39,523 bases of DNA from Methanobacteriota archaeon (GTDB taxonomy: Archaea; Thermoplasmatota; Poseidoniia; Poseidoniales; Poseidoniaceae). The stretch is from assembly GCA_018650165.1 (NCBI GenBank), contig JABIGM010000022.1, positions 1 through 39,523 on the forward strand, read 5' to 3'. Below the pieces are notes generated by a model. The model was not told the origin of the DNA. It did no database searches and saw nothing but the letters and a program-made list of their open reading frames with translations. Made by a program: the position numbers and the translations under genes. Positions 1 through 39,523 of the stretch are shown one piece after another. How positions within the stretch are numbered: the stretch's first letter is position 1; each line of letters starts with the position of its first letter.

Positions 1-1359
1 GAAAACAGCCAAGTTCTTCCACAAGGAGAACTAGCACTAATGGGCGGAGTCTTACAATTAGTTGAGATCCCAACTGCATATCCAATAGACCTCTCAGTAT
101 CGAGTTGGGATAATGGCTACATCACTGCAACATGGTCTTATGCTGGAACAATAGTTCCTGGATTTGACTGGCTATCGCTAACGATTTGTGATTCAGATGG
201 TGCCTGTTATACCACACTGGAAAACACCACTCTGACCGCTCACACTCTAAGTGGACAAACTGATACAACACATGGTGTAACATACACATACACACTAGCG
301 GTTTGTAACGTCAGTGGATGCCATCCTATTAGTGCAAGCGGCACAGCAATGGCAAACCATCAATCAAGTGGGGATACTGATGAGGACCAAGATGGAGTAC
401 TAGATGGTAATGATATTTGCCCAAATACTTCAACTGGAATTATTGTCGATGAAAACAGGTGCCCAATGGATTATGATAATGATGGAGTTTCATACTTAAT
501 AGATCAATGCCCAGGTACACTAAACGGTGTCAGTGTGGATGTGTGGGGATGCCCCTTAGATTCAGATTCTGATGGAATTGGGGATTATAATGATGATTGC
601 CCCAATACAGCACAAGGATTAGTTGTTGATGGCAACGGATGCCCTATAGATCCAGACCAAGATGGTTTCACCAATAGTATTGATGATTGTCCAAATGTCT
701 GGGGTAATTCTACTAAAGGTCAACACGCTACGAAATTGATTGGGTGTATTGATACAGACGGTGATGGTTGGGCTGATACAATTGATGCTTTTCCAGCAGA
801 TGATTCTGAGTGGTTAGATTCTGATGGTGATGGGTGCGGTGATAACTTAGATGCCTTCCCACAGGACCCTAATGAGTGTATGGATACTGATGAAGACGGA
901 TATGGAGATAATATCGATGTATTCCCTGATGACCCGAAAGAATTTGCCGATAAGGACAATGATGGAGTCGGTGATGAAGGTGACAAGTGTGATACATCGG
1001 GATCCAATGAGAAAATCGATTCAGATGGTTGTATAATTGAGGATGAAACTTCTTCACTTGTAGTAGGTCTTGTTTCGGGAGTAGGTGGCCTGTTACTGGT
1101 GGTAATTGCACTTATGGTTGTCATTCTCAGAAAAGGTGGGAGAAAGGGTAATGATGACTCCATTTCTGTATACCATGATGACTCGATGTTTTCTAAAGAT
1201 TTTACTTCGAACTTACCGCCACCAGTTGCCCAATCAATGCCGTCAGTAAATGATAGTGGCGTGATTTCAGATGGACATGAGTGGCTAGAATATCCAGCCA
1301 ATAGCGGAGATTGGTATTGGAGAGGAACCCCTGGTACTCAATGGACTAAGCACCAATAG
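1..1359 (+). CDS. 5'-truncated membrane-anchored protein: FN3-like segment, thrombospondin type 3 (Ca-binding) repeats, C-terminal TM helix and Trp-rich tail
   Basis: Frame is open from base 1 (ENSQVLPQGELALM...), so the gene starts before the window. About 8 DxDxDGxxDxxDxCP/AFP repeats, hydrophobic LVVGLVSGVGGLLLVVIALMVVIL followed by RKGGRK, and tail GHEWLEYPANSGDWYW. Confidence 0.8.
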   Translation, partial: ENSQVLPQGELALMGGVLQLVEIPTAYPIDLSVSSWDNGYITATWSYAGTIVPGFDWLSLTICDSDGACYTTLENTTLTAHTLSGQTDTTHGVTYTYTLAVCNVSGCHPISASGTAMANHQSSGDTDEDQDGVLDGNDICPNTSTGIIVDENRCPMDYDNDGVSYLIDQCPGTLNGVSVDVWGCPLDSDSDGIGDYNDDCPNTAQGLVVDGNGCPIDPDQDGFTNSIDDCPNVWGNSTKGQHATKLIGCIDTDGDGWADTIDAFPADDSEWLDSDGDGCGDNLDAFPQDPNECMDTDEDGYGDNIDVFPDDPKEFADKDNDGVGDEGDKCDTSGSNEKIDSDGCIIEDETSSLVVGLVSGVGGLLLVVIALMVVILRKGGRKGNDDSISVYHDDSMFSKDFTSNLPPPVAQSMPSVNDSGVISDGHEWLEYPANSGDWYWRGTPGTQWTKHQ

Positions 1360-1368
1360 TGAGCACAC

Positions 1369-2079
1369 TTAATCTATCCAAGGGATTTCCGTAGGGATTT
1401 CTGCGAAGATATTTGCTGGTAATGCAGTCTTAATTTTGGACACATCTCCCAGTTTGTTTGAAATCTCATCTTGCCAGTTAGCGTATTCCTCATATGTTTC
1501 CATCTTCAAAACTGGATTGTTTACACGATTCCACTCAAGCGTCTGCATTTCGGTTTCAGGAGGGGCATGGCCAGTGCATACCAATACATCCCCACTAAAT
1601 CTCTCAAGAACATCTAGAGCTTGCCAATGCATGTGAGTGCGGCCACTTGGTAAATCATCCCGACCAACACCGCCATCTCCAGTGAATAGGAAATCTCCTG
1701 TGAAAATGTATCCATTACATTCAATGATCATCGAATCTCCAGTATGTCCCGGAGCATGGTGGAAATGGAATTCAATTTCACCCATAGAAATTGAAGTTTC
1801 TTCATCAACATAAATTGTCACACCCAAAGAGGGGGTGTTGTTCCACATTACATACTCGCAACCTGTCATTTCCGCTAGTGTGAAACAACCAGTAATATGG
1901 TCTGCATGTGTGTGTGTTGCCATGGTATATTCTAGATCTAAACCTGCTGTTTCAAGTAACGAAATATAATCACTAAGGTTGTCCCACACCGGGTCAACAA
2001 GAGTCGCTTTCTTGGTTTCATCACACACAACAAGGTAGGTCATAGCCCACATATCCTCATTCAGTTGTTCGACTCGCAC
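1369..2079 (-). CDS. MBL-fold metallo-hydrolase (glyoxalase II / persulfide dioxygenase-like)
   Basis: THTHADHITG, HAPGHT, FTGDFLF..GRDD and GH motifs. Exact substrate not assignable. Confidence 0.85.
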   Translation of the reverse strand: MRVEQLNEDMWAMTYLVVCDETKKATLVDPVWDNLSDYISLLETAGLDLEYTMATHTHADHITGCFTLAEMTGCEYVMWNNTPSLGVTIYVDEETSISMGEIEFHFHHAPGHTGDSMIIECNGYIFTGDFLFTGDGGVGRDDLPSGRTHMHWQALDVLERFSGDVLVCTGHAPPETEMQTLEWNRVNNPVLKMETYEEYANWQDEISNKLGDVSKIKTALPANIFAEIPTEIPWID

Positions 2080-2173
2080 GTCTGTGGGTAGATGTTACTA
2101 TACTTCAATTAGTCACCAAATCTGAATAAATGGGTTCAAGAACCCCTGCCACATAAACAGCCTTAGTGGTCCG

Positions 2174-3400
2174 ATGGAATTCGTATATTTTTCTCTCGTA
2201 ACGGTTCTTGCTGTAGTTATTGTTTGGTTTATTATGCAACAACGTACCAAGAAATTGGTTCTAGAATCTCAAATGGAAGCAAACATCATTTTAGCTGGAA
2301 TTGAGGCAAAAGAGAATTCAATAAATGAATCGCTCAAAGGCTATGAAACTACAATGAAAGATACTTTTACTGTTCTGGCACAAACTGCATTCCAAGAAGC
2401 CGTTGCCAAAGCGGACAATGAAAAAACTACTACCTTCAATAAGGCCACAGAATCACTATCCAATGCCCTCAAAGAATATACCGATAATATGAATAAAAAT
2501 GAGGCTAAATCTCTTGAAAGAGGTACACGTCTTGAGGAGAGAATAAATTCTGTATCTGAATTAGGCCTCAAATTATCTGATGAAACAAATAATTTGACAA
2601 GAGCTCTCAAAGCGGATTCACAAGCCCAAGGTGCATGGGGAGAATTGGTTCTTGAAAACCTTCTGCAGTCAATGGGATTTGTAGAAGGAAAGGACTACAC
2701 AAAACAACTTTCAGAAACTGCAAGTGATGGCAAGAGAAAGCGTACTGATTTTGTCATTTATCTACCAGACAACCGCCAAGTGATAATTGACTCAAAGGTA
2801 TCTCTCAAGGCTTGGGAGCAGTATGTAAACGCCCAAACTGAGGACGAGGCTGAACTTGCAATGAAGGAACATTGCAAATCGATAGCAGGACATGCTAAGG
2901 GGCTTGCTTCAAAACGCTACCAAGACATGGAGAAAATTAATTCCGTTGAGTTTGTACTCATGTTCGTGCCGCTTGAAAGTGCCTTTGGAGCTGCTATGAG
3001 ACAAAGCCCTGAATTATACATGGACCTAGCAGGTAATGTAAATGTCAAGGTCGTCACTGGTGCGACTATTATGACCGCCTTGCTATTGATAAAAGACATG
3101 TGGAAGCGTGAACACCAAAGTCAAAATCAAGTAAAATTAATTGAACAGGCGGGTGGGCTACATGACCAGATCATACTATTTCTCGAATCGTTCGAAGGTC
3201 TTGGTACGAGATTGAAACAGGCTACTGATTCATTTGAAGAGGCCCATGGCCGTCTCGTGAAAAATCGTGGAAATGTAATCAAGCGAACTGATGGACTCAA
3301 ACAACTTGGAGCAAAGGTCAAGAAAACAATGGACAAAAATCTTCTCGAAGAAGGAAATTATAATCACGAAAATGCGACTACTTCAAACGAAGAAGAATAG
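2174..3400 (+). CDS. rmuC: DNA recombination protein RmuC family
   Basis: N-terminal TM helix, coiled coil, GAWGELVLENLL, RTDFVIYLPDNRQVIIDSKVSL nuclease-like motif, FVLMFVPLES. Confidence 0.9.
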   Translation: MEFVYFSLVTVLAVVIVWFIMQQRTKKLVLESQMEANIILAGIEAKENSINESLKGYETTMKDTFTVLAQTAFQEAVAKADNEKTTTFNKATESLSNALKEYTDNMNKNEAKSLERGTRLEERINSVSELGLKLSDETNNLTRALKADSQAQGAWGELVLENLLQSMGFVEGKDYTKQLSETASDGKRKRTDFVIYLPDNRQVIIDSKVSLKAWEQYVNAQTEDEAELAMKEHCKSIAGHAKGLASKRYQDMEKINSVEFVLMFVPLESAFGAAMRQSPELYMDLAGNVNVKVVTGATIMTALLLIKDMWKREHQSQNQVKLIEQAGGLHDQIILFLESFEGLGTRLKQATDSFEEAHGRLVKNRGNVIKRTDGLKQLGAKVKKTMDKNLLEEGNYNHENATTSNEEE

Positions 3401-3410
3401 TCGGAGGGAT

Positions 3411-4115
3411 ATGGACCACCCTGTTTCAGTCTTGTACCTCGAGCATGACGGGAAGGTTTTGCTCGTCGATTCCGATGGTAATGGGCCCCAATTACCCGTG
3501 ATGAATAATGTAGGGAATACAAAATTCAGATTCCCCTCACCCGAAGAGGCTAGTCGATTGGGATTTGCATGGGAGGAAAAAAATAATTTCCAAATACTCG
3601 GCTATAAAGTAACCAAGGCGCATCCAATGATTGAATGGCCCGAAGACTGGGCATGGAAAGATGAATGCATTAGTGATGATTCAGTCCACCCTATCGCAAG
3701 GGAAGCAATCTATCGCTCGATACATCGACTGGTCTCCAAGGTAATGGTTCTCAATAACGATGGAAAAGTATTGATGGGTAAAATTGAGCGTGGGCACTTT
3801 GTAGGACACTGGACGTTACCAGGGGGCTACATGGACCATGATGAAGACCCTGCAACTGGTTGCGTGAGGGAAACTTTGGAAGAAATGGGGATTGAAATTG
3901 TGTTAGACGATGATGCCCCTATTGTCACTCAGAGAATTTTTACAAATGAAGGAATTTCATTTGTATCATTTACCTACAAAGCCGAATGGAACGGCGACAA
4001 TTCGCAAATAAAATTGAAAGAGAATGAAATATCAGATTTCGCTTGGTTTTCTCAAACTGAGGCTTTATCGAGAGCCGTCTCAGGCTTCGACATTACTGCG
4101 CTCAAACACCTATGA
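3411..4115 (+). CDS. NUDIX hydrolase with N-terminal extension
   Basis: Complete Nudix box GGYMDHDEDPATGCVRETLEEMGI. Start moved from track position 3291 to ATG 3411, which has GGAGG at 3403-3407 just after the rmuC stop. Confidence 0.85.
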   Translation: MDHPVSVLYLEHDGKVLLVDSDGNGPQLPVMNNVGNTKFRFPSPEEASRLGFAWEEKNNFQILGYKVTKAHPMIEWPEDWAWKDECISDDSVHPIAREAIYRSIHRLVSKVMVLNNDGKVLMGKIERGHFVGHWTLPGGYMDHDEDPATGCVRETLEEMGIEIVLDDDAPIVTQRIFTNEGISFVSFTYKAEWNGDNSQIKLKENEISDFAWFSQTEALSRAVSGFDITALKHL

Positions 4116-6957
4116 GTTGCCTTGCAGCATCTAGTGCAGCAGGGAGGCCATCAGGATTAGATCCTCCTCCTTGTGCAAAAGTAGGGCGTCCACCGCCACC
4201 ACCATTGATGTGTGAAGCAATTCCTCGTAGGAGTTCGGCCGCATTGTATGTTTCACTAGCAACCGAGTCTTCAGTTGTTGCAATCATCAATTTCCCACCA
4301 CCTTCTCTGCTACCTAGCACTGCAACTGTTGGTTTACTTGCGTCTAGTGTCAATTCTTTGAGCATCTTTGTCATTTGTTTGAGGTCCCCATCAACCTCCA
4401 TAACAACTACTCTGATACCGTCCAATTCAGAGATATTATCGCCCCCACCACTGGTGCGTAGTCGAACTATCTCAGCTTCAAGGGCTTCAATTCTCTTGCG
4501 TTGTTCTTTCCATTCTGAGAAGAAGCGATTTGCCGCAGTTGGTAATTCATCAGCAGGAACTTGGAATACATCTGCAGCATTGCGCAAGATATCTTCCTGT
4601 GCTCTGGCATGCACCATTGCTGCTTGTCCTGCGACAATGTGTAGTCTTTCGACACCATCTTGAACTGCATTAGACCTGATAATACGGATTTGTCCGATTC
4701 GTCCAGGATCATCATGGTGTGTTCCGCCACAAGCCTGTATGTCATGGTCGGAAATTCGTAAGATTCGGATATCACTGCCTTTTGGTGCACCGCCTTGGTA
4801 AAGGTCAAACCCGTATTTTCGATCCGCATCCTTACGGTCAAGTGTTATCTTCTCAGTGCGAGGAACATTTTGAATAACTTCATTTGCCAAAGCTTCAATT
4901 TCATCAAGATCTTTACGGGAAAGTCTCCGATGGTGGGTGATATCTAGTCTTGCGGATTCAACCGATTTATTGGCTCCAGCCTGGTAAATATGGGGCCCAA
5001 GTAAACGTCGTGCTGCACCACCAACAATGTGTACTGCAGTATGGTGGTCCATCATTTGACGGCGCCTGTCCCAATCTAACTCCCCATGAATCATGTCTCC
5101 AATCTCAAACGGACCTGTGCAAAGGTGTATGACTAAATCTCCAACCTTTCTCGTGTCTAGCACCGAATGAGATGCTGAATCACAGGTCAAACTACCATAA
5201 TCTCCTTCTTGTCCACCACCTTCTGGGTAGAAACATGTTCTGTCTAGTATGATTCCATGAGTCGCAGACTCGGGGATATCTTCACCCACTAAATCGAGGC
5301 AGGCCAATACACTAGCTTCGAAGTTTTGTTGTGAAACATCTTCATAGTATAGCGGGACCGTTTGTGGTAAATCAGGAATGTTTTCGACCAACGGTTTTGC
5401 AGCCACTTCCTTAGCAGCGGCCTTAGCCATAGCAGCATGCCTCTCAGCCATTTCAGCATTGAATCCTGTTCGCAATGAGAGATTTTTCCATCCAAGATTC
5501 GATGCAATATTCATCACCAAATCTGGTGCGATTCCGTGGCTATCATTAATTGTGAATAGTATACCATCTGGTAATTCAGATGCGTTTTGTGGAATGTCCT
5601 TGATAGCGGTTTTAACAACCTGATTTCCCTTACGAAGCATTTCATTGTAGCGCTCTTCTTCACCTTTTAGAATGGTGAGTAAACCATCCTGTGTTTGCTT
5701 CATTCGAGTTGCTGAGTAATTCTTTTCAAGGTGGTGGCATGCCAAATCTGCCAAACTAATTTCTAGCTCCAACTCATCACGCATTCTCAATACTCTTCGT
5801 GCAATCATTCGCGCTAAATAACCTGCTTTGGCGTTTGATGGAACCAATCCGTCACCGAGCATATTTACAAGCGCATGCATGTGATCGGGTATTGCATAAA
5901 TTCTAGACAAAGGGTCTGTGATTGAAGCAAACATTTCTGCGTCGATAGAATATCCTCTTTCCTCTAGCCTTGCGAGGAACACTTCACGCATTCGGTCGCC
6001 ATCGCTTCCGGCTTCAATATTCATGATACCGAATAAGCGGCTCATTTCACCTAGAAGGGCGTCCAGTTCCCCCTGATTCATGTTAAATCTTGTAGCAGAG
6101 AATCCTGCTTGCTCTTTCAGCCAAGCAACACTTTCAGGATAAATTGCTTCATAGATAGTAGGAGTTCCCGCTGCGGCCCAACAAAATCTTTCTAGGCCAT
6201 ATCCCGTATCGATAATTTGTAGAGGCATTTCGGAATAGTTAACGCCTTTTATCTCGACGTCGCCATCTTCATCTTCATGCAGATCCATGAAAACAAGAGT
6301 GGCCAGTTCTAACCCACCGACGATAACCTCAACAGCAGCACCTGCATTTCCTCCTCCTGACCACGGGTTTTCAACATAAGTGACCTCGGTTGGGTTAATT
6401 CCAAATGTACCACATAGTAAATCATGACAATACTGTACGCATTCCTCCATCCAATAGAACATACGTCCTTCATTTGGACGGTTAAACACATGGTGAGCCA
6501 TCATTTCAAATGTGGTCAAGTGGCGTCCTGAACGTCCAACTGCATCCACATCATTCAATCTAATACATGGCTGAGATATTGCCAATGGATTTGCAGGTGG
6601 CTCTACTGCACCAGAGGTCACATGTGGTTGGAAATCTGCAATACTGGCAATAGTGAGGTGAATGTCATCACGCCAGCGTGCAAGAACAGGATACGGTTCT
6701 ATGCGTGTATGCTCACGTTCTTCAAGAAATGAAATGAATGCCTCACGCATTGCATCCTTTAACTCGCGACCACTTTGTGTAAAACCACTGATGATTGGCG
6801 CCCCAATGAATGTGTACTCATCTTCCTCTGTATCACCACAGGTATCTCGGTGGGGGTCACAAGTCCAGAACCACAGGTTGGTAACCCGGCATTGACGGCG
6901 AGTATACCCATTGTCATGGAATACTTGGAGGTCAATTGGAGGAAGACCCAGAATCAT
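4102..6957 (-). CDS. alaS: Alanine--tRNA ligase, archaeal type, with editing and C-Ala domains
   Basis: ASIADFQP, QPCIRLNDVDAVGRSGRHLTTFEMM, IDTGYGLER, editing HHTAVH...CGGTH, C-terminal GGGGR. Start set at ATG 6957 (CAGGTG-ATG RBS); the track's extra 73 codons overlap rtcB. Confidence 0.97.
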   Translation of the reverse strand: MILGLPPIDLQVFHDNGYTRRQCRVTNLWFWTCDPHRDTCGDTEEDEYTFIGAPIISGFTQSGRELKDAMREAFISFLEEREHTRIEPYPVLARWRDDIHLTIASIADFQPHVTSGAVEPPANPLAISQPCIRLNDVDAVGRSGRHLTTFEMMAHHVFNRPNEGRMFYWMEECVQYCHDLLCGTFGINPTEVTYVENPWSGGGNAGAAVEVIVGGLELATLVFMDLHEDEDGDVEIKGVNYSEMPLQIIDTGYGLERFCWAAAGTPTIYEAIYPESVAWLKEQAGFSATRFNMNQGELDALLGEMSRLFGIMNIEAGSDGDRMREVFLARLEERGYSIDAEMFASITDPLSRIYAIPDHMHALVNMLGDGLVPSNAKAGYLARMIARRVLRMRDELELEISLADLACHHLEKNYSATRMKQTQDGLLTILKGEEERYNEMLRKGNQVVKTAIKDIPQNASELPDGILFTINDSHGIAPDLVMNIASNLGWKNLSLRTGFNAEMAERHAAMAKAAAKEVAAKPLVENIPDLPQTVPLYYEDVSQQNFEASVLACLDLVGEDIPESATHGIILDRTCFYPEGGGQEGDYGSLTCDSASHSVLDTRKVGDLVIHLCTGPFEIGDMIHGELDWDRRRQMMDHHTAVHIVGGAARRLLGPHIYQAGANKSVESARLDITHHRRLSRKDLDEIEALANEVIQNVPRTEKITLDRKDADRKYGFDLYQGGAPKGSDIRILRISDHDIQACGGTHHDDPGRIGQIRIIRSNAVQDGVERLHIVAGQAAMVHARAQEDILRNAADVFQVPADELPTAANRFFSEWKEQRKRIEALEAEIVRLRTSGGGDNISELDGIRVVVMEVDGDLKQMTKMLKELTLDASKPTVAVLGSREGGGKLMIATTEDSVASETYNAAELLRGIASHINGGGGGRPTFAQGGGSNPDGLPAALDAARQLIGV

Positions 6958-6958
6958 C

Positions 6959-6977
6959 ACCTGCCCTATGGGCAGGT
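6959..6977 (-). promoter_or_regulatory. Perfect 8-bp hairpin ACCTGCCC-ATA-GGGCAGGT overlapping the alaS RBS
   Basis: Inverted repeat read directly from the sequence; ends 1 nt before the ATG. Function is inferred. Confidence 0.6.
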
Positions 6978-7054
6978 CGTGGGGGTAGCAATCTAACTTC
7001 AAACCATCCCCGATTGAAGCATAGAAATGAAGAGATAGAACGCTTCGCAGGCAC

Positions 7055-8470
7055 GTGGCCGATGGTGAATGGCAGAAATACCTCGAAGTCGAGGGTGATG
7101 GTCTCCTACGTATTAGGCGCCACGCATCAATGAAAGTTGATGCAATGATTGTAGCAGATTCGGCACACTTGGCCAATAGTAGTGACGACCGTTCGATATC
7201 TCAACTTCTCAACATCGCATCAATGCCAGGTGTAGTTGGTGAGGCGTGGGCTATGGCTGATTGGCACTTCGGCTATGGGTTTCCGATAGGAGGTGTTCTT
7301 GCAACGGACCTCGAATGGGGCGATGCGGGTGGCTCGATATCACCCGGTGGGGTCGGGTTCGACATCAACTGTGGTGTTCGACTGGTTGCACTGGACTGCA
7401 GTGTTGATGATATTCCAAATATCGATAAGTTAGCTGGGCGTTTGAATGGTAGGATTCCATCTGGAGGTTCAGGAAAAGGTGGTCTAAAGATTACCAGACA
7501 GGAACTTGATGAGATTATTTCACGTGGCAGTAATGCGATGGTAGATCTTGGCTTTGCACATGAGGAGGATTTACAAAACATCGAATCCAACGGAGTCCTT
7601 GAAACGGACGAAGGTGTATCTGAGCGTGCTATGGAAAGGGGCCTTAAAGCCCTAGGCACACTCGGTTCCGGAAACCATTTTTTGGAATTGCAGACTGTTC
7701 AGACAATCGAGGAAGGAAATCCACACGGTCTTTTCGAGGGCCAGGTACTATGCATGATACATTCTGGGAGTAGAGGTTTAGGCCATCAGGTATGTACTGA
7801 CCATGTACGACTATTGGAGGATAAATATCGTAACCGAAATGGAGTATGGCAGAATGATGAGTGGGGATTTGAAATTCAAGACCGCCAACTAGCGGCTGCT
7901 CCGATTCATAGCCGTGAGGGGCAATCCTATCTGGATGCAATGAACGGTGCTGCCAATTTTGCATTTGCCAATCGGAGTGCATTGACGCACAGACTTAGAC
8001 AAACTCTGGCTGCTGAATTTGAAGTAGAAACAAGACTCTTGTATGATGTTAGCCATAATATTGCAAAAATTGAGACCCATGACATCGATGGTCGAAGTTG
8101 TAAGTGCTGTGTTCACCGTAAGGGAGCCACTAGGGCAATGCCTGGCCAACCCGTTCTAGTTCCCGGGGATATGGGTACAGGCTCATGGCTGCTTGAGGGA
8201 GCTGCAGGAAATCGAGCCTTCGCATCATCGTGCCACGGTGCAGGACGGCTACTATCTCGTTCCGCTGCGAAAAAGAAAATTGATGGAAAGGCAGTCCAAA
8301 GGGAATTGCAATCAAGGGGTATTCGTGTTCATGCAAACACGCCAAATATAATGTCAGAAGAGGCCCCTGATGCATACAAGGATGTCGATGAAGTTATTCG
8401 ATTATCTAATTCGGCGGGTCTGACAAAACCGATTGCCAGGTTGTCACCGCTTGCTGTAATCAAAGGATGA
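7055..8470 (+). CDS. rtcB: RtcB family RNA ligase (tRNA-splicing / RNA repair)
   Basis: DWHFGYGFPIGG, GFDINCGVR, GNHFLE, HSGSRGLGHQ, DVSHN, HRKGATRA, HGAGR, EEAPDAYKDV: all metal ligands and the guanylylated His are present. GTG start. Confidence 0.97.
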   Translation: MADGEWQKYLEVEGDGLLRIRRHASMKVDAMIVADSAHLANSSDDRSISQLLNIASMPGVVGEAWAMADWHFGYGFPIGGVLATDLEWGDAGGSISPGGVGFDINCGVRLVALDCSVDDIPNIDKLAGRLNGRIPSGGSGKGGLKITRQELDEIISRGSNAMVDLGFAHEEDLQNIESNGVLETDEGVSERAMERGLKALGTLGSGNHFLELQTVQTIEEGNPHGLFEGQVLCMIHSGSRGLGHQVCTDHVRLLEDKYRNRNGVWQNDEWGFEIQDRQLAAAPIHSREGQSYLDAMNGAANFAFANRSALTHRLRQTLAAEFEVETRLLYDVSHNIAKIETHDIDGRSCKCCVHRKGATRAMPGQPVLVPGDMGTGSWLLEGAAGNRAFASSCHGAGRLLSRSAAKKKIDGKAVQRELQSRGIRVHANTPNIMSEEAPDAYKDVDEVIRLSNSAGLTKPIARLSPLAVIKG

Positions 8471-8650
8471 TTACATGCAGTAATTCATTTTGGGCTGGCC
8501 ATACGATGGTGCTGCTCCACTTGAGACCCCATCTGGCTCCTCACAAATTACTGAAAGAAGCGTATTCACTAATTCTTTGAGGTCGTTTACTTGCGTTTGT
8601 AATTCTCTAACTCGTGCAGCAGTATCCCTGCTTTCGCTTGTTGTAGTCAT
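8471..8650 (-). CDS. Small hypothetical coiled-coil protein, 59 aa (not in ORF track)
   Basis: Hand translation: MTTTSESRDTAARVRELQTQVNDLKELVNTLLSVICEEPDGVSSGAAPSYGQPKMNYCM*. It fills the gap exactly (stop abuts the rtcB stop) and has a heptad pattern. Confidence 0.65.
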   Translation of the reverse strand: MTTTSESRDTAARVRELQTQVNDLKELVNTLLSVICEEPDGVSSGAAPSYGQPKMNYCM

Positions 8651-8753
8651 GCCAATCCCATCTAGAGAGGGGTGCTCTCTAAATCTAAATCTGTAAAATA
8701 GGCTTTAATGGATTTCGGTCAATTAGAGGTGTTACGCGCGCGTTTGGTGACAG

Positions 8754-11700
8754 TTACTCATCTTGCAGACGTGCTAGTAATTCTGCTTTCCTGCCCTTCA
8801 CTGGTAATCCTCGTTCCCTTAATTCAACCTTCAACTGTGCAACAGTCATGCCAGAAAAATCTGCTTCATCTATCGATTCTGTTTCTTCTTCTACTACTTC
8901 TTCCGTGATCTCAGGGTTTTCTACAACCTCATCGTCCGACGAGTCAACTTCTACCTCTTTAATTTGGGAATGGTCTACATCTGCCCAGGGGTCTTCTGCA
9001 GGAGTTACTTCAACAACTGGTTCCATTTCTAGGTCTGGGGTGACTTCGGGCGCTATCTCTAGGGCCTTAGTTACCGCCTCCATATTGGGCCGTTTTGGCG
9101 CCATTGGAGGTAGAATTGGAGTTACTTTCTGTTCTGTAAATTCTTCGTCATCTTCCCACTCATCATCATCATCGTAGAATATACTCTCATCAGGACTGTT
9201 TCTGCGAAGCAAAACTGCGATTGCTAGCGCTGCACCACCCAAAAGCACTACCAATATCGAAATTATGACTGTCATGCTACCCAAGCCGGAATCAGCATCA
9301 TCTTGGCTGATGACTCTTGGCATATCGGATTCAACATTCAAGTCACATGAGGCTCTGAGTTCAGTTCCAAAACAATGTGGCAGCATTGAATTTTCTACCC
9401 AAGTATCCATTCCAGTAATGTTGACGTGTAGATTTTGTGAGCCACTACCGTGGGTCTCAAACAGAAGCGGTATCGATTCAAGTGTTTGGCCAGGTGATAA
9501 CGAGAGTTCTATGCTACTGTGAGAGAGCCAGCTTCTTTCCGGGCCCAAATCCTCCATAAGAGATACAGTAACTGTTCCTGGCTTAGTTCCCAAATTGCGT
9601 ACATGGACTACAACCCCGATTTCGGTACCTTCTACAATCTCATTACCCCTTGGAGTGCTACCATCCGCTAGAGAAATTTCGATATTCGTAATTGTTACAT
9701 CGAATGACAATACTGTGAAATCTGTATTCATTGCATCGAGATATGAGAGTCCCGTTCCCGATGCAGAATTACCTGCTCTATCGGTAACGTCAACCCACCA
9801 AATTAATTCATCTCCATCCTCAAGGCTAACATTTACTCCTTCGGTAAAGTCAATACTTCCAACATATGACCAAGCATCTGCATTACTAGAGATGTACGGG
9901 ATTATATCATTGGATTGGCCGTTTTCTATAATGACACCATTACGGACAAAAGCCCAATGAACCTGCAAATCATTTCCAGACATACCACCTTCATCTAAGA
10001 TTAGAATGGCAAATGGTTGAACTTCCAATTCTGCATCATCTAGCACCATAGGCCTAGTAGAAAATTGAACAACTGGAGATATTTCATCCACTGTCACATA
10101 GGTTTCAGCACTGCTCACATCATTTCCAGGATGTTGCACACCAGTAATGGAGTAATCAACAATTAAGATGTTTTCAAGAAGTGATCTCGATGGCAAAATC
10201 ATACCAGTAGTCCACCATCCGCCTTCTGTTACTTCCGCATAGGAAGATAAGTCCTCAGACCCATAGGTAGTCGAAACGGTTACTTCAAGCCCCTGCTCAG
10301 GAAGAGTGGACAGCATTACTCCTGACTTGTTGTAAACAACATGGCCAGACAGTGTTAGGTCGTCACCCGGTTGAACATAAATCTGCTCAGAAGAGTTTTC
10401 AGATAGTGGTGGAGTGTTATCTCTCATATCATCAACAATTACTTTCAGGTCATTGTCTAATTGCCAACGTATTTCTCCGAGGTTAGTCAATAGCGCAACT
10501 GGATTCAGATCATCATCATCGAATACTACAATACCCGGCATAGCATACTCCGGCAAGAGTGATTCATCAAAATTCCAATCAAGTGTGAATTGCCACTCGA
10601 CAACTGAATATGATCCTTCATCTGTTACAATAACGTCATGCAATGTTAGTTGCGATAATTCATTCGAATACATGTTACCGTTGCGAGGCTCCCATGTCAT
10701 TACACCAATTGTATCTTCATCAGCACCTAGTAATTTGACAGTTACTACATCGATAGAATTGATTCCATTTTCATCGCTAATTTCCATTGATAATGTGTGC
10801 ATCTGGCCAGCAAGTAATTGCTCGCTTATCGAATCGATACTAAGTCCAGTTGCCGGAATGGTTGTAGGCGCATTGACCGCAATAATCAGTGTGGCCATGT
10901 CGTTGTCTATGCCTGCAGTGCCACCATAAACAAGTGAATGTCCAGCATAATCTGTTCCTGTAAAGAATACTGAGAATAACGCATTCATCTCAAGTCCCGA
11001 TACATCAATCCCACTAAATGTTAGAGTTCTTTCTCCTGAGATTCCCTCTGGTAAATCTCTAGATGTAGCCTGATATTCATCGTAATCTGCGATTCCGTCA
11101 CCATTAGTATCGTCTAAAACTTCCCGCCAGTAGTGCATTACTACCTCGTTACCAAGTGCTTGACTATCGGTAACGGTTACTTGAAGCGAAAGTGAAGACG
11201 AAGGATCCCAAGTGTAGCCATCTGCAGCTAGCAATCTTTGCCCATTGTTAATTTGCAAATTGGAAGCCCATGGGGATTGGTTGTCGAGACGGATACTTAC
11301 AGGGTTAGTCAAAGTCGTATCATCTGCACCACTTGCTCCGGTTGCTGGTCCAGCGCGAATAACATATGGTGTAAGATTGGTAAGTGTTGTATTAGATGGC
11401 AAAGTGATTAATCCGGTCCACTGACCAGCCCCGGTTGAATTGAGAACAACATCATTTCCATCAATAGCAATAGCAACTACGAAATCACTTACAAGTGGCC
11501 TTAGGTCTAAGGTATTTTCAAAACGTACAGTTCCAGAAACTGAAACTTGTGTTCCAGCCTTAGCCCAGAATGGATAGGCCGGTGAAAATACATCGGATAA
11601 ATCATGGCCAAATAAGTCCATCACATTCCAAGAATCAACCTGCAAATCATTCTCACTAGCCTGGGTTGCAACTCCACCTGATTGCGCTGTAGCCGGAGAA

Positions 11701-14700
11701 AGGCCTTCTCCGTTTTCATCAAATCCTTGTGCTGTCCATGACATGGATTGAGAATCATCCCAGTCCCAATCAACCTCAAATTGCCAATCTACAACAAGTC
11801 TTCCACCAACTTCGGTTACTGTAGAGGTAATGTCCAAGGCCAGCATTCCAAACCCGCTTATTTGCGCAAAGGTTCCACCTGCTTGAATATTTGAAAGGAT
11901 TATTTCTAGAGTATCACCCGATGAGTCAAGGCCAATCAGATGTATTTCATCGATATTCTCATTCCCTAGTAAGTGATGGTGACTTGTAGTAAACCCTTGT
12001 AAATCACCATTTGGATACCAGGTTTCGGGAACAGTAAACGGATGATTAGTAATCATATTTTCATGATAAACACCACCATCTATTGCAACTCCACCTGCAA
12101 CAGAAGTCCATGTCAAGGGAACATCAACGATTGGTTCAAGACCATTGTTTGAGTTCAACTCATGGTATGCTTTTACTACTGATCCTAAGCCTGAAACATT
12201 CTCCATCAACGTATAACCGATAGCAAAAGAGCCGATTGTATAGGTTGTTGTTGGAGATGACATCAGATCGATATCAATCATTGACCAATTTCGTCCACTT
12301 ACATCGACAGAGGTACTTGAAGCAACTAACTGAGGGTTAGCAATTGAAAGTACAGTTGTCGACCAATTGTAATTATACAATTGATAGAATGAATTTCCAC
12401 CACTCGAAATTGAAAGTGGCTCAGTATTGCCCGTTGGAGTAATTCCAAGAAGTAAACTGTGAATGTTAGCACCTTCTGGAATCATAACTGACAATGTGTC
12501 GTTTCCAGTAATACTAACCGAATGAGTAATCGATGTCGAATCTATGCGTGTTTGCCATCCATATGAGCCATATGCCGGGTCAGATGGGAATTGCCAATCG
12601 ATAGTTCCATCATCACCTAAGTCGATAGCAGCATCATGTGCTGGCTGTGCAAAAGTTCCACGGAATGCTAGTGTATCTATCATCCCACCAGGTGCTAGTG
12701 TTACTGTTGGACTGATGTGTGTTTTCATTCCACCAAGATCTAATATCGAATTGACAGTGCTTGTAGAGACGCCTTGAGTTCCCATCGTAGTTAGAGTCGA
12801 TGTGGTTTGTGAGAAATTGCCAGTTACAAGAGCAGACGAAATCGGACGAGATGAAAGGCCAGACAAACCGGCAATTACCAATGCAGAAGAACCTGTATTT
12901 TCCCATGTCCCATTGGACAAACGTGTAAGGCTTGCAGGTATGTTCCAACCATTTGAATCTCCAAAGTAGCGAGTTGCACCAATTGACAGTTCACTGATTA
13001 GTGGAGTGTAATACTCATCTTCAGTTCCCATTATAACTTCGACATATACGCCCGGATTTGCATCACGGTCAATCGTAGCTAGTGAAACCGGAAGTGACAT
13101 ATTTTCATGACCAGTAATTACTTGGCCAGTAGAATCTAGGATGTTTATTCCATACCATGTATTATTGGGCAAGATGATATCTGCATCAACAAATCCTTGC
13201 CCCAAGTCATGTGTTGGAATAAGTGGACTCGTCCACGAACCTTCGGTTTCAAACCAATCAACTTCTAATCCGATGTTATCAACATACCAGCCCGGCTCTT
13301 GAACAGCTGTATCTGACATTTGTCGGAACTTGAAAGAAACGTTATTGCCTGATAAATTAGACACATCGTATGCCATATCAAGCCAAGGAATGGTGGCCCC
13401 TGTGCAAGACCAGCCGCCAGAGGTTGCGACGTATTGCCGTCCATCCCAGACATCAGTACCACTGAATGCAACTGTATTGGTAATTTGTCCATCATACCAG
13501 TTACTACCATTTGCATAGTTTACATATGCTTGATTCCAAGTCCCACCATTGACTGAAACATAGAGAGCACCTCCGTCCCATGCATCTTCAGAACACATCC
13601 AATGCTTCCACACAAAACGTGCGCTTGCACCAAGCGGAACGAAGTAGTTCGGAGAAATTAATGAGTTATCTGAACCTGCATCATAAGTCCCACATAGATT
13701 GGTTCCAAACCCAAGACTTGCACTTGGGAATGAACTTGGGCCACCGGAATAATTTGCGCATACTGCGCCAAATTCCCATCCTGTTTGTCCAACTTGATTG
13801 GAGACACTCCAACCACCGGGAGGAAGCGCAGGTGCATCTTCAAGACCATCGTTTAACACGAAGCCACCAGCTCCAATTTGGATGAATGCCCAATCGTCAG
13901 CAGCCCCATTGTTTCCAAAGTGCGTCACTGAAGAAGAATTGCTAAGAAGGTTGGTATCAAGAACTGTTCCACTTGAAGTAACAACCTTGTACCAATCAAC
14001 AGTTAGCCCTTCACGCTCATCGTTTGGAGTACCGTACTGAACTGAAGAATCTGTTTCGACATAGTACTTGATCAGTGAAGTACCATTTGCGCCGATCATT
14101 GCCGTAGGGATTGCGAAATCAACTACAAAGAAACCTCCCGATTGGTCGTTCACTTGAGTGCCATTTGGCAAAGTGTAACTTGAGCCGGGGATTGCCCCTA
14201 TCCTCGAACGGCATGTTGAAGTTGTTGCGCCACTGTTTCCGTTTGATGAAATATCAGTCCAAGTTGTCCCATTGTTTGTTGATAACTCTATACAGAAATT
14301 ATCGTAGGAAGACCCTTCTAAATCAAATTCCAAGCGCGTTTGTATTACTGCACCTGCAGTTGTACTCGACAAATCAATATCTCCTACCATCATTCCCTGT
14401 GCGCTATTACTGTAAAAGCAAGACCCGGTGGCGACATAGCATCCATGGTGCCATAGTCCAACCGAATTTCCTACGTTGGTAATACTGAAATCATCTAGGA
14501 ACCAGCCTGGCCTTGATGTGCTGTTATTGTCAGTCCATACCTGGAATCTAAATTGCAATGTAGTTGCGTTAGTGATTCCAGTTAAGTTATCCAAACTGAA
14601 TGTTGAAGAGATCCAGCCACTGTGATTTCCATCTCCAAATACTCCAAAGCCACTACTGTTTGCTCCGGTAGGAACCGGTGCAGAAGTTGAGATATTCGAA

Positions 14701-15410
14701 GGATAGCCTCCTACTGGCTCCATGTAGGTCCAAGCACCCGTGTCAAGTTTGTACTCAACCCATGCACCATCATCAACATCAAGGTGGTGCCAGTGTGAGA
14801 ACGTTAGGTTAAAATCATTAATCGGAGATGGCAATGTAAGTTGAGGAGTGACAAGTGCGCCAGCGGTATTTGCAGGCAGCCCTTGGCCCGGCAAAGTAGC
14901 AGCTACCACGCCGCCACCTGCTGCGGTTACGGGCACGTAGCCATGAGCAAGTGTTCTTGTTGAACCACTAACTGTTCCGCCCAAACTGGTAGGGTTTACC
15001 GCTTCCCAGATAGCACCAGTATGGGACCAACCGGATGGAAGTTGAAGAGTTGCAGACGAAAAAGTTTCGACATTAGAGACTGCGCTGTCGGGAGTTAGTG
15101 ACATTGCACCATCGAATTTACCGATCATTGTGTTGGTGAACTGGCCTGCGCTAAAGTTGTTAGAAACGTTTTCCCCAGACCATGTAACACCTGAGCCATC
15201 CTCCAAATATCCACTCTCATCGACATGTAGCCATGCATCGATAACCGTTGCATTGCCCGGAACTTCGAATACATCCGAAACGGTTTTTGTGGTCCCCGCC
15301 AATCCTGAAGGGCCACTCCATGAACTGACTGCTGCAGTAGCAACGCTACTAAACATCAGAACTGTGAGAAATATGGCGACCGGGATTTTCTTAGACGCGT
15401 TCATGTGCAC
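8754..15410 (-). CDS. Giant surface glycoprotein/adhesin-like protein: signal peptide, three MAM/immune-inhibitor-A-like jelly-roll modules, Ig-like/CARDB region, TM helix, acidic tail ending in a SAP domain
   Basis: N-terminal KKIPVAIFLTVLMFSSVATA; three modules ending GWFLDDFSI, GLTVDWYKV, GWYVDNIGL; many NxS/T sequons; TM VIISILVVLLGGAALAIAVLL; C-terminal MTVAQLKVELRERGLPVKGRKAELLARL. Start is GTG 15410 or ATG 15404. Confidence 0.8.
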   Translation of the reverse strand: MHMNASKKIPVAIFLTVLMFSSVATAAVSSWSGPSGLAGTTKTVSDVFEVPGNATVIDAWLHVDESGYLEDGSGVTWSGENVSNNFSAGQFTNTMIGKFDGAMSLTPDSAVSNVETFSSATLQLPSGWSHTGAIWEAVNPTSLGGTVSGSTRTLAHGYVPVTAAGGGVVAATLPGQGLPANTAGALVTPQLTLPSPINDFNLTFSHWHHLDVDDGAWVEYKLDTGAWTYMEPVGGYPSNISTSAPVPTGANSSGFGVFGDGNHSGWISSTFSLDNLTGITNATTLQFRFQVWTDNNSTSRPGWFLDDFSITNVGNSVGLWHHGCYVATGSCFYSNSAQGMMVGDIDLSSTTAGAVIQTRLEFDLEGSSYDNFCIELSTNNGTTWTDISSNGNSGATTSTCRSRIGAIPGSSYTLPNGTQVNDQSGGFFVVDFAIPTAMIGANGTSLIKYYVETDSSVQYGTPNDEREGLTVDWYKVVTSSGTVLDTNLLSNSSSVTHFGNNGAADDWAFIQIGAGGFVLNDGLEDAPALPPGGWSVSNQVGQTGWEFGAVCANYSGGPSSFPSASLGFGTNLCGTYDAGSDNSLISPNYFVPLGASARFVWKHWMCSEDAWDGGALYVSVNGGTWNQAYVNYANGSNWYDGQITNTVAFSGTDVWDGRQYVATSGGWSCTGATIPWLDMAYDVSNLSGNNVSFKFRQMSDTAVQEPGWYVDNIGLEVDWFETEGSWTSPLIPTHDLGQGFVDADIILPNNTWYGINILDSTGQVITGHENMSLPVSLATIDRDANPGVYVEVIMGTEDEYYTPLISELSIGATRYFGDSNGWNIPASLTRLSNGTWENTGSSALVIAGLSGLSSRPISSALVTGNFSQTTSTLTTMGTQGVSTSTVNSILDLGGMKTHISPTVTLAPGGMIDTLAFRGTFAQPAHDAAIDLGDDGTIDWQFPSDPAYGSYGWQTRIDSTSITHSVSITGNDTLSVMIPEGANIHSLLLGITPTGNTEPLSISSGGNSFYQLYNYNWSTTVLSIANPQLVASSTSVDVSGRNWSMIDIDLMSSPTTTYTIGSFAIGYTLMENVSGLGSVVKAYHELNSNNGLEPIVDVPLTWTSVAGGVAIDGGVYHENMITNHPFTVPETWYPNGDLQGFTTSHHHLLGNENIDEIHLIGLDSSGDTLEIILSNIQAGGTFAQISGFGMLALDITSTVTEVGGRLVVDWQFEVDWDWDDSQSMSWTAQGFDENGEGLSPATAQSGGVATQASENDLQVDSWNVMDLFGHDLSDVFSPAYPFWAKAGTQVSVSGTVRFENTLDLRPLVSDFVVAIAIDGNDVVLNSTGAGQWTGLITLPSNTTLTNLTPYVIRAGPATGASGADDTTLTNPVSIRLDNQSPWASNLQINNGQRLLAADGYTWDPSSSLSLQVTVTDSQALGNEVVMHYWREVLDDTNGDGIADYDEYQATSRDLPEGISGERTLTFSGIDVSGLEMNALFSVFFTGTDYAGHSLVYGGTAGIDNDMATLIIAVNAPTTIPATGLSIDSISEQLLAGQMHTLSMEISDENGINSIDVVTVKLLGADEDTIGVMTWEPRNGNMYSNELSQLTLHDVIVTDEGSYSVVEWQFTLDWNFDESLLPEYAMPGIVVFDDDDLNPVALLTNLGEIRWQLDNDLKVIVDDMRDNTPPLSENSSEQIYVQPGDDLTLSGHVVYNKSGVMLSTLPEQGLEVTVSTTYGSEDLSSYAEVTEGGWWTTGMILPSRSLLENILIVDYSITGVQHPGNDVSSAETYVTVDEISPVVQFSTRPMVLDDAELEVQPFAILILDEGGMSGNDLQVHWAFVRNGVIIENGQSNDIIPYISSNADAWSYVGSIDFTEGVNVSLEDGDELIWWVDVTDRAGNSASGTGLSYLDAMNTDFTVLSFDVTITNIEISLADGSTPRGNEIVEGTEIGVVVHVRNLGTKPGTVTVSLMEDLGPERSWLSHSSIELSLSPGQTLESIPLLFETHGSGSQNLHVNITGMDTWVENSMLPHCFGTELRASCDLNVESDMPRVISQDDADSGLGSMTVIISILVVLLGGAALAIAVLLRRNSPDESIFYDDDDEWEDDEEFTEQKVTPILPPMAPKRPNMEAVTKALEIAPEVTPDLEMEPVVEVTPAEDPWADVDHSQIKEVEVDSSDDEVVENPEITEEVVEEETESIDEADFSGMTVAQLKVELRERGLPVKGRKAELLARLQDE

Positions 15411-15413
15411 AAC

Positions 15414-15430
15414 CGAACCCTACGGGTTCG
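15414..15430 (-). promoter_or_regulatory. Perfect 7-bp hairpin CGAACCC-GTA-GGGTTCG just upstream of the giant gene
   Basis: Inverted repeat read directly; 3 nt before GTG 15410 and 9 nt before ATG 15404. Confidence 0.55.
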
Positions 15431-15492
15431 CTGAACCCTATCAACTCTACCCTCACATCTCAGTTTTCAAATCGCAGAAGAAGACCCGTTTT

Positions 15493-15567
15493 TGGAGCCA
15501 CCAGCGAGAATTGAACTCGCGACCTCCTCATTACCAATGAGGTGCTATACCGCTAAGCCATGGTGGC
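15493..15567 (-). tRNA. tRNA-Thr(GGT), CCA encoded, no intron
   Basis: Cloverleaf: GCCACCA/TGGTGGC acceptor, CCTCA-TTGGTAA-TGAGG anticodon arm, GCGAG-TTCAATT-CTCGC T arm, U73-CCA. Confidence 0.97.
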
Positions 15568-15670
15568 GTAATCGTGGCGACCAAACTTTCTGATATAATC
15601 GATTCGCATTGAGATAAACGGCTTTTCGACCGTTTCGGTTAAACAGGAAATGCTTGTCAGCCGGTTTGCG
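15568..15670. promoter_or_regulatory. Divergent tRNA promoter region with TATA-like boxes
   Basis: TTATAT (minus strand, ~15593-15598) and GGTTAAAC (plus strand, ~15637-15644), each about 25-30 nt upstream of the respective tRNA 5' end. Confidence 0.5.
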
Positions 15671-15753
15671 GCCGAGATCGCATAGCCTGGTATTGCGCGC
15701 GACTGGAAATCGCGTGTCCTTGTGGCACGAGAGTTCAAATCTCTCTCTCGGCG
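15671..15753 (+). tRNA. tRNA-Ser(GGA), long variable arm, CCA not fully encoded
   Basis: GCCGAGA/TCTCGGC acceptor, CGCGA-CTGGAAA-TCGCG anticodon arm, variable arm, GAGAG-TTCAAAT-CTCTC T arm, G73. Confidence 0.96.
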
Positions 15754-15846
15754 CCTAATTACACTGATATTTTGAGTCATTACAGAAAAAGAAAGGCTCC
15801 GCATCATTTGCGATTAATTGATAGTTCCAGAGCCTAAGCCCTGAGC

Positions 15847-16959
15847 ATGTCCGACCCTGTGATGAGCCCAGATGGTAAATTTATGTGGACTGGTTCTGAA
15901 TGGGTCCCTGCGCCTCCTTCCTCTGAAGGAAATAATGTCTCAATGCAGGACTCCGTAATTGGAGGCGACGTGGTTAGTAATACCATCATCAATAATGATC
16001 CTGCTGCAGTAACTGCTGCTGTTGTCACAGCATTACAACAACTCGGTATGATTGGACAGAATACACATCATCAGGCTCCACCAACCCCGGAAGTCGAGTT
16101 ACCACTTTCATTCAATGTTGGGGACCATGTAGAGTACCACAGCCCAACCAACGAAAGATGGCTTGATAGGTGTAAAATTGTTGCAGTAAATGATGATGGA
16201 ACCTATCGTATTGAAGTCCCAAAAAGCACAGTTATTGAGACCAAGCCAGCGGTAGTAATTGGCACATCTCCTGGAACAATTCGCCCAGCTAGTATCCCCT
16301 ACAAGTCAGGAGACAGAGTCTTCGCCAACTGGAATAATCACGGACATTATTATCCAGGAATAATAGCCGGAGAGAATAACGACCACACCTTCCTGATTCA
16401 CTTTGATGACGGTGATGTTGAGGACAATGTTGAATGGGGGCGTCTCGAAATACTAATTGAAGATTCGAAAGAAGTTCAGGACTATATCACCCAAGATTCG
16501 CTAGCCGAGCGAGAACTGATTGAAGCATTCCAAATTTTCGATACAAACAGTACAGGAACCATTCTAGCAAAAGAATATTTCAGAATCTTAACCGAAATTG
16601 GCGATAATCCAATACCGGCAGATGAAGTAATGCAAGAATTTGAAGAACTTGGAATCGAACTCGATTCAGAAATTGATTACCGTGCTCTAGCCAAATATAT
16701 GGCAAGCGGTGAAGGTATACCGGCAGTCGAGAAACAAAAACCAGAAGTCGTAATTCGTGATGCAAGAATGTCAGATGGAGACCTCAAAGGATACGCATAC
16801 GCCCATCCAAAATTGGGAGAAGGCCCAGTAAGGTCGTCTAGAGTTGCTGGAATTACATATGATGAACGAGCAACTGCAAGGGTCGAAACACGAAACACAA
16901 TTTATGTGGTCGGACCAACAGGATGGGCTGTTAGGCCAGATGACCATCCCTTCAATTAA
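15847..16959 (+). CDS. Multidomain protein: Trp-containing N-terminal motif, two Tudor/Agenet-like domains, calmodulin-like EF-hand pair, small C-terminal domain
   Basis: SPDGKFMWTGSEWVP; VGDHVEYHSPTNERW; GDRVFANWNNHGHYYPGII...FLIHFDDGD; LIEAFQIFDTNSTGTILAKE. Domain calls are by eye. Confidence 0.75.
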   Translation: MSDPVMSPDGKFMWTGSEWVPAPPSSEGNNVSMQDSVIGGDVVSNTIINNDPAAVTAAVVTALQQLGMIGQNTHHQAPPTPEVELPLSFNVGDHVEYHSPTNERWLDRCKIVAVNDDGTYRIEVPKSTVIETKPAVVIGTSPGTIRPASIPYKSGDRVFANWNNHGHYYPGIIAGENNDHTFLIHFDDGDVEDNVEWGRLEILIEDSKEVQDYITQDSLAERELIEAFQIFDTNSTGTILAKEYFRILTEIGDNPIPADEVMQEFEELGIELDSEIDYRALAKYMASGEGIPAVEKQKPEVVIRDARMSDGDLKGYAYAHPKLGEGPVRSSRVAGITYDERATARVETRNTIYVVGPTGWAVRPDDHPFN

Positions 16960-17068
16960 TGTTATTGAGTGGCTGTCAATGAATCCTCCACCAATAGAGT
17001 TGCAAGGTAATGAAAATTAGAATTATTTTGTTGAACGAACTTGAATCTGAACCACAAATCTCTTTGGG

Positions 17069-20000
17069 GTGATGCAATTATTTCAAATCATGAAGGGCCG
17101 TGCGCTGCTGCTTGCCCTGTTGTTGCTGGGTTCATTTCCAGTGTTTCAGGCTAATGCGGGATCTACTACTCACTTCGGCAATTCCGGCTCACAGGTCTCG
17201 ATTATGCTGGATTTTAATGGCCCAGGATATGATTCCAGCACCAACATCAGTATTGGCTCTAGTTCGGTAATATCAACAGCGGCCCTCGATGTCAGGGGTC
17301 TTGCAAATTCAAGTGGTGAAAGACCTGATTCTATCGGGCTAGACATTGGAGATGATGGCGATTTAGATTGGTATTGGGGAGGCCCTGGAAATGGTACATA
17401 TGGACACCTTGACGAACTTTCAAATGGATATAAACGGGCCGGACTAAACATGTCTACAGGCAATAATTCAAGTTATTACATCCGTTTGCCAATCAACGCC
17501 ACAATTACCTCTGCTTCTATGCAGTTCTCGACACTTAGCGAACTAACAATCTCTGGTAGTGATGTACGTGATTCCTACTTGCATCAACCAAATCCAAGCT
17601 ATGGTAACTCTACACACGCAGATTGTAACTATGGTAATCAAAGCGTCACACATGTTGGCAAAACGGAGTGGGTAAATTGGCATGTTTATCGAGGAGTATA
17701 CTGGTTCGACTTAGGCCTATTGCCTGGAGCGACAGTTCTAGATGCCAACCTCTCATTCTATGTGCAGGATGCGGTGAATCAAGCTTCGACCACAACTCCT
17801 GTAAGCACCCTGCATACCTACTCAGTCCATCCATTGTTGAAAAATTGGGAGGAAGGCCTTGAGAGTAATGCGCCGGTCTCACAATCTGCAGGCGTCACCT
17901 GGAATAAAGCGATAGACAACCTCACGGGTAGCGATTATTCTTGGTCGACCGCAGGTGCCTCTGGCACGACCGATCGAGATGTTGCAGTTGCAAGTGTAAC
18001 GGATAGTCCTGCCAATCTTGAGTACAACTGGCTCGACTTCACTAATCAAAACTTGACAGATTTGGTACAGAATTGGGTTAATGGTAATGTGACCAATAAT
18101 GGACTTATTCTCATTGGTGATGAAAATACCAACAAACCCGATGGCTCGAGATTGACGATCACCTCGAGAGATAACGCCACACATGGGCCGAAATTGGTTG
18201 TTGTTTTCGAGGGTAGTGATGATGTGACTGCAGCCCTAGATGTTGGCGCAGACGGAAATTGGGAATGGAATCATAGTGGAAACCTTAGCAATGCATCGAC
18301 GGTTCCTGATTTTTCAGCTTCTCTAAATTCATATCTCGGTAATGCGAGTCCTAGTTTCACCGATGCGTGGGGTAATGAATTCGTCGACATTCCACTTAAA
18401 GTGAGTGCGAATGCCACCTTGGTTCTTGATGAAATTGATATCGATTATGACTGGACTGCAGCTGTCGGTGAATCACCTCATTCAAACCTGCTTGATGAAT
18501 TGAATCAACATGTTTCTAATCTCACGCCAGATGGCGCTGGCAATGTTAGTATCATCATTAATGTCAGTTCGGGTAGCGCCGGAAAGGTAGAATTGCTCAA
18601 TCTGTGGTTAGGACAGGGTGACCGCCCACCTTCTATTACAACAATTACATTGCCCGAAGAGACCATTGTTCCCGATGGCCAATCTCGGACTTTGAGTATC
18701 GACGTGACTTCATATCAAGGGCTATCGAATTTATCGTGGCTCGCTCTGATTCCCCAAATTCAGAACAGTGCTAGCCAACCAATACTTTACCATTCACTTG
18801 AAAATGACACTACATGGGCAAATGACCCTGGTGGACTTGTTAGCAACATCAGTGGTTCGTGGATAGCATTGGACAACCAAAGCGGCACCATGGAATGGAA
18901 TATTACTGTCAGTTGGGCTTGGTTACCTGAACAAGGTGTTGTTTGGGAGGTTCATGCGCAGACCATTGATTCACTCCATACGAGTAGGCTTTCAAGCCAG
19001 ACCACAGATCATGAACGCCTAATGGAGATTACGAGTTTTACAGTCTGGGATCTGACAGACCCCACAGAGGGAAGCACGCATATCGATGCTGGAGAATGGA
19101 TCGCAGGTGGTGATTTATTACGCATAGGGGGTGCCGTACGTTTCCTCAATCAAACCAGTTACCCACTTCCAGGCGAGGTTCTCATTGAACTAGTGGATCT
19201 CGGTGCGAATACAACTGTCGATTCCAATGGTTTTTACTCAATTGAAGTGTTTGCTCCACAGACCAATTATTACGGTGGATACACCATCGCAGCTAATCTC
19301 TTTGGCCCATATGATTCAACTGAACCGGGGCTTGCATCACTTACTTTCAATATAGACGCTACAAAGCCGGGTTTCCAAGCAAATGCACCTCTGGGTGAAA
19401 GAATCCTGCCCTCGTCCCAGCAATTGTTTAATGTGACTATTACAGACGGTGCTGATAGTGATGGACTTGACCTTGGTAGTCTACGTTTGAAGTGGTGGGT
19501 CGAGGCTCTACACGATAATGGCGATGGAATTCCTCAACTAGAGGAATATGGCCAAAAACCGCTTCTCAGAGTAGGAGAGAGCGATATATTTCACGCTCGA
19601 TATGATGATGCATTCAATTCACACGGCCAGCAAGTATCTTTGTTCATTGAGGGCTTTGACAGGACCGGTAATGCAATCTTAAGTGGCCCAGGATTTGAAG
19701 AAGATTTGTTACATTACACATCGTTAGTTCCTTCTCCAACTGAATTCATATCTGCCAATATAGACTTCCCCGGCGGCAACACTCTGACCCCGACTCACCC
19801 CGGTTGGCTAAATATCAGTATTCGAGATGTAAACGGCCTAGATGATATCGAAGGAATCATCATCGACCTTGGCTTAGGCAACACACTGTCCTATGACAAT
19901 AACGGGTCATTCGAGTCTAGTAATCCACTGCTTGAGGTCTCAGAATATATGTTTGAGACCCAAGGGGATGAAATATATCTTAACCTTTCAATTACCGCTT

Positions 20001-21313
20001 CGCCACTATTTGATGATATGTCAGTAAATGAAATGGGACTTACGCTCAAAATAAGCGATTCATCGGGCGAGCATATTACTGACACTGGACTGAACTGGCG
20101 CTTTAATGCCGATGTCATACTAGTCGAATCTTCAATGAGGACCTACGGTAATGATTCGCGTCTACTTGAGTATGATGATTATGTCACACTTGGACAGAGA
20201 ATAGTGATAGAGGGCAGGGTGCGTTATGTTGCTGCAGATCTAGCGCCGGCTTCCGATTCATATTCGGTTATGCTCGAAGCACCTCTTGACCTTCCTCTTT
20301 TGGTGGAGACTGGTTCCGATGGTCGGTTTGAAGGAACGATGGATGCCCTTGGAAGTGGATTGTACCGTGTGGTCATCCAAACCAATGGTGGCATAGGAAT
20401 TGCGAATCCAAGTCCCGTGCCGGTTCGTCTGCAAATTGATGATACGGCCCCTTCGATAGTGGGTCACGAACCTACGATAATTTCCACTAATTCGACTGAA
20501 ATTCTGTTACAATTTGACATTCAAGAAGCAGATTCGGGCCTGCCTGAGCAGGGGATTCAGGTTCAATGCATCCAGGTTGACGGCCTTCTCTCCTTTGGAG
20601 ACATTATAGTGGGCACAGCTGTCATAACCATCCCTGGCGAAGTCAGCCGGTATCTTGTGAACCTAAGTTCACCGCCCATACAAAGTGAGAACCTTGATTG
20701 CTGGTTCAATGTTGCTGATCTAGCTGGAAATAATTTAACAGGCGAAGGTTCGGCCAAGACTTGGCCACTTCGTCTCAAAGTAATCGAGACTAGACCTGAC
20801 ATCAGTGCTGATATGATTACTTTGTCAGATGATTCGCCAGTCCTTGGCCAAAAGACCACCGTTAGTATTGATATCATTAACATGGGCGCCCCCGATGCCA
20901 TGACATTCAACATTACTTTGGAGACCCATATTCTTCATGAAGGTAGAATAATTATCCAAGAAGTTCAAACAGTCCAAGTATCGACTCTGAACGATGAGAA
21001 AATGTCAGTGACATTCGAATGGGTTCCTGACTGGGAAGGTGAACTGGACCTAGCAGTGCGAATCGATTCAGGCCAGGATATTGACGAGTCCAACGAAAAC
21101 AATACCGTATTGTTGAATGTGAAAGTTGGGCCTGTTCCTGAACCGGAGGGATTCTTTGCCTCTCAAACGATGATGGTGCTTTTCGGGATTGGATTGGTCG
21201 GCGCAGGATTACTATTCCTTGCGTCACGGCGAATCAGCCAAGGTGATAATTCAGAGTGGCTCGATGATGGTGATGATGAATATGAGGAAGAATATGAAGA
21301 AGTGGATAATTAA
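17069..21313 (+). CDS. Giant surface protein with DNRLRE-like domain, Ig-like/CARDB region, C-terminal TM helix and acidic tail
   Basis: Signal peptide MKGRALLLALLLLGSF (ATG 17090 is a plausible start); DSYLHQ...NYGN...RGVYWFDL...VLDANLSFY; IDSGQDIDESNENN; TM MMVLFGIGLVGAGLLFLA. Confidence 0.75.
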   Translation: MMQLFQIMKGRALLLALLLLGSFPVFQANAGSTTHFGNSGSQVSIMLDFNGPGYDSSTNISIGSSSVISTAALDVRGLANSSGERPDSIGLDIGDDGDLDWYWGGPGNGTYGHLDELSNGYKRAGLNMSTGNNSSYYIRLPINATITSASMQFSTLSELTISGSDVRDSYLHQPNPSYGNSTHADCNYGNQSVTHVGKTEWVNWHVYRGVYWFDLGLLPGATVLDANLSFYVQDAVNQASTTTPVSTLHTYSVHPLLKNWEEGLESNAPVSQSAGVTWNKAIDNLTGSDYSWSTAGASGTTDRDVAVASVTDSPANLEYNWLDFTNQNLTDLVQNWVNGNVTNNGLILIGDENTNKPDGSRLTITSRDNATHGPKLVVVFEGSDDVTAALDVGADGNWEWNHSGNLSNASTVPDFSASLNSYLGNASPSFTDAWGNEFVDIPLKVSANATLVLDEIDIDYDWTAAVGESPHSNLLDELNQHVSNLTPDGAGNVSIIINVSSGSAGKVELLNLWLGQGDRPPSITTITLPEETIVPDGQSRTLSIDVTSYQGLSNLSWLALIPQIQNSASQPILYHSLENDTTWANDPGGLVSNISGSWIALDNQSGTMEWNITVSWAWLPEQGVVWEVHAQTIDSLHTSRLSSQTTDHERLMEITSFTVWDLTDPTEGSTHIDAGEWIAGGDLLRIGGAVRFLNQTSYPLPGEVLIELVDLGANTTVDSNGFYSIEVFAPQTNYYGGYTIAANLFGPYDSTEPGLASLTFNIDATKPGFQANAPLGERILPSSQQLFNVTITDGADSDGLDLGSLRLKWWVEALHDNGDGIPQLEEYGQKPLLRVGESDIFHARYDDAFNSHGQQVSLFIEGFDRTGNAILSGPGFEEDLLHYTSLVPSPTEFISANIDFPGGNTLTPTHPGWLNISIRDVNGLDDIEGIIIDLGLGNTLSYDNNGSFESSNPLLEVSEYMFETQGDEIYLNLSITASPLFDDMSVNEMGLTLKISDSSGEHITDTGLNWRFNADVILVESSMRTYGNDSRLLEYDDYVTLGQRIVIEGRVRYVAADLAPASDSYSVMLEAPLDLPLLVETGSDGRFEGTMDALGSGLYRVVIQTNGGIGIANPSPVPVRLQIDDTAPSIVGHEPTIISTNSTEILLQFDIQEADSGLPEQGIQVQCIQVDGLLSFGDIIVGTAVITIPGEVSRYLVNLSSPPIQSENLDCWFNVADLAGNNLTGEGSAKTWPLRLKVIETRPDISADMITLSDDSPVLGQKTTVSIDIINMGAPDAMTFNITLETHILHEGRIIIQEVQTVQVSTLNDEKMSVTFEWVPDWEGELDLAVRIDSGQDIDESNENNTVLLNVKVGPVPEPEGFFASQTMMVLFGIGLVGAGLLFLASRRISQGDNSEWLDDGDDEYEEEYEEVDN

Positions 21314-21382
21314 TTCATAATATTACTTACTCAATTAATGCCGATAAAATTCATTTCCCAAACATTTTATCCATATCTATTC

Positions 21383-21399
21383 CACCTCCATAGGAGGTG
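21383..21399 (+). promoter_or_regulatory. Perfect 7-bp hairpin CACCTCC-ATA-GGAGGTG whose 3' arm is an SD-like sequence
   Basis: Inverted repeat read directly; contains the in-frame GTG at 21397. Confidence 0.55.
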
Positions 21400-21441
21400 C
21401 CCAACCGAAATAACTCAAAGGGAGAAAGTCCACCACAAGTC

Positions 21442-22575
21442 ATGGCGGAGGAGATTCAAATTGAGATTAATCTCCCATCTGACGAACATGATACGATGCC
21501 ATTTAGGCTCGGAGACATTGTTTTAGAACGGAAATTTGGCGACCTGCACCACGTTCTTGGTAACATAGACCAACTTCGCCATGAGTGGAAATTTCAATTC
21601 CGCCTACTAAGACACGAATGGGGACAAGCTCATTTCTTGACTATGGTAACTGGAGTGCTAGCTTTTCTTCTGGGTTCGATTTCTACAGAACTTTTTGACG
21701 GTGGCGATCCAAAACTTACTGGCCCTGCGGGAGTGGCTGCAATTGGAGGTTTTGCATTCTTCCAGTTGATTGTTTCAGCGATTCTATGGGTTTGGTTTTT
21801 CATCCAAATCTCGGTAAACTTCCCGATTATGCGTGGGCACATCATCAATGTGATAATCATCTGGGGTGCAATATTTGCATCACAAATCATGTTCCATGTT
21901 AATTCCCCATCGTTCCCTATTGGCGCAAGTCTCGGTGACGCACTCGGTGGCGTCATATTAGCCGCAGCAGGGTGCTTTTTCACTTACTTTTTCTGGAAAG
22001 CCGTTACTGAGACTCGCGACCTCCATGTCCAGGAGCACCATGTTCACACCGATGTTAGGGTAATGGAAGAAGCAATGGCTGAGCACAGTCTTTATGCTTG
22101 GACAATGCTAATCATATGCTGGGTTCTGACCATCGCATTAAATGGCTGGTCGGGGATACACTTCATCGCTGAAAGAAATGTTAGTAACTATTGGATTTAT
22201 GCTATTCACTTAATCAGTGGAATACTTCTAATTTACATTCTCATGCACATTCTGTGGTTCCCACAACGAATGTTGGGTGAAGGAACCCGTGTTCAAACAA
22301 AAGCTGCTGCGGCTGCAGATGCAGACTTGCTATTGGAAGGTGTGATCTTAGCAACCGAGGGCGCATGTCCATCTTGCCAGGAGAACGCCCCAGTTAGCCG
22401 TGCCAATAATGGCGACACAATCTTGGATTGTACTAGTGAAGATTGTAACCGAATTGGGCCTGCTGGTAGCACTTGTGAAGGGTGTGGTGAAACATATCCC
22501 ACCAGGTACACATGCGCAAGTTGTGGAATCAATAGCCCAGCATCTGATTATATCCCAGACTCGGAGGCTTGGTAA
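21442..22575 (+). CDS. Multi-pass membrane protein with C-terminal Cys-rich double zinc-ribbon
   Basis: About 6 hydrophobic segments, then CPSC, CTSEDC, CEGC, CASC. Start is ATG 21442 or GTG 21397. Confidence 0.7.
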   Translation: MAEEIQIEINLPSDEHDTMPFRLGDIVLERKFGDLHHVLGNIDQLRHEWKFQFRLLRHEWGQAHFLTMVTGVLAFLLGSISTELFDGGDPKLTGPAGVAAIGGFAFFQLIVSAILWVWFFIQISVNFPIMRGHIINVIIIWGAIFASQIMFHVNSPSFPIGASLGDALGGVILAAAGCFFTYFFWKAVTETRDLHVQEHHVHTDVRVMEEAMAEHSLYAWTMLIICWVLTIALNGWSGIHFIAERNVSNYWIYAIHLISGILLIYILMHILWFPQRMLGEGTRVQTKAAAAADADLLLEGVILATEGACPSCQENAPVSRANNGDTILDCTSEDCNRIGPAGSTCEGCGETYPTRYTCASCGINSPASDYIPDSEAW

Positions 22576-23786
22576 TGTTTGCAAATCGACGAAAAGACTT
22601 TCCAACATTGTGCGCCGATAACCCGCCTGCATACCTCGATAATGCCTGCATGACATTGCGCCCAACATCTGTTATCGAAGCAATTCGTTCGTATTATGAA
22701 GTAACTCCAGGTTGTGGAGGCAGGTCTGTTCATCGCTATGGGAATGCAGTTTCACGAAAGGTAAACAGTTGTCGCTCTAAATTGCAACAGTTGTTCAATG
22801 CCAATGAAGTTGGTGAAATTGTATTTACTAACAATGCAACTCACTCGCTAAATCAAGTCGCCAAAGGTTTGTCGTGGAATAAAGGTGATATCGTACTAAC
22901 AACAGACAGAGAACACAATTCAAACCTAGTACCGTGGCTACAACTCGAACAGGAACAAGGAATAGACCATAGAGTAGTCCACTCAAATTACGACAACACA
23001 TTTGACCTCGAAGCCTTCGAAGATGCCTGCGCCAAGGCCGGTCGCAAACTGAAGATGGTGTCACTATCGCATGTTGGAAATCTCGATGGAGTTGAGACAC
23101 CGGTCAAGGCAGCAGCTAAAATTGCAAAGGACCATGGGGCCATGGTCTGTATTGATGCTGCACAGTCGGCACCCCACATGAAGATCGATGCTCAAGATTT
23201 GGGGGTTGATTTCATGGCTTTTTCGATTCACAAGATGATGGGGCCATCTGGCATGGGATGCCTATGGGGTAGAATGGATCTGCTTGAAGAGATGAGGACT
23301 ATTCACGCAGGGGGTAGCACAGTCAGTACATCACAATATGATTCATTAGCTTGGTCAAAACCGCCGGCCAAATTTGAGGGTGGGCTCGGAAATTATTCAG
23401 GCATTCTAGGAACTGATGCGGCTCTTGATTATATTTCTGGCTTAGATTTAGATGCTGTCCACGAGCATGAAGTTTCTTTGAATCGTGTTATGACTTCTAT
23501 CGTCAAGGATGTTAATGGGATGAGTATTATTGGCCCAACCGATCCAACACTTCGCGGTGGAATCTGTTCAATTCTCCTTGACAACTTAGATGCACATGAC
23601 ATCGCAATTTTGCTGGATGATGCTGGAATAATGGTTCGGAGCGGAATGCACTGCGTCCATTCTTGGTTCAACAGCAAGGGTATCGCCAAAGGCTCGTTGC
23701 GGGCTAGTTCCTATCTCTACAATACGGAAGAGGAAGTACGTTTATTTGCAGAAACATTGGTCGAGGCAGTCGATGCACTAGGGTGA
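22575..23786 (+). CDS. Cysteine desulfurase, SufS-like (class V PLP aminotransferase)
   Basis: YLDNAC, TDREHNSNLVPW, DAAQSAPH, FSIHKMMGPSG (PLP Lys), RSGMHC (catalytic Cys). TAATG overlap with the upstream gene and GGAGG at 22563-22567. Confidence 0.9.
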   Translation: MFANRRKDFPTLCADNPPAYLDNACMTLRPTSVIEAIRSYYEVTPGCGGRSVHRYGNAVSRKVNSCRSKLQQLFNANEVGEIVFTNNATHSLNQVAKGLSWNKGDIVLTTDREHNSNLVPWLQLEQEQGIDHRVVHSNYDNTFDLEAFEDACAKAGRKLKMVSLSHVGNLDGVETPVKAAAKIAKDHGAMVCIDAAQSAPHMKIDAQDLGVDFMAFSIHKMMGPSGMGCLWGRMDLLEEMRTIHAGGSTVSTSQYDSLAWSKPPAKFEGGLGNYSGILGTDAALDYISGLDLDAVHEHEVSLNRVMTSIVKDVNGMSIIGPTDPTLRGGICSILLDNLDAHDIAILLDDAGIMVRSGMHCVHSWFNSKGIAKGSLRASSYLYNTEEEVRLFAETLVEAVDALG

Positions 23787-23787
23787 T

Positions 23788-24882
23788 TTGATGGATGCAC
23801 TAATACCGATACCCAGTGATGAAACCAGTAATGATTTCGACTTCATAAAGAAGATTACAACTGTTGCTGTATCGGTTCTTGTGATTGGACTAACATATTT
23901 TACTTGGCAAATTATTACGGGGGAAATAAGCTTGACTGGCCCGAATTCATTAGTTCTTGAGAAGGAAACAGATTTTGATTCTCTCGTACAGTTTGATGAT
24001 GTCGATAATCTATCTGGAGATGGGGTAAGCGTATGTATTGTAGATTCGGGACTAGATGATACGCATCGTGACCTCGGAGGGCTTAATTTGAAGGGTTGGT
24101 TTGATTTTATCGGAGGTATATCTAGCCCTTACGATGACAATGGTCATGGCACCATGATGGCTGGAATTCTAGTTGCTGATGGCGGCCTAACCGGTATTGC
24201 TAGAGATATCGATTTATATGTTGCAAAAGCACTGGCAGGTAATGGCTCAGGTGACGACTCCACTGTTGCTGAAGCAATTGATTGGTGCATATCTAGTGGA
24301 GTTAACATTATTTCATTGTCACTTGGAGGAGCGACTTCGGGTGCTGCAATAATCTTTGGTGATGCGGTTGAAGATGCTGTAGATTCTGCCTATGACGCAG
24401 GAATAGTGGTGGTTGCCGCTGCAGGAAATGACGGTGAAGATGATGATGGTGATGTGGCATCACCAGGCACTGTTGACACAGTGATTTGTGTTGGAGGTGT
24501 AGATGCCTCTGGCAATCTGTGGAGTGGTTCTTCTGTTGGCGACAACAATGGACGTGTTTGGCCAATTCTACTACCACGTAACAGCCCGGATGAAAAGCCT
24601 GAAGTCGTTGCTCCAGGTCACAATGTTCCTGTAATTATTCCCGGTGATAGTTGGGGCCTTTCATCAGGAACTAGCGCTGCTACTGTCTATGTCACAGGAG
24701 CAGTTGCACTACTATTCGATGCGCACCCTGATTTAATCGAAGGTGGCACTAACATGCTAGACAATCTAAAGCAATGGATTGCAGACTCTTCACAAAAGCG
24801 GAATGGACAAGATAATCACGACGATTATTACGGCTATGGACTATTACAAATCAAAGATTTGATTGCTACTTCACAGGCTTAA
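23788..24882 (+). CDS. S8 (subtilisin-like) serine peptidase with N-terminal TM anchor
   Basis: Catalytic motifs IVDSG, NGHGTMMAG, AAGND (oxyanion) and GTSAAT. ATG 23791 is the likely start. Confidence 0.92.
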   Translation: MMDALIPIPSDETSNDFDFIKKITTVAVSVLVIGLTYFTWQIITGEISLTGPNSLVLEKETDFDSLVQFDDVDNLSGDGVSVCIVDSGLDDTHRDLGGLNLKGWFDFIGGISSPYDDNGHGTMMAGILVADGGLTGIARDIDLYVAKALAGNGSGDDSTVAEAIDWCISSGVNIISLSLGGATSGAAIIFGDAVEDAVDSAYDAGIVVVAAAGNDGEDDDGDVASPGTVDTVICVGGVDASGNLWSGSSVGDNNGRVWPILLPRNSPDEKPEVVAPGHNVPVIIPGDSWGLSSGTSAATVYVTGAVALLFDAHPDLIEGGTNMLDNLKQWIADSSQKRNGQDNHDDYYGYGLLQIKDLIATSQA

Positions 24883-25559
24883 TTTTTTGAAAACCAAGCA
24901 ACTATTGAACCGCCGAATAAAGGTACGAATGCAATGTAGTGTGTCTCATTCGAAGTACGAATCAATTCCATCCAGGTATTGAAACCTACAACTTCTGGAT
25001 CCCCATCATCGCGTTCCCCAACAGGCGGAGTTGGCTCAACTGTCAGCAAGACTCCATTTTTCGTAAGAATCGGTAACATTGCACTGATGTCCCCTGCAAG
25101 TTTAGGCAATGTTGTGTCAACGATAATTGCATCAGCACTTGGAAGCATTGGAGGGTCGCCTGATTTGGAAATATTCCATGCGTTTAACTCTCCTGCAAGG
25201 AGAGTAGGGGTTCCAACAACAATTGATGATGAAACAGATGAATACCTTTCTTTTAACCTGGTCAAAATTACAGCAAAACGATTGCCTTCCTCAATCATTT
25301 GGAAATTTTCAATACCTTTTGATGACTCGAAATGGTCGAGCAACCAGGCCGACAGATGGCCGATACCTGCGCCGGTTTGTATCACGTTACTCGGTTCCAA
25401 TTGAGAAAGCGCATCACGTATCCTTCTGCGTACAGAAATAGACCACGTTGTGAGCCCCATATGTTCTAATTGTAACCCGATATTAGCAGCAACCTCTGGC
25501 TCATCACGTGACAACTCCTTGTTAACAGTCAAGAGTGATGCCAAGAATTCTTCGCGCAT
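24879..25559 (-). CDS. Putative SAM-dependent methyltransferase-fold protein
   Basis: Gly-rich IQTGAGIGHLSAW motif I, acidic residue after strand 2 (MIEE), DAIIVD. Start ATG 25559 chosen to avoid overlap. Confidence 0.5.
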   Translation of the reverse strand: MREEFLASLLTVNKELSRDEPEVAANIGLQLEHMGLTTWSISVRRRIRDALSQLEPSNVIQTGAGIGHLSAWLLDHFESSKGIENFQMIEEGNRFAVILTRLKERYSSVSSSIVVGTPTLLAGELNAWNISKSGDPPMLPSADAIIVDTTLPKLAGDISAMLPILTKNGVLLTVEPTPPVGERDDGDPEVVGFNTWMELIRTSNETHYIAFVPLFGGSIVAWFSKN

Positions 25560-25652
25560 GATTGGCCCTCTATGGCACCCCTTGACAAGGCTTCGCATAA
25601 GCCGACAGCCTCAAAGGTGTCGCCCATGGCCCACAAATACGGAGGAAGTTGC

Positions 25653-26438
25653 ATGGATGACGAAATTACTGACGATTCTGAAGAATTCGATGATGTTGAA
25701 TTTGTAGAGAATGTAACCGACTGCCCAGGATGTAAGCGGCCTTGTGGTCATCAAGTTCTAAAGGAAAAGAAAGCAGGCACAGGTAGCAACTTTTTGTTGA
25801 AGTGCGATGAGTGCGACCACATTCATACGGTTCAAATTCGAGAACCAAGGCCAGTAACTATTCCATTCCTACTCAGTGAAGGGGCCGACACGGTTCAAAC
25901 AAAAATCGAAATCGATGAAGATGAAGTAATCAGAATTGGTGATATCTTCGAGCATGCCGATGCAAGTTGGGAGATCAACCGTATCGAAACCAAAACTGGT
26001 AACTCACGCAAAAAACTCTCTGCGAATAGAATTGGTCGAGCTAACGCGGTCCGCTCAGATATTGTCATGGTCCGTTTGACTCTAACTAGGGGTGAATTTT
26101 CCGACAGTGAGTCAATATTTGTTGAGCGGGACACTGTCTTCAAAGCAGGTTCCATCATGGAGCATGCCGATGAAAGGTGGAAAATTAGGGCAATTCATAC
26201 CGGCGCTGGTCGTACGATGACAGGGCGGGTTGTTGCCTACGACATCAAGCGCATTTACCTTCATGAACCTCCGCGGCCAAGAGAAGAAGTGACATACAAT
26301 TCGCCTCGTGAAAGGAGACAGGCATGGAAGGAAGGGCGTCTTGGAGATAATCCAAATCCAGTTTTGCCAGAAGCAGAAAAGTCTGGCAAGCCAAAGCAGC
26401 AACGCTTGGAACGTAGACAGAAAAAAAGGCGCTTATGA
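25653..26438 (+). CDS. Archaeal Zn-finger protein (HVO_0476/COG1326-like)
   Basis: CPGC...HQVLK...LLKCDECDHIH followed by two repeated beta-rich units. ATG 25653 has GGAGG at 25641-25645. Confidence 0.7.
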   Translation: MDDEITDDSEEFDDVEFVENVTDCPGCKRPCGHQVLKEKKAGTGSNFLLKCDECDHIHTVQIREPRPVTIPFLLSEGADTVQTKIEIDEDEVIRIGDIFEHADASWEINRIETKTGNSRKKLSANRIGRANAVRSDIVMVRLTLTRGEFSDSESIFVERDTVFKAGSIMEHADERWKIRAIHTGAGRTMTGRVVAYDIKRIYLHEPPRPREEVTYNSPRERRQAWKEGRLGDNPNPVLPEAEKSGKPKQQRLERRQKKRRL

Positions 26439-27416
26439 TCATGGGCGATTCGTCCATGGCATCATGAATGCCTTGGCGACTTGGGTACCGATGGTTGGAT
26501 TCTCTTTGAGACGACGAATTGAGTATTCATACCATTTCTCCCCATATGGTATGTAAACACGCGTCGGATGTCCTTTTGCTCGTAACTTACGACGAAGTGG
26601 CCCCCTAACACCGAGTAGCATTTGGAATTCATAGCCAGGGCCTTTGCCGATGCGCTCCTTTCCAGAATTGGTCCGAGGGTCCAATCCATTGGGGCCCATA
26701 CCACGAGATGAAAGTGCCTCAAGAGCGTGGTTGATTACCGGATGATCATGGCTTGCAATTCCAACATAGGCACCAGCATCTAACATTTCATCGATGCATG
26801 CATTTGTTGCTTTGATGATGGGCTGCCTATCTGTGTGAGAAATTTCAGAAGGTTCGAGGTATATTCCCTTGCAAATACGATAATCCGCATTCGGACCGAG
26901 TTTTTGTGCGATGCTTTTGATGTCATCTATTGTACGGAACAGGCGCGCTTGTAGAACGACACCCACGTTCGTCAAGCCCTTTTCGTGCATATCTAGCATA
27001 ACTTGTATCGTGTCATCTGTTACGCGGTGGTCTTCCATATCCAGCCGGACAAACATGTCATGATTATTAGCCATCGTTACCAATGCCTCAATATTTTCCA
27101 TTCCTTTTTCACTGTCCAATAATAATCCGAATGCAGTGGGCTTAATCGATAGATTAGCATCCAATTTATTCTCGGTTATGACTGTAATAACACGTTTGTA
27201 CTCTTCCAAAAAGAATGTTGCTTCGTCCATTGTTGTAATTTCTTCACCAAGAACATCGATTGTGAAACACGACCCTTCTTTTGACAATCTTTGCATTACT
27301 TTAGTCGCATCTGCCAGGGTCGGACCAGCCACATACCTTCGACTAACCCATCCTACAAACCAGCGTGGCATCCTTACGGTTATACCAACAACCATTCGTG
27401 AGAATAGCCCGACCAT
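26439..27416 (-). CDS. Monofunctional proline dehydrogenase
   Basis: RRYVAG, IDVLGE, LSIKPT, RLDMED, GVVLQARL, RICKGIY, GIASHD, YEFQMLLG, VYIPYG..WYEYSIRRLKENP. Confidence 0.92.
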   Translation of the reverse strand: MVGLFSRMVVGITVRMPRWFVGWVSRRYVAGPTLADATKVMQRLSKEGSCFTIDVLGEEITTMDEATFFLEEYKRVITVITENKLDANLSIKPTAFGLLLDSEKGMENIEALVTMANNHDMFVRLDMEDHRVTDDTIQVMLDMHEKGLTNVGVVLQARLFRTIDDIKSIAQKLGPNADYRICKGIYLEPSEISHTDRQPIIKATNACIDEMLDAGAYVGIASHDHPVINHALEALSSRGMGPNGLDPRTNSGKERIGKGPGYEFQMLLGVRGPLRRKLRAKGHPTRVYIPYGEKWYEYSIRRLKENPTIGTQVAKAFMMPWTNRP

Positions 27417-27452
27417 GTTACCACTGGTAGTGTAGGCGATTCTTGACCGTTT

Positions 27453-28367
27453 TCATCCAATGATTTCTGAACTTTTGAGTAAAGGTATGCCTAAATCATC
27501 AAGAAGTTCTCTGATTGCTTGTCTTTGCCAGCCCTTGAAGGCCTTTTTATCCATACTGCAAATCAACTCCCCTCCGGGAAAGGCTAATGCGGTTGCTGCA
27601 AGCGCTTTGCGGATACTATTTTCCCACATCCCCCCAATATTACCGAATTCATCTTTTGTGAATGGTAGTGCGTAAGTTGCCAGCATATGTCCAATCCAAA
27701 TTCCTTCGTGTGAAGCCAAGAGGTTTCCACGGGGGGCATAATGTCCTCCGCCAAGTGTTACTACGACACGGCCTTGGCCGGCCCATCCTCCAAGTCCAGA
27801 GCCCCCATTCAAACCAAGGCCTCGATGGATAATTCCAGCAAGTAATTTGGCAGCACCTTTGTGCCCCCAAGTTTCAGCGGTTGAACCGATTTCAATGAAT
27901 AATGATGGTGTTTCAATCCATGGTCCATGGTGTGTGGTTTCGAGTGATAAACTAAATTCATCCAAATCACTTGCAACTATATTTAATTCACGCCACCACG
28001 CGCCAATACGCGGGTTTGGAGGTGGGCAATCTCCGGCACGCCCTCCATAATCGGGAATGGCATCAGTCGGAATTTGCATTGTCCCAATCGGGTGCAAGGT
28101 TAGCGATGCATTGCCACTAGCAGCCGAATGGCGTGAGGGGAAAATAATCTCATCCGGGACTTCACCCGTTGCCTTTGCCCATCTTTTGTCGAGATCATCT
28201 TCCCACAAACAACCATCATCTAACCACCAAATTCGTGCATTCTTGAAAGAATATGCAACTTGCCCTTCAACTGGATTAAGCGGGACCCAGTTTGCAAGTT
28301 TCATTAGTTCATGCGCTTGGTTAGTTGATGCGATATCGCCGCCGGATACAAGAATCAGACTGACCAT
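27453..28367 (-). CDS. dtdA: D-aminoacyl-tRNA deacylase, archaeal DTD2 type
   Basis: FPSRHSAASGNASLTLHPIG, LETTHHGP, PSLFIEIGS...W, LGGGHYAPR. Confidence 0.92.
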   Translation of the reverse strand: MVSLILVSGGDIASTNQAHELMKLANWVPLNPVEGQVAYSFKNARIWWLDDGCLWEDDLDKRWAKATGEVPDEIIFPSRHSAASGNASLTLHPIGTMQIPTDAIPDYGGRAGDCPPPNPRIGAWWRELNIVASDLDEFSLSLETTHHGPWIETPSLFIEIGSTAETWGHKGAAKLLAGIIHRGLGLNGGSGLGGWAGQGRVVVTLGGGHYAPRGNLLASHEGIWIGHMLATYALPFTKDEFGNIGGMWENSIRKALAATALAFPGGELICSMDKKAFKGWQRQAIRELLDDLGIPLLKSSEIIG

Positions 28368-28399
28368 GTTCAGGCGTAGAGTAGTGGACTATTGAAGGA

Positions 28400-29296
28400 A
28401 TGGTTCACAAGCCGAGTTCATGTCCCCGTTTCATGGAGACAGCACCTTGGCGTATTTTCCATCACAATGACCAAGAAATAATCATTGATGTGGATGGAGG
28501 AATTTCCATCGGCGGTCATACTACTCATCCGTTCCCATGTGAGATCACATTTGCATCACTGTGCGACAATGGCCTAGTTGCTACATGGGTTGACCATGAT
28601 TTACGTTTGGCGCGCATGGCGTTTATTTCACTGGATGAACCCCTCCAAGAAGGTGCAACTAAGGCACAACTGCGGTTGAAGAGAGATAGTACAATGGTTG
28701 CTGGGTCTAAATGGTGCCACATTATTGATTCAGAACCTTTGGCTGTCGAAGCTGAAGATGACAAGATTGTTTTTGCACTTTGGGCAAGAGGAATATACTG
28801 TATTGACTCATCTGCCAATGAATTATGGCGAATCCCATTATCCACTAATGTGGGTAAATCACCGCCTCGCTCAAACGAAATAACATCATTAAATATTGAC
28901 GGGGACAGTGTGGTTGTGTGGTCCCGTGGGGGCACATTTAGTCAGATATCAATGTTGAATGGAAAGCAATTAAGTCAAGGTGAACTTGGTGTCCCCTGTG
29001 ATATTGAAAATGTGTTTAATCACGGTGATAGATTTCTAATCTCATCGAAGGATGGATGGATTTGGGAATTTAGAGATGAGGAAATCACAGTAGCAAGGAA
29101 GTTACGTGGAACCATACAAGATGCCGCTTTTGATGGCGACGATTGGCGGATAATTTCTTGGAGAGAGGATCTGATGTTACTTGGTGAATCACAAACACGT
29201 GCCGATTTAGGCGTACAAATATTCCAAAACGATGGAGAATGGTTAGTCATTGACAACCAAGGGCAAAGTAGCCCCCATATGCCTGATAAGAACTAA
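28400..29296 (+). CDS. Hypothetical protein, possibly beta-propeller-like
   Basis: Long ORF filling the gap between dtdA and S27ae; repeated beta-strand/Trp patterns (GIYCIDSSANELWRIP). Start may be ATG 28433. Confidence 0.6.
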   Translation: MVHKPSSCPRFMETAPWRIFHHNDQEIIIDVDGGISIGGHTTHPFPCEITFASLCDNGLVATWVDHDLRLARMAFISLDEPLQEGATKAQLRLKRDSTMVAGSKWCHIIDSEPLAVEAEDDKIVFALWARGIYCIDSSANELWRIPLSTNVGKSPPRSNEITSLNIDGDSVVVWSRGGTFSQISMLNGKQLSQGELGVPCDIENVFNHGDRFLISSKDGWIWEFRDEEITVARKLRGTIQDAAFDGDDWRIISWREDLMLLGESQTRADLGVQIFQNDGEWLVIDNQGQSSPHMPDKN

Positions 29297-29467
29297 TCAC
29301 TCATTGGTTTGCGTAAAGCCACAGCGACCACAAGATTTGCGATCTGAGTGAACAGCAAGGAAAACTCCAGGGCCACATTGTGGACAGAACTCAGCCTTAC
29401 GTACTAGTGAACCATCTTCGACAGAGTACTTTGACCACTTTGCTCCAGCATTAGGACCATCGGACAT
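29297..29467 (-). CDS. rps27ae: 30S ribosomal protein S27ae (not in ORF track)
   Basis: Hand translation: [56 protein letters not shown]. [11 protein letters not shown]...CGRCG signature, TGATG overlap with S24e, GGAGGTGA RBS. Confidence 0.95.
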
Positions 29468-29838
29468 CAAGCCTCACCTCCTTTCTCTTCTTCTTCTGCA
29501 GGTGCTTCTTCAGCAGGTGCTTCTTCGGCAGGTGCTTCTTCAGCAGGCGTTGCATTGGAAGTACGCATGCCTTCATAGCGTGCAAGCATGTAATCTGGTT
29601 CAACTTTCATAGATTTTTCATCGGAATAAACAATACCAAGTCCAGTTGTTGAACCTGTTCCGAATCTTGTATTGACATTCTTAATCACTATCAAATCACG
29701 GTTAGACCCCGGTTCAATTGATGCAATGGCATTTAGCATATTTTGACGAGAGGGAGTCGCTGCACCTTCATGGTTCCAGCGGAATTCGATTTCTACGCGG
29801 TTAAGCAGTGGGTTTTCTTTACGGTCAATTATTTCCAT
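29467..29838 (-). CDS. rps24e: 30S ribosomal protein S24e with acidic repeat tail
   Basis: [30 protein letters not shown]; GGAGG RBS. Confidence 0.95.
29498..29547 (+). repeat. 15-bp tandem repeat gcaggtgcttcttc(a/g), 3 full copies plus a partial, encoding PAEEA repeats in S24e
   Basis: Units at 29498, 29513 and 29528, with a partial unit at 29543. Confidence 0.9.
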
Positions 29839-29851
29839 ATTAATTCCTCCT

Positions 29852-30055
29852 TCAACGACTATTTACTTTGAGTGCGTAGTTCCCTGGCACTTCGATTTTT
29901 AGACGACTTGCAATTTCTGAACGTGTTGGGTCCATAACTACGACATACCCGCTCCAATCAGAGGATACTGGTGCAGAAGGGTGGCGTGTACATTGGTCGA
30001 TACCATCTGCGAGAATCAAGTGACATTCGCTGCATGCAAAGGGGTTCTTAGCCAT
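29852..30055 (-). CDS. spt4: Transcription elongation factor Spt4 (RpoE'')
   Basis: ACSEC...SSDWSGYVVVMDPTRSEIASRLKIEVPGNYALKV; directly downstream of rpoE'. Confidence 0.93.
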   Translation of the reverse strand: MAKNPFACSECHLILADGIDQCTRHPSAPVSSDWSGYVVVMDPTRSEIASRLKIEVPGNYALKVNSR

Positions 30056-30071
30056 TCAAATCACTCCTAAT

Positions 30072-30623
30072 TCAGTTTTGGTCCTCGTGGATCCATTCGT
30101 GACTGCCAAGTCCGCTCTGCTTGCAAGTCAATCCGATCTTGGAGCGACGTGGGTCACTCGTATCAGGGGAAAGGGAAACAATACGTGCTCTAACTGAACT
30201 ACCTACACCCAGTTTACGACCACTTTGGCGACCTTCAAGAACACCCATGCCAGCATTGATATCAACATGGTCTTCCATAATTTGGGACTTGTGCAGAAGT
30301 GCTTCCATAGGGCCGATTCGGACGAACGCTCCGAAATCATTGACTTCGGAAACAGCTCCTTCAACAACTTCGTAATCCTCGATACAGAATAGCACCGCAT
30401 CGAAACGAACTTCTTGGTATATTGCTCCGTCACCATGAATAATTCTTCCACGACCAATTGGTTCGTGGTTTGAAGTTACAAGAACAAACTGGTTATCATC
30501 ATCAAAACGACCTTCGAAAGCAGAAGCCGCTAGGCGGTCAATGTGTTCATTCAGTGACTTATCCTTACGGATGTATTCCGCAGGGATACGAATAGTGTCC
30601 TCCTTTGTGACAACTTTGTACAT
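30072..30623 (-). CDS. rpoE1: DNA-directed RNA polymerase subunit E' (Rpo7)
   Basis: EDTIRIP, GRGRIIHGDGAIY, FGAFVRIGPMEALLHKSQI, VRARIVSLS, KIGLTCKQSGLG; GGTGA RBS. Confidence 0.96.
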   Translation of the reverse strand: MYKVVTKEDTIRIPAEYIRKDKSLNEHIDRLAASAFEGRFDDDNQFVLVTSNHEPIGRGRIIHGDGAIYQEVRFDAVLFCIEDYEVVEGAVSEVNDFGAFVRIGPMEALLHKSQIMEDHVDINAGMGVLEGRQSGRKLGVGSSVRARIVSLSPDTSDPRRSKIGLTCKQSGLGSHEWIHEDQN

Positions 30624-30635
30624 ATTTTTTCACCG

Positions 30636-30747
30636 CCTCGGGCTTCTCCATCCGAGTTACTGCAGGTAGGACGATTGAGGCTTAGTTGCCTCATCCGTCC
30701 TTCACCGGCATGTGCCTCGGGAGAGAAGTGTGACCGAAGTCATCCAC
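30636..30747 (-). ncRNA. Candidate structured 5' leader or ncRNA upstream of rpoE'
   Basis: cUUCGg hairpin (30728-30747) plus a nested irregular rod (30643-30728) found by manual pairing. No family recognised. Confidence 0.5.
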
Positions 30748-30854
30748 GCCACCATCGACCCCTATTTGAATGATACGCCCCGTAATCGAGGTCCTGTTCG
30801 CTTAACAAGCCCCGATTTTGGCTAAGAATATAAGGTCTAGATATCGCTTTCTCA

Positions 30855-30871
30855 TGGGCCCGTAGGGCCCA
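30855..30871 (+). promoter_or_regulatory. Perfect 7-bp hairpin TGGGCCC-GTA-GGGCCCA, 36 nt upstream of the 30908 gene and about 22 nt downstream of a TATA-like AATATAA
   Basis: Inverted repeat read directly from the sequence. Confidence 0.55.
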
Positions 30872-30907
30872 AAGCCATAACAACCTTGTACTACCCGATA
30901 ATTACCT

Positions 30908-33900
30908 ATGGAGCAAGTGCCGATGCGAATTCGGGCATTTCTAATGCTGTTCATTCTGCTTGCATCTACCATTGTAATTCCAACTCCAACTTCGGCTGAT
31001 GAAGAGGAGGATTCCGCATGGGACCCACTATGGCAGCCCTGGGCACAATATGGAAGAGAACCGGGGCATTCTCGTGAATTGCCCGAACATGGCGATTCAG
31101 GATTGATGACAATTGAAACTCCAGCCATTAACTGGGTAGCCTTTGATTCGGGGGATGGAGCAGATGGATATGGAGTTGCAATCGCCGACATGTCATACTC
31201 TATCGCATCACCATCTGGTGCCAAAGAAAGATGTGGAGAAAATCATCTCTTCGCTGTTTTGACCTATACGGATAACTCAGAACGACACCTTGCGATTGTT
31301 GAAGGAGACACTGCAAAAATTGCATGGGAAGTTAATCTCGGCGATACAGACATTATCCGTTCAACTCCAATAATCGTTGATGTTGACCAAGATTCTAGGC
31401 CCGAAATCGCAATTGTTTATGATACGGATAGTGCACTCAATGTAGATCTGTGGTCCCCAGATATGACTTGTGATGAATCAGGGTGGGCTGCGTCGGGCCA
31501 TTCAAACGAGAAGGTTTGGTCATGGTCTGATCCAGATTTGCGTATAGGTATCGGAACTGCTCATTTTTGGACAGGAGGATATGAGGCCGTAACTCAGCCC
31601 CTGTTAGCGGACTTGTCCCTAGATGGTAGCCCGGAATTAGTAATATCTGCTGTTGATACTTCGACAAATGATCCAACCGTGGTGGCAATTCCACTTGGAC
31701 TTCAGACACCAGAGGAAAACTGGAAAGTTGCATTAGATAGAGGAACTCACCCATCTGACCCTGCATTTGCAGCCTTGGATGATAACAGTGGAGCTGTTGT
31801 TCTGACAACTGCCGATGAGAATAGTGGTAACATTTGGATTTGGCGTATTGATGGCGCTACGGGGTCACTCGATTGGGAACGTGTATCGATTCAGGGAACT
31901 GATGATGATGATGATACACCCCGGATTAGATTACCTGGGCCTGTAATTACACAACTGGATTCTGATGCGGCACCAGAAATGATTCTGACATTGCCTGCTG
32001 ATGCGAATCAAGGAACAGATGGGATGGGGGCCCAATTTGTCGGAATGGAATTAACCAGCACAAATGAAATATGGAGATTTAGAGCGAAAAACGGCTATGC
32101 TGATGCTGAACCTCTTGCTGTAGATACAACTGGTGATGGGATTACTGACCGTGTTTGTTGGGTCACTTGGTACTCAACAGGTGCAGGGACCACTAATCGA
32201 GAAGGCCTTACCGGTTGTCATGACATTACCATCGAGCCTCCATTTAGAGAATGGACAAGAGTTTTACAAAGCGGAGGGGGAACTAACGATGGTGAAATCG
32301 CGGTCTCACCACCGATCTCAATTGATTTAGATGGTGAAGATGAACCTGAATTGCTGGTTGCCTATGGGCAGCGTATTTTCGCATTTGATGGAAATACTGG
32401 TACTTCGGCTGATATAGGTTCAGGCTGGTCTGCACCTATCGATGTCCCGCACACAACATGGGCTGCACCTGCGATAGCCGATATGGACGGAGATGGCTAT
32501 CTCGACATCCTAGTGGGTGATGCTTTGATTAGTGAAGCAAAGGCCGACATTGCACCTTTAGCAGATGGCAGGGGGATTGGTTTTACTCCAACAGACCCGG
32601 ACCCTGGAGAAATGGTCACGATTTCAGGCCAATATTCCAATATTGGTGTTGTAGATACTGATGAACCAGTTGATGCAGTCCTAATGCTAGACGGGGTTGA
32701 AATCGAGCGCCATCGAGTAAATGTTGCAGAAGCGATTTCGCCATCTGGTGAAGGAGGACCGATTACTTTTAGCGTCGATGTTGAGGCAACGCTGGGAGTG
32801 CATACTGTCGAACTATTGCTCGACATAAACGATAATTTAACTCAAACTAGAGATGATAATGACAACTATAGTACAACATTGGTAGTACTAGAGCCATATG
32901 TTGCACAAATTCAGACCCCTGTTGAAATCTCTCGGGCTTTGCCGGGAACCTCACAAATTGTTGATATCACAGTGACTAGTTTAGGAAGTAGGAATGCTGC
33001 GTGGACTCTAGATTACGATGACAGCCAATTAGAAGATGGTTGGGCGTTTTATCCAGTTAATTCTGCTGAACTTTCATTGAACCTTGTACGAGATGTTCCA
33101 CAAGTCGTACAGTTCGAATTCTCAGTCCCTCTGGATGCGATGGGTTCCGATGATGCTCAAATTCAATTAAGTCTAGTATTAGACCAAAACCAAAGCGTCT
33201 CGTCTTCGGTTACGCTACCGCTCGAAGTTGAGCGAACACGTGGGCTGTCATTACAAGGGTCCACAGGACTCCCACTCGGTATCGGATATGGGGAGCCGGG
33301 AGATGTGGCTCATGTTTGGCTACTTGTAGAAAATGTTGGCAATGCGCAAGAGACTACTGAGATGCAGTGGTCTTCAAACACATGGAGTGCGGATACAACT
33401 ATTGTAGACTATTCTGGTACAACGCAATGGGGGATTGAACTCGACCCAAGTGCTAAGGAAGAATATCTAATCGAATTTGAGATCCCTAGTTCTAAATCGC
33501 TGGGTGAGTCAACCTCTGCAACCCTAACATTGTGCATTGGTTCTGGCAATGAAGAAATTTGTGAGGATTTCACAGTGACTGTTTTTGCCAGTAATGTTTC
33601 TAGTGATATCCCACACATCAGGACAGTCCCCACATCGGGATTGACGTGGGACATCAGTTCCAACTTTGTGGGCACCACCCTTCAATGGGACATGTCTGAA
33701 GCTAGTATGCTCAAGGAAAACTGGAATTGGAGTGCAAGCGGTGACTTAAGTATCAATGGAACCATGCTAGAGATGTCTGGCCAAGAGGGGCAATTACACC
33801 TCGATTTACCGTTGAATGCTCCTCCTATGCGCCATTATTTCAACCAAAGTGAAGAGAATTTAGTATTTTCAGACTTCTCAATCTCATTACACATCTTGCA

Positions 33901-36454
33901 AGTCTTCCGTGCGGAAGCGGATATTGTGACTCCATCCGATGGCGCGGTATTCAATGTTAGCGAGAGAACAAAATTAATCCTCAGATTAGAAAATCCAGGT
34001 AATGGAGAGGATACATTCATTTTGAGTGGCTTTACTACCACGGGAAACCTTTCACAGGCGCCTAATGCTACCTTTGAGATTTCCAATCCGATTCGAACCC
34101 TCGGCCCAGGAGGAATCAGCATGGTCCCTGTTTGGGTAACACTTCCTGAGGATGTGCCGGCAAGGGAAACTTTCCAATTGATATTTGATTGGACTAGTGT
34201 CGGTGATTCATCAGTTAGCGACCAAGCGAATATCACCATAGAAGCCAGACCAGACCATAGATGGGATATTGAAGTTGCACAGGGTGATTGGATGCAAGTA
34301 ACTCCCGGGAGTTCTGTATCTCTAGCGATTAACATCACAAATACTGGAAATACAGATGATTTGCTAACTTTAACTCCTGAATTTACTCTGATACATGAGG
34401 GTGGAGACACCTCAGATTGGTCAGCAGTGGAAATCAATTCCTCCAGACTGGGTGTGCAAGGAAGTGAAGTAATACTACTAAACGTCTCAATTCCGGAACT
34501 GACTTGGGCAGGAACTGTTGCAAATCTCACACTTGTGGCATCCTCTAGTGAATTTGTTATCAGCAATATTGTCAATATTGAACTCGAAGTGGAAAATGTC
34601 GCAGGTTGGAGATTTGACCTCTCAAATACATCTCTAGAAGTCCCACCGGAAGGTGGCCAATTGGATATTCTTGTTGAACAAAAAGGAAACAATCCAACCC
34701 AACCTTACTTTGCTAAGGCAGGGCAAGGATGGAATGTAACTCTACCGGACTTCGGCCCGGAAATAGATCCAGGTAATTCAGAAATCATATCGATTAATGT
34801 CACACCTCCAAGTGATGCTATTGCTGGAGAAGTTGGCATTCTTAGTATTCGAATCTCTAACGGAAATGGGGCGGGAGAGGTTGTAGAGCAAGTTCCTATC
34901 CGAGTAGGCTCCGCACCAGGAATCGATGTTGGCTCTAGCGGATATTGGATGGTCCGACAAAACACAGCATCATGGCCTACTGCGTGGATTGAAAATATCG
35001 GTAATGATGTCGCAATCATGGACCTGTCTATATCAAATCTGCCAACTGGGTGGGTGCTTACAGGAGATGATGTTGTTGTTGTTGCTCCCGGCGAGATCAA
35101 GGGAATTCCATTACAGATACAACCACCTAACCAATGGGATGGTAGTAACAACATCCAACTAGACATTCAGCTTGAACACCCAGTCCTTGGCACAATAGTT
35201 CATTCAATTACCGTCAGTGAAAGTGAAACTGTATTGATTTCAAACCCGGTACATACCGGTAGAACGGGTGAGAAGGTATCAATCTCTACAGACTCACTAA
35301 GTGATGGTGTGGTGTCTTCACTAATCGAATTACCACAGCTGCGTAGCAATGTAACACACAACGGTATGGCATTACACCTCGTGGGTATACCAGCGCCAAT
35401 ACATGAGGCTGAGTGTGACAACACCTATGGTGAGTTATCTAATCTCGGAATTGAACCAACTTCAACTCTATGGACCTCATGCCTGATAACCGCTAACCCT
35501 GAACATGCCCTCGTTGCAAATGCTTGGTTACGTGCCGATAGTGGTGAAATATTAGACAGCAGAGTTATCCGCTTGAGTCCTGGTGAAAACATGACTGTCA
35601 ATCTCTCAATTTTATCATGGGACCCCGTTCCCGGTTTGGTAAATGTCGAAATACTAATTGTGGATTCTAATGGTCTACCATTGCATTCAGAATCATCAAC
35701 TCATGTAGCCCGCCAATCCGGCTGGAATTTAAAAATTGCAAACTTGGAAGTTAAAGATGCCACTATTGAGGTTGGGATTGACCGTCAGGGCTACGAAATG
35801 ATGGAGGGCTCTGTTTGTCAAGTCAATGTGGCACTAACTGACGGTAGTTGGGAACAAACAGTTGCCATTGACGTATATGGTAACAAGTACGCACCTAGCA
35901 TTCAAATCGATAGGCCCAGCGTAATAGGTGACAGTGCTGAGGTTTCTGCTACTGTATCCTGCCACGCTCCCTGGGACCGGGATACCAATCCTGAAGACGA
36001 TTCAATGACTGTTTATGCAAGCAAGTTGCCGTTAGTTACCTATGAATCGGGAGACCTATATTGGACGGGCGGTATTGCTGTTCTACTACTAGTCCTAGCA
36101 TACTTCGGCGGTATCTTGAATCTAAAGCAGCTGCAACAGAAGGAAGGTGTTGGCAAAGTAGAGCCTACATTCAAGAAGACTGAACAAAAAACTCCTCAAA
36201 CAAATAATGATCTCGAACCCGACGACATGAACCTTGGAGAAGAGTTGGAACCTGATGATAATGTCGGCCATATCACTGAAACGCAAGTTGAGCCAATAGT
36301 AGAGTTGGAAGAGGAAATTATTGACATCGATGACTCTACTGCGAGTGGAAGGTTGTCGGCACTTCGTGAAGAAATTGAGATAGATGGGCCAACTAAACCG
36401 GAATCTCGAGAAGACATCTCAAGCCGCTTAGATTCATTCCTGGCTGACCGTTGA
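30908..36454 (+). CDS. Giant surface protein: FG-GAP/VCBS-like beta-propeller, CARDB, repeated NEW3-like Ig domains, TM helix, acidic tail
   Basis: Signal peptide MRIRAFLMLFILLASTIVIP; six PxxxDxDxDxxxExxx repeats; recurring V/LxNxGNxxD strands; TM WTGGIAVLLLVLAYFGGIL. Start is 30908 or 30923. Confidence 0.8.
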   Translation: MEQVPMRIRAFLMLFILLASTIVIPTPTSADEEEDSAWDPLWQPWAQYGREPGHSRELPEHGDSGLMTIETPAINWVAFDSGDGADGYGVAIADMSYSIASPSGAKERCGENHLFAVLTYTDNSERHLAIVEGDTAKIAWEVNLGDTDIIRSTPIIVDVDQDSRPEIAIVYDTDSALNVDLWSPDMTCDESGWAASGHSNEKVWSWSDPDLRIGIGTAHFWTGGYEAVTQPLLADLSLDGSPELVISAVDTSTNDPTVVAIPLGLQTPEENWKVALDRGTHPSDPAFAALDDNSGAVVLTTADENSGNIWIWRIDGATGSLDWERVSIQGTDDDDDTPRIRLPGPVITQLDSDAAPEMILTLPADANQGTDGMGAQFVGMELTSTNEIWRFRAKNGYADAEPLAVDTTGDGITDRVCWVTWYSTGAGTTNREGLTGCHDITIEPPFREWTRVLQSGGGTNDGEIAVSPPISIDLDGEDEPELLVAYGQRIFAFDGNTGTSADIGSGWSAPIDVPHTTWAAPAIADMDGDGYLDILVGDALISEAKADIAPLADGRGIGFTPTDPDPGEMVTISGQYSNIGVVDTDEPVDAVLMLDGVEIERHRVNVAEAISPSGEGGPITFSVDVEATLGVHTVELLLDINDNLTQTRDDNDNYSTTLVVLEPYVAQIQTPVEISRALPGTSQIVDITVTSLGSRNAAWTLDYDDSQLEDGWAFYPVNSAELSLNLVRDVPQVVQFEFSVPLDAMGSDDAQIQLSLVLDQNQSVSSSVTLPLEVERTRGLSLQGSTGLPLGIGYGEPGDVAHVWLLVENVGNAQETTEMQWSSNTWSADTTIVDYSGTTQWGIELDPSAKEEYLIEFEIPSSKSLGESTSATLTLCIGSGNEEICEDFTVTVFASNVSSDIPHIRTVPTSGLTWDISSNFVGTTLQWDMSEASMLKENWNWSASGDLSINGTMLEMSGQEGQLHLDLPLNAPPMRHYFNQSEENLVFSDFSISLHILQVFRAEADIVTPSDGAVFNVSERTKLILRLENPGNGEDTFILSGFTTTGNLSQAPNATFEISNPIRTLGPGGISMVPVWVTLPEDVPARETFQLIFDWTSVGDSSVSDQANITIEARPDHRWDIEVAQGDWMQVTPGSSVSLAINITNTGNTDDLLTLTPEFTLIHEGGDTSDWSAVEINSSRLGVQGSEVILLNVSIPELTWAGTVANLTLVASSSEFVISNIVNIELEVENVAGWRFDLSNTSLEVPPEGGQLDILVEQKGNNPTQPYFAKAGQGWNVTLPDFGPEIDPGNSEIISINVTPPSDAIAGEVGILSIRISNGNGAGEVVEQVPIRVGSAPGIDVGSSGYWMVRQNTASWPTAWIENIGNDVAIMDLSISNLPTGWVLTGDDVVVVAPGEIKGIPLQIQPPNQWDGSNNIQLDIQLEHPVLGTIVHSITVSESETVLISNPVHTGRTGEKVSISTDSLSDGVVSSLIELPQLRSNVTHNGMALHLVGIPAPIHEAECDNTYGELSNLGIEPTSTLWTSCLITANPEHALVANAWLRADSGEILDSRVIRLSPGENMTVNLSILSWDPVPGLVNVEILIVDSNGLPLHSESSTHVARQSGWNLKIANLEVKDATIEVGIDRQGYEMMEGSVCQVNVALTDGSWEQTVAIDVYGNKYAPSIQIDRPSVIGDSAEVSATVSCHAPWDRDTNPEDDSMTVYASKLPLVTYESGDLYWTGGIAVLLLVLAYFGGILNLKQLQQKEGVGKVEPTFKKTEQKTPQTNNDLEPDDMNLGEELEPDDNVGHITETQVEPIVELEEEIIDIDDSTASGRLSALREEIEIDGPTKPESREDISSRLDSFLADR

Positions 36455-36485
36455 CTTCATCCATGAGTGGCACTCCCGCTGGGAT

Positions 36486-37121
36486 ATGGAAGAGGCTTTG
36501 GACACAACCACTCCATTCATGACAATTGACCCAATGGTTTCCTACCGCCTACTACCAGTTTATTCTGCATTGAATGGTGGAGATTGGAAAATACTGATTC
36601 AAAGTGACGATGAACTAAGGCTGAGGTTAGTATCACAGGGTGTAGCTAACCCTGAAGAGAGGTCTTCGATGACCTGGGATGATGCTAATCTCTTTTTCTT
36701 GTCGTGTGTAGATCTTACAACTAATGGAAGACCATATCCGCTCTTCGCTGGAATCTCTAAAGAAAGATTTGGAAGATTCCCTTACGGAGATGGGTCTGCG
36801 ATGACATACTTACGCGAGTGGATCAGAGATTCTAACAAAGATACTGATAGCCTTGAGGAGATGTCAGAATTACTTGAAATGCTAGAAACCAGAATGAGTG
36901 GAACTAGTATGGAAAAGGGAATTGGAAAATTAGAGATGCGGGGATGGCTCACCAATGAAGAAACGACTAGTTTAAGGAAATTCCTAAGCACAGCAATTTG
37001 GACTCCTGCTGCTGATGAACCTCTTGATGGTGGATGTCAAGATGCTGCAAAGAATATTGTGGCTCTTCTTCGTTCAGCAGAAAAGCGAAAGTGTGGCGTA
37101 CTTCTGCGTGTACACAACTAA
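36486..37121 (+). CDS. Hypothetical protein
   Basis: 211-aa ORF filling the intergenic space with GGGAT upstream; no motif recognised. Confidence 0.65.
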   Translation: MEEALDTTTPFMTIDPMVSYRLLPVYSALNGGDWKILIQSDDELRLRLVSQGVANPEERSSMTWDDANLFFLSCVDLTTNGRPYPLFAGISKERFGRFPYGDGSAMTYLREWIRDSNKDTDSLEEMSELLEMLETRMSGTSMEKGIGKLEMRGWLTNEETTSLRKFLSTAIWTPAADEPLDGGCQDAAKNIVALLRSAEKRKCGVLLRVHN

Positions 37122-37122
37122 T

Positions 37123-38034
37123 TCAGAAATTATTTCCGGTTAGCCTCTCATACATCGATGCATACAAGGATGCAGTTTGAGTTATTACTTCATCTGGTAA
37201 AGCCGGAATAGGTGGCTCTTGTGCATCACTTTCTCGGGCTAGTCGTAGTTCCTCTTGGTGCCCGGTTCCAACGTAGTGCTGACGAACAAATTCCTTGGAT
37301 AATTGAACAATATTACCCTTTCCATATTCCTCTGCATCCCACCAGCGATCTTCATCTAAAGTTCCAAATGAATCTACAAGAACAGGTACACGTCCTGGTC
37401 CGAGTGCAAACTCTTTTTTCCCATCAACATGAATTAATCCACGCTTCAGTGCTTCTCTTTCAATTAGTGCATCGACTGCAATAACAACTTCGATTAACGA
37501 ATCGAGTTCATCAGAAGTAATGTTAGCAATTTCTAGTGCTTCTGCGGTGTCAATTAGGCGGTCAAATGCCTCGAATTTTGTTGTGACTTCGACATATGGA
37601 GCAGGTAGTTTTGCACCTTGTTCAAGAACAGTCCCTTCCGGGAACCCTAATTCTTTGGAACTCAGTTCACCACGCTTATACCGCCTCCATCCAGAACCCG
37701 CTAAATAATGGCGACAAACAATCTCTAGAGGAACAAATACCCATTCCCCATCACGAGGGGTCATCCCTGGCTCTCTGTAAATATCCACACGGCGGACAAG
37801 ACATCTGTCAGTTGCATTACGTTCAACAATATGAGTCCTGCAAATGCCTTCCTTTTCAACCAAATCAAACCAGTGACAGGTAGTTCTGTTTAGCGACTCA
37901 CCCTTTCGAGGAATCAGTGAAGGAATGATTTGATCAAATACTGATATTTGATTTGTATATCGAAATTCAAGAATATCTGGGTCATCAGTTGACCAGACTT
38001 CTTTGACCTTGCCGGAATAGAGACACTCTCCCAT
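37123..38034 (-). CDS. purC: Phosphoribosylaminoimidazolesuccinocarboxamide (SAICAR) synthase
   Basis: LYSGKVKEVW, ISVFD, KGESLN, PLEIVCRHYLAGSGW, TTKFE, HVDGKKEF, DEDRWW, LSKEFVR. Start ATG 38034 or 38073. Confidence 0.93.
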   Translation of the reverse strand: MGECLYSGKVKEVWSTDDPDILEFRYTNQISVFDQIIPSLIPRKGESLNRTTCHWFDLVEKEGICRTHIVERNATDRCLVRRVDIYREPGMTPRDGEWVFVPLEIVCRHYLAGSGWRRYKRGELSSKELGFPEGTVLEQGAKLPAPYVEVTTKFEAFDRLIDTAEALEIANITSDELDSLIEVVIAVDALIEREALKRGLIHVDGKKEFALGPGRVPVLVDSFGTLDEDRWWDAEEYGKGNIVQLSKEFVRQHYVGTGHQEELRLARESDAQEPPIPALPDEVITQTASLYASMYERLTGNNF

Positions 38035-38079
38035 GCCACATGGCCTGCGCGTCACGCCTTTCAACATTGGCACACGGTT

Positions 38080-38742
38080 TCAAATCAAACCGAGGGCATC
38101 CTCGATACGATTCAACTCAGGTCCAGTTGTATCACGGCCAGCGATTACACCATTATTTGAAGCCGCTAAACCTGCACCAACATAAGGTGAACCGAAGGCA
38201 ACCGTTCCAACCATCGGAGCAACTCCTAGAACCTCTTCGATGAGTTTTACTTCATCCGGCATGACATCTGGGTGTAATAAAACTCCCTGGTCATTAGCGA
38301 TGCCGAGTGAACCGACAACCGCCTCACCAGCTATTGAAGAAACTGCGATAGGAACTCCAAGAACTTGAGAAATAATTTCCACGCCGTCTTCAGGAATTGA
38401 AGGTGAAGCAATTGCACCAAATTCATTGCAAAGAAGCAAGTTACCTGCGGTATTAACCCCACCTTCCATTACAACAACATCACCAAAAGCAGTCAAAGTA
38501 TCAACATCTTCAGCAGTAGCAATATCTGCCACAGCTAGTCCCTTAGAAGTTCCAGTAACCAGCGCACCAACTAGTGTAGATCCGCCTATTGAAAGTGGGT
38601 GTCGCTCTAGACCAAGACACTCATCTATTCGATTAAGTGCCTCTTCGCTGAGTTCATGTGGATGAAAAACAACGTTACCACAAACTGAGAGATAGATTCC
38701 GACTTGGTCTGACCCAAGAATATCGCTCGTTGCAATTGGCAT
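38080..38742 (-). CDS. eif6: Translation initiation factor 6 (aIF6, ribosome anti-association factor)
   Basis: Five-fold repeats GSTLVG, TAGNLLLCN, AVVGSLGIAN, GTVAFGSPYVGAG and TTGPELNRIEDALG. ATG 38742 gives 220 aa; ATG 38775 is an alternative. Confidence 0.95.
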   Translation of the reverse strand: MPIATSDILGSDQVGIYLSVCGNVVFHPHELSEEALNRIDECLGLERHPLSIGGSTLVGALVTGTSKGLAVADIATAEDVDTLTAFGDVVVMEGGVNTAGNLLLCNEFGAIASPSIPEDGVEIISQVLGVPIAVSSIAGEAVVGSLGIANDQGVLLHPDVMPDEVKLIEEVLGVAPMVGTVAFGSPYVGAGLAASNNGVIAGRDTTGPELNRIEDALGLI

Positions 38743-38802
38743 GTTCTTCAACTCTGTGTTTGTGGTGGGGTTCATGGTTCCTTCGGAGCCTTGAATCTGA
38801 AA

Positions 38803-38840
38803 ATGGAAAAAGGCCGCACTCCGCAATGCGGAATGCGGCC
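38803..38840 (-). terminator. Strong hairpin plus U-tract downstream of 5S rRNA
   Basis: GGCCGCATTCCGC-ATT-GCGGAGTGCGGCC (13 bp, one G-U) followed by TTTTTCCATTTT on the minus strand. Confidence 0.7.
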
Positions 38841-38893
38841 AAATCGCCACTCCGAAGAGCAGCTGCGGGGAAAATTCTCCGAGAGAAAGAAGA

Positions 38894-39015
38894 GGGGCAC
38901 AGTGACAATCGTTCCCGTGGGCTCTCGCACCACAGTACCAGAAATGACGCAGATGGGCTTGACTTCCGGGTTCGGGATGGGACCGGGTAAACACCACCGC
39001 TATGACCGTGCACCC
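38894..39015 (-). rRNA. rrf: 5S rRNA
   Basis: CACGGTCATAGCGG...TACCCGGTCCCATCCCGAACCCGGAAGTCAAGC...GTACTGTGGTGCGAGAGCCCACGGGAA...; terminal helix GCACGGT/ACTGTGC; about 122 nt. Ends are approximate. Confidence 0.95.
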
Positions 39016-39124
39016 ATCTTCCTTCGAATCGGAAGTGGATGCGATCCAGCGTTTGGATCGCTTCTCGAATTGGCATGAACTTATGAATGAAGGGCACTCG
39101 CCGGTGCGGTGCATACACAAAAAG

Positions 39125-39523
39125 TAGTTGCATCATAATTAGTGCTGCTGGACTGAACACGTCGCCGAAGCTTCGTGCTTACATCCGCAGTCTATCAATC
39201 TCGTCTTCTACGAGTAATGAAAAATGTGTCTCGTTTATGGGGTGGCTTCGAGCTTAGATGCTTTCAGCTCTTATCCATCAGGGCGTGGCTACCCAGCATT
39301 GCCTTGTCAGACAACTGGTAAACTAGTGGCCCCAAGCCCTCGTTCCTCTCGTACTAAAGGGCCTCTTCCATCAGACACTAAACACTTCAACCACCAAGCA
39401 ACAAACCTGTCTCACGACGGTCTAAACCCATCTCACGATCCCTTTTAATGGGCGAACAACCCCACCCTTGGGTCCTGCTGCAGACCCAGGATAGGAAGAG
39501 ACGACATCGAAGTAGCAAGCCAC
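39125..39523 (-). rRNA. rrl: 23S rRNA, 3' part (continues beyond the window)
   Basis: PTC segments CGATGTCG and TGGGTTTAGACCGTCGTGAGACAG, sarcin-ricin loop AGTACGAGAGGAAC, GCTGAAAGCATCTAAG. The 3' end is approximate. Confidence 0.98.

Follow-up and report, generated by a model that had tools for sequence, protein, structure and literature searches.

A genome-wide family of perfect triloop hairpins beside gene starts in a Marine Group II archaeon, possibly acting in promoter DNA

Short inverted repeats that share a centre and little else stand beside several gene starts of a Marine Group II (MGII) archaeon, and they raise the question of whether they form a real family and, if so, whether this family acts in the RNA or in the DNA. 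The uncultured MGII rank with the most abundant archaea in the surface ocean, and to our knowledge almost nothing is known of how their genes are controlled. In the window (the whole stretch of DNA that was analysed, 39,523 nucleotides), a sequence-only reading had described four perfect inverted repeats with the core CC-(A/G)TA-GG, and each was verified where it had been placed (Table 1). The remaining CCRTAGG cores, which were said to pair poorly, are ten in the window and pair over just 2-4 bp each. The motif had been defined post hoc, but four hairpins per window are far above chance, and the motif holds out of sample genome-wide (see below). A search of the window with Rfam 15 at the gathering score, also proposed in that reading, matched LSU rRNA, 5S rRNA and two tRNAs, and no curated family covers the hairpins. 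No paper on these hairpins was found in the literature searched; the gene-start hairpin family of MGII is apparently undescribed so far.

Table 1. Hairpins of the window and the conserved blocks beside them (strand is that of the adjacent gene)
Feature	Sequence	Positions	Strand	Description
Hairpin 1	ACCTGCCC-ATA-GGGCAGGT	6959-6977	-	8 bp perfect stem, alaS
Block at hairpin 1	GGGATGGTTTGAAGG	6998-7012	-	BRE/TATA-like, genus-conserved, 5' of alaS
Hairpin 2	CGAACCC-GTA-GGGTTCG	15414-15430	-	7 bp perfect stem, 2218-aa gene
Block at hairpin 2	GTTGATAGG	15437-15445	-	BRE/TATA-like box, 6 nt 5' of hairpin 2, invariant alignment columns
Hairpin 3	CACCTCC-ATA-GGAGGTG	21383-21399	+	7 bp perfect stem, operon
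Block at hairpin 3	AACCGAAATAACTCAAAGGGA	21403-21423	+	Conserved, between hairpin 3 and ATG; possible BRE/TATA of a leaderless promoter
Hairpin 4	TGGGCCC-GTA-GGGCCCA	30855-30871	+	7 bp perfect stem, 1848-aa gene
Block at hairpin 4	AAGCC(A/C)TAAC(A/T)ACC	30872-30885	+	Conserved, directly 3' of hairpin 4

Hairpin 1 is 1 nt 5' of the alaS ATG (6957) and folds as RNA with -15.4 kcal/mol; in most relatives the alaS ATG lies 7 nt past the hairpin, which brings AGGTG of the 3' arm to Shine-Dalgarno distance. Hairpin 2 is 3 nt ahead of a GTG and 9 nt ahead of an ATG of a 2216/2218-aa surface protein (InhA-like MAM domain, SAP domain), hairpin 3 is 42 nt 5' of the ATG (21442) of a 377-aa protein encoded by the first gene of an aminotransferase class V / peptidase S8 operon, and hairpin 4 precedes ATG 30908 by 36 nt and ATG 30923 by 51 nt (1843/1848-aa FG-GAP-repeat protein).

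The 1.75-Mb assembly contains 56 perfect CC-(GTA/ATA/TAA/GAA/AAA)-GG hairpins with a stem of at least 6 bp, against 3.5 +/- 1.6 expected, and 39 with a stem of at least 7 bp, against 0.9 expected (the expected numbers are from 20 first-order Markov shuffles of the assembly). By eye, about 50 of the 56 fall between genes, in promoter-containing gaps; the genome-wide enrichment that had been suggested as a check was obtained. The 240 CCRTAGG cores are bimodal in stem length (counts 138, 49, 11 and 4, then 14, 16 and 8), whereas the control GGRTACC, of the same composition, gives 155, 49, 10, 2 and 0. The top-enriched intergenic 6-mers are words of the core (e.g., TAGGGG and CCCGTA), and 5'-CC..GG-3' is favoured over GG..CC on both strands. 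Stems are perfect and 6-9 bp long, with a C-G closing pair and an R-T-A centre in common (GTA/TAC 27, ATA/TAT 11, TAA/TTA 10, GAA/TTC 4; TA inside the centre in 48 of the 56); in the family GTA is well ahead of ATA and TAA and far ahead of AAT/ATT, the loops that dominate inside genes. Only CC/GG and the centre are shared: more than 50 sites show perfect complementarity over the outer 4-6 bp, yet the stems are mutually unrelated. In a related set of 57 members, 49 lie in gaps, and 18 of the set in divergent gaps; convergent gaps hold no hairpin of the strict family, against about 3.9 expected (P ~0.02). The sense-strand bias of the RTA loop, expected from the sequence-only reading, is in its favour but weak in the tandem gaps of this genome (15:7, p = 0.13).

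Long genes are enriched among those with a hairpin: more than 1000 aa are encoded by 18 of 65 hairpin genes and by 56 of the 1300 remaining genes (odds ratio 8.5, p = 1.4e-9), and a hairpin accompanies 10 of the 29 genes for more than 1500 aa. Hydrophobic segments at the N-terminus are also enriched, about twofold (p ~0.01). The hairpins are concentrated at giant secreted proteins that are thought to underlie the MGII way of life. The genes served (alaS, thrS, aRF1, lipoyl synthase, short-chain dehydrogenases, ETF, an amino-acid kinase and the giant surface proteins) are functionally unrelated, and a shared RNA-binding-protein regulon, which had been offered as a possible role, is therefore unlikely; this diversity fits a general promoter feature.

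Among relatives, every one of 24 genus genomes has a hairpin at the 2218-aa site. Six distinct stems occur there, which pair by Watson-Crick rules only, and the loop is always GTA (CGTA in one genome, through an extra C). All 147 of 147 alignment cells are paired, three of the seven pairs changed on both sides, no pair altered on one side only, and 0 of 500 shuffles were as good; the covariation claimed for the outer stems is thus borne out, as compensatory Watson-Crick change, at this one site. The stem of the 1848-aa site is identical in 25 of 26 genus genomes (the exception is GGCTC-AGT-GAGCC), with loops GTA 17, TAC 5, TAT 2 and GAA 1; metagenome contigs, searched with a pattern in which the stem was fixed, gave loops GTA 50, TAC 7, TAT 3 and GAA 2. 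At both sites the flanking intergenic DNA diverges while the hairpin is kept, in agreement with the expectation that hairpins recur upstream of orthologues. The operon site has a hairpin in 20 of 25 genus genomes and lost it in five (sense loops TAC 10, ATA 4, GTA 3, TAT 1, GAA 1, TGTA 1); one stem, ACCTCT/AGAGGT, covaries. Of 23 genus genomes, 13 have a perfect hairpin of at least 5 bp at the alaS site, and its loop is ATA, GTA, TAA or AAA.

The loop had been described as read on one strand, and this did not hold at two orthologous sites: GTA/ATA is exchanged for TAC/TAT in 7 of 26 genomes at the 1848-aa site and in 11 of 20 at the operon site. At six orthologous sites that flank the predicted start, the sense loop is always purine-N-A or TAA, with 0 flips in about 97 genome-site observations, which are not independent of each other. 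This constancy would also suit a role in RNA. At another site of the genome, C36:22380, the stem is lost in most relatives and the CCGTAG core stays at a fixed place. A genome of another family carries identical stems at non-orthologous loci, and, at an orthologous promoter, a hairpin with a different stem.

Start sites were predicted from a BRE/TATA PWM trained on the leaderless genes of this genome (aaCGaaAnnTT[CG]A[AT]G) together with a 29-nt rule, and every register given below rests on these predictions. TATA-like boxes peak 28-31 nt before unambiguous ATGs, where 78 PWM matches were counted against about 1.2 per position elsewhere. With this geometry, the predicted start in this genome is 4 nt or less from the 3' edge of the hairpin in about 10 cases and within its first 8 nt in about six, and in about 12 cases the hairpin is just 5' of the BRE/TATA. 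Upstream of alaS, the first T of TTGAA in GGGATGGTTTGAAGG is 25 nt before the 5' edge of the hairpin (PWM score 7.8); a PWM match at -26 to -29 is conserved in 10 of 13 genomes and predicts a start in the first hairpin bases. TTTGAA boxes had been noticed at alaS and at the 2218-aa gene; both exist, and that of alaS is genus-conserved, but the conserved, high-scoring box of the 2218-aa gene is GTTGATAGG instead (first T of TTGAT 14 nt before hairpin 2, score 8.9, match in 22 of 24 genomes), from which a start about 2 nt before the hairpin 3' edge is predicted. Matches 11-14 nt 5' of the hairpin recur at C4:7391 (18 of 19 genomes) and thrS (14 of 23), and at C36:22380 in only 2 of the 6 hairpin-bearing genomes; a match 26-29 nt 5' of the hairpin is present at C63 in 14 of 14.

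In the aligned genomes, stemless ones included, TATA and ATG are exactly 30 nt apart at C4:7391 and C36:22380, so that no room is left for a leader with the hairpin. The spacing of AACCGAAATAACTCAAAGGGA is likewise fixed, TAACT being 31 nt from the ATG in all relatives, including the five genomes without the hairpin, although its PWM match is weak (score 5.3, 15 of 20 genomes). The block next to hairpin 4 would be either a leader start or a weak TATA: relatives have a Shine-Dalgarno sequence, GGTGAGG or GGTGAAG, exactly 30 nt past TAAC, and no recurrent PWM match was found across relatives at this site. Note that several promoters have, by eye, a second AT-rich box about 26 nt 5' of the hairpin; if this box is used, the hairpin would be at the RNA 5' end.

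These predictions point to three registers, in the spacer from TATA to start (2218-aa gene), at the start site (alaS) and just 5' of the promoter, and more than one function may be involved. The operon hairpin probably belongs to the last class, and the register of the 1848-aa site is ambiguous. The proposal that each hairpin is near the transcript 5' end accordingly fits alaS and C63, but not the 2218-aa gene, C4:7391, C36:22380 and thrS, where the box is 11-14 nt 5', nor the operon, whose weakly scoring TATA-like box is downstream of the hairpin. Because the hairpin is upstream of the predicted start at many sites, many hairpins would not be transcribed with their gene. Hairpins that begin at the predicted start (alaS, C63 and others) would be transcribed, and these count against a view confined to DNA.

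The reading that we prefer, with a probability of about 0.4, is that the hairpin is an element within the promoter whose action sets in once the DNA melts. The palindromes would be selected, hairpin-capable sequences built into the core-promoter regions of MGII (Poseidoniales-like) genomes; in each, an individual stem, GC-rich and 6-9 bp long, is closed by a 5'-C/G-3' pair around a purine-T-A centre (more rarely TAA or GAA), and most would adjoin the transcription start site. They would act on promoter DNA, at the initiation of transcription. Unwinding of the promoter, in the open complex or through negative supercoils that accumulate in the wake of polymerases on very long membrane-targeted genes, could let the arms fold back into a compact C-RNA-G mini-hairpin on the sense (non-template) strand, which may tune opening, escape or local supercoiling; where a hairpin starts at +1, the same sequence would cap the RNA 5' end too. 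The sequences are perfect inverted repeats with a short AT-containing centre, as cruciform formation demands, but arms of 6-9 bp are short for stable extrusion at physiological supercoiling, and foldback would thus need prior melting. A gyrase A-type gene is present, which makes negative supercoiling plausible; HU or histone genes were not detected in this 80%-complete genome. The evolution of the hairpins is DNA-like: stems are Watson-Crick only in this genome, one-sided changes are absent at the 2218-aa site, and loop inversions are exact at two sites. Intrastrand templated repair of the foldbacks might keep the arms perfectly complementary and occasionally invert the loop. The original proposal of a folded RNA or single-stranded DNA hairpin stands as to maintained pairing and location in promoter-bearing gaps, but not as to a loop of fixed strand or a uniform 5'-end position. 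A narrower version is rather doubtful in our view, namely that a strand-specific C-(purine-N-A)-G mini-hairpin flanking the start is an archaeal core promoter element of the non-template strand that stabilises or times the open complex and absorbs negative supercoils at very long membrane-anchored genes.

Unlikely, though still a serious competitor, is an RNA element, in which all or most hairpins belong to 5' leaders, many of them to the extreme 5' terminus, and block 5'-to-3' decay by archaeal RNase J or aCPSF2-type exonucleases or tune how ribosomes reach the adjacent Shine-Dalgarno sequence or the start codon; the gain would be greatest for very long mRNAs, in line with the enrichment before long genes. 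As RNA the stems are very stable (-10 to -15 kcal/mol), and the BRE/TATA positions at alaS and C63 would start the transcript in the first hairpin bases. In the alignments, read by eye and not by script, alaS orthologues have GTAA or GTGA tetraloops and T.G pairs valid on the sense strand only, and C63 orthologues have sense-only T.G pairs and GNRA-type tetraloops. This organism uses Shine-Dalgarno sequences (GAGG at -11 to -8), and in about nine genes the hairpin is directly followed by a free one (GAGG, GGTGA), then 5-8 nt, then the ATG. Four or five hairpin genes are just 3' of same-strand tRNA genes, where inferred RNase Z-type processing would expose a 5' end, and the absence of loop flips at the six start-flanking sites points the same way. 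However, the high-scoring BRE/TATA at C4:7391 and C36:22380, 12 nt 5' of the hairpin, has leaderless geometry, and the hairpin there ends 1-3 nt before the ATG and leaves no free Shine-Dalgarno sequence, as do about ten hairpins that abut the start codon (d = 0-4). The downstream box of the operon, kept where the hairpin is lost, the loop flips at two sites and the slight strand bias in tandem gaps also speak against RNA, as does the absence of any G.U (G.T) pair from 52 perfect and 8 imperfect stems of the genome and of one-sided changes at the 2218-aa site.

Improbable, in our judgement, is that the hairpins are functionless by-products of hairpin-templated mutation (template switching, quasi-palindrome correction) at promoter DNA that is often melted, tolerated outside coding sequence. 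Such an origin would account for perfect Watson-Crick stems, concerted arm changes without intermediates and exact loop inversion, for turnover at the operon site and C36:22380, and for the identical stems at non-orthologous loci in the other family. It does not sit well with hairpins kept at the 1848-aa and 2218-aa sites while their flanks diverge, with the narrow loop repertoire and fixed closing pair, or with the different stem at the orthologous promoter of the other family, and the long-gene bias is hard to obtain without selection.

Operators of one dimeric regulator that reads double-stranded CC-RTA-GG, in the manner of SurR and GTT-N3-AAC, with the outer symmetry as a side effect of quasi-palindrome correction, are less probable still. 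Binding at or after TATA would repress, and binding 5' of BRE would activate, which suits the variable registers around BRE/TATA and the start site; an element of 15-21 bp with a 3-bp centre is operator-sized, orientation is indifferent at two sites, and the core of C36:22380 is fixed where the outer stem is lost. But a duplex reader needs neither the outer complementarity at more than 50 sites nor a C/G closing pair and purine-N-A loops, which by general knowledge suit a folded single strand; the genes served form no functional regulon, and no regulator gene adjoins a hairpin among the ten small neighbours checked. Terminators or REP-like 3'-end stabilisers of the upstream gene are very improbable: many tandem-gap hairpins do start 1-25 nt past the upstream stop codon, but there is no T/U run or T enrichment downstream in either orientation, as an intrinsic terminator requires, about 18-20 hairpins are in divergent gaps, where no upstream gene ends, and the convergent gaps, where terminators should concentrate, hold none of the strict family.

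Among known systems, REP/BIME elements are likewise short, GC-rich, hairpin-capable intergenic palindromes, numerous per genome, whose arms change in concert. REPs have imperfect stems, repeat one or a few consensus sequences, gather downstream of gene 3' ends and are associated with RAYT transposases. In the present family each hairpin has a perfect stem of its own, nothing but the closing pairs and the centre is common, and the location is promoter-bearing gaps. Membership was rejected on the unrelated stems, which give no whole-stem consensus, and on the empty convergent gaps (0 against ~3.9). The 5' stem-loops of ompA, aprE and ermC resemble alaS, C63, C38:82069 and C31 in that a stable hairpin stands at or close to the beginning of the transcript and a ribosome-binding site comes after it; those are individual leaders, however, and here a genome-wide family has a fixed loop and is in many cases predicted upstream of the start. 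No archaeal 5'-terminal mRNA stabiliser stem-loop was found in the literature searched, and the hairpins, if they act in RNA, would be the first genome-wide archaeal family of 5' protective hairpins.

Promoters of the phage N4 virion RNA polymerase have a 5-7 bp stem and a 3-nt loop whose centre is about 10-11 nt before the start, a geometry also predicted at C4:7391, C36:22380 and C5:46781, and N4 hairpins need unwound DNA to form. The N4 promoters are recognised on the template strand by the single-subunit polymerase of the phage, together with E. coli SSB and gyrase, whereas the hairpins described here accompany normal archaeal BRE/TATA elements in registers that vary from -60 to +19, and we know of no dedicated polymerase for MGII hairpin promoters. 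The conserved archaeal BRE/TATA blocks beside the hairpins argue against a promoter of the N4 type. Hairpin-dependent promoters are so far known to us only from N4, and the MGII hairpins, if they act in promoter DNA, would represent a type of core-promoter element new for a cellular RNA polymerase; either answer would improve the annotation of gene starts and promoters in MGII genomes. The discriminators of bacterial stringent or supercoiling-sensitive promoters likewise place a GC-rich block, which makes opening rate-limiting, from the upstream promoter element to the start site, as in the TATA-to-start spacer class (class A), but they are non-palindromic sigma-70 features and the analogy is functional only. 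Finally, Hirao and co-workers reportedly described extra-stable d(C-GNA-G) DNA mini-hairpins, with which the present family shares the C-G closing pair and G-N-A triloops (GTA, GAA; GTAA and GTGA variants at alaS). ATA and TAA loops are also common here, and GAA, the most stable DNA loop, is rare.

The assembly (1.75 Mb in 66 contigs, 44% G+C, 80% complete; the window is its contig C9) was analyzed together with 40 available relatives of the same order. The four perfect inverted repeats with the core CC-RTA-GG, which the sequence-only reading had described near gene starts in the window, were recovered with the same coordinates, arms and loops; nine perfect hairpins with a 3-nt loop and a stem of at least 7 bp were found in the window, and four of them had this core. 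As had also been claimed, the other CCRTAGG cores of the window (ten cores) paired poorly, over 2-4 bp only. The motif had been defined post hoc; it held out of sample. Under a genome-wide definition (stem of at least 6 bp, CC..GG beside the loop, and GTA, ATA, TAA, GAA or AAA, or the complement, as the loop), 56 hairpins were observed versus 3.5 +/- 1.6 in first-order Markov shuffles, and 39 versus 0.9 for stems of at least 7 bp. The stem-length counts of the 240 CCRTAGG cores were 138, 49, 11 and 4 and then went up to 14, 16 and 8; those of the control GGRTACC were 155, 49, 10, 2 and 0. The top-enriched intergenic 6-mers, obtained with no motif assumed, were the hairpin core words. Among 110 intergenic perfect hairpins the dominant loops were GTA, ATA and TAA, and the closing pair was 5'-C/G-3' in 54%, versus 16% inside genes. 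The preference for 5'-CC..GG-3' over GG..CC was present on both strands; it is the one that would be favored if a single strand folded with a C-G closing pair. No G.T wobble was found in the 8 imperfect stems of the family. The hairpins had no match in Rfam, and no description of the element was found by full-text search of the literature.

For the analysis of conservation, eight hairpin genes were compared in their upstream DNA, each across 14-29 genomes of the genus, and a hairpin was scored as present when it was perfect, C-closed and at least 5 bp long. It was present in all genomes for the 2218-aa surface-protein gene (24/24; hairpin 2) and the 1848-aa FG-GAP-repeat gene (26/26; hairpin 4), in 20 of 25 for the operon (377-aa protein, aminotransferase V and peptidase S8; hairpin 3), and in 13 of 23 for alaS (hairpin 1). 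At the sites elsewhere in the genome the fractions were 19/23 (C4:7391), 23/29 (thrS), 14/26 (C63:13295) and 4/14 (C36:22380). Six stems occurred at the 2218-aa site (CGAACCC, CGGACCC, CAGACCC, CGGCCCC, CATACCC and CGTACCC), all fully Watson-Crick. In the alignment of this site, 147 of 147 cells were paired, both sides had changed in 3 of the 7 pairs and one side only in none, and the covariation was equalled by 0 of 500 shuffles. Compensatory changes were also seen at C63 (TCGCCCC to CAGCCCC), C36 (AGGTGCC to AGGTACC, also CCACC), C4 (TGCCCC to CGCCCC) and the operon (ACCTCC to ACCTCT). The exact core CCCGTAGGG exceeded its reversed control within the genus (27 versus 5, 48 versus 12, 31 versus 5 and 32 versus 2), and was also enriched in part of a sister genus and in two genera of another family; elsewhere in the order, no enrichment over the reversed control was found.

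Start sites were predicted by calibration on the TATA-to-ATG spacing of this genome. TATA-like words (TTGAA, TTCAA and similar) were concentrated in a sharp peak upstream of unambiguous ATGs, with the first T at a distance of 28-31 nt, and a 20-nt PWM built from leaderless genes (consensus aaCGaaAnnTT[CG]A[AT]G, with the look of an archaeal BRE plus TATA) had 78 matches at 28-31 nt versus about 1.2 per position elsewhere. Thus, many mRNAs are predicted to lack a leader and to start about 29 nt past the first T. The leaderless arrangement (first T of the BRE/TATA 28-31 nt before the ATG) was found in at least 20% of genes, other genes had a Shine-Dalgarno GAGG at -11 to -8, and tRNA promoters carried the BRE/TATA box too, about 32 nt upstream of the mature 5' end. 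A PWM from tRNA promoters had been too weak for use, and the leaderless-gene PWM was taken instead. Neither a pooled composition profile around all hairpins, which gave no fixed TATA spacing, nor a histogram of strict TATA words against distance from the hairpin edges, too sparse in this genome alone to prove bimodality, was retained. With the PWM, the predicted start site in this genome lay no more than 4 nt from the hairpin 3' edge in about ten cases, inside the hairpin, among its first eight bases, in about six, and 30-43 nt downstream in about twelve, with the hairpin just upstream of the BRE/TATA. Across the genus, the match recurred at a fixed distance upstream of the hairpin: 11-14 nt for the 2218-aa gene (22/24), C4:7391 (18/19), thrS (14/23) and C36:22380 (only 2/6), and 26-29 nt for alaS (10/13) and C63 (14/14). 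TATA and ATG were exactly 30 nt apart at C4:7391 and C36:22380 across the genomes aligned, stemless ones included, and the hairpin ended 1-3 nt before the ATG; such a geometry is leaderless and puts the hairpin in the predicted untranscribed spacer. By the 29-nt rule, thrS and the 2218-aa gene would have leaders of 13 nt and 5-11 nt, respectively, beginning at the hairpin 3' edge. The proposal that the hairpin lies near the RNA 5' end was therefore upheld in part: the predicted start is within the first bases of the hairpin at some sites, and the hairpin is predicted upstream of the start at many. Note that in several of these promoters a second, weaker box, AT-rich and about 26 nt before the hairpin, was seen by eye; it would put the 5' end of the RNA at the hairpin, in line with the original proposal. 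No start-site evidence came from metagenomes: the hairpin-4 pattern matched 84 DNA contigs whose ends bore no relation to the hairpin, and a look-up of the 377-aa protein matched long metagenome contigs only.

Coordinates of features in the window (contig C9), elsewhere in the genome, and in G039, a single-contig genome of another family of the order
Feature	Sequence	Position	Strand	Remark
BRE/TATA example	window	6998-7012		
Hairpin 2	window	15414-15430		
Overlapping hairpin GGGTTC-GCT-GAACCC	window	15424-15438		third arm copy
BRE/TATA example	window	15437-15445		
tRNA-Thr and tRNA-Ser	window	15493-15755	- and +	divergent from a 103-nt gap
Block AACCGAAATAACTCAAAGGGA	window	21403-21423		downstream of the operon hairpin
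Start region of the 1848-aa gene	window	30908-30925		
5S rRNA	window	38894-39013	-	
Archaeal 23S rRNA, 3' end	window	39120-39523	-	runs off contig end
Tandem family hairpins	C17	6482-6544		31 nt apart
GyrA-type topoisomerase gene	C38	30266-31642		
Identical stem	G039:C1	65856-65874		
Identical stem	G039:C1	280810-280824		
Identical stem	G039:C1	352177-352193		

At the operon, the block AACCGAAATAACTCAAAGGGA lay at a constant 31 nt from the ATG, was better conserved than the hairpin, and was retained in five genomes without the hairpin. The promoter register of the 1848-aa site is ambiguous. TAAC after hairpin 4 was considered as the TATA of a leaderless gene and set aside as unproven: at this place relatives show a Shine-Dalgarno sequence (GGTGAGG or GGTGAAG, with the aligned start codon, ATG or GTG, about 5 nt further on), and the PWM gave no recurrent match. 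In the window, GGAG lies 9 nt before the ATG at 30923, which is probably the start codon rather than 30908.

About 50 of the 56 hairpins were outside gene bodies. A related set of 57 hairpins, defined by C closure and a GTA-, ATA- or TAA-type loop, was distributed among promoter-bearing gaps in keeping with gap length (18 in divergent and 29 in tandem gaps). The distance from the hairpin 3' edge to the next long-ORF start clustered at 0-15 nt and 30-70 nt; many ATGs just after hairpins, at first taken as start codons, belong to TATA-like boxes, (T/C)CAATGA or TTGATG. The genes behind a hairpin were long (median 472 aa versus 313 aa; more than 1000 aa in 18/65 versus 56/1300 others, odds ratio 8.5, p = 1.4e-9), 10 of the 29 genes over 1500 aa had a hairpin, and an N-terminal hydrophobic segment was about twice as frequent in hairpin genes. 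Their functions were otherwise diverse (alaS, thrS, aRF1, lipoyl synthase, short-chain dehydrogenases, ETF, amino-acid kinase and giant surface proteins). The association of hairpins with very long, membrane-targeted genes is compatible with a role in promoter supercoiling or opening and also with a need for long-lived mRNA. A GyrA-type topoisomerase gene was present, and searches of this 80%-complete genome for HU (PF00216) and archaeal histone (PF00808) gave no match.

The reading that we tentatively favor, at a probability of roughly 40%, is a promoter-embedded element acting at the DNA level, because many members are probably untranscribed and take variable registers around the BRE/TATA and the start site, because they evolve in concert as strictly Watson-Crick stems with exact inversion of the loop, and because the target genes are functionally unrelated. 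Orthologous loops were flipped to the exact reverse complement in 7 of 26 genomes at the 1848-aa site (in metagenome contigs, 50 GTA, 7 TAC, 3 TAT and 2 GAA) and in 11 of 20 at the operon. An element of the RNA leader, or a role of the non-template strand, is possible and somewhat less probable. It is favored by stable RNA folds of the stems (-10 to -15 kcal/mol), by the order of hairpin, Shine-Dalgarno sequence and ATG, and by arms too short to form cruciforms well. T.G pairs workable on the sense strand only (seen by eye in alaS and C63 orthologues) also favor it, as does the absence of flips at six sites flanking the inferred start site (0 in about 97 non-independent observations; loops GTA, ATA, GAA, TAA and AAA only). 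By eye, alaS orthologues also had GTAA or GTGA tetraloops. In the tandem gaps of this genome, GTA/ATA and TAC/TAT were on the sense strand in 15 and 7 cases (p = 0.13); an earlier bias of 30:7 had been inflated by the orientation chosen in divergent gaps.

That the hairpins are a neutral by-product of mutation seems unlikely. In 400 kb of G039, C-closed TA-loop hairpins had a similar density and a looser core, and three stems were identical to the alaS, C4:7391 and 1848-aa hairpins, all at non-orthologous loci, which suggests a restricted stem vocabulary or convergence; at one orthologous promoter, the hairpin was present with a different stem. A duplex operator is more doubtful still, and no autoregulated DNA-binding protein was found among ten small hairpin-adjacent genes. 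Terminators are very improbable, since no T-run follows the hairpins in the pooled base-composition profile around all of them. In convergent gaps, the strict family had 0 members versus about 3.9 expected (P about 0.02, to which a first impression of strong depletion shrank), and the looser family (any second pair) had two cases, both ambiguous.

Because of the third arm copy at hairpin 2, the minus strand reads GGGTTC / CGAACCC / GGGTTCG, and two mutually exclusive hairpins could form; the copy was seen in this genome only and in none of the relatives. The tandem hairpins on C17 (GAGTCCC-GAA-GGGACTC and CCGCCC-GTA-GGGCGG) lie upstream of a 1627-aa gene. The 2218-aa gene was downstream of tRNA-Thr on the same strand in every genome of the genus examined, and genome-wide a same-strand tRNA was just upstream of 4 or 5 hairpin genes (tRNA-Phe on C4, tRNA-Ser on C36 and tRNA-Pro on C35).

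Follow-up and report, generated by a model that had tools for sequence, protein, structure and literature searches.

This locus raises the question of what role a protein joining Tudor-like barrels to a calmodulin-like EF-hand pair plays in a non-Asgard archaeon, and from where its domains derive. The window, that is, the whole stretch of 39,523 nucleotides analysed, contains on the forward strand an ORF of 370 amino acids (15847-16959) with five modules, whose residues are numbered from the ATG; its start codon (start segment 15847-15959, forward strand) is backed by the conserved N-termini of its relatives. The gene is real and not a chance reading frame, since its homologues of similar length form 408 clusters at 90% identity. 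The named ones all belong to Poseidoniales or to "Euryarchaeota" MAGs, and their automatic names include "Tudor-knot domain-containing protein" and "Ca2+-binding EF-hand superfamily protein". The initial annotation covered positions 16100-16710, equivalent to residues 85-288, and described three of the five modules, all of which are borne out. The protein is acidic (pI 4.5), shows no enzyme domain in the Pfam search, and has no signal peptide or transmembrane helix, with a non-hydrophobic N-terminus (maximum mean over 19 residues of 1.31, Kyte-Doolittle). An AlphaFold model of the whole protein, for which 64 relatives were used (mean pLDDT 68.7), shows a beta hairpin at residues 12-21, a helix at 52-65, two barrels at 94-147 and 157-202, a four-helix EF pair at 208-287 and a beta domain at 300-355; since its pTM is 0.39, the packing of these domains against each other is unreliable.

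The second barrel, T2 (16294-16461, forward strand, residues 150-205), is a true Tudor domain, defined by Tudor_3 and by structural superposition. Pfam Tudor_3 (PF18115) matches residues 156-193 with an E-value of 6.7e-10 (39.1 bits, against a cut-off of 25.8), and in the AlphaFold model T2 superposes on the Tudor domain of TDRD3 with a Z-score of 10.0 and an rmsd of 1.3 Å over 53 of 55 residues. It also superposes on the Tudor domains of PHF1, PHF20 and SMN (Z 9-10 and rmsd 1.2-2.5 Å across the set), and all top 50 rows of the structural search are Tudor-type domains, with PHF1-DNA and a PWWP-ssDNA complex near the top. At the sequence level T2 matches PHF20L1 (E 3.9e-4), 53BP1 (E 0.03) and the Tudor domain of KDM4B. 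It shares its fold, with Tudor_3 above the cut-off, with the eukaryotic Tudor readers 53BP1/Crb2, PHF20/PHF20L1, PHF1, TDRD3 and SMN. The first barrel, T1 (16108-16293, forward strand, residues 88-149), is an SH3/Tudor-like barrel specific to Marine Group II (MGII) archaea, with five strands located between residues 94 and 147; it has no cage residues, and outside MGII its HMM gives only weak matches, of 22 bits or less. In the Foldseek search with the whole model, the SETDB1, SGF29 and Agenet tandems span both barrels with about 130 aligned columns, and the ZGPAT tandem reaches a Z-score of 8.6 on residues 90-203, but with an rmsd of 9.8 Å over 104 residues. The model of the 53BP1-type tandem (53-BP1_Tudor, PF09038) reaches 17.3 bits, short of its cut-off of 22.

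The cage of 53BP1 is taken here to consist of W1495, Y1502, F1519, D1521 and Y1523, which presumably correspond to W162, Y169, F186, D188 and D190 of T2; on this assumed alignment T2 keeps four of the five positions, Asp included, and shows Asp (D190) instead of Tyr at the fifth. Among 126 relatives, W162 and D188 are present in all (126/126 each) and D190 is invariant, while position 169 is Tyr in 115 and Phe in 11, and position 186 is Phe in 122 and Tyr in four. The two barrel units that had been proposed are thus present, and the second keeps the W, Y, F and D cage-type positions. Unlike in 53BP1, where the caged barrel is the first of the tandem, in the window protein it is the second.

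A different reading of these residues is that both barrels belong to a generic SH3-fold binder of proteins or nucleic acids, for example as part of a membrane-proximal lattice, and that the aromatics are structural. A cage-less T1 agrees with it, and since about 97 columns are invariant in the family, the cage residues do not stand out by being conserved; related PWWP and Tudor folds bind DNA or RNA, and the two nucleic-acid complexes named above are among the top structural matches of T2. However, the pocket signature, W...YYPG...YDDGD, recurs in bacterial and eukaryotic kin at 30-40% identity. This persistence of W/Y/[FY]/D/D in distant kin is what is expected of a pocket, and favours an actual, conserved pocket that binds a cationic side chain over a purely structural barrel. 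The acidity of the protein disfavours nucleic-acid binding. The generic reading is considered unlikely. The setting differs from that of the eukaryotic readers, since neither a SET gene nor a histone-fold gene was found in the window's genome, which is 80% complete, and this makes the reading of histone tails unlikely.

The calmodulin-like EF-hand pair (16468-16710, forward strand, residues 208-288) follows T2 and appears in the model as helix-loop-helix pairs. A phmmer search against the PDB aligns residues 216-287 with calmodulin over about 70 residues (E 3e-12), so the calmodulin-like lobe that had been described is present; the Pfam EF-hand models remain below their cut-offs (EF-hand_7, 23.7 against 30 bits; EF-hand_6, 20.5 against 25). 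The family EF HMM gives 44.7 bits with a calmodulin-type repeat and at most 10.6 bits with the other EF-hand ORFs of the genome. At least seven EF-hand ORFs are found in this genome with the general Pfam model, and the family EF profile picks out this gene alone. The protein shows one lobe of two EF-hands, as in a calmodulin lobe. Unlike calmodulin and the light chains, the lobe is single and embedded in a multidomain protein, with a degenerate loop 2 and the Leu in loop 1 described below.

Loop 1 (DTNSTGTILAKE, 16540-16575, forward strand, residues 232-243) shows D1, N3, T5, G6, I8 and E12, and a Leu at position 9 which is unique to the window protein among the 126 relatives. Because of this Leu, the loop fails the PROSITE pattern of the canonical Ca2+ loop (PS00018); its description as near-canonical is right for the residues listed (D1, N3, G6, I8, E12) and fails at position 9. 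Loop 2 (GIELDSEIDYRA, 16651-16686, forward strand, residues 269-280) departs from the canonical form, its position 1 being Gly as it is in 120 of the 126 relatives, and is degenerate, as had been noted. The full PROSITE EF-hand pattern is passed by 26 of 121 relatives. At position 12 of loop 1, 69 of the 126 relatives have Lys and 50 have Glu: most copies of MGII family f1 have Glu, and the three copies examined from f2/f3 have Lys or no loop that could be parsed. Since the lobe is equally conserved in the Lys-12 and Glu-12 forms, calcium sensing does not appear, from these alignments, to be a family-wide property or the conserved role of the lobe, and the label of Ca sensor is not upheld.

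These loops bear directly on the model first put forward for the protein, a calcium-switched reader of methyl-Lys or methyl-Arg in which Ca2+ bound at loop 1 would gate the reading by T2. It can call on the six residues kept in loop 1 of the window protein, on the relatives that pass the full pattern and on the conserved cage residues, and the number of EF-hand ORFs in the genome suggests that calcium handling may matter in the lineage. Against it stand Lys-12 in more than half of the relatives with overall conservation undiminished, the Leu-9 by which the window loop fails PS00018, the degenerate loop 2 and the finding of neither a SET methyltransferase nor a histone. A calcium switch of this kind is therefore quite improbable.

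Upstream of the barrels, the N-terminal hairpin motif (SPDGKFMWTGSEWVPAPP, 15865-15918, forward strand, residues 7-24) forms two short strands in the model, and its W14, W19, P21, P23 and P24 are invariant; P0320, another protein of the window's genome, also carries it. In the variant P0128 a real zinc ribbon takes the position of the hairpin, and the zinc ribbon at the C-terminus of P0330, a coiled-coil protein described below, occupies the site that the SPDG...W...W.P hairpin has in fused forms. Since zinc ribbons sit at its position in both proteins, the hairpin may correspond to a zinc ribbon that has no cysteines. It is followed by a module made up of MQDSVIGGD... and a helix (15943-16047, forward strand, residues 33-67; helix 52-65 in the model). 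This module is common to other MGII proteins, and its family HMM matches ORFs on contigs C37 and C12 of the same genome. At the other end, CT (16735-16956, forward strand, residues 297-370) is a family-specific beta domain of seven strands with no recognisable fold. Modelled alone with AF2 it reaches a pLDDT of 89.6, and Foldseek against the PDB yields nothing at an E-value of 1e-3 or better; the best VIA match, the RFTS domain of DNMT1 (Z 5.1), was not accepted. Its neighbours in the ESM Atlas belong nearly all to its own family (eight rows, TM 0.94-0.96), together with two unannotated hypothetical proteins (TM about 0.8), and the Atlas feature search gives only weak viral hypotheticals (0.86).

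Most relatives are longer than the window protein, with about 430 amino acids, and end in an extra C-terminal Tudor-knot/chromo-barrel. The window protein is a short form which ends directly after HPFN without this barrel, and a sizeable subgroup of relatives is likewise short. The downstream spacer of 109 nt is too short to leave room for a Tudor-knot remnant, and a search elsewhere in the window's genome found no Tudor-knot. Upstream, the gene starts 91 nt, and not 94 nt as first given, after the end of a tRNA-Ser(GGA) gene (15671-15755, forward strand, ARAGORN), and a divergent tRNA-Thr gene is just upstream. The tRNA-Ser borders a slot whose content varies within the window's genus. In the window's genome this slot contains the short-form gene and a gene encoding a surface protein of 1414 amino acids; in G066, of the same genus, it contains a long-form gene and a TauE-like gene; in G112, also of this genus, it shows neither gene and the tRNA-Ser directly abuts the next conserved gene. 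G066 and G112 show the same tRNA pair followed by differing gene content. Gene order is kept within genera only. Apart from the coiled-coil partner no neighbour is conserved, and the others are unrelated housekeeping genes; at the 12 loci first examined the neighbours are photolyase-related, MMPL, OYE, TauE, SHMT and PdxT genes. The reading of the slot as a mobile element was rejected because the 3' end of the tRNA-Ser was not found repeated in an att-like copy; the locus shows no GC anomaly, and no viral relatives were found among viral contigs with the patterns used. The proposal of a variable, possibly acquired locus is sound for the variable slot, given that G112 lacks the gene there; acquisition is opposed by the lack of an att repeat and by a divergence that looks vertical.

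The T1-T2-EF region was searched in 401 genomes of the phylum and was found only in the two main Poseidoniales families, in 21 of the 58 genomes of one and 6 of the 36 of the other; roughly 300 other genomes show a single marginal match. The gene is absent from many near-complete genomes, such as a closed, single-contig genome of 2.1 Mb in whose genus 13 of 21 genomes carry it, and several genera show no match to the family. The patchy presence across MGII that had been anticipated is thus observed. NCBIfam contains no model for the family, and there is no curated family. Within Poseidoniales the architecture is common and automatically named, and the search of the rest of the phylum did not find it, which only half agrees with the initial alternative that it is already common and annotated in prokaryotes. 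Poseidoniales-specific families bearing calcium-binding domains are mentioned by Méheust et al. (2022), and no link between Tudor domains and Poseidoniales was found in the literature searched. Descent within the genus looks vertical, since the window gene is as diverged from the G066 copy (70% identity) as the syntenic flanking genes are (58-89%). Identity across MGII families is similar (70-72%) owing to the large invariant fraction of the family (gamma shape 0.53) and not to transfer. Horizontal exchange among MGII lineages, considered because copies are about 70% identical within the genus and across families alike, was rejected as unnecessary: the gene tree sets f2 and f3 apart from most f1 sequences, and the flanks are equally diverged.

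An exhaustive search of 1.8 billion representatives gives 1818 matches. After the MGII family come giant proteins in which T2-type repeats number up to 29; the named ones are eukaryotic, from Pythium, Lagenidium, Tribonema, Ascophyllum, Parmales, Rigifila and Incisomonas. In these poly-Tudor giants, such as GLD98134.1 of Pythium insidiosum and KAG5192664.1 of Tribonema minus, the T2-type repeats show 30-40% identity and the best domains reach 48-58 bits with the MGII T2 HMM. Some giants also bear EF-hands. They differ from the window protein in having 10-29 repeats and 1000-7600 amino acids, in lacking T1 and CT, and in the first cage position, which is usually Tyr or Phe instead of the Trp of T2. 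On the bacterial side, P0220, a lipoprotein-like protein with three repeats, reaches 55.8 bits, and its relatives are secreted tandem-repeat proteins of many named bacteria; the secreted repeats of Methylobacterium, Bosea, Azospirillum, Leptospirales, Acidobacteria and others give 23-52 bits with the same HMM. In the reverse search from P0220 the MGII variants come first.

The bacterial proteins belong with the chromo-like family, which was described as secreted, with repeats in tandem, now and then combined with EF-hands, and with "rare cases in euryarchaea" (Kaur, Iyer, Subramanian & Aravind; bioRxiv 10.1101/217323; Sci Rep 2018, PMC5906684). T2 is of the same barrel subfamily, with a signature of the same type and a tandem arrangement. 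The bacterial chromo-like proteins, which bear signal peptides or lipoboxes, have a predicted extracellular role; the window protein has no signal peptide or transmembrane helix and adds T1, the calmodulin-like lobe and the novel CT domain. In the domain tree the T2 units of MGII group as a single clade (support 90-95) within a polytomy, which supports a single origin of T2 in MGII and favours no particular donor. Since the bacterial and eukaryotic kin of T2 are about equally near, this kinship would not by itself point to a eukaryotic origin, and the initial view of the protein as eukaryote-like and possibly acquired gives way to that of a T2 subfamily also found in bacterial secreted repeats and, in MGII, in one clade whose families are separated in the gene tree. 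Recent acquisition from a eukaryote, such as a stramenopile alga or a protist, into a tRNA-linked island agrees with the many eukaryotic poly-Tudor proteins among the top non-MGII matches (Pythium, Tribonema, Ascophyllum, Parmales, Rigifila, Incisomonas), some with EF-hands, with an EF lobe that resembles calmodulin more closely than it resembles the remaining EF-hands of the genome and with the variable slot after tRNA-Ser, but is very improbable given the bacterial repeats about as good per domain, the single MGII clade, the presence of the gene in both main MGII families, which the tree separates, the divergence shared with the flanking genes and the lack of an att repeat, viral relatives or a GC anomaly.

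The best indication of a functional context is a second protein. Nine clusters of longer forms contain 747-869 amino acids, and one examined in detail, P0325 (859 aa), shows an N-terminal extension of about 425 amino acids ahead of the whole protein. A homologue of this part is encoded by an adjacent, divergent gene in G156, G142, G061 and G129, which cover both main families, and is fused in G196; a 546-aa ORF which overlaps the gene of G138 is unrelated to it. In the window's genome the homologue is P0330 (400 aa, E 4e-22), on another contig (C12), with a coiled-coil region and the C-terminal zinc ribbon already mentioned; its identity to the fused N-terminal part is 27% over residues 6-284 and 38% over 240-420. 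A P0330-like gene is present in 47 of the 50 genomes with the Tudor gene and in 108 of 201 overall, figures that are not an independent test because the genomes are related. The complex prediction for the Tudor-EF protein and the P0330-type partner gives a score of 0.31 at a mark of 0.32 and counts neither way for binding. By Atlas feature similarity (0.94-0.96) the partner is close to clusters in which 17-88% of the members have Band_7. This is a language-model similarity only, neither Pfam nor PDB profile searches support an SPFH/Band-7 identity, which is not confirmed, and no flotillin gene lies beside the Tudor gene at the 12 loci first examined.

The reading preferred here, held tentatively and at somewhat less than an even chance, is that of a cytoplasmic, enzyme-free adaptor specific to MGII, in which T2 grips a cationic group, the EF lobe binds a helix and the whole works with the coiled-coil partner. 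The T2 pocket, with its three aromatic and two acidic residues, would most likely hold a positively charged group of another protein, for example a methylated or plain Lys or Arg side chain, with T1 as the cage-less half of the tandem that supports it. The calmodulin-like lobe would most likely be a calcium-independent helix-binding module, comparable to the myosin light chains that have lost calcium binding, a role that fits since Lys replaces Glu-12 in so many relatives of a highly conserved lobe. At most, calcium might tune the binding in the Glu-12 branch, which includes the window protein. The N-terminal hairpin module and the C-terminal domain could provide further contacts, and joint action with the conserved coiled-coil protein of about 420 amino acids (the P0330 homologue in this genome), fused or adjacent in other lineages, is probable.

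A more specific proposal, regarded as doubtful, is that the protein is an intracellular "reader" of a mark in MGII: the Tudor cage would act on a methylated or otherwise cationic mark of proteins in the cytoplasm or near the membrane, coupled to the calmodulin-like lobe and to a flotillin-like coiled-coil scaffold. If true, a prokaryote would possess an adaptor that reads marks at the membrane, unconnected with chromatin. What is new in the adaptor is an intracellular variant of the Tudor/chromo-like kind. Barrels of this kind are known as eukaryotic readers of chromatin marks or secreted peptide binders of bacteria, and here the barrel is intracellular and strongly conserved, in a group among the most abundant archaea of the surface ocean and in a genome that yielded neither a histone-fold nor a SET gene. 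Should the cage read a modified side chain, the reading of post-translational marks in a non-Asgard archaeon would become directly testable with a small, soluble and expressible protein. The recurrent fusion with the coiled-coil partner provides a concrete lead to function.

The family also shows variants of its own architecture. P0128, besides the swap of the hairpin for a zinc ribbon, duplicates T2, and P0142 contains T1 four times; further variants show a duplicated CT or an insertion of about 100 amino acids. In the window's genome T1, T2 and CT are each present in a single copy.

The slot between the tRNA-Ser gene and the next conserved gene (15756-21396 of the window) contains the Tudor-EF gene and a gene encoding a 1414-aa surface protein. 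In two genomes of the same genus, this slot contains a long-form Tudor-EF gene and a TauE-like gene (G066, locus L012) or is empty (G112, locus L080). Its content varies among three species of one genus. Neither an att repeat nor an integrase was seen.

The window's genome, G000, also encodes P0320, a hairpin-bearing protein of 695 aa (L029:253-2340, contig C37). This protein has the SPDG...W...W.P N-terminal hairpin in common with the Tudor-EF protein and also carries two MQDS..GD repeats. Behind these come a helical region that is weakly TPR-like and then a Pro-rich stretch, and the protein ends in a hydrophobic tail anchor. The N-terminal module is thus a head that MGII proteins can reuse.

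P0330, encoded on the minus strand of G000 contig C12 (L084:1144-2343), is a protein of 400 aa with a coiled coil and a C-terminal zinc ribbon; the fused Tudor-EF forms of 859 aa carry a homologue of it as their N-terminal half. Proteins of this type are widespread in Poseidoniales (108 of the 201 genomes); across these 201 genomes, the genera in which the Tudor-EF gene is missing are also ones in which they were not found. The G000 genome (1.75 Mb) contains at least six further ORFs with EF-hands, on contigs C57, C39, C45, C50, C38 and C42, five of which exceed the Pfam cut-off, and none of these ORFs is close to the Tudor protein's EF lobe.

Several variants of the family's domains were observed. 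In G004, the C-terminal beta domain (CT) occurs a second time just 3' of the Tudor-EF gene, as a degraded copy broken up by stop codons (L017:10460-10693). An MGII variant (P0142, 392 aa; G001:C2:12217-12987) shows four tandem T1 barrels and a coiled coil, and its DS.IGGD...NNDP..A helix module is located at the C-terminus, not at the N-terminus. Some long forms (P0009 and P0118) have an additional G-, W- and Y-rich stretch of about 100 aa between CT and the terminal Tudor-knot (columns 445-560 of alignment A1); this stretch is assigned to no family. The representative library also includes eukaryotic giant proteins (P0125-P0191) with 10 to 29 T2-type Tudor repeats; stramenopiles are their main source, and several of them also contain EF-hands.

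Follow-up and report, generated by a model that had tools for sequence, protein, structure and literature searches.

What does the RNA leader in front of the rpoE'-spt4-rps24e-rps27ae operon do, and does it adopt one structure or two? The question arises in a 39,523-nt stretch of DNA (the window), where a 284-nt spacer (30624-30907) separates two divergent genes and contains the leader. The plus-strand gene, from 30908, encodes an 1848-aa surface protein; the minus-strand operon and the parts of its leader are listed in Table 1. The matches to Rfam in the window, the 3' end of 23S rRNA, 5S rRNA and tRNAs, are those of archaeal DNA. An earlier, sequence-only reading had described the leader as highly structured and potentially two-state, and had recognised no known family in it. 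Rfam 15 agrees on the last point: at gathering scores over the window, and at E <= 10 on 30500-31000, no relevant match was obtained. SRP RNA, RNase P RNA and a tRNA-like element were considered and rejected, as neither matches nor signature motifs were found.

Table 1. Coordinates of the operon and of the elements of its leader (positions in the window).
Feature	Position	Strand	Remarks
Operon rpoE'-spt4-rps24e-rps27ae	29297..30623	(-)	Pfam S1 + SHS2_Rpb7-N, Spt4, Ribosomal_S24e, Ribosomal_S27
rpoE'	30072-30623	(-)	Pfam S1 + SHS2_Rpb7-N
spt4	29852-30055	(-)	Pfam Spt4
rps24e	29467-29838	(-)	Pfam Ribosomal_S24e
rps27ae	29297-29470	(-)	Pfam Ribosomal_S27
TATA-like box TTCAAATA, putative operon promoter	30763..30770	(-)	fits YTT[A/C]WATA
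G-rich block GGGGTCGATGGTGGC, between box and predicted TSS	30748..30762	(-)	genus-conserved, recognisable in other families
Mini-hairpin UGAC[UUCG]GUCA	30731..30742	(-)	at or near predicted mRNA 5' end
Kink-turn non-bulged strand, NC-helix part CUUCUCUCCC	30719..30728	(-)	positions 12n-3n; also 5' strand of rod P1
G2n A1n of tandem G.A pairs, presumably sheared	30717..30718	(-)	GA in 77/77 distinct sequences
C helix GGC/GCC with variable loop ACAU	30707..30716	(-)	3 bp next to bulge
Three-nucleotide bulge GGU, L1-L3	30704..30706	(-)	L3 = U in 77/77
Bulged strand: G1b A2b, then A-GGAC-GGAUG (NC helix)	30692..30703	(-)	also 5' strand of rod P3
Upper P3 hairpin UGAGGC[AACUAA]GCCUCA	30676..30693	(-)	fits both folds; 89% of cells paired (helix 2)
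Variable 3' 'anti-kink-turn' strand	30643..30675	(-)	3' strands of lower P3, P2 and P1
Shine-Dalgarno GGUGA	30630..30634	(-)	6 nt before ATG at 30623

Folding of the minus strand with RNAfold yielded -68.7 kcal/mol over 186 nt (z = -3.21, none of 200 shuffles being as stable), which bears out the description as highly structured, and the entire 284-nt spacer gave a folding z of -5.41. Both the MFE and the centroid structure are a nested rod that extends over 30643-30728 (fold A). Its helices are present as they had been drawn: P1 pairs CUUCUC-UC-CCGAG (30716-30728) with CUCGG-AUG-GAGAAG (30643-30656), P2 pairs UGCCGGU (30704-30710) with ACCUGCA (30661-30667), and the tip is formed by GGACG-GA-UGAGGC[AACUAA]GCCUCA-AU-CGUCC (30669-30700). 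The pairing of the hairpin GUG-GA-UGAC[UUCG]GUCA-CAC (30728-30747) is present as well. The rod is the MFE structure in nearly all of the 59 orthologous leaders analysed. Within the genus, 77% of the cells of the rod are paired, compared with 36-50% when the partners are slid, and 12 pairs have changed on both sides (4-8 when slid; 0/500 shuffles), with P1 and P2 covarying at this level. Covariation among orthologous leaders, the lack of which would have spoken against the earlier proposal, is thus observed. In the genus alignment the rod's 5' strand hardly varies, unlike its 3' strand, whose sequence is not conserved and which shifts register between genera. The rod is predicted to leave the Shine-Dalgarno (SD) sequence largely free.

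For the comparison with relatives, in which all genomes were MAGs, rpoE' upstream regions comprising 59 leaders from three families were examined, as were 77 distinct sequences. A degenerate pattern search of genome contigs was swamped by chance matches in GC-rich bacteria, and a covariance model of the conserved 5' block (R1) was used instead. R1 detected a single site per genome in 76/77 genomes of family f1 and in 48/49 of family f3, and no site in the 24 genomes of sister families. The element is therefore a conserved, single-copy leader of an RNAP/r-protein operon, as had been supposed, found in 124/126 sampled genomes of the order. All three families of the order have the 5' block, the R1 sites that were inspected all lie upstream of rpoE', and the position of the leader before the rpoE' SD is fixed across all genomes examined. 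In the genome of the window R1 scored 59.1 bits at 30690-30732 and 17.9 bits at the next best position; no second site is present in this assembly, which is 80% complete. A second R1 match in genome G098 was not accepted as a member, having a 36-nt insertion and no GGC stem. Because rpoE' in the sister order begins ~21 nt after its TATA box and is essentially leaderless, with no structured leader (L218-L221), the leader is, as judged from these sequences, an innovation of the order Marine Group II/Poseidoniales. The gene just upstream of rpoE' in the sister order looks like that of a membrane pyrophosphatase, going by its last translated residues as read by eye.

The order-wide invariant bases all lie in the 5' half of the leader. 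The sequence of this core bears the signature of a standard kink-turn hairpin (Lilley nomenclature): across the 59 leaders, which come from three families, each invariant base falls on a standard kink-turn position, with the exception of one C.C mismatch. The putative hairpin (fold B) comprises 37 nt (30692-30728), all of which belong to the rod's 5' strand. With the leaders anchored on the invariant bases, the consensus reads YYCUC(C/U)-N-GA-GG(C)-[2-5 nt]-(G)CC-RRU-GA-N-GGAC-GG, and its features agree with the kink-turn definition and folding rules summarised in PMC6298567. The tandem pairs G1b.A1n and A2b.G2n can be formed in 59/59 leaders and in 77/77 distinct sequences, the bulged strand carrying GA and GGA in 77/77 each. 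The bulge is always 3 nt long (77/77) and is RRU in most sequences, with a pyrimidine at L1 in 7/77 and with GAU in most of family f3; the pair 3b.3n, in standard kink-turns usually not of the Watson-Crick type, is non-Watson-Crick in 52/59 leaders.

The three pairs of the C helix occur in 59/59, 59/59 and 53/59 leaders. Among the 77 distinct sequences, -1b:-1n, usually C:G in standard kink-turns, is C:G in 76 (the exception is U:G) and the second pair is retained in 76, and the third pair covaries (CG, UG, UA, AU, GC); the loop of 2-5 nt is hypervariable. The C helix has only 2-3 bp, so that the element comes near to a K-loop in genus g13, of which one genome has GGG/CCC, a compensating change that keeps the motif. 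On the other side of the bulge, 30719-30728 pairs with 30692-30701. Pairs 4-6 of this NC helix are found in 58-59 of the 59 leaders, and pairs 8 (GU 36, GC 19, AU 4), 9 (GC 43, GU 15, AU 1) and 10 (AU 44, GC 15) in all of them; in the distinct sequences, positions 4-6 and 8-10 are paired in 76-77/77, with covariation at 8, 9 and 10. Compensating changes in a g12 genome yield A-U at pair 8 and U-A at pair 12; this genome and the g13 one are among the most divergent members. Position 7b.7n (30697 and 30723) is the conserved C.C mismatch, present in 70/77 distinct sequences; the rod gives each of the two C's a Watson-Crick partner.

In alignment A2, 93.9% of the cells of the kink-turn pairs are paired, compared with 42-63% when the partners are slid. 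The covariation score was 0.296 (<=0.163 when slid; 0/500 shuffles as high), much of this covariation being the split between families f1 and f3 and hence few independent events. Pairing and covariation hold likewise for the 77 distinct sequences aligned to the model. Within the genus the kink-turn is invariant and therefore carries no covariation information. RNAalifold on a mixed-family MAFFT alignment, in which the variable 3' half is misaligned, was uninformative. A kink-turn placed within the rod instead, P2 serving as its C helix and P3 as its NC helix, was rejected since the 3' strand offers no GA.

Taken by itself, the kink-turn hairpin is no more stable than its shuffles (z = 0.06), and the exact kink-turn register is the MFE structure in only 13/59 isolated hairpins. 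According to Huang, Ashraf & Lilley 2019 (PMC6298567), operator kink-turns are expected to be unfolded until protein binds, and the low stability fits this expectation for a protein-dependent operator. The same low stability can also be taken to favour a leader that functions through the extended hairpin alone, as a 5' stabiliser or as a site for S24e, S27ae or the S1 domain of RpoE', and in which the kink-turn-like arrangement of bases is coincidental. The great stability of the rod, its prevalence as MFE, its covariation within the genus and the RNA-binding proteins encoded by the operon agree with such a leader. We consider it unlikely all the same: a rod-binding protein should be expected to constrain both strands, whereas the invariant bases lack conserved rod partners and the 3' strand varies and changes register between genera. 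Furthermore, ~20 invariant bases lie exactly on kink-turn positions, the covariation of the NC helix is confined to the 5' half, and R1 finds no rRNA look-alike in the 80% complete assembly.

In 58/59 leaders of the three families an A/T-rich 8-mer, YTT[A/C]WATA, precedes the invariant GA by 37-44 nt, and the kink-turn hairpin sits between this TATA-like box and the SD in 58/59. We infer promoter function for the box at 30763-30770, which with the usual archaeal spacing predicts transcription to start near 30738-30741. The predicted start of ~30741 is upstream of the rod; the earlier proposal had named a start downstream of ~30660 as the finding that would contradict it. Were this box the promoter, the transcript would include no more of the first hairpin than its core GAC[UUCG]GUC; GAC-UNCG-GUC is retained in family f1. 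At the other end of the leader, GAGGTGA/GGAGG precedes the ATG and is conserved in all leaders aligned. Upstream ORFs, namely a 47-aa ORF (30551-30694) and a 13-codon ORF from AUGACU, were discarded, as their AUGs are not conserved and the loop indels are not multiples of three.

The G-rich block that separates the box from the predicted start (30748-30762) is possibly an operator or promoter element. At the rpoE' promoter it reads GGGGTCG..GGTGGC directly after the TATA box; at the l7ae promoter a G-rich block, GAGGTCGTGCGC, likewise follows the TATA box directly (L182:1410-1422), and rpoE' of the sister order carries TTTATAGA-GGGGGC after its TATA box. The block may represent a promoter-proximal element, or an operator, that these promoters have in common.

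Kink-turn and rod draw on the same bases. Because the pyrimidine tract and GGACGG pair either with each other in the kink-turn or with the 3' strand of the rod, the alignments suggest two mutually exclusive, conserved folds. The two-state character proposed in the sequence-only reading is thereby supported, in that the kink-turn (30692-30728) competes with the rod and both covary, but the switch it had envisaged was a different one. CUCGG was to choose between two copies of CCCGAGGC, which do occur on the minus strand (30714-30721 and 30635-30642); the downstream copy turned out to be lineage-specific, being found in 7/59 leaders, and this mechanism was abandoned.

The two halves of the leader are matched to each other. 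Pairing of the 3' strand with the kink-turn part amounted to -17.6 kcal/mol for a leader's own strand, -10.5 kcal/mol for that of a foreign genus and -5.3 kcal/mol for shuffled strands, the own strand being better than the foreign one in 56/58 comparisons. When halves were swapped between genera, own 5' and 3' halves fitted better than chimeras in every case (ddE = -18.6 kcal/mol, 100% negative), and swaps within the genus gave ddE = -8.3 kcal/mol (87% negative); for P2 or P3 alone, the own-versus-foreign duplex test was not significant. The rod lies 4.5-25 kcal/mol below the best fold-B structure, so that capture of the kink-turn would have to be co-transcriptional or very tight. Upon enforcing fold B in silico, mean pairing of the SD window rose from 0.49 to 0.65 over the 59 leaders, with an increase of more than 0.2 in 21/59 and a decrease in one. 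In leaders such as L004, the freed pyrimidine-rich 3' strand of P3 forms a long helix with the 3' strand of P1 and the SD. These folds weakly suggest that the captured nascent hairpin represses translation. As the SD is about 57-60 nt away from the kink-turn, such an output needs an indirect refolding step, for which the in silico support is modest.

We consider it fairly probable that the rpoE' leader contains a protein-operated kink-turn switch whose ligand is a protein of the L7Ae family, most likely L7Ae. The rpoE'-spt4-rps24e-rps27ae mRNA would then begin with a 5' leader of ~120 nt that acts as a conformational switch around the kink-turn. Fold B would arise in the initial ~40 nt of the predicted transcript: CUUCUCUCC and GGACGGA would form the NC helix, next to tandem G.A/A.G pairs, an RRU bulge of 3 nt and a C helix of 3 bp (GGC/GCC) with a small loop. 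An L7Ae-family protein would bind and kink this nascent hairpin and lock it in fold B. The 3' strand, thus left free, would re-pair with the ribosome-binding region, and translation would be lowered. Without the protein the weak hairpin would give way, and the lineage-specific 3' strand would pair with both hairpin strands to form the rod of fold A. The transcription start, the identity of the protein (L7Ae or L30e) and the direction and level of the regulation are given here as we infer them.

Two genes of the L7Ae family (PF01248) are present in the genome. The first is l7ae itself, in the row prs-l7ae-rps28e-rpl24e-ndk; the second is L30e-like, encodes 99 aa (L183:1477-1776, contig C16) and directly follows the gene for Rpb1 domain 5 (rpoA''), the classical location of L30e in archaeal RNAP operons. 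On account of this location, L30e could be the ligand of the kink-turn switch and couple synthesis of the stalk subunit and Spt4 to the core polymerase operon. Yeast L30 autoregulates through a kink-turn in its own transcript; we know of no archaeal L30e-mRNA regulation. We regard L30e as quite an unlikely ligand, since the rpoE' hairpin resembles l7ae operators in its bulge (GAU/GGU) and architecture, and since L7Ae is the general kink-turn binder of archaea and has been shown to regulate mRNAs (PMC5539422).

L7Ae remains the favoured ligand, and its own gene has a canonical kink-turn operator hairpin in this lineage (L182:1439-1463, contig C20), conserved in 30 relatives with covariation of the C helix. 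Its sequence is GCAU-GA-GAG-[UGAU]-UUC-AAU-GA-GUGC in the genus and ACAU-GA-GGA-[GAGAA]-UCC-AAU-GA-GUGU in family f3. L2, L3 and G1b of the kink-turn together spell the AUG with which l7ae begins; this is the published autoregulatory design (PMC5539422, PMC6298567). The l7ae and rpoE' hairpins have the same layout, i.e. an NC strand, GA, a 3-bp C helix with its loop, an RRU/AAU bulge, GA and the second NC strand. By analogy, Marine Group II appears to use L7Ae/kink-turn control, and the rpoE' leader therefore looks like a second operator. A generic kink-turn-hairpin descriptor gave 11 matches in the genome and 2-9 in shuffled sequences, and therefore cannot define the L7Ae regulon.

Like the published l7ae operators (Daume et al. 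2017, PMC5539422; PMC6298567), the rpoE' leader has a short stem-loop, here in a predicted 5' UTR, with a GAU/GGU-type bulge and tandem G.A/A.G pairs. A C helix bearing the terminal loop is shared with three of the six, and a low intrinsic stability without protein is predicted in silico for the rpoE' hairpin. The differences are equally clear. The rpoE' hairpin would control a heterologous operon (stalk subunit E', Spt4, S24e, S27ae) instead of l7ae, and its -1b:-1n pair is C:G, which occurs in none of the six published operators. Its NC helix is long (about 9 positions) and includes a C.C mismatch, and a covarying anti-kink-turn strand converts it into a rod. Whereas the published operators overlap or adjoin the ribosome-binding site, the SD at 30630-30634 is neither within nor next to the kink-turn at 30692-30728. 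The rpoE' element thus probably works through protein-RNA recognition of the l7ae-operator type, without overlap with the ribosome-binding site.

A precedent for L7Ae acting on other mRNAs comes from Sulfolobus acidocaldarius, in which RIP-seq revealed its binding to, and repression of, saci_1468, saci_2027 and saci_1347 (PMC5539422). These sites are C/D-box-like Kt-b/Kt-n motifs of species-level distribution in unrelated genes, none of them for RNAP or Spt4, with no competing structure described; that paper contains neither 'rpoE' nor 'Spt4' nor 'S24e'. Four archaeal r-leader candidates, for L4, eL15 and S15 (twice), were reported by Eckert & Weinberg 2020 (PMC7247131), and none of the four precedes rpoE' or rps24e. 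With autogenous r-protein leaders in general, the rpoE' leader shares its conserved structure, its place before an operon with r-protein genes and, probably, a feedback logic based on an RNA-binding ribosomal protein. The earlier reading had mentioned such leaders and riboswitches as typical cases of exclusive pairing, and a logic of the r-protein type is plausible here. An L7Ae-family protein, whose gene is located elsewhere, is the likely ligand rather than S24e, S27ae or Spt4; the leader would therefore be an instance of trans-regulation, not of autoregulation. A metabolite riboswitch appears unlikely from the conservation pattern, because the kink-turn explains all invariant bases bar the C.C mismatch and no other conserved pocket is present; apart from the SD, the P1 and P2 3' strands contain no invariant base, and there is no Rfam match.

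Binding of L7Ae need not imply a switch. The protein could stabilise or mark the mRNA as a constitutive kink-turn RNP, the rod being an alternative in silico only. The hairpin lies no more than ~10 nt from the predicted mRNA 5' end, and many RNAs bound by L7Ae are not regulated by it (PMC5539422), both of which would suit such a role; the 3' strand, however, is selected to match the kink-turn strands of its own lineage, which is hard to explain if no rod forms and makes a constitutive complex improbable.

The hairpin also shares 5' CNGA, 3' RUGANGG and U at L3 with the archaeal box C'/D' K-loop or kink-turn. It differs from box C/D sRNAs in having neither a terminal C/D pair nor free 12-nt guides, in that its flanks pair with each other, and in being part of an mRNA leader; no RUGAUGA (box C) or CUGA (box D) was present at the ends with the spacing of ~12-nt guides, and the box C/D assignment was rejected. 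That the element is a separate small RNA of this kind or a DNA-level regulatory site, as the D-box-like CNGA, the C-box-like RUGANGG and the conserved G-rich block after the TATA box might suggest, is very improbable, since terminal boxes at guide spacing are missing, the 'guide' lies in a covarying helix, no terminator-like site was found, the leader sequences show no evident oligo-T tract past the hairpin, the position before the rpoE' SD is fixed in all genomes examined, and the compensatory changes speak for RNA rather than DNA.

Archaeal cis-regulatory RNAs are known in 'a handful' of cases (Eckert & Weinberg, PMC7247131). If the kink-turn reading holds, regulation of the L7Ae type extends from the self-control of l7ae to the transcription apparatus, and the leader would be a natural protein-triggered two-state RNA in which selection acts on the operator hairpin as well as on a covarying masking strand. 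We propose only tentatively that it is an order-wide kink-turn/anti-kink-turn riboregulator through which the pool of free L7Ae (or L30e) controls stalk subunit E', Spt4 and two small-subunit r-proteins. A general kink-turn binder would in that case be a trans-acting global regulator that ties the assembly of ribosomes and RNPs to the archaeal transcription machinery, by means of a kinetic switch between operator hairpin and rod instead of simple occlusion of the ribosome-binding site.

Finally, a perfect palindromic hairpin, GGGCCC-TAC-GGGCCC, is located at 30856-30870, between the rpoE' promoter and the divergent gene for the 1848-aa protein. Members of the genus share it; a single compensatory variant reads AGGCTC-ACT-GAGCC, and the loop is TAC in some species and flipped to GTA in others. 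Family f3 has CAGACC-TAC-GGTCTG at a comparable position.
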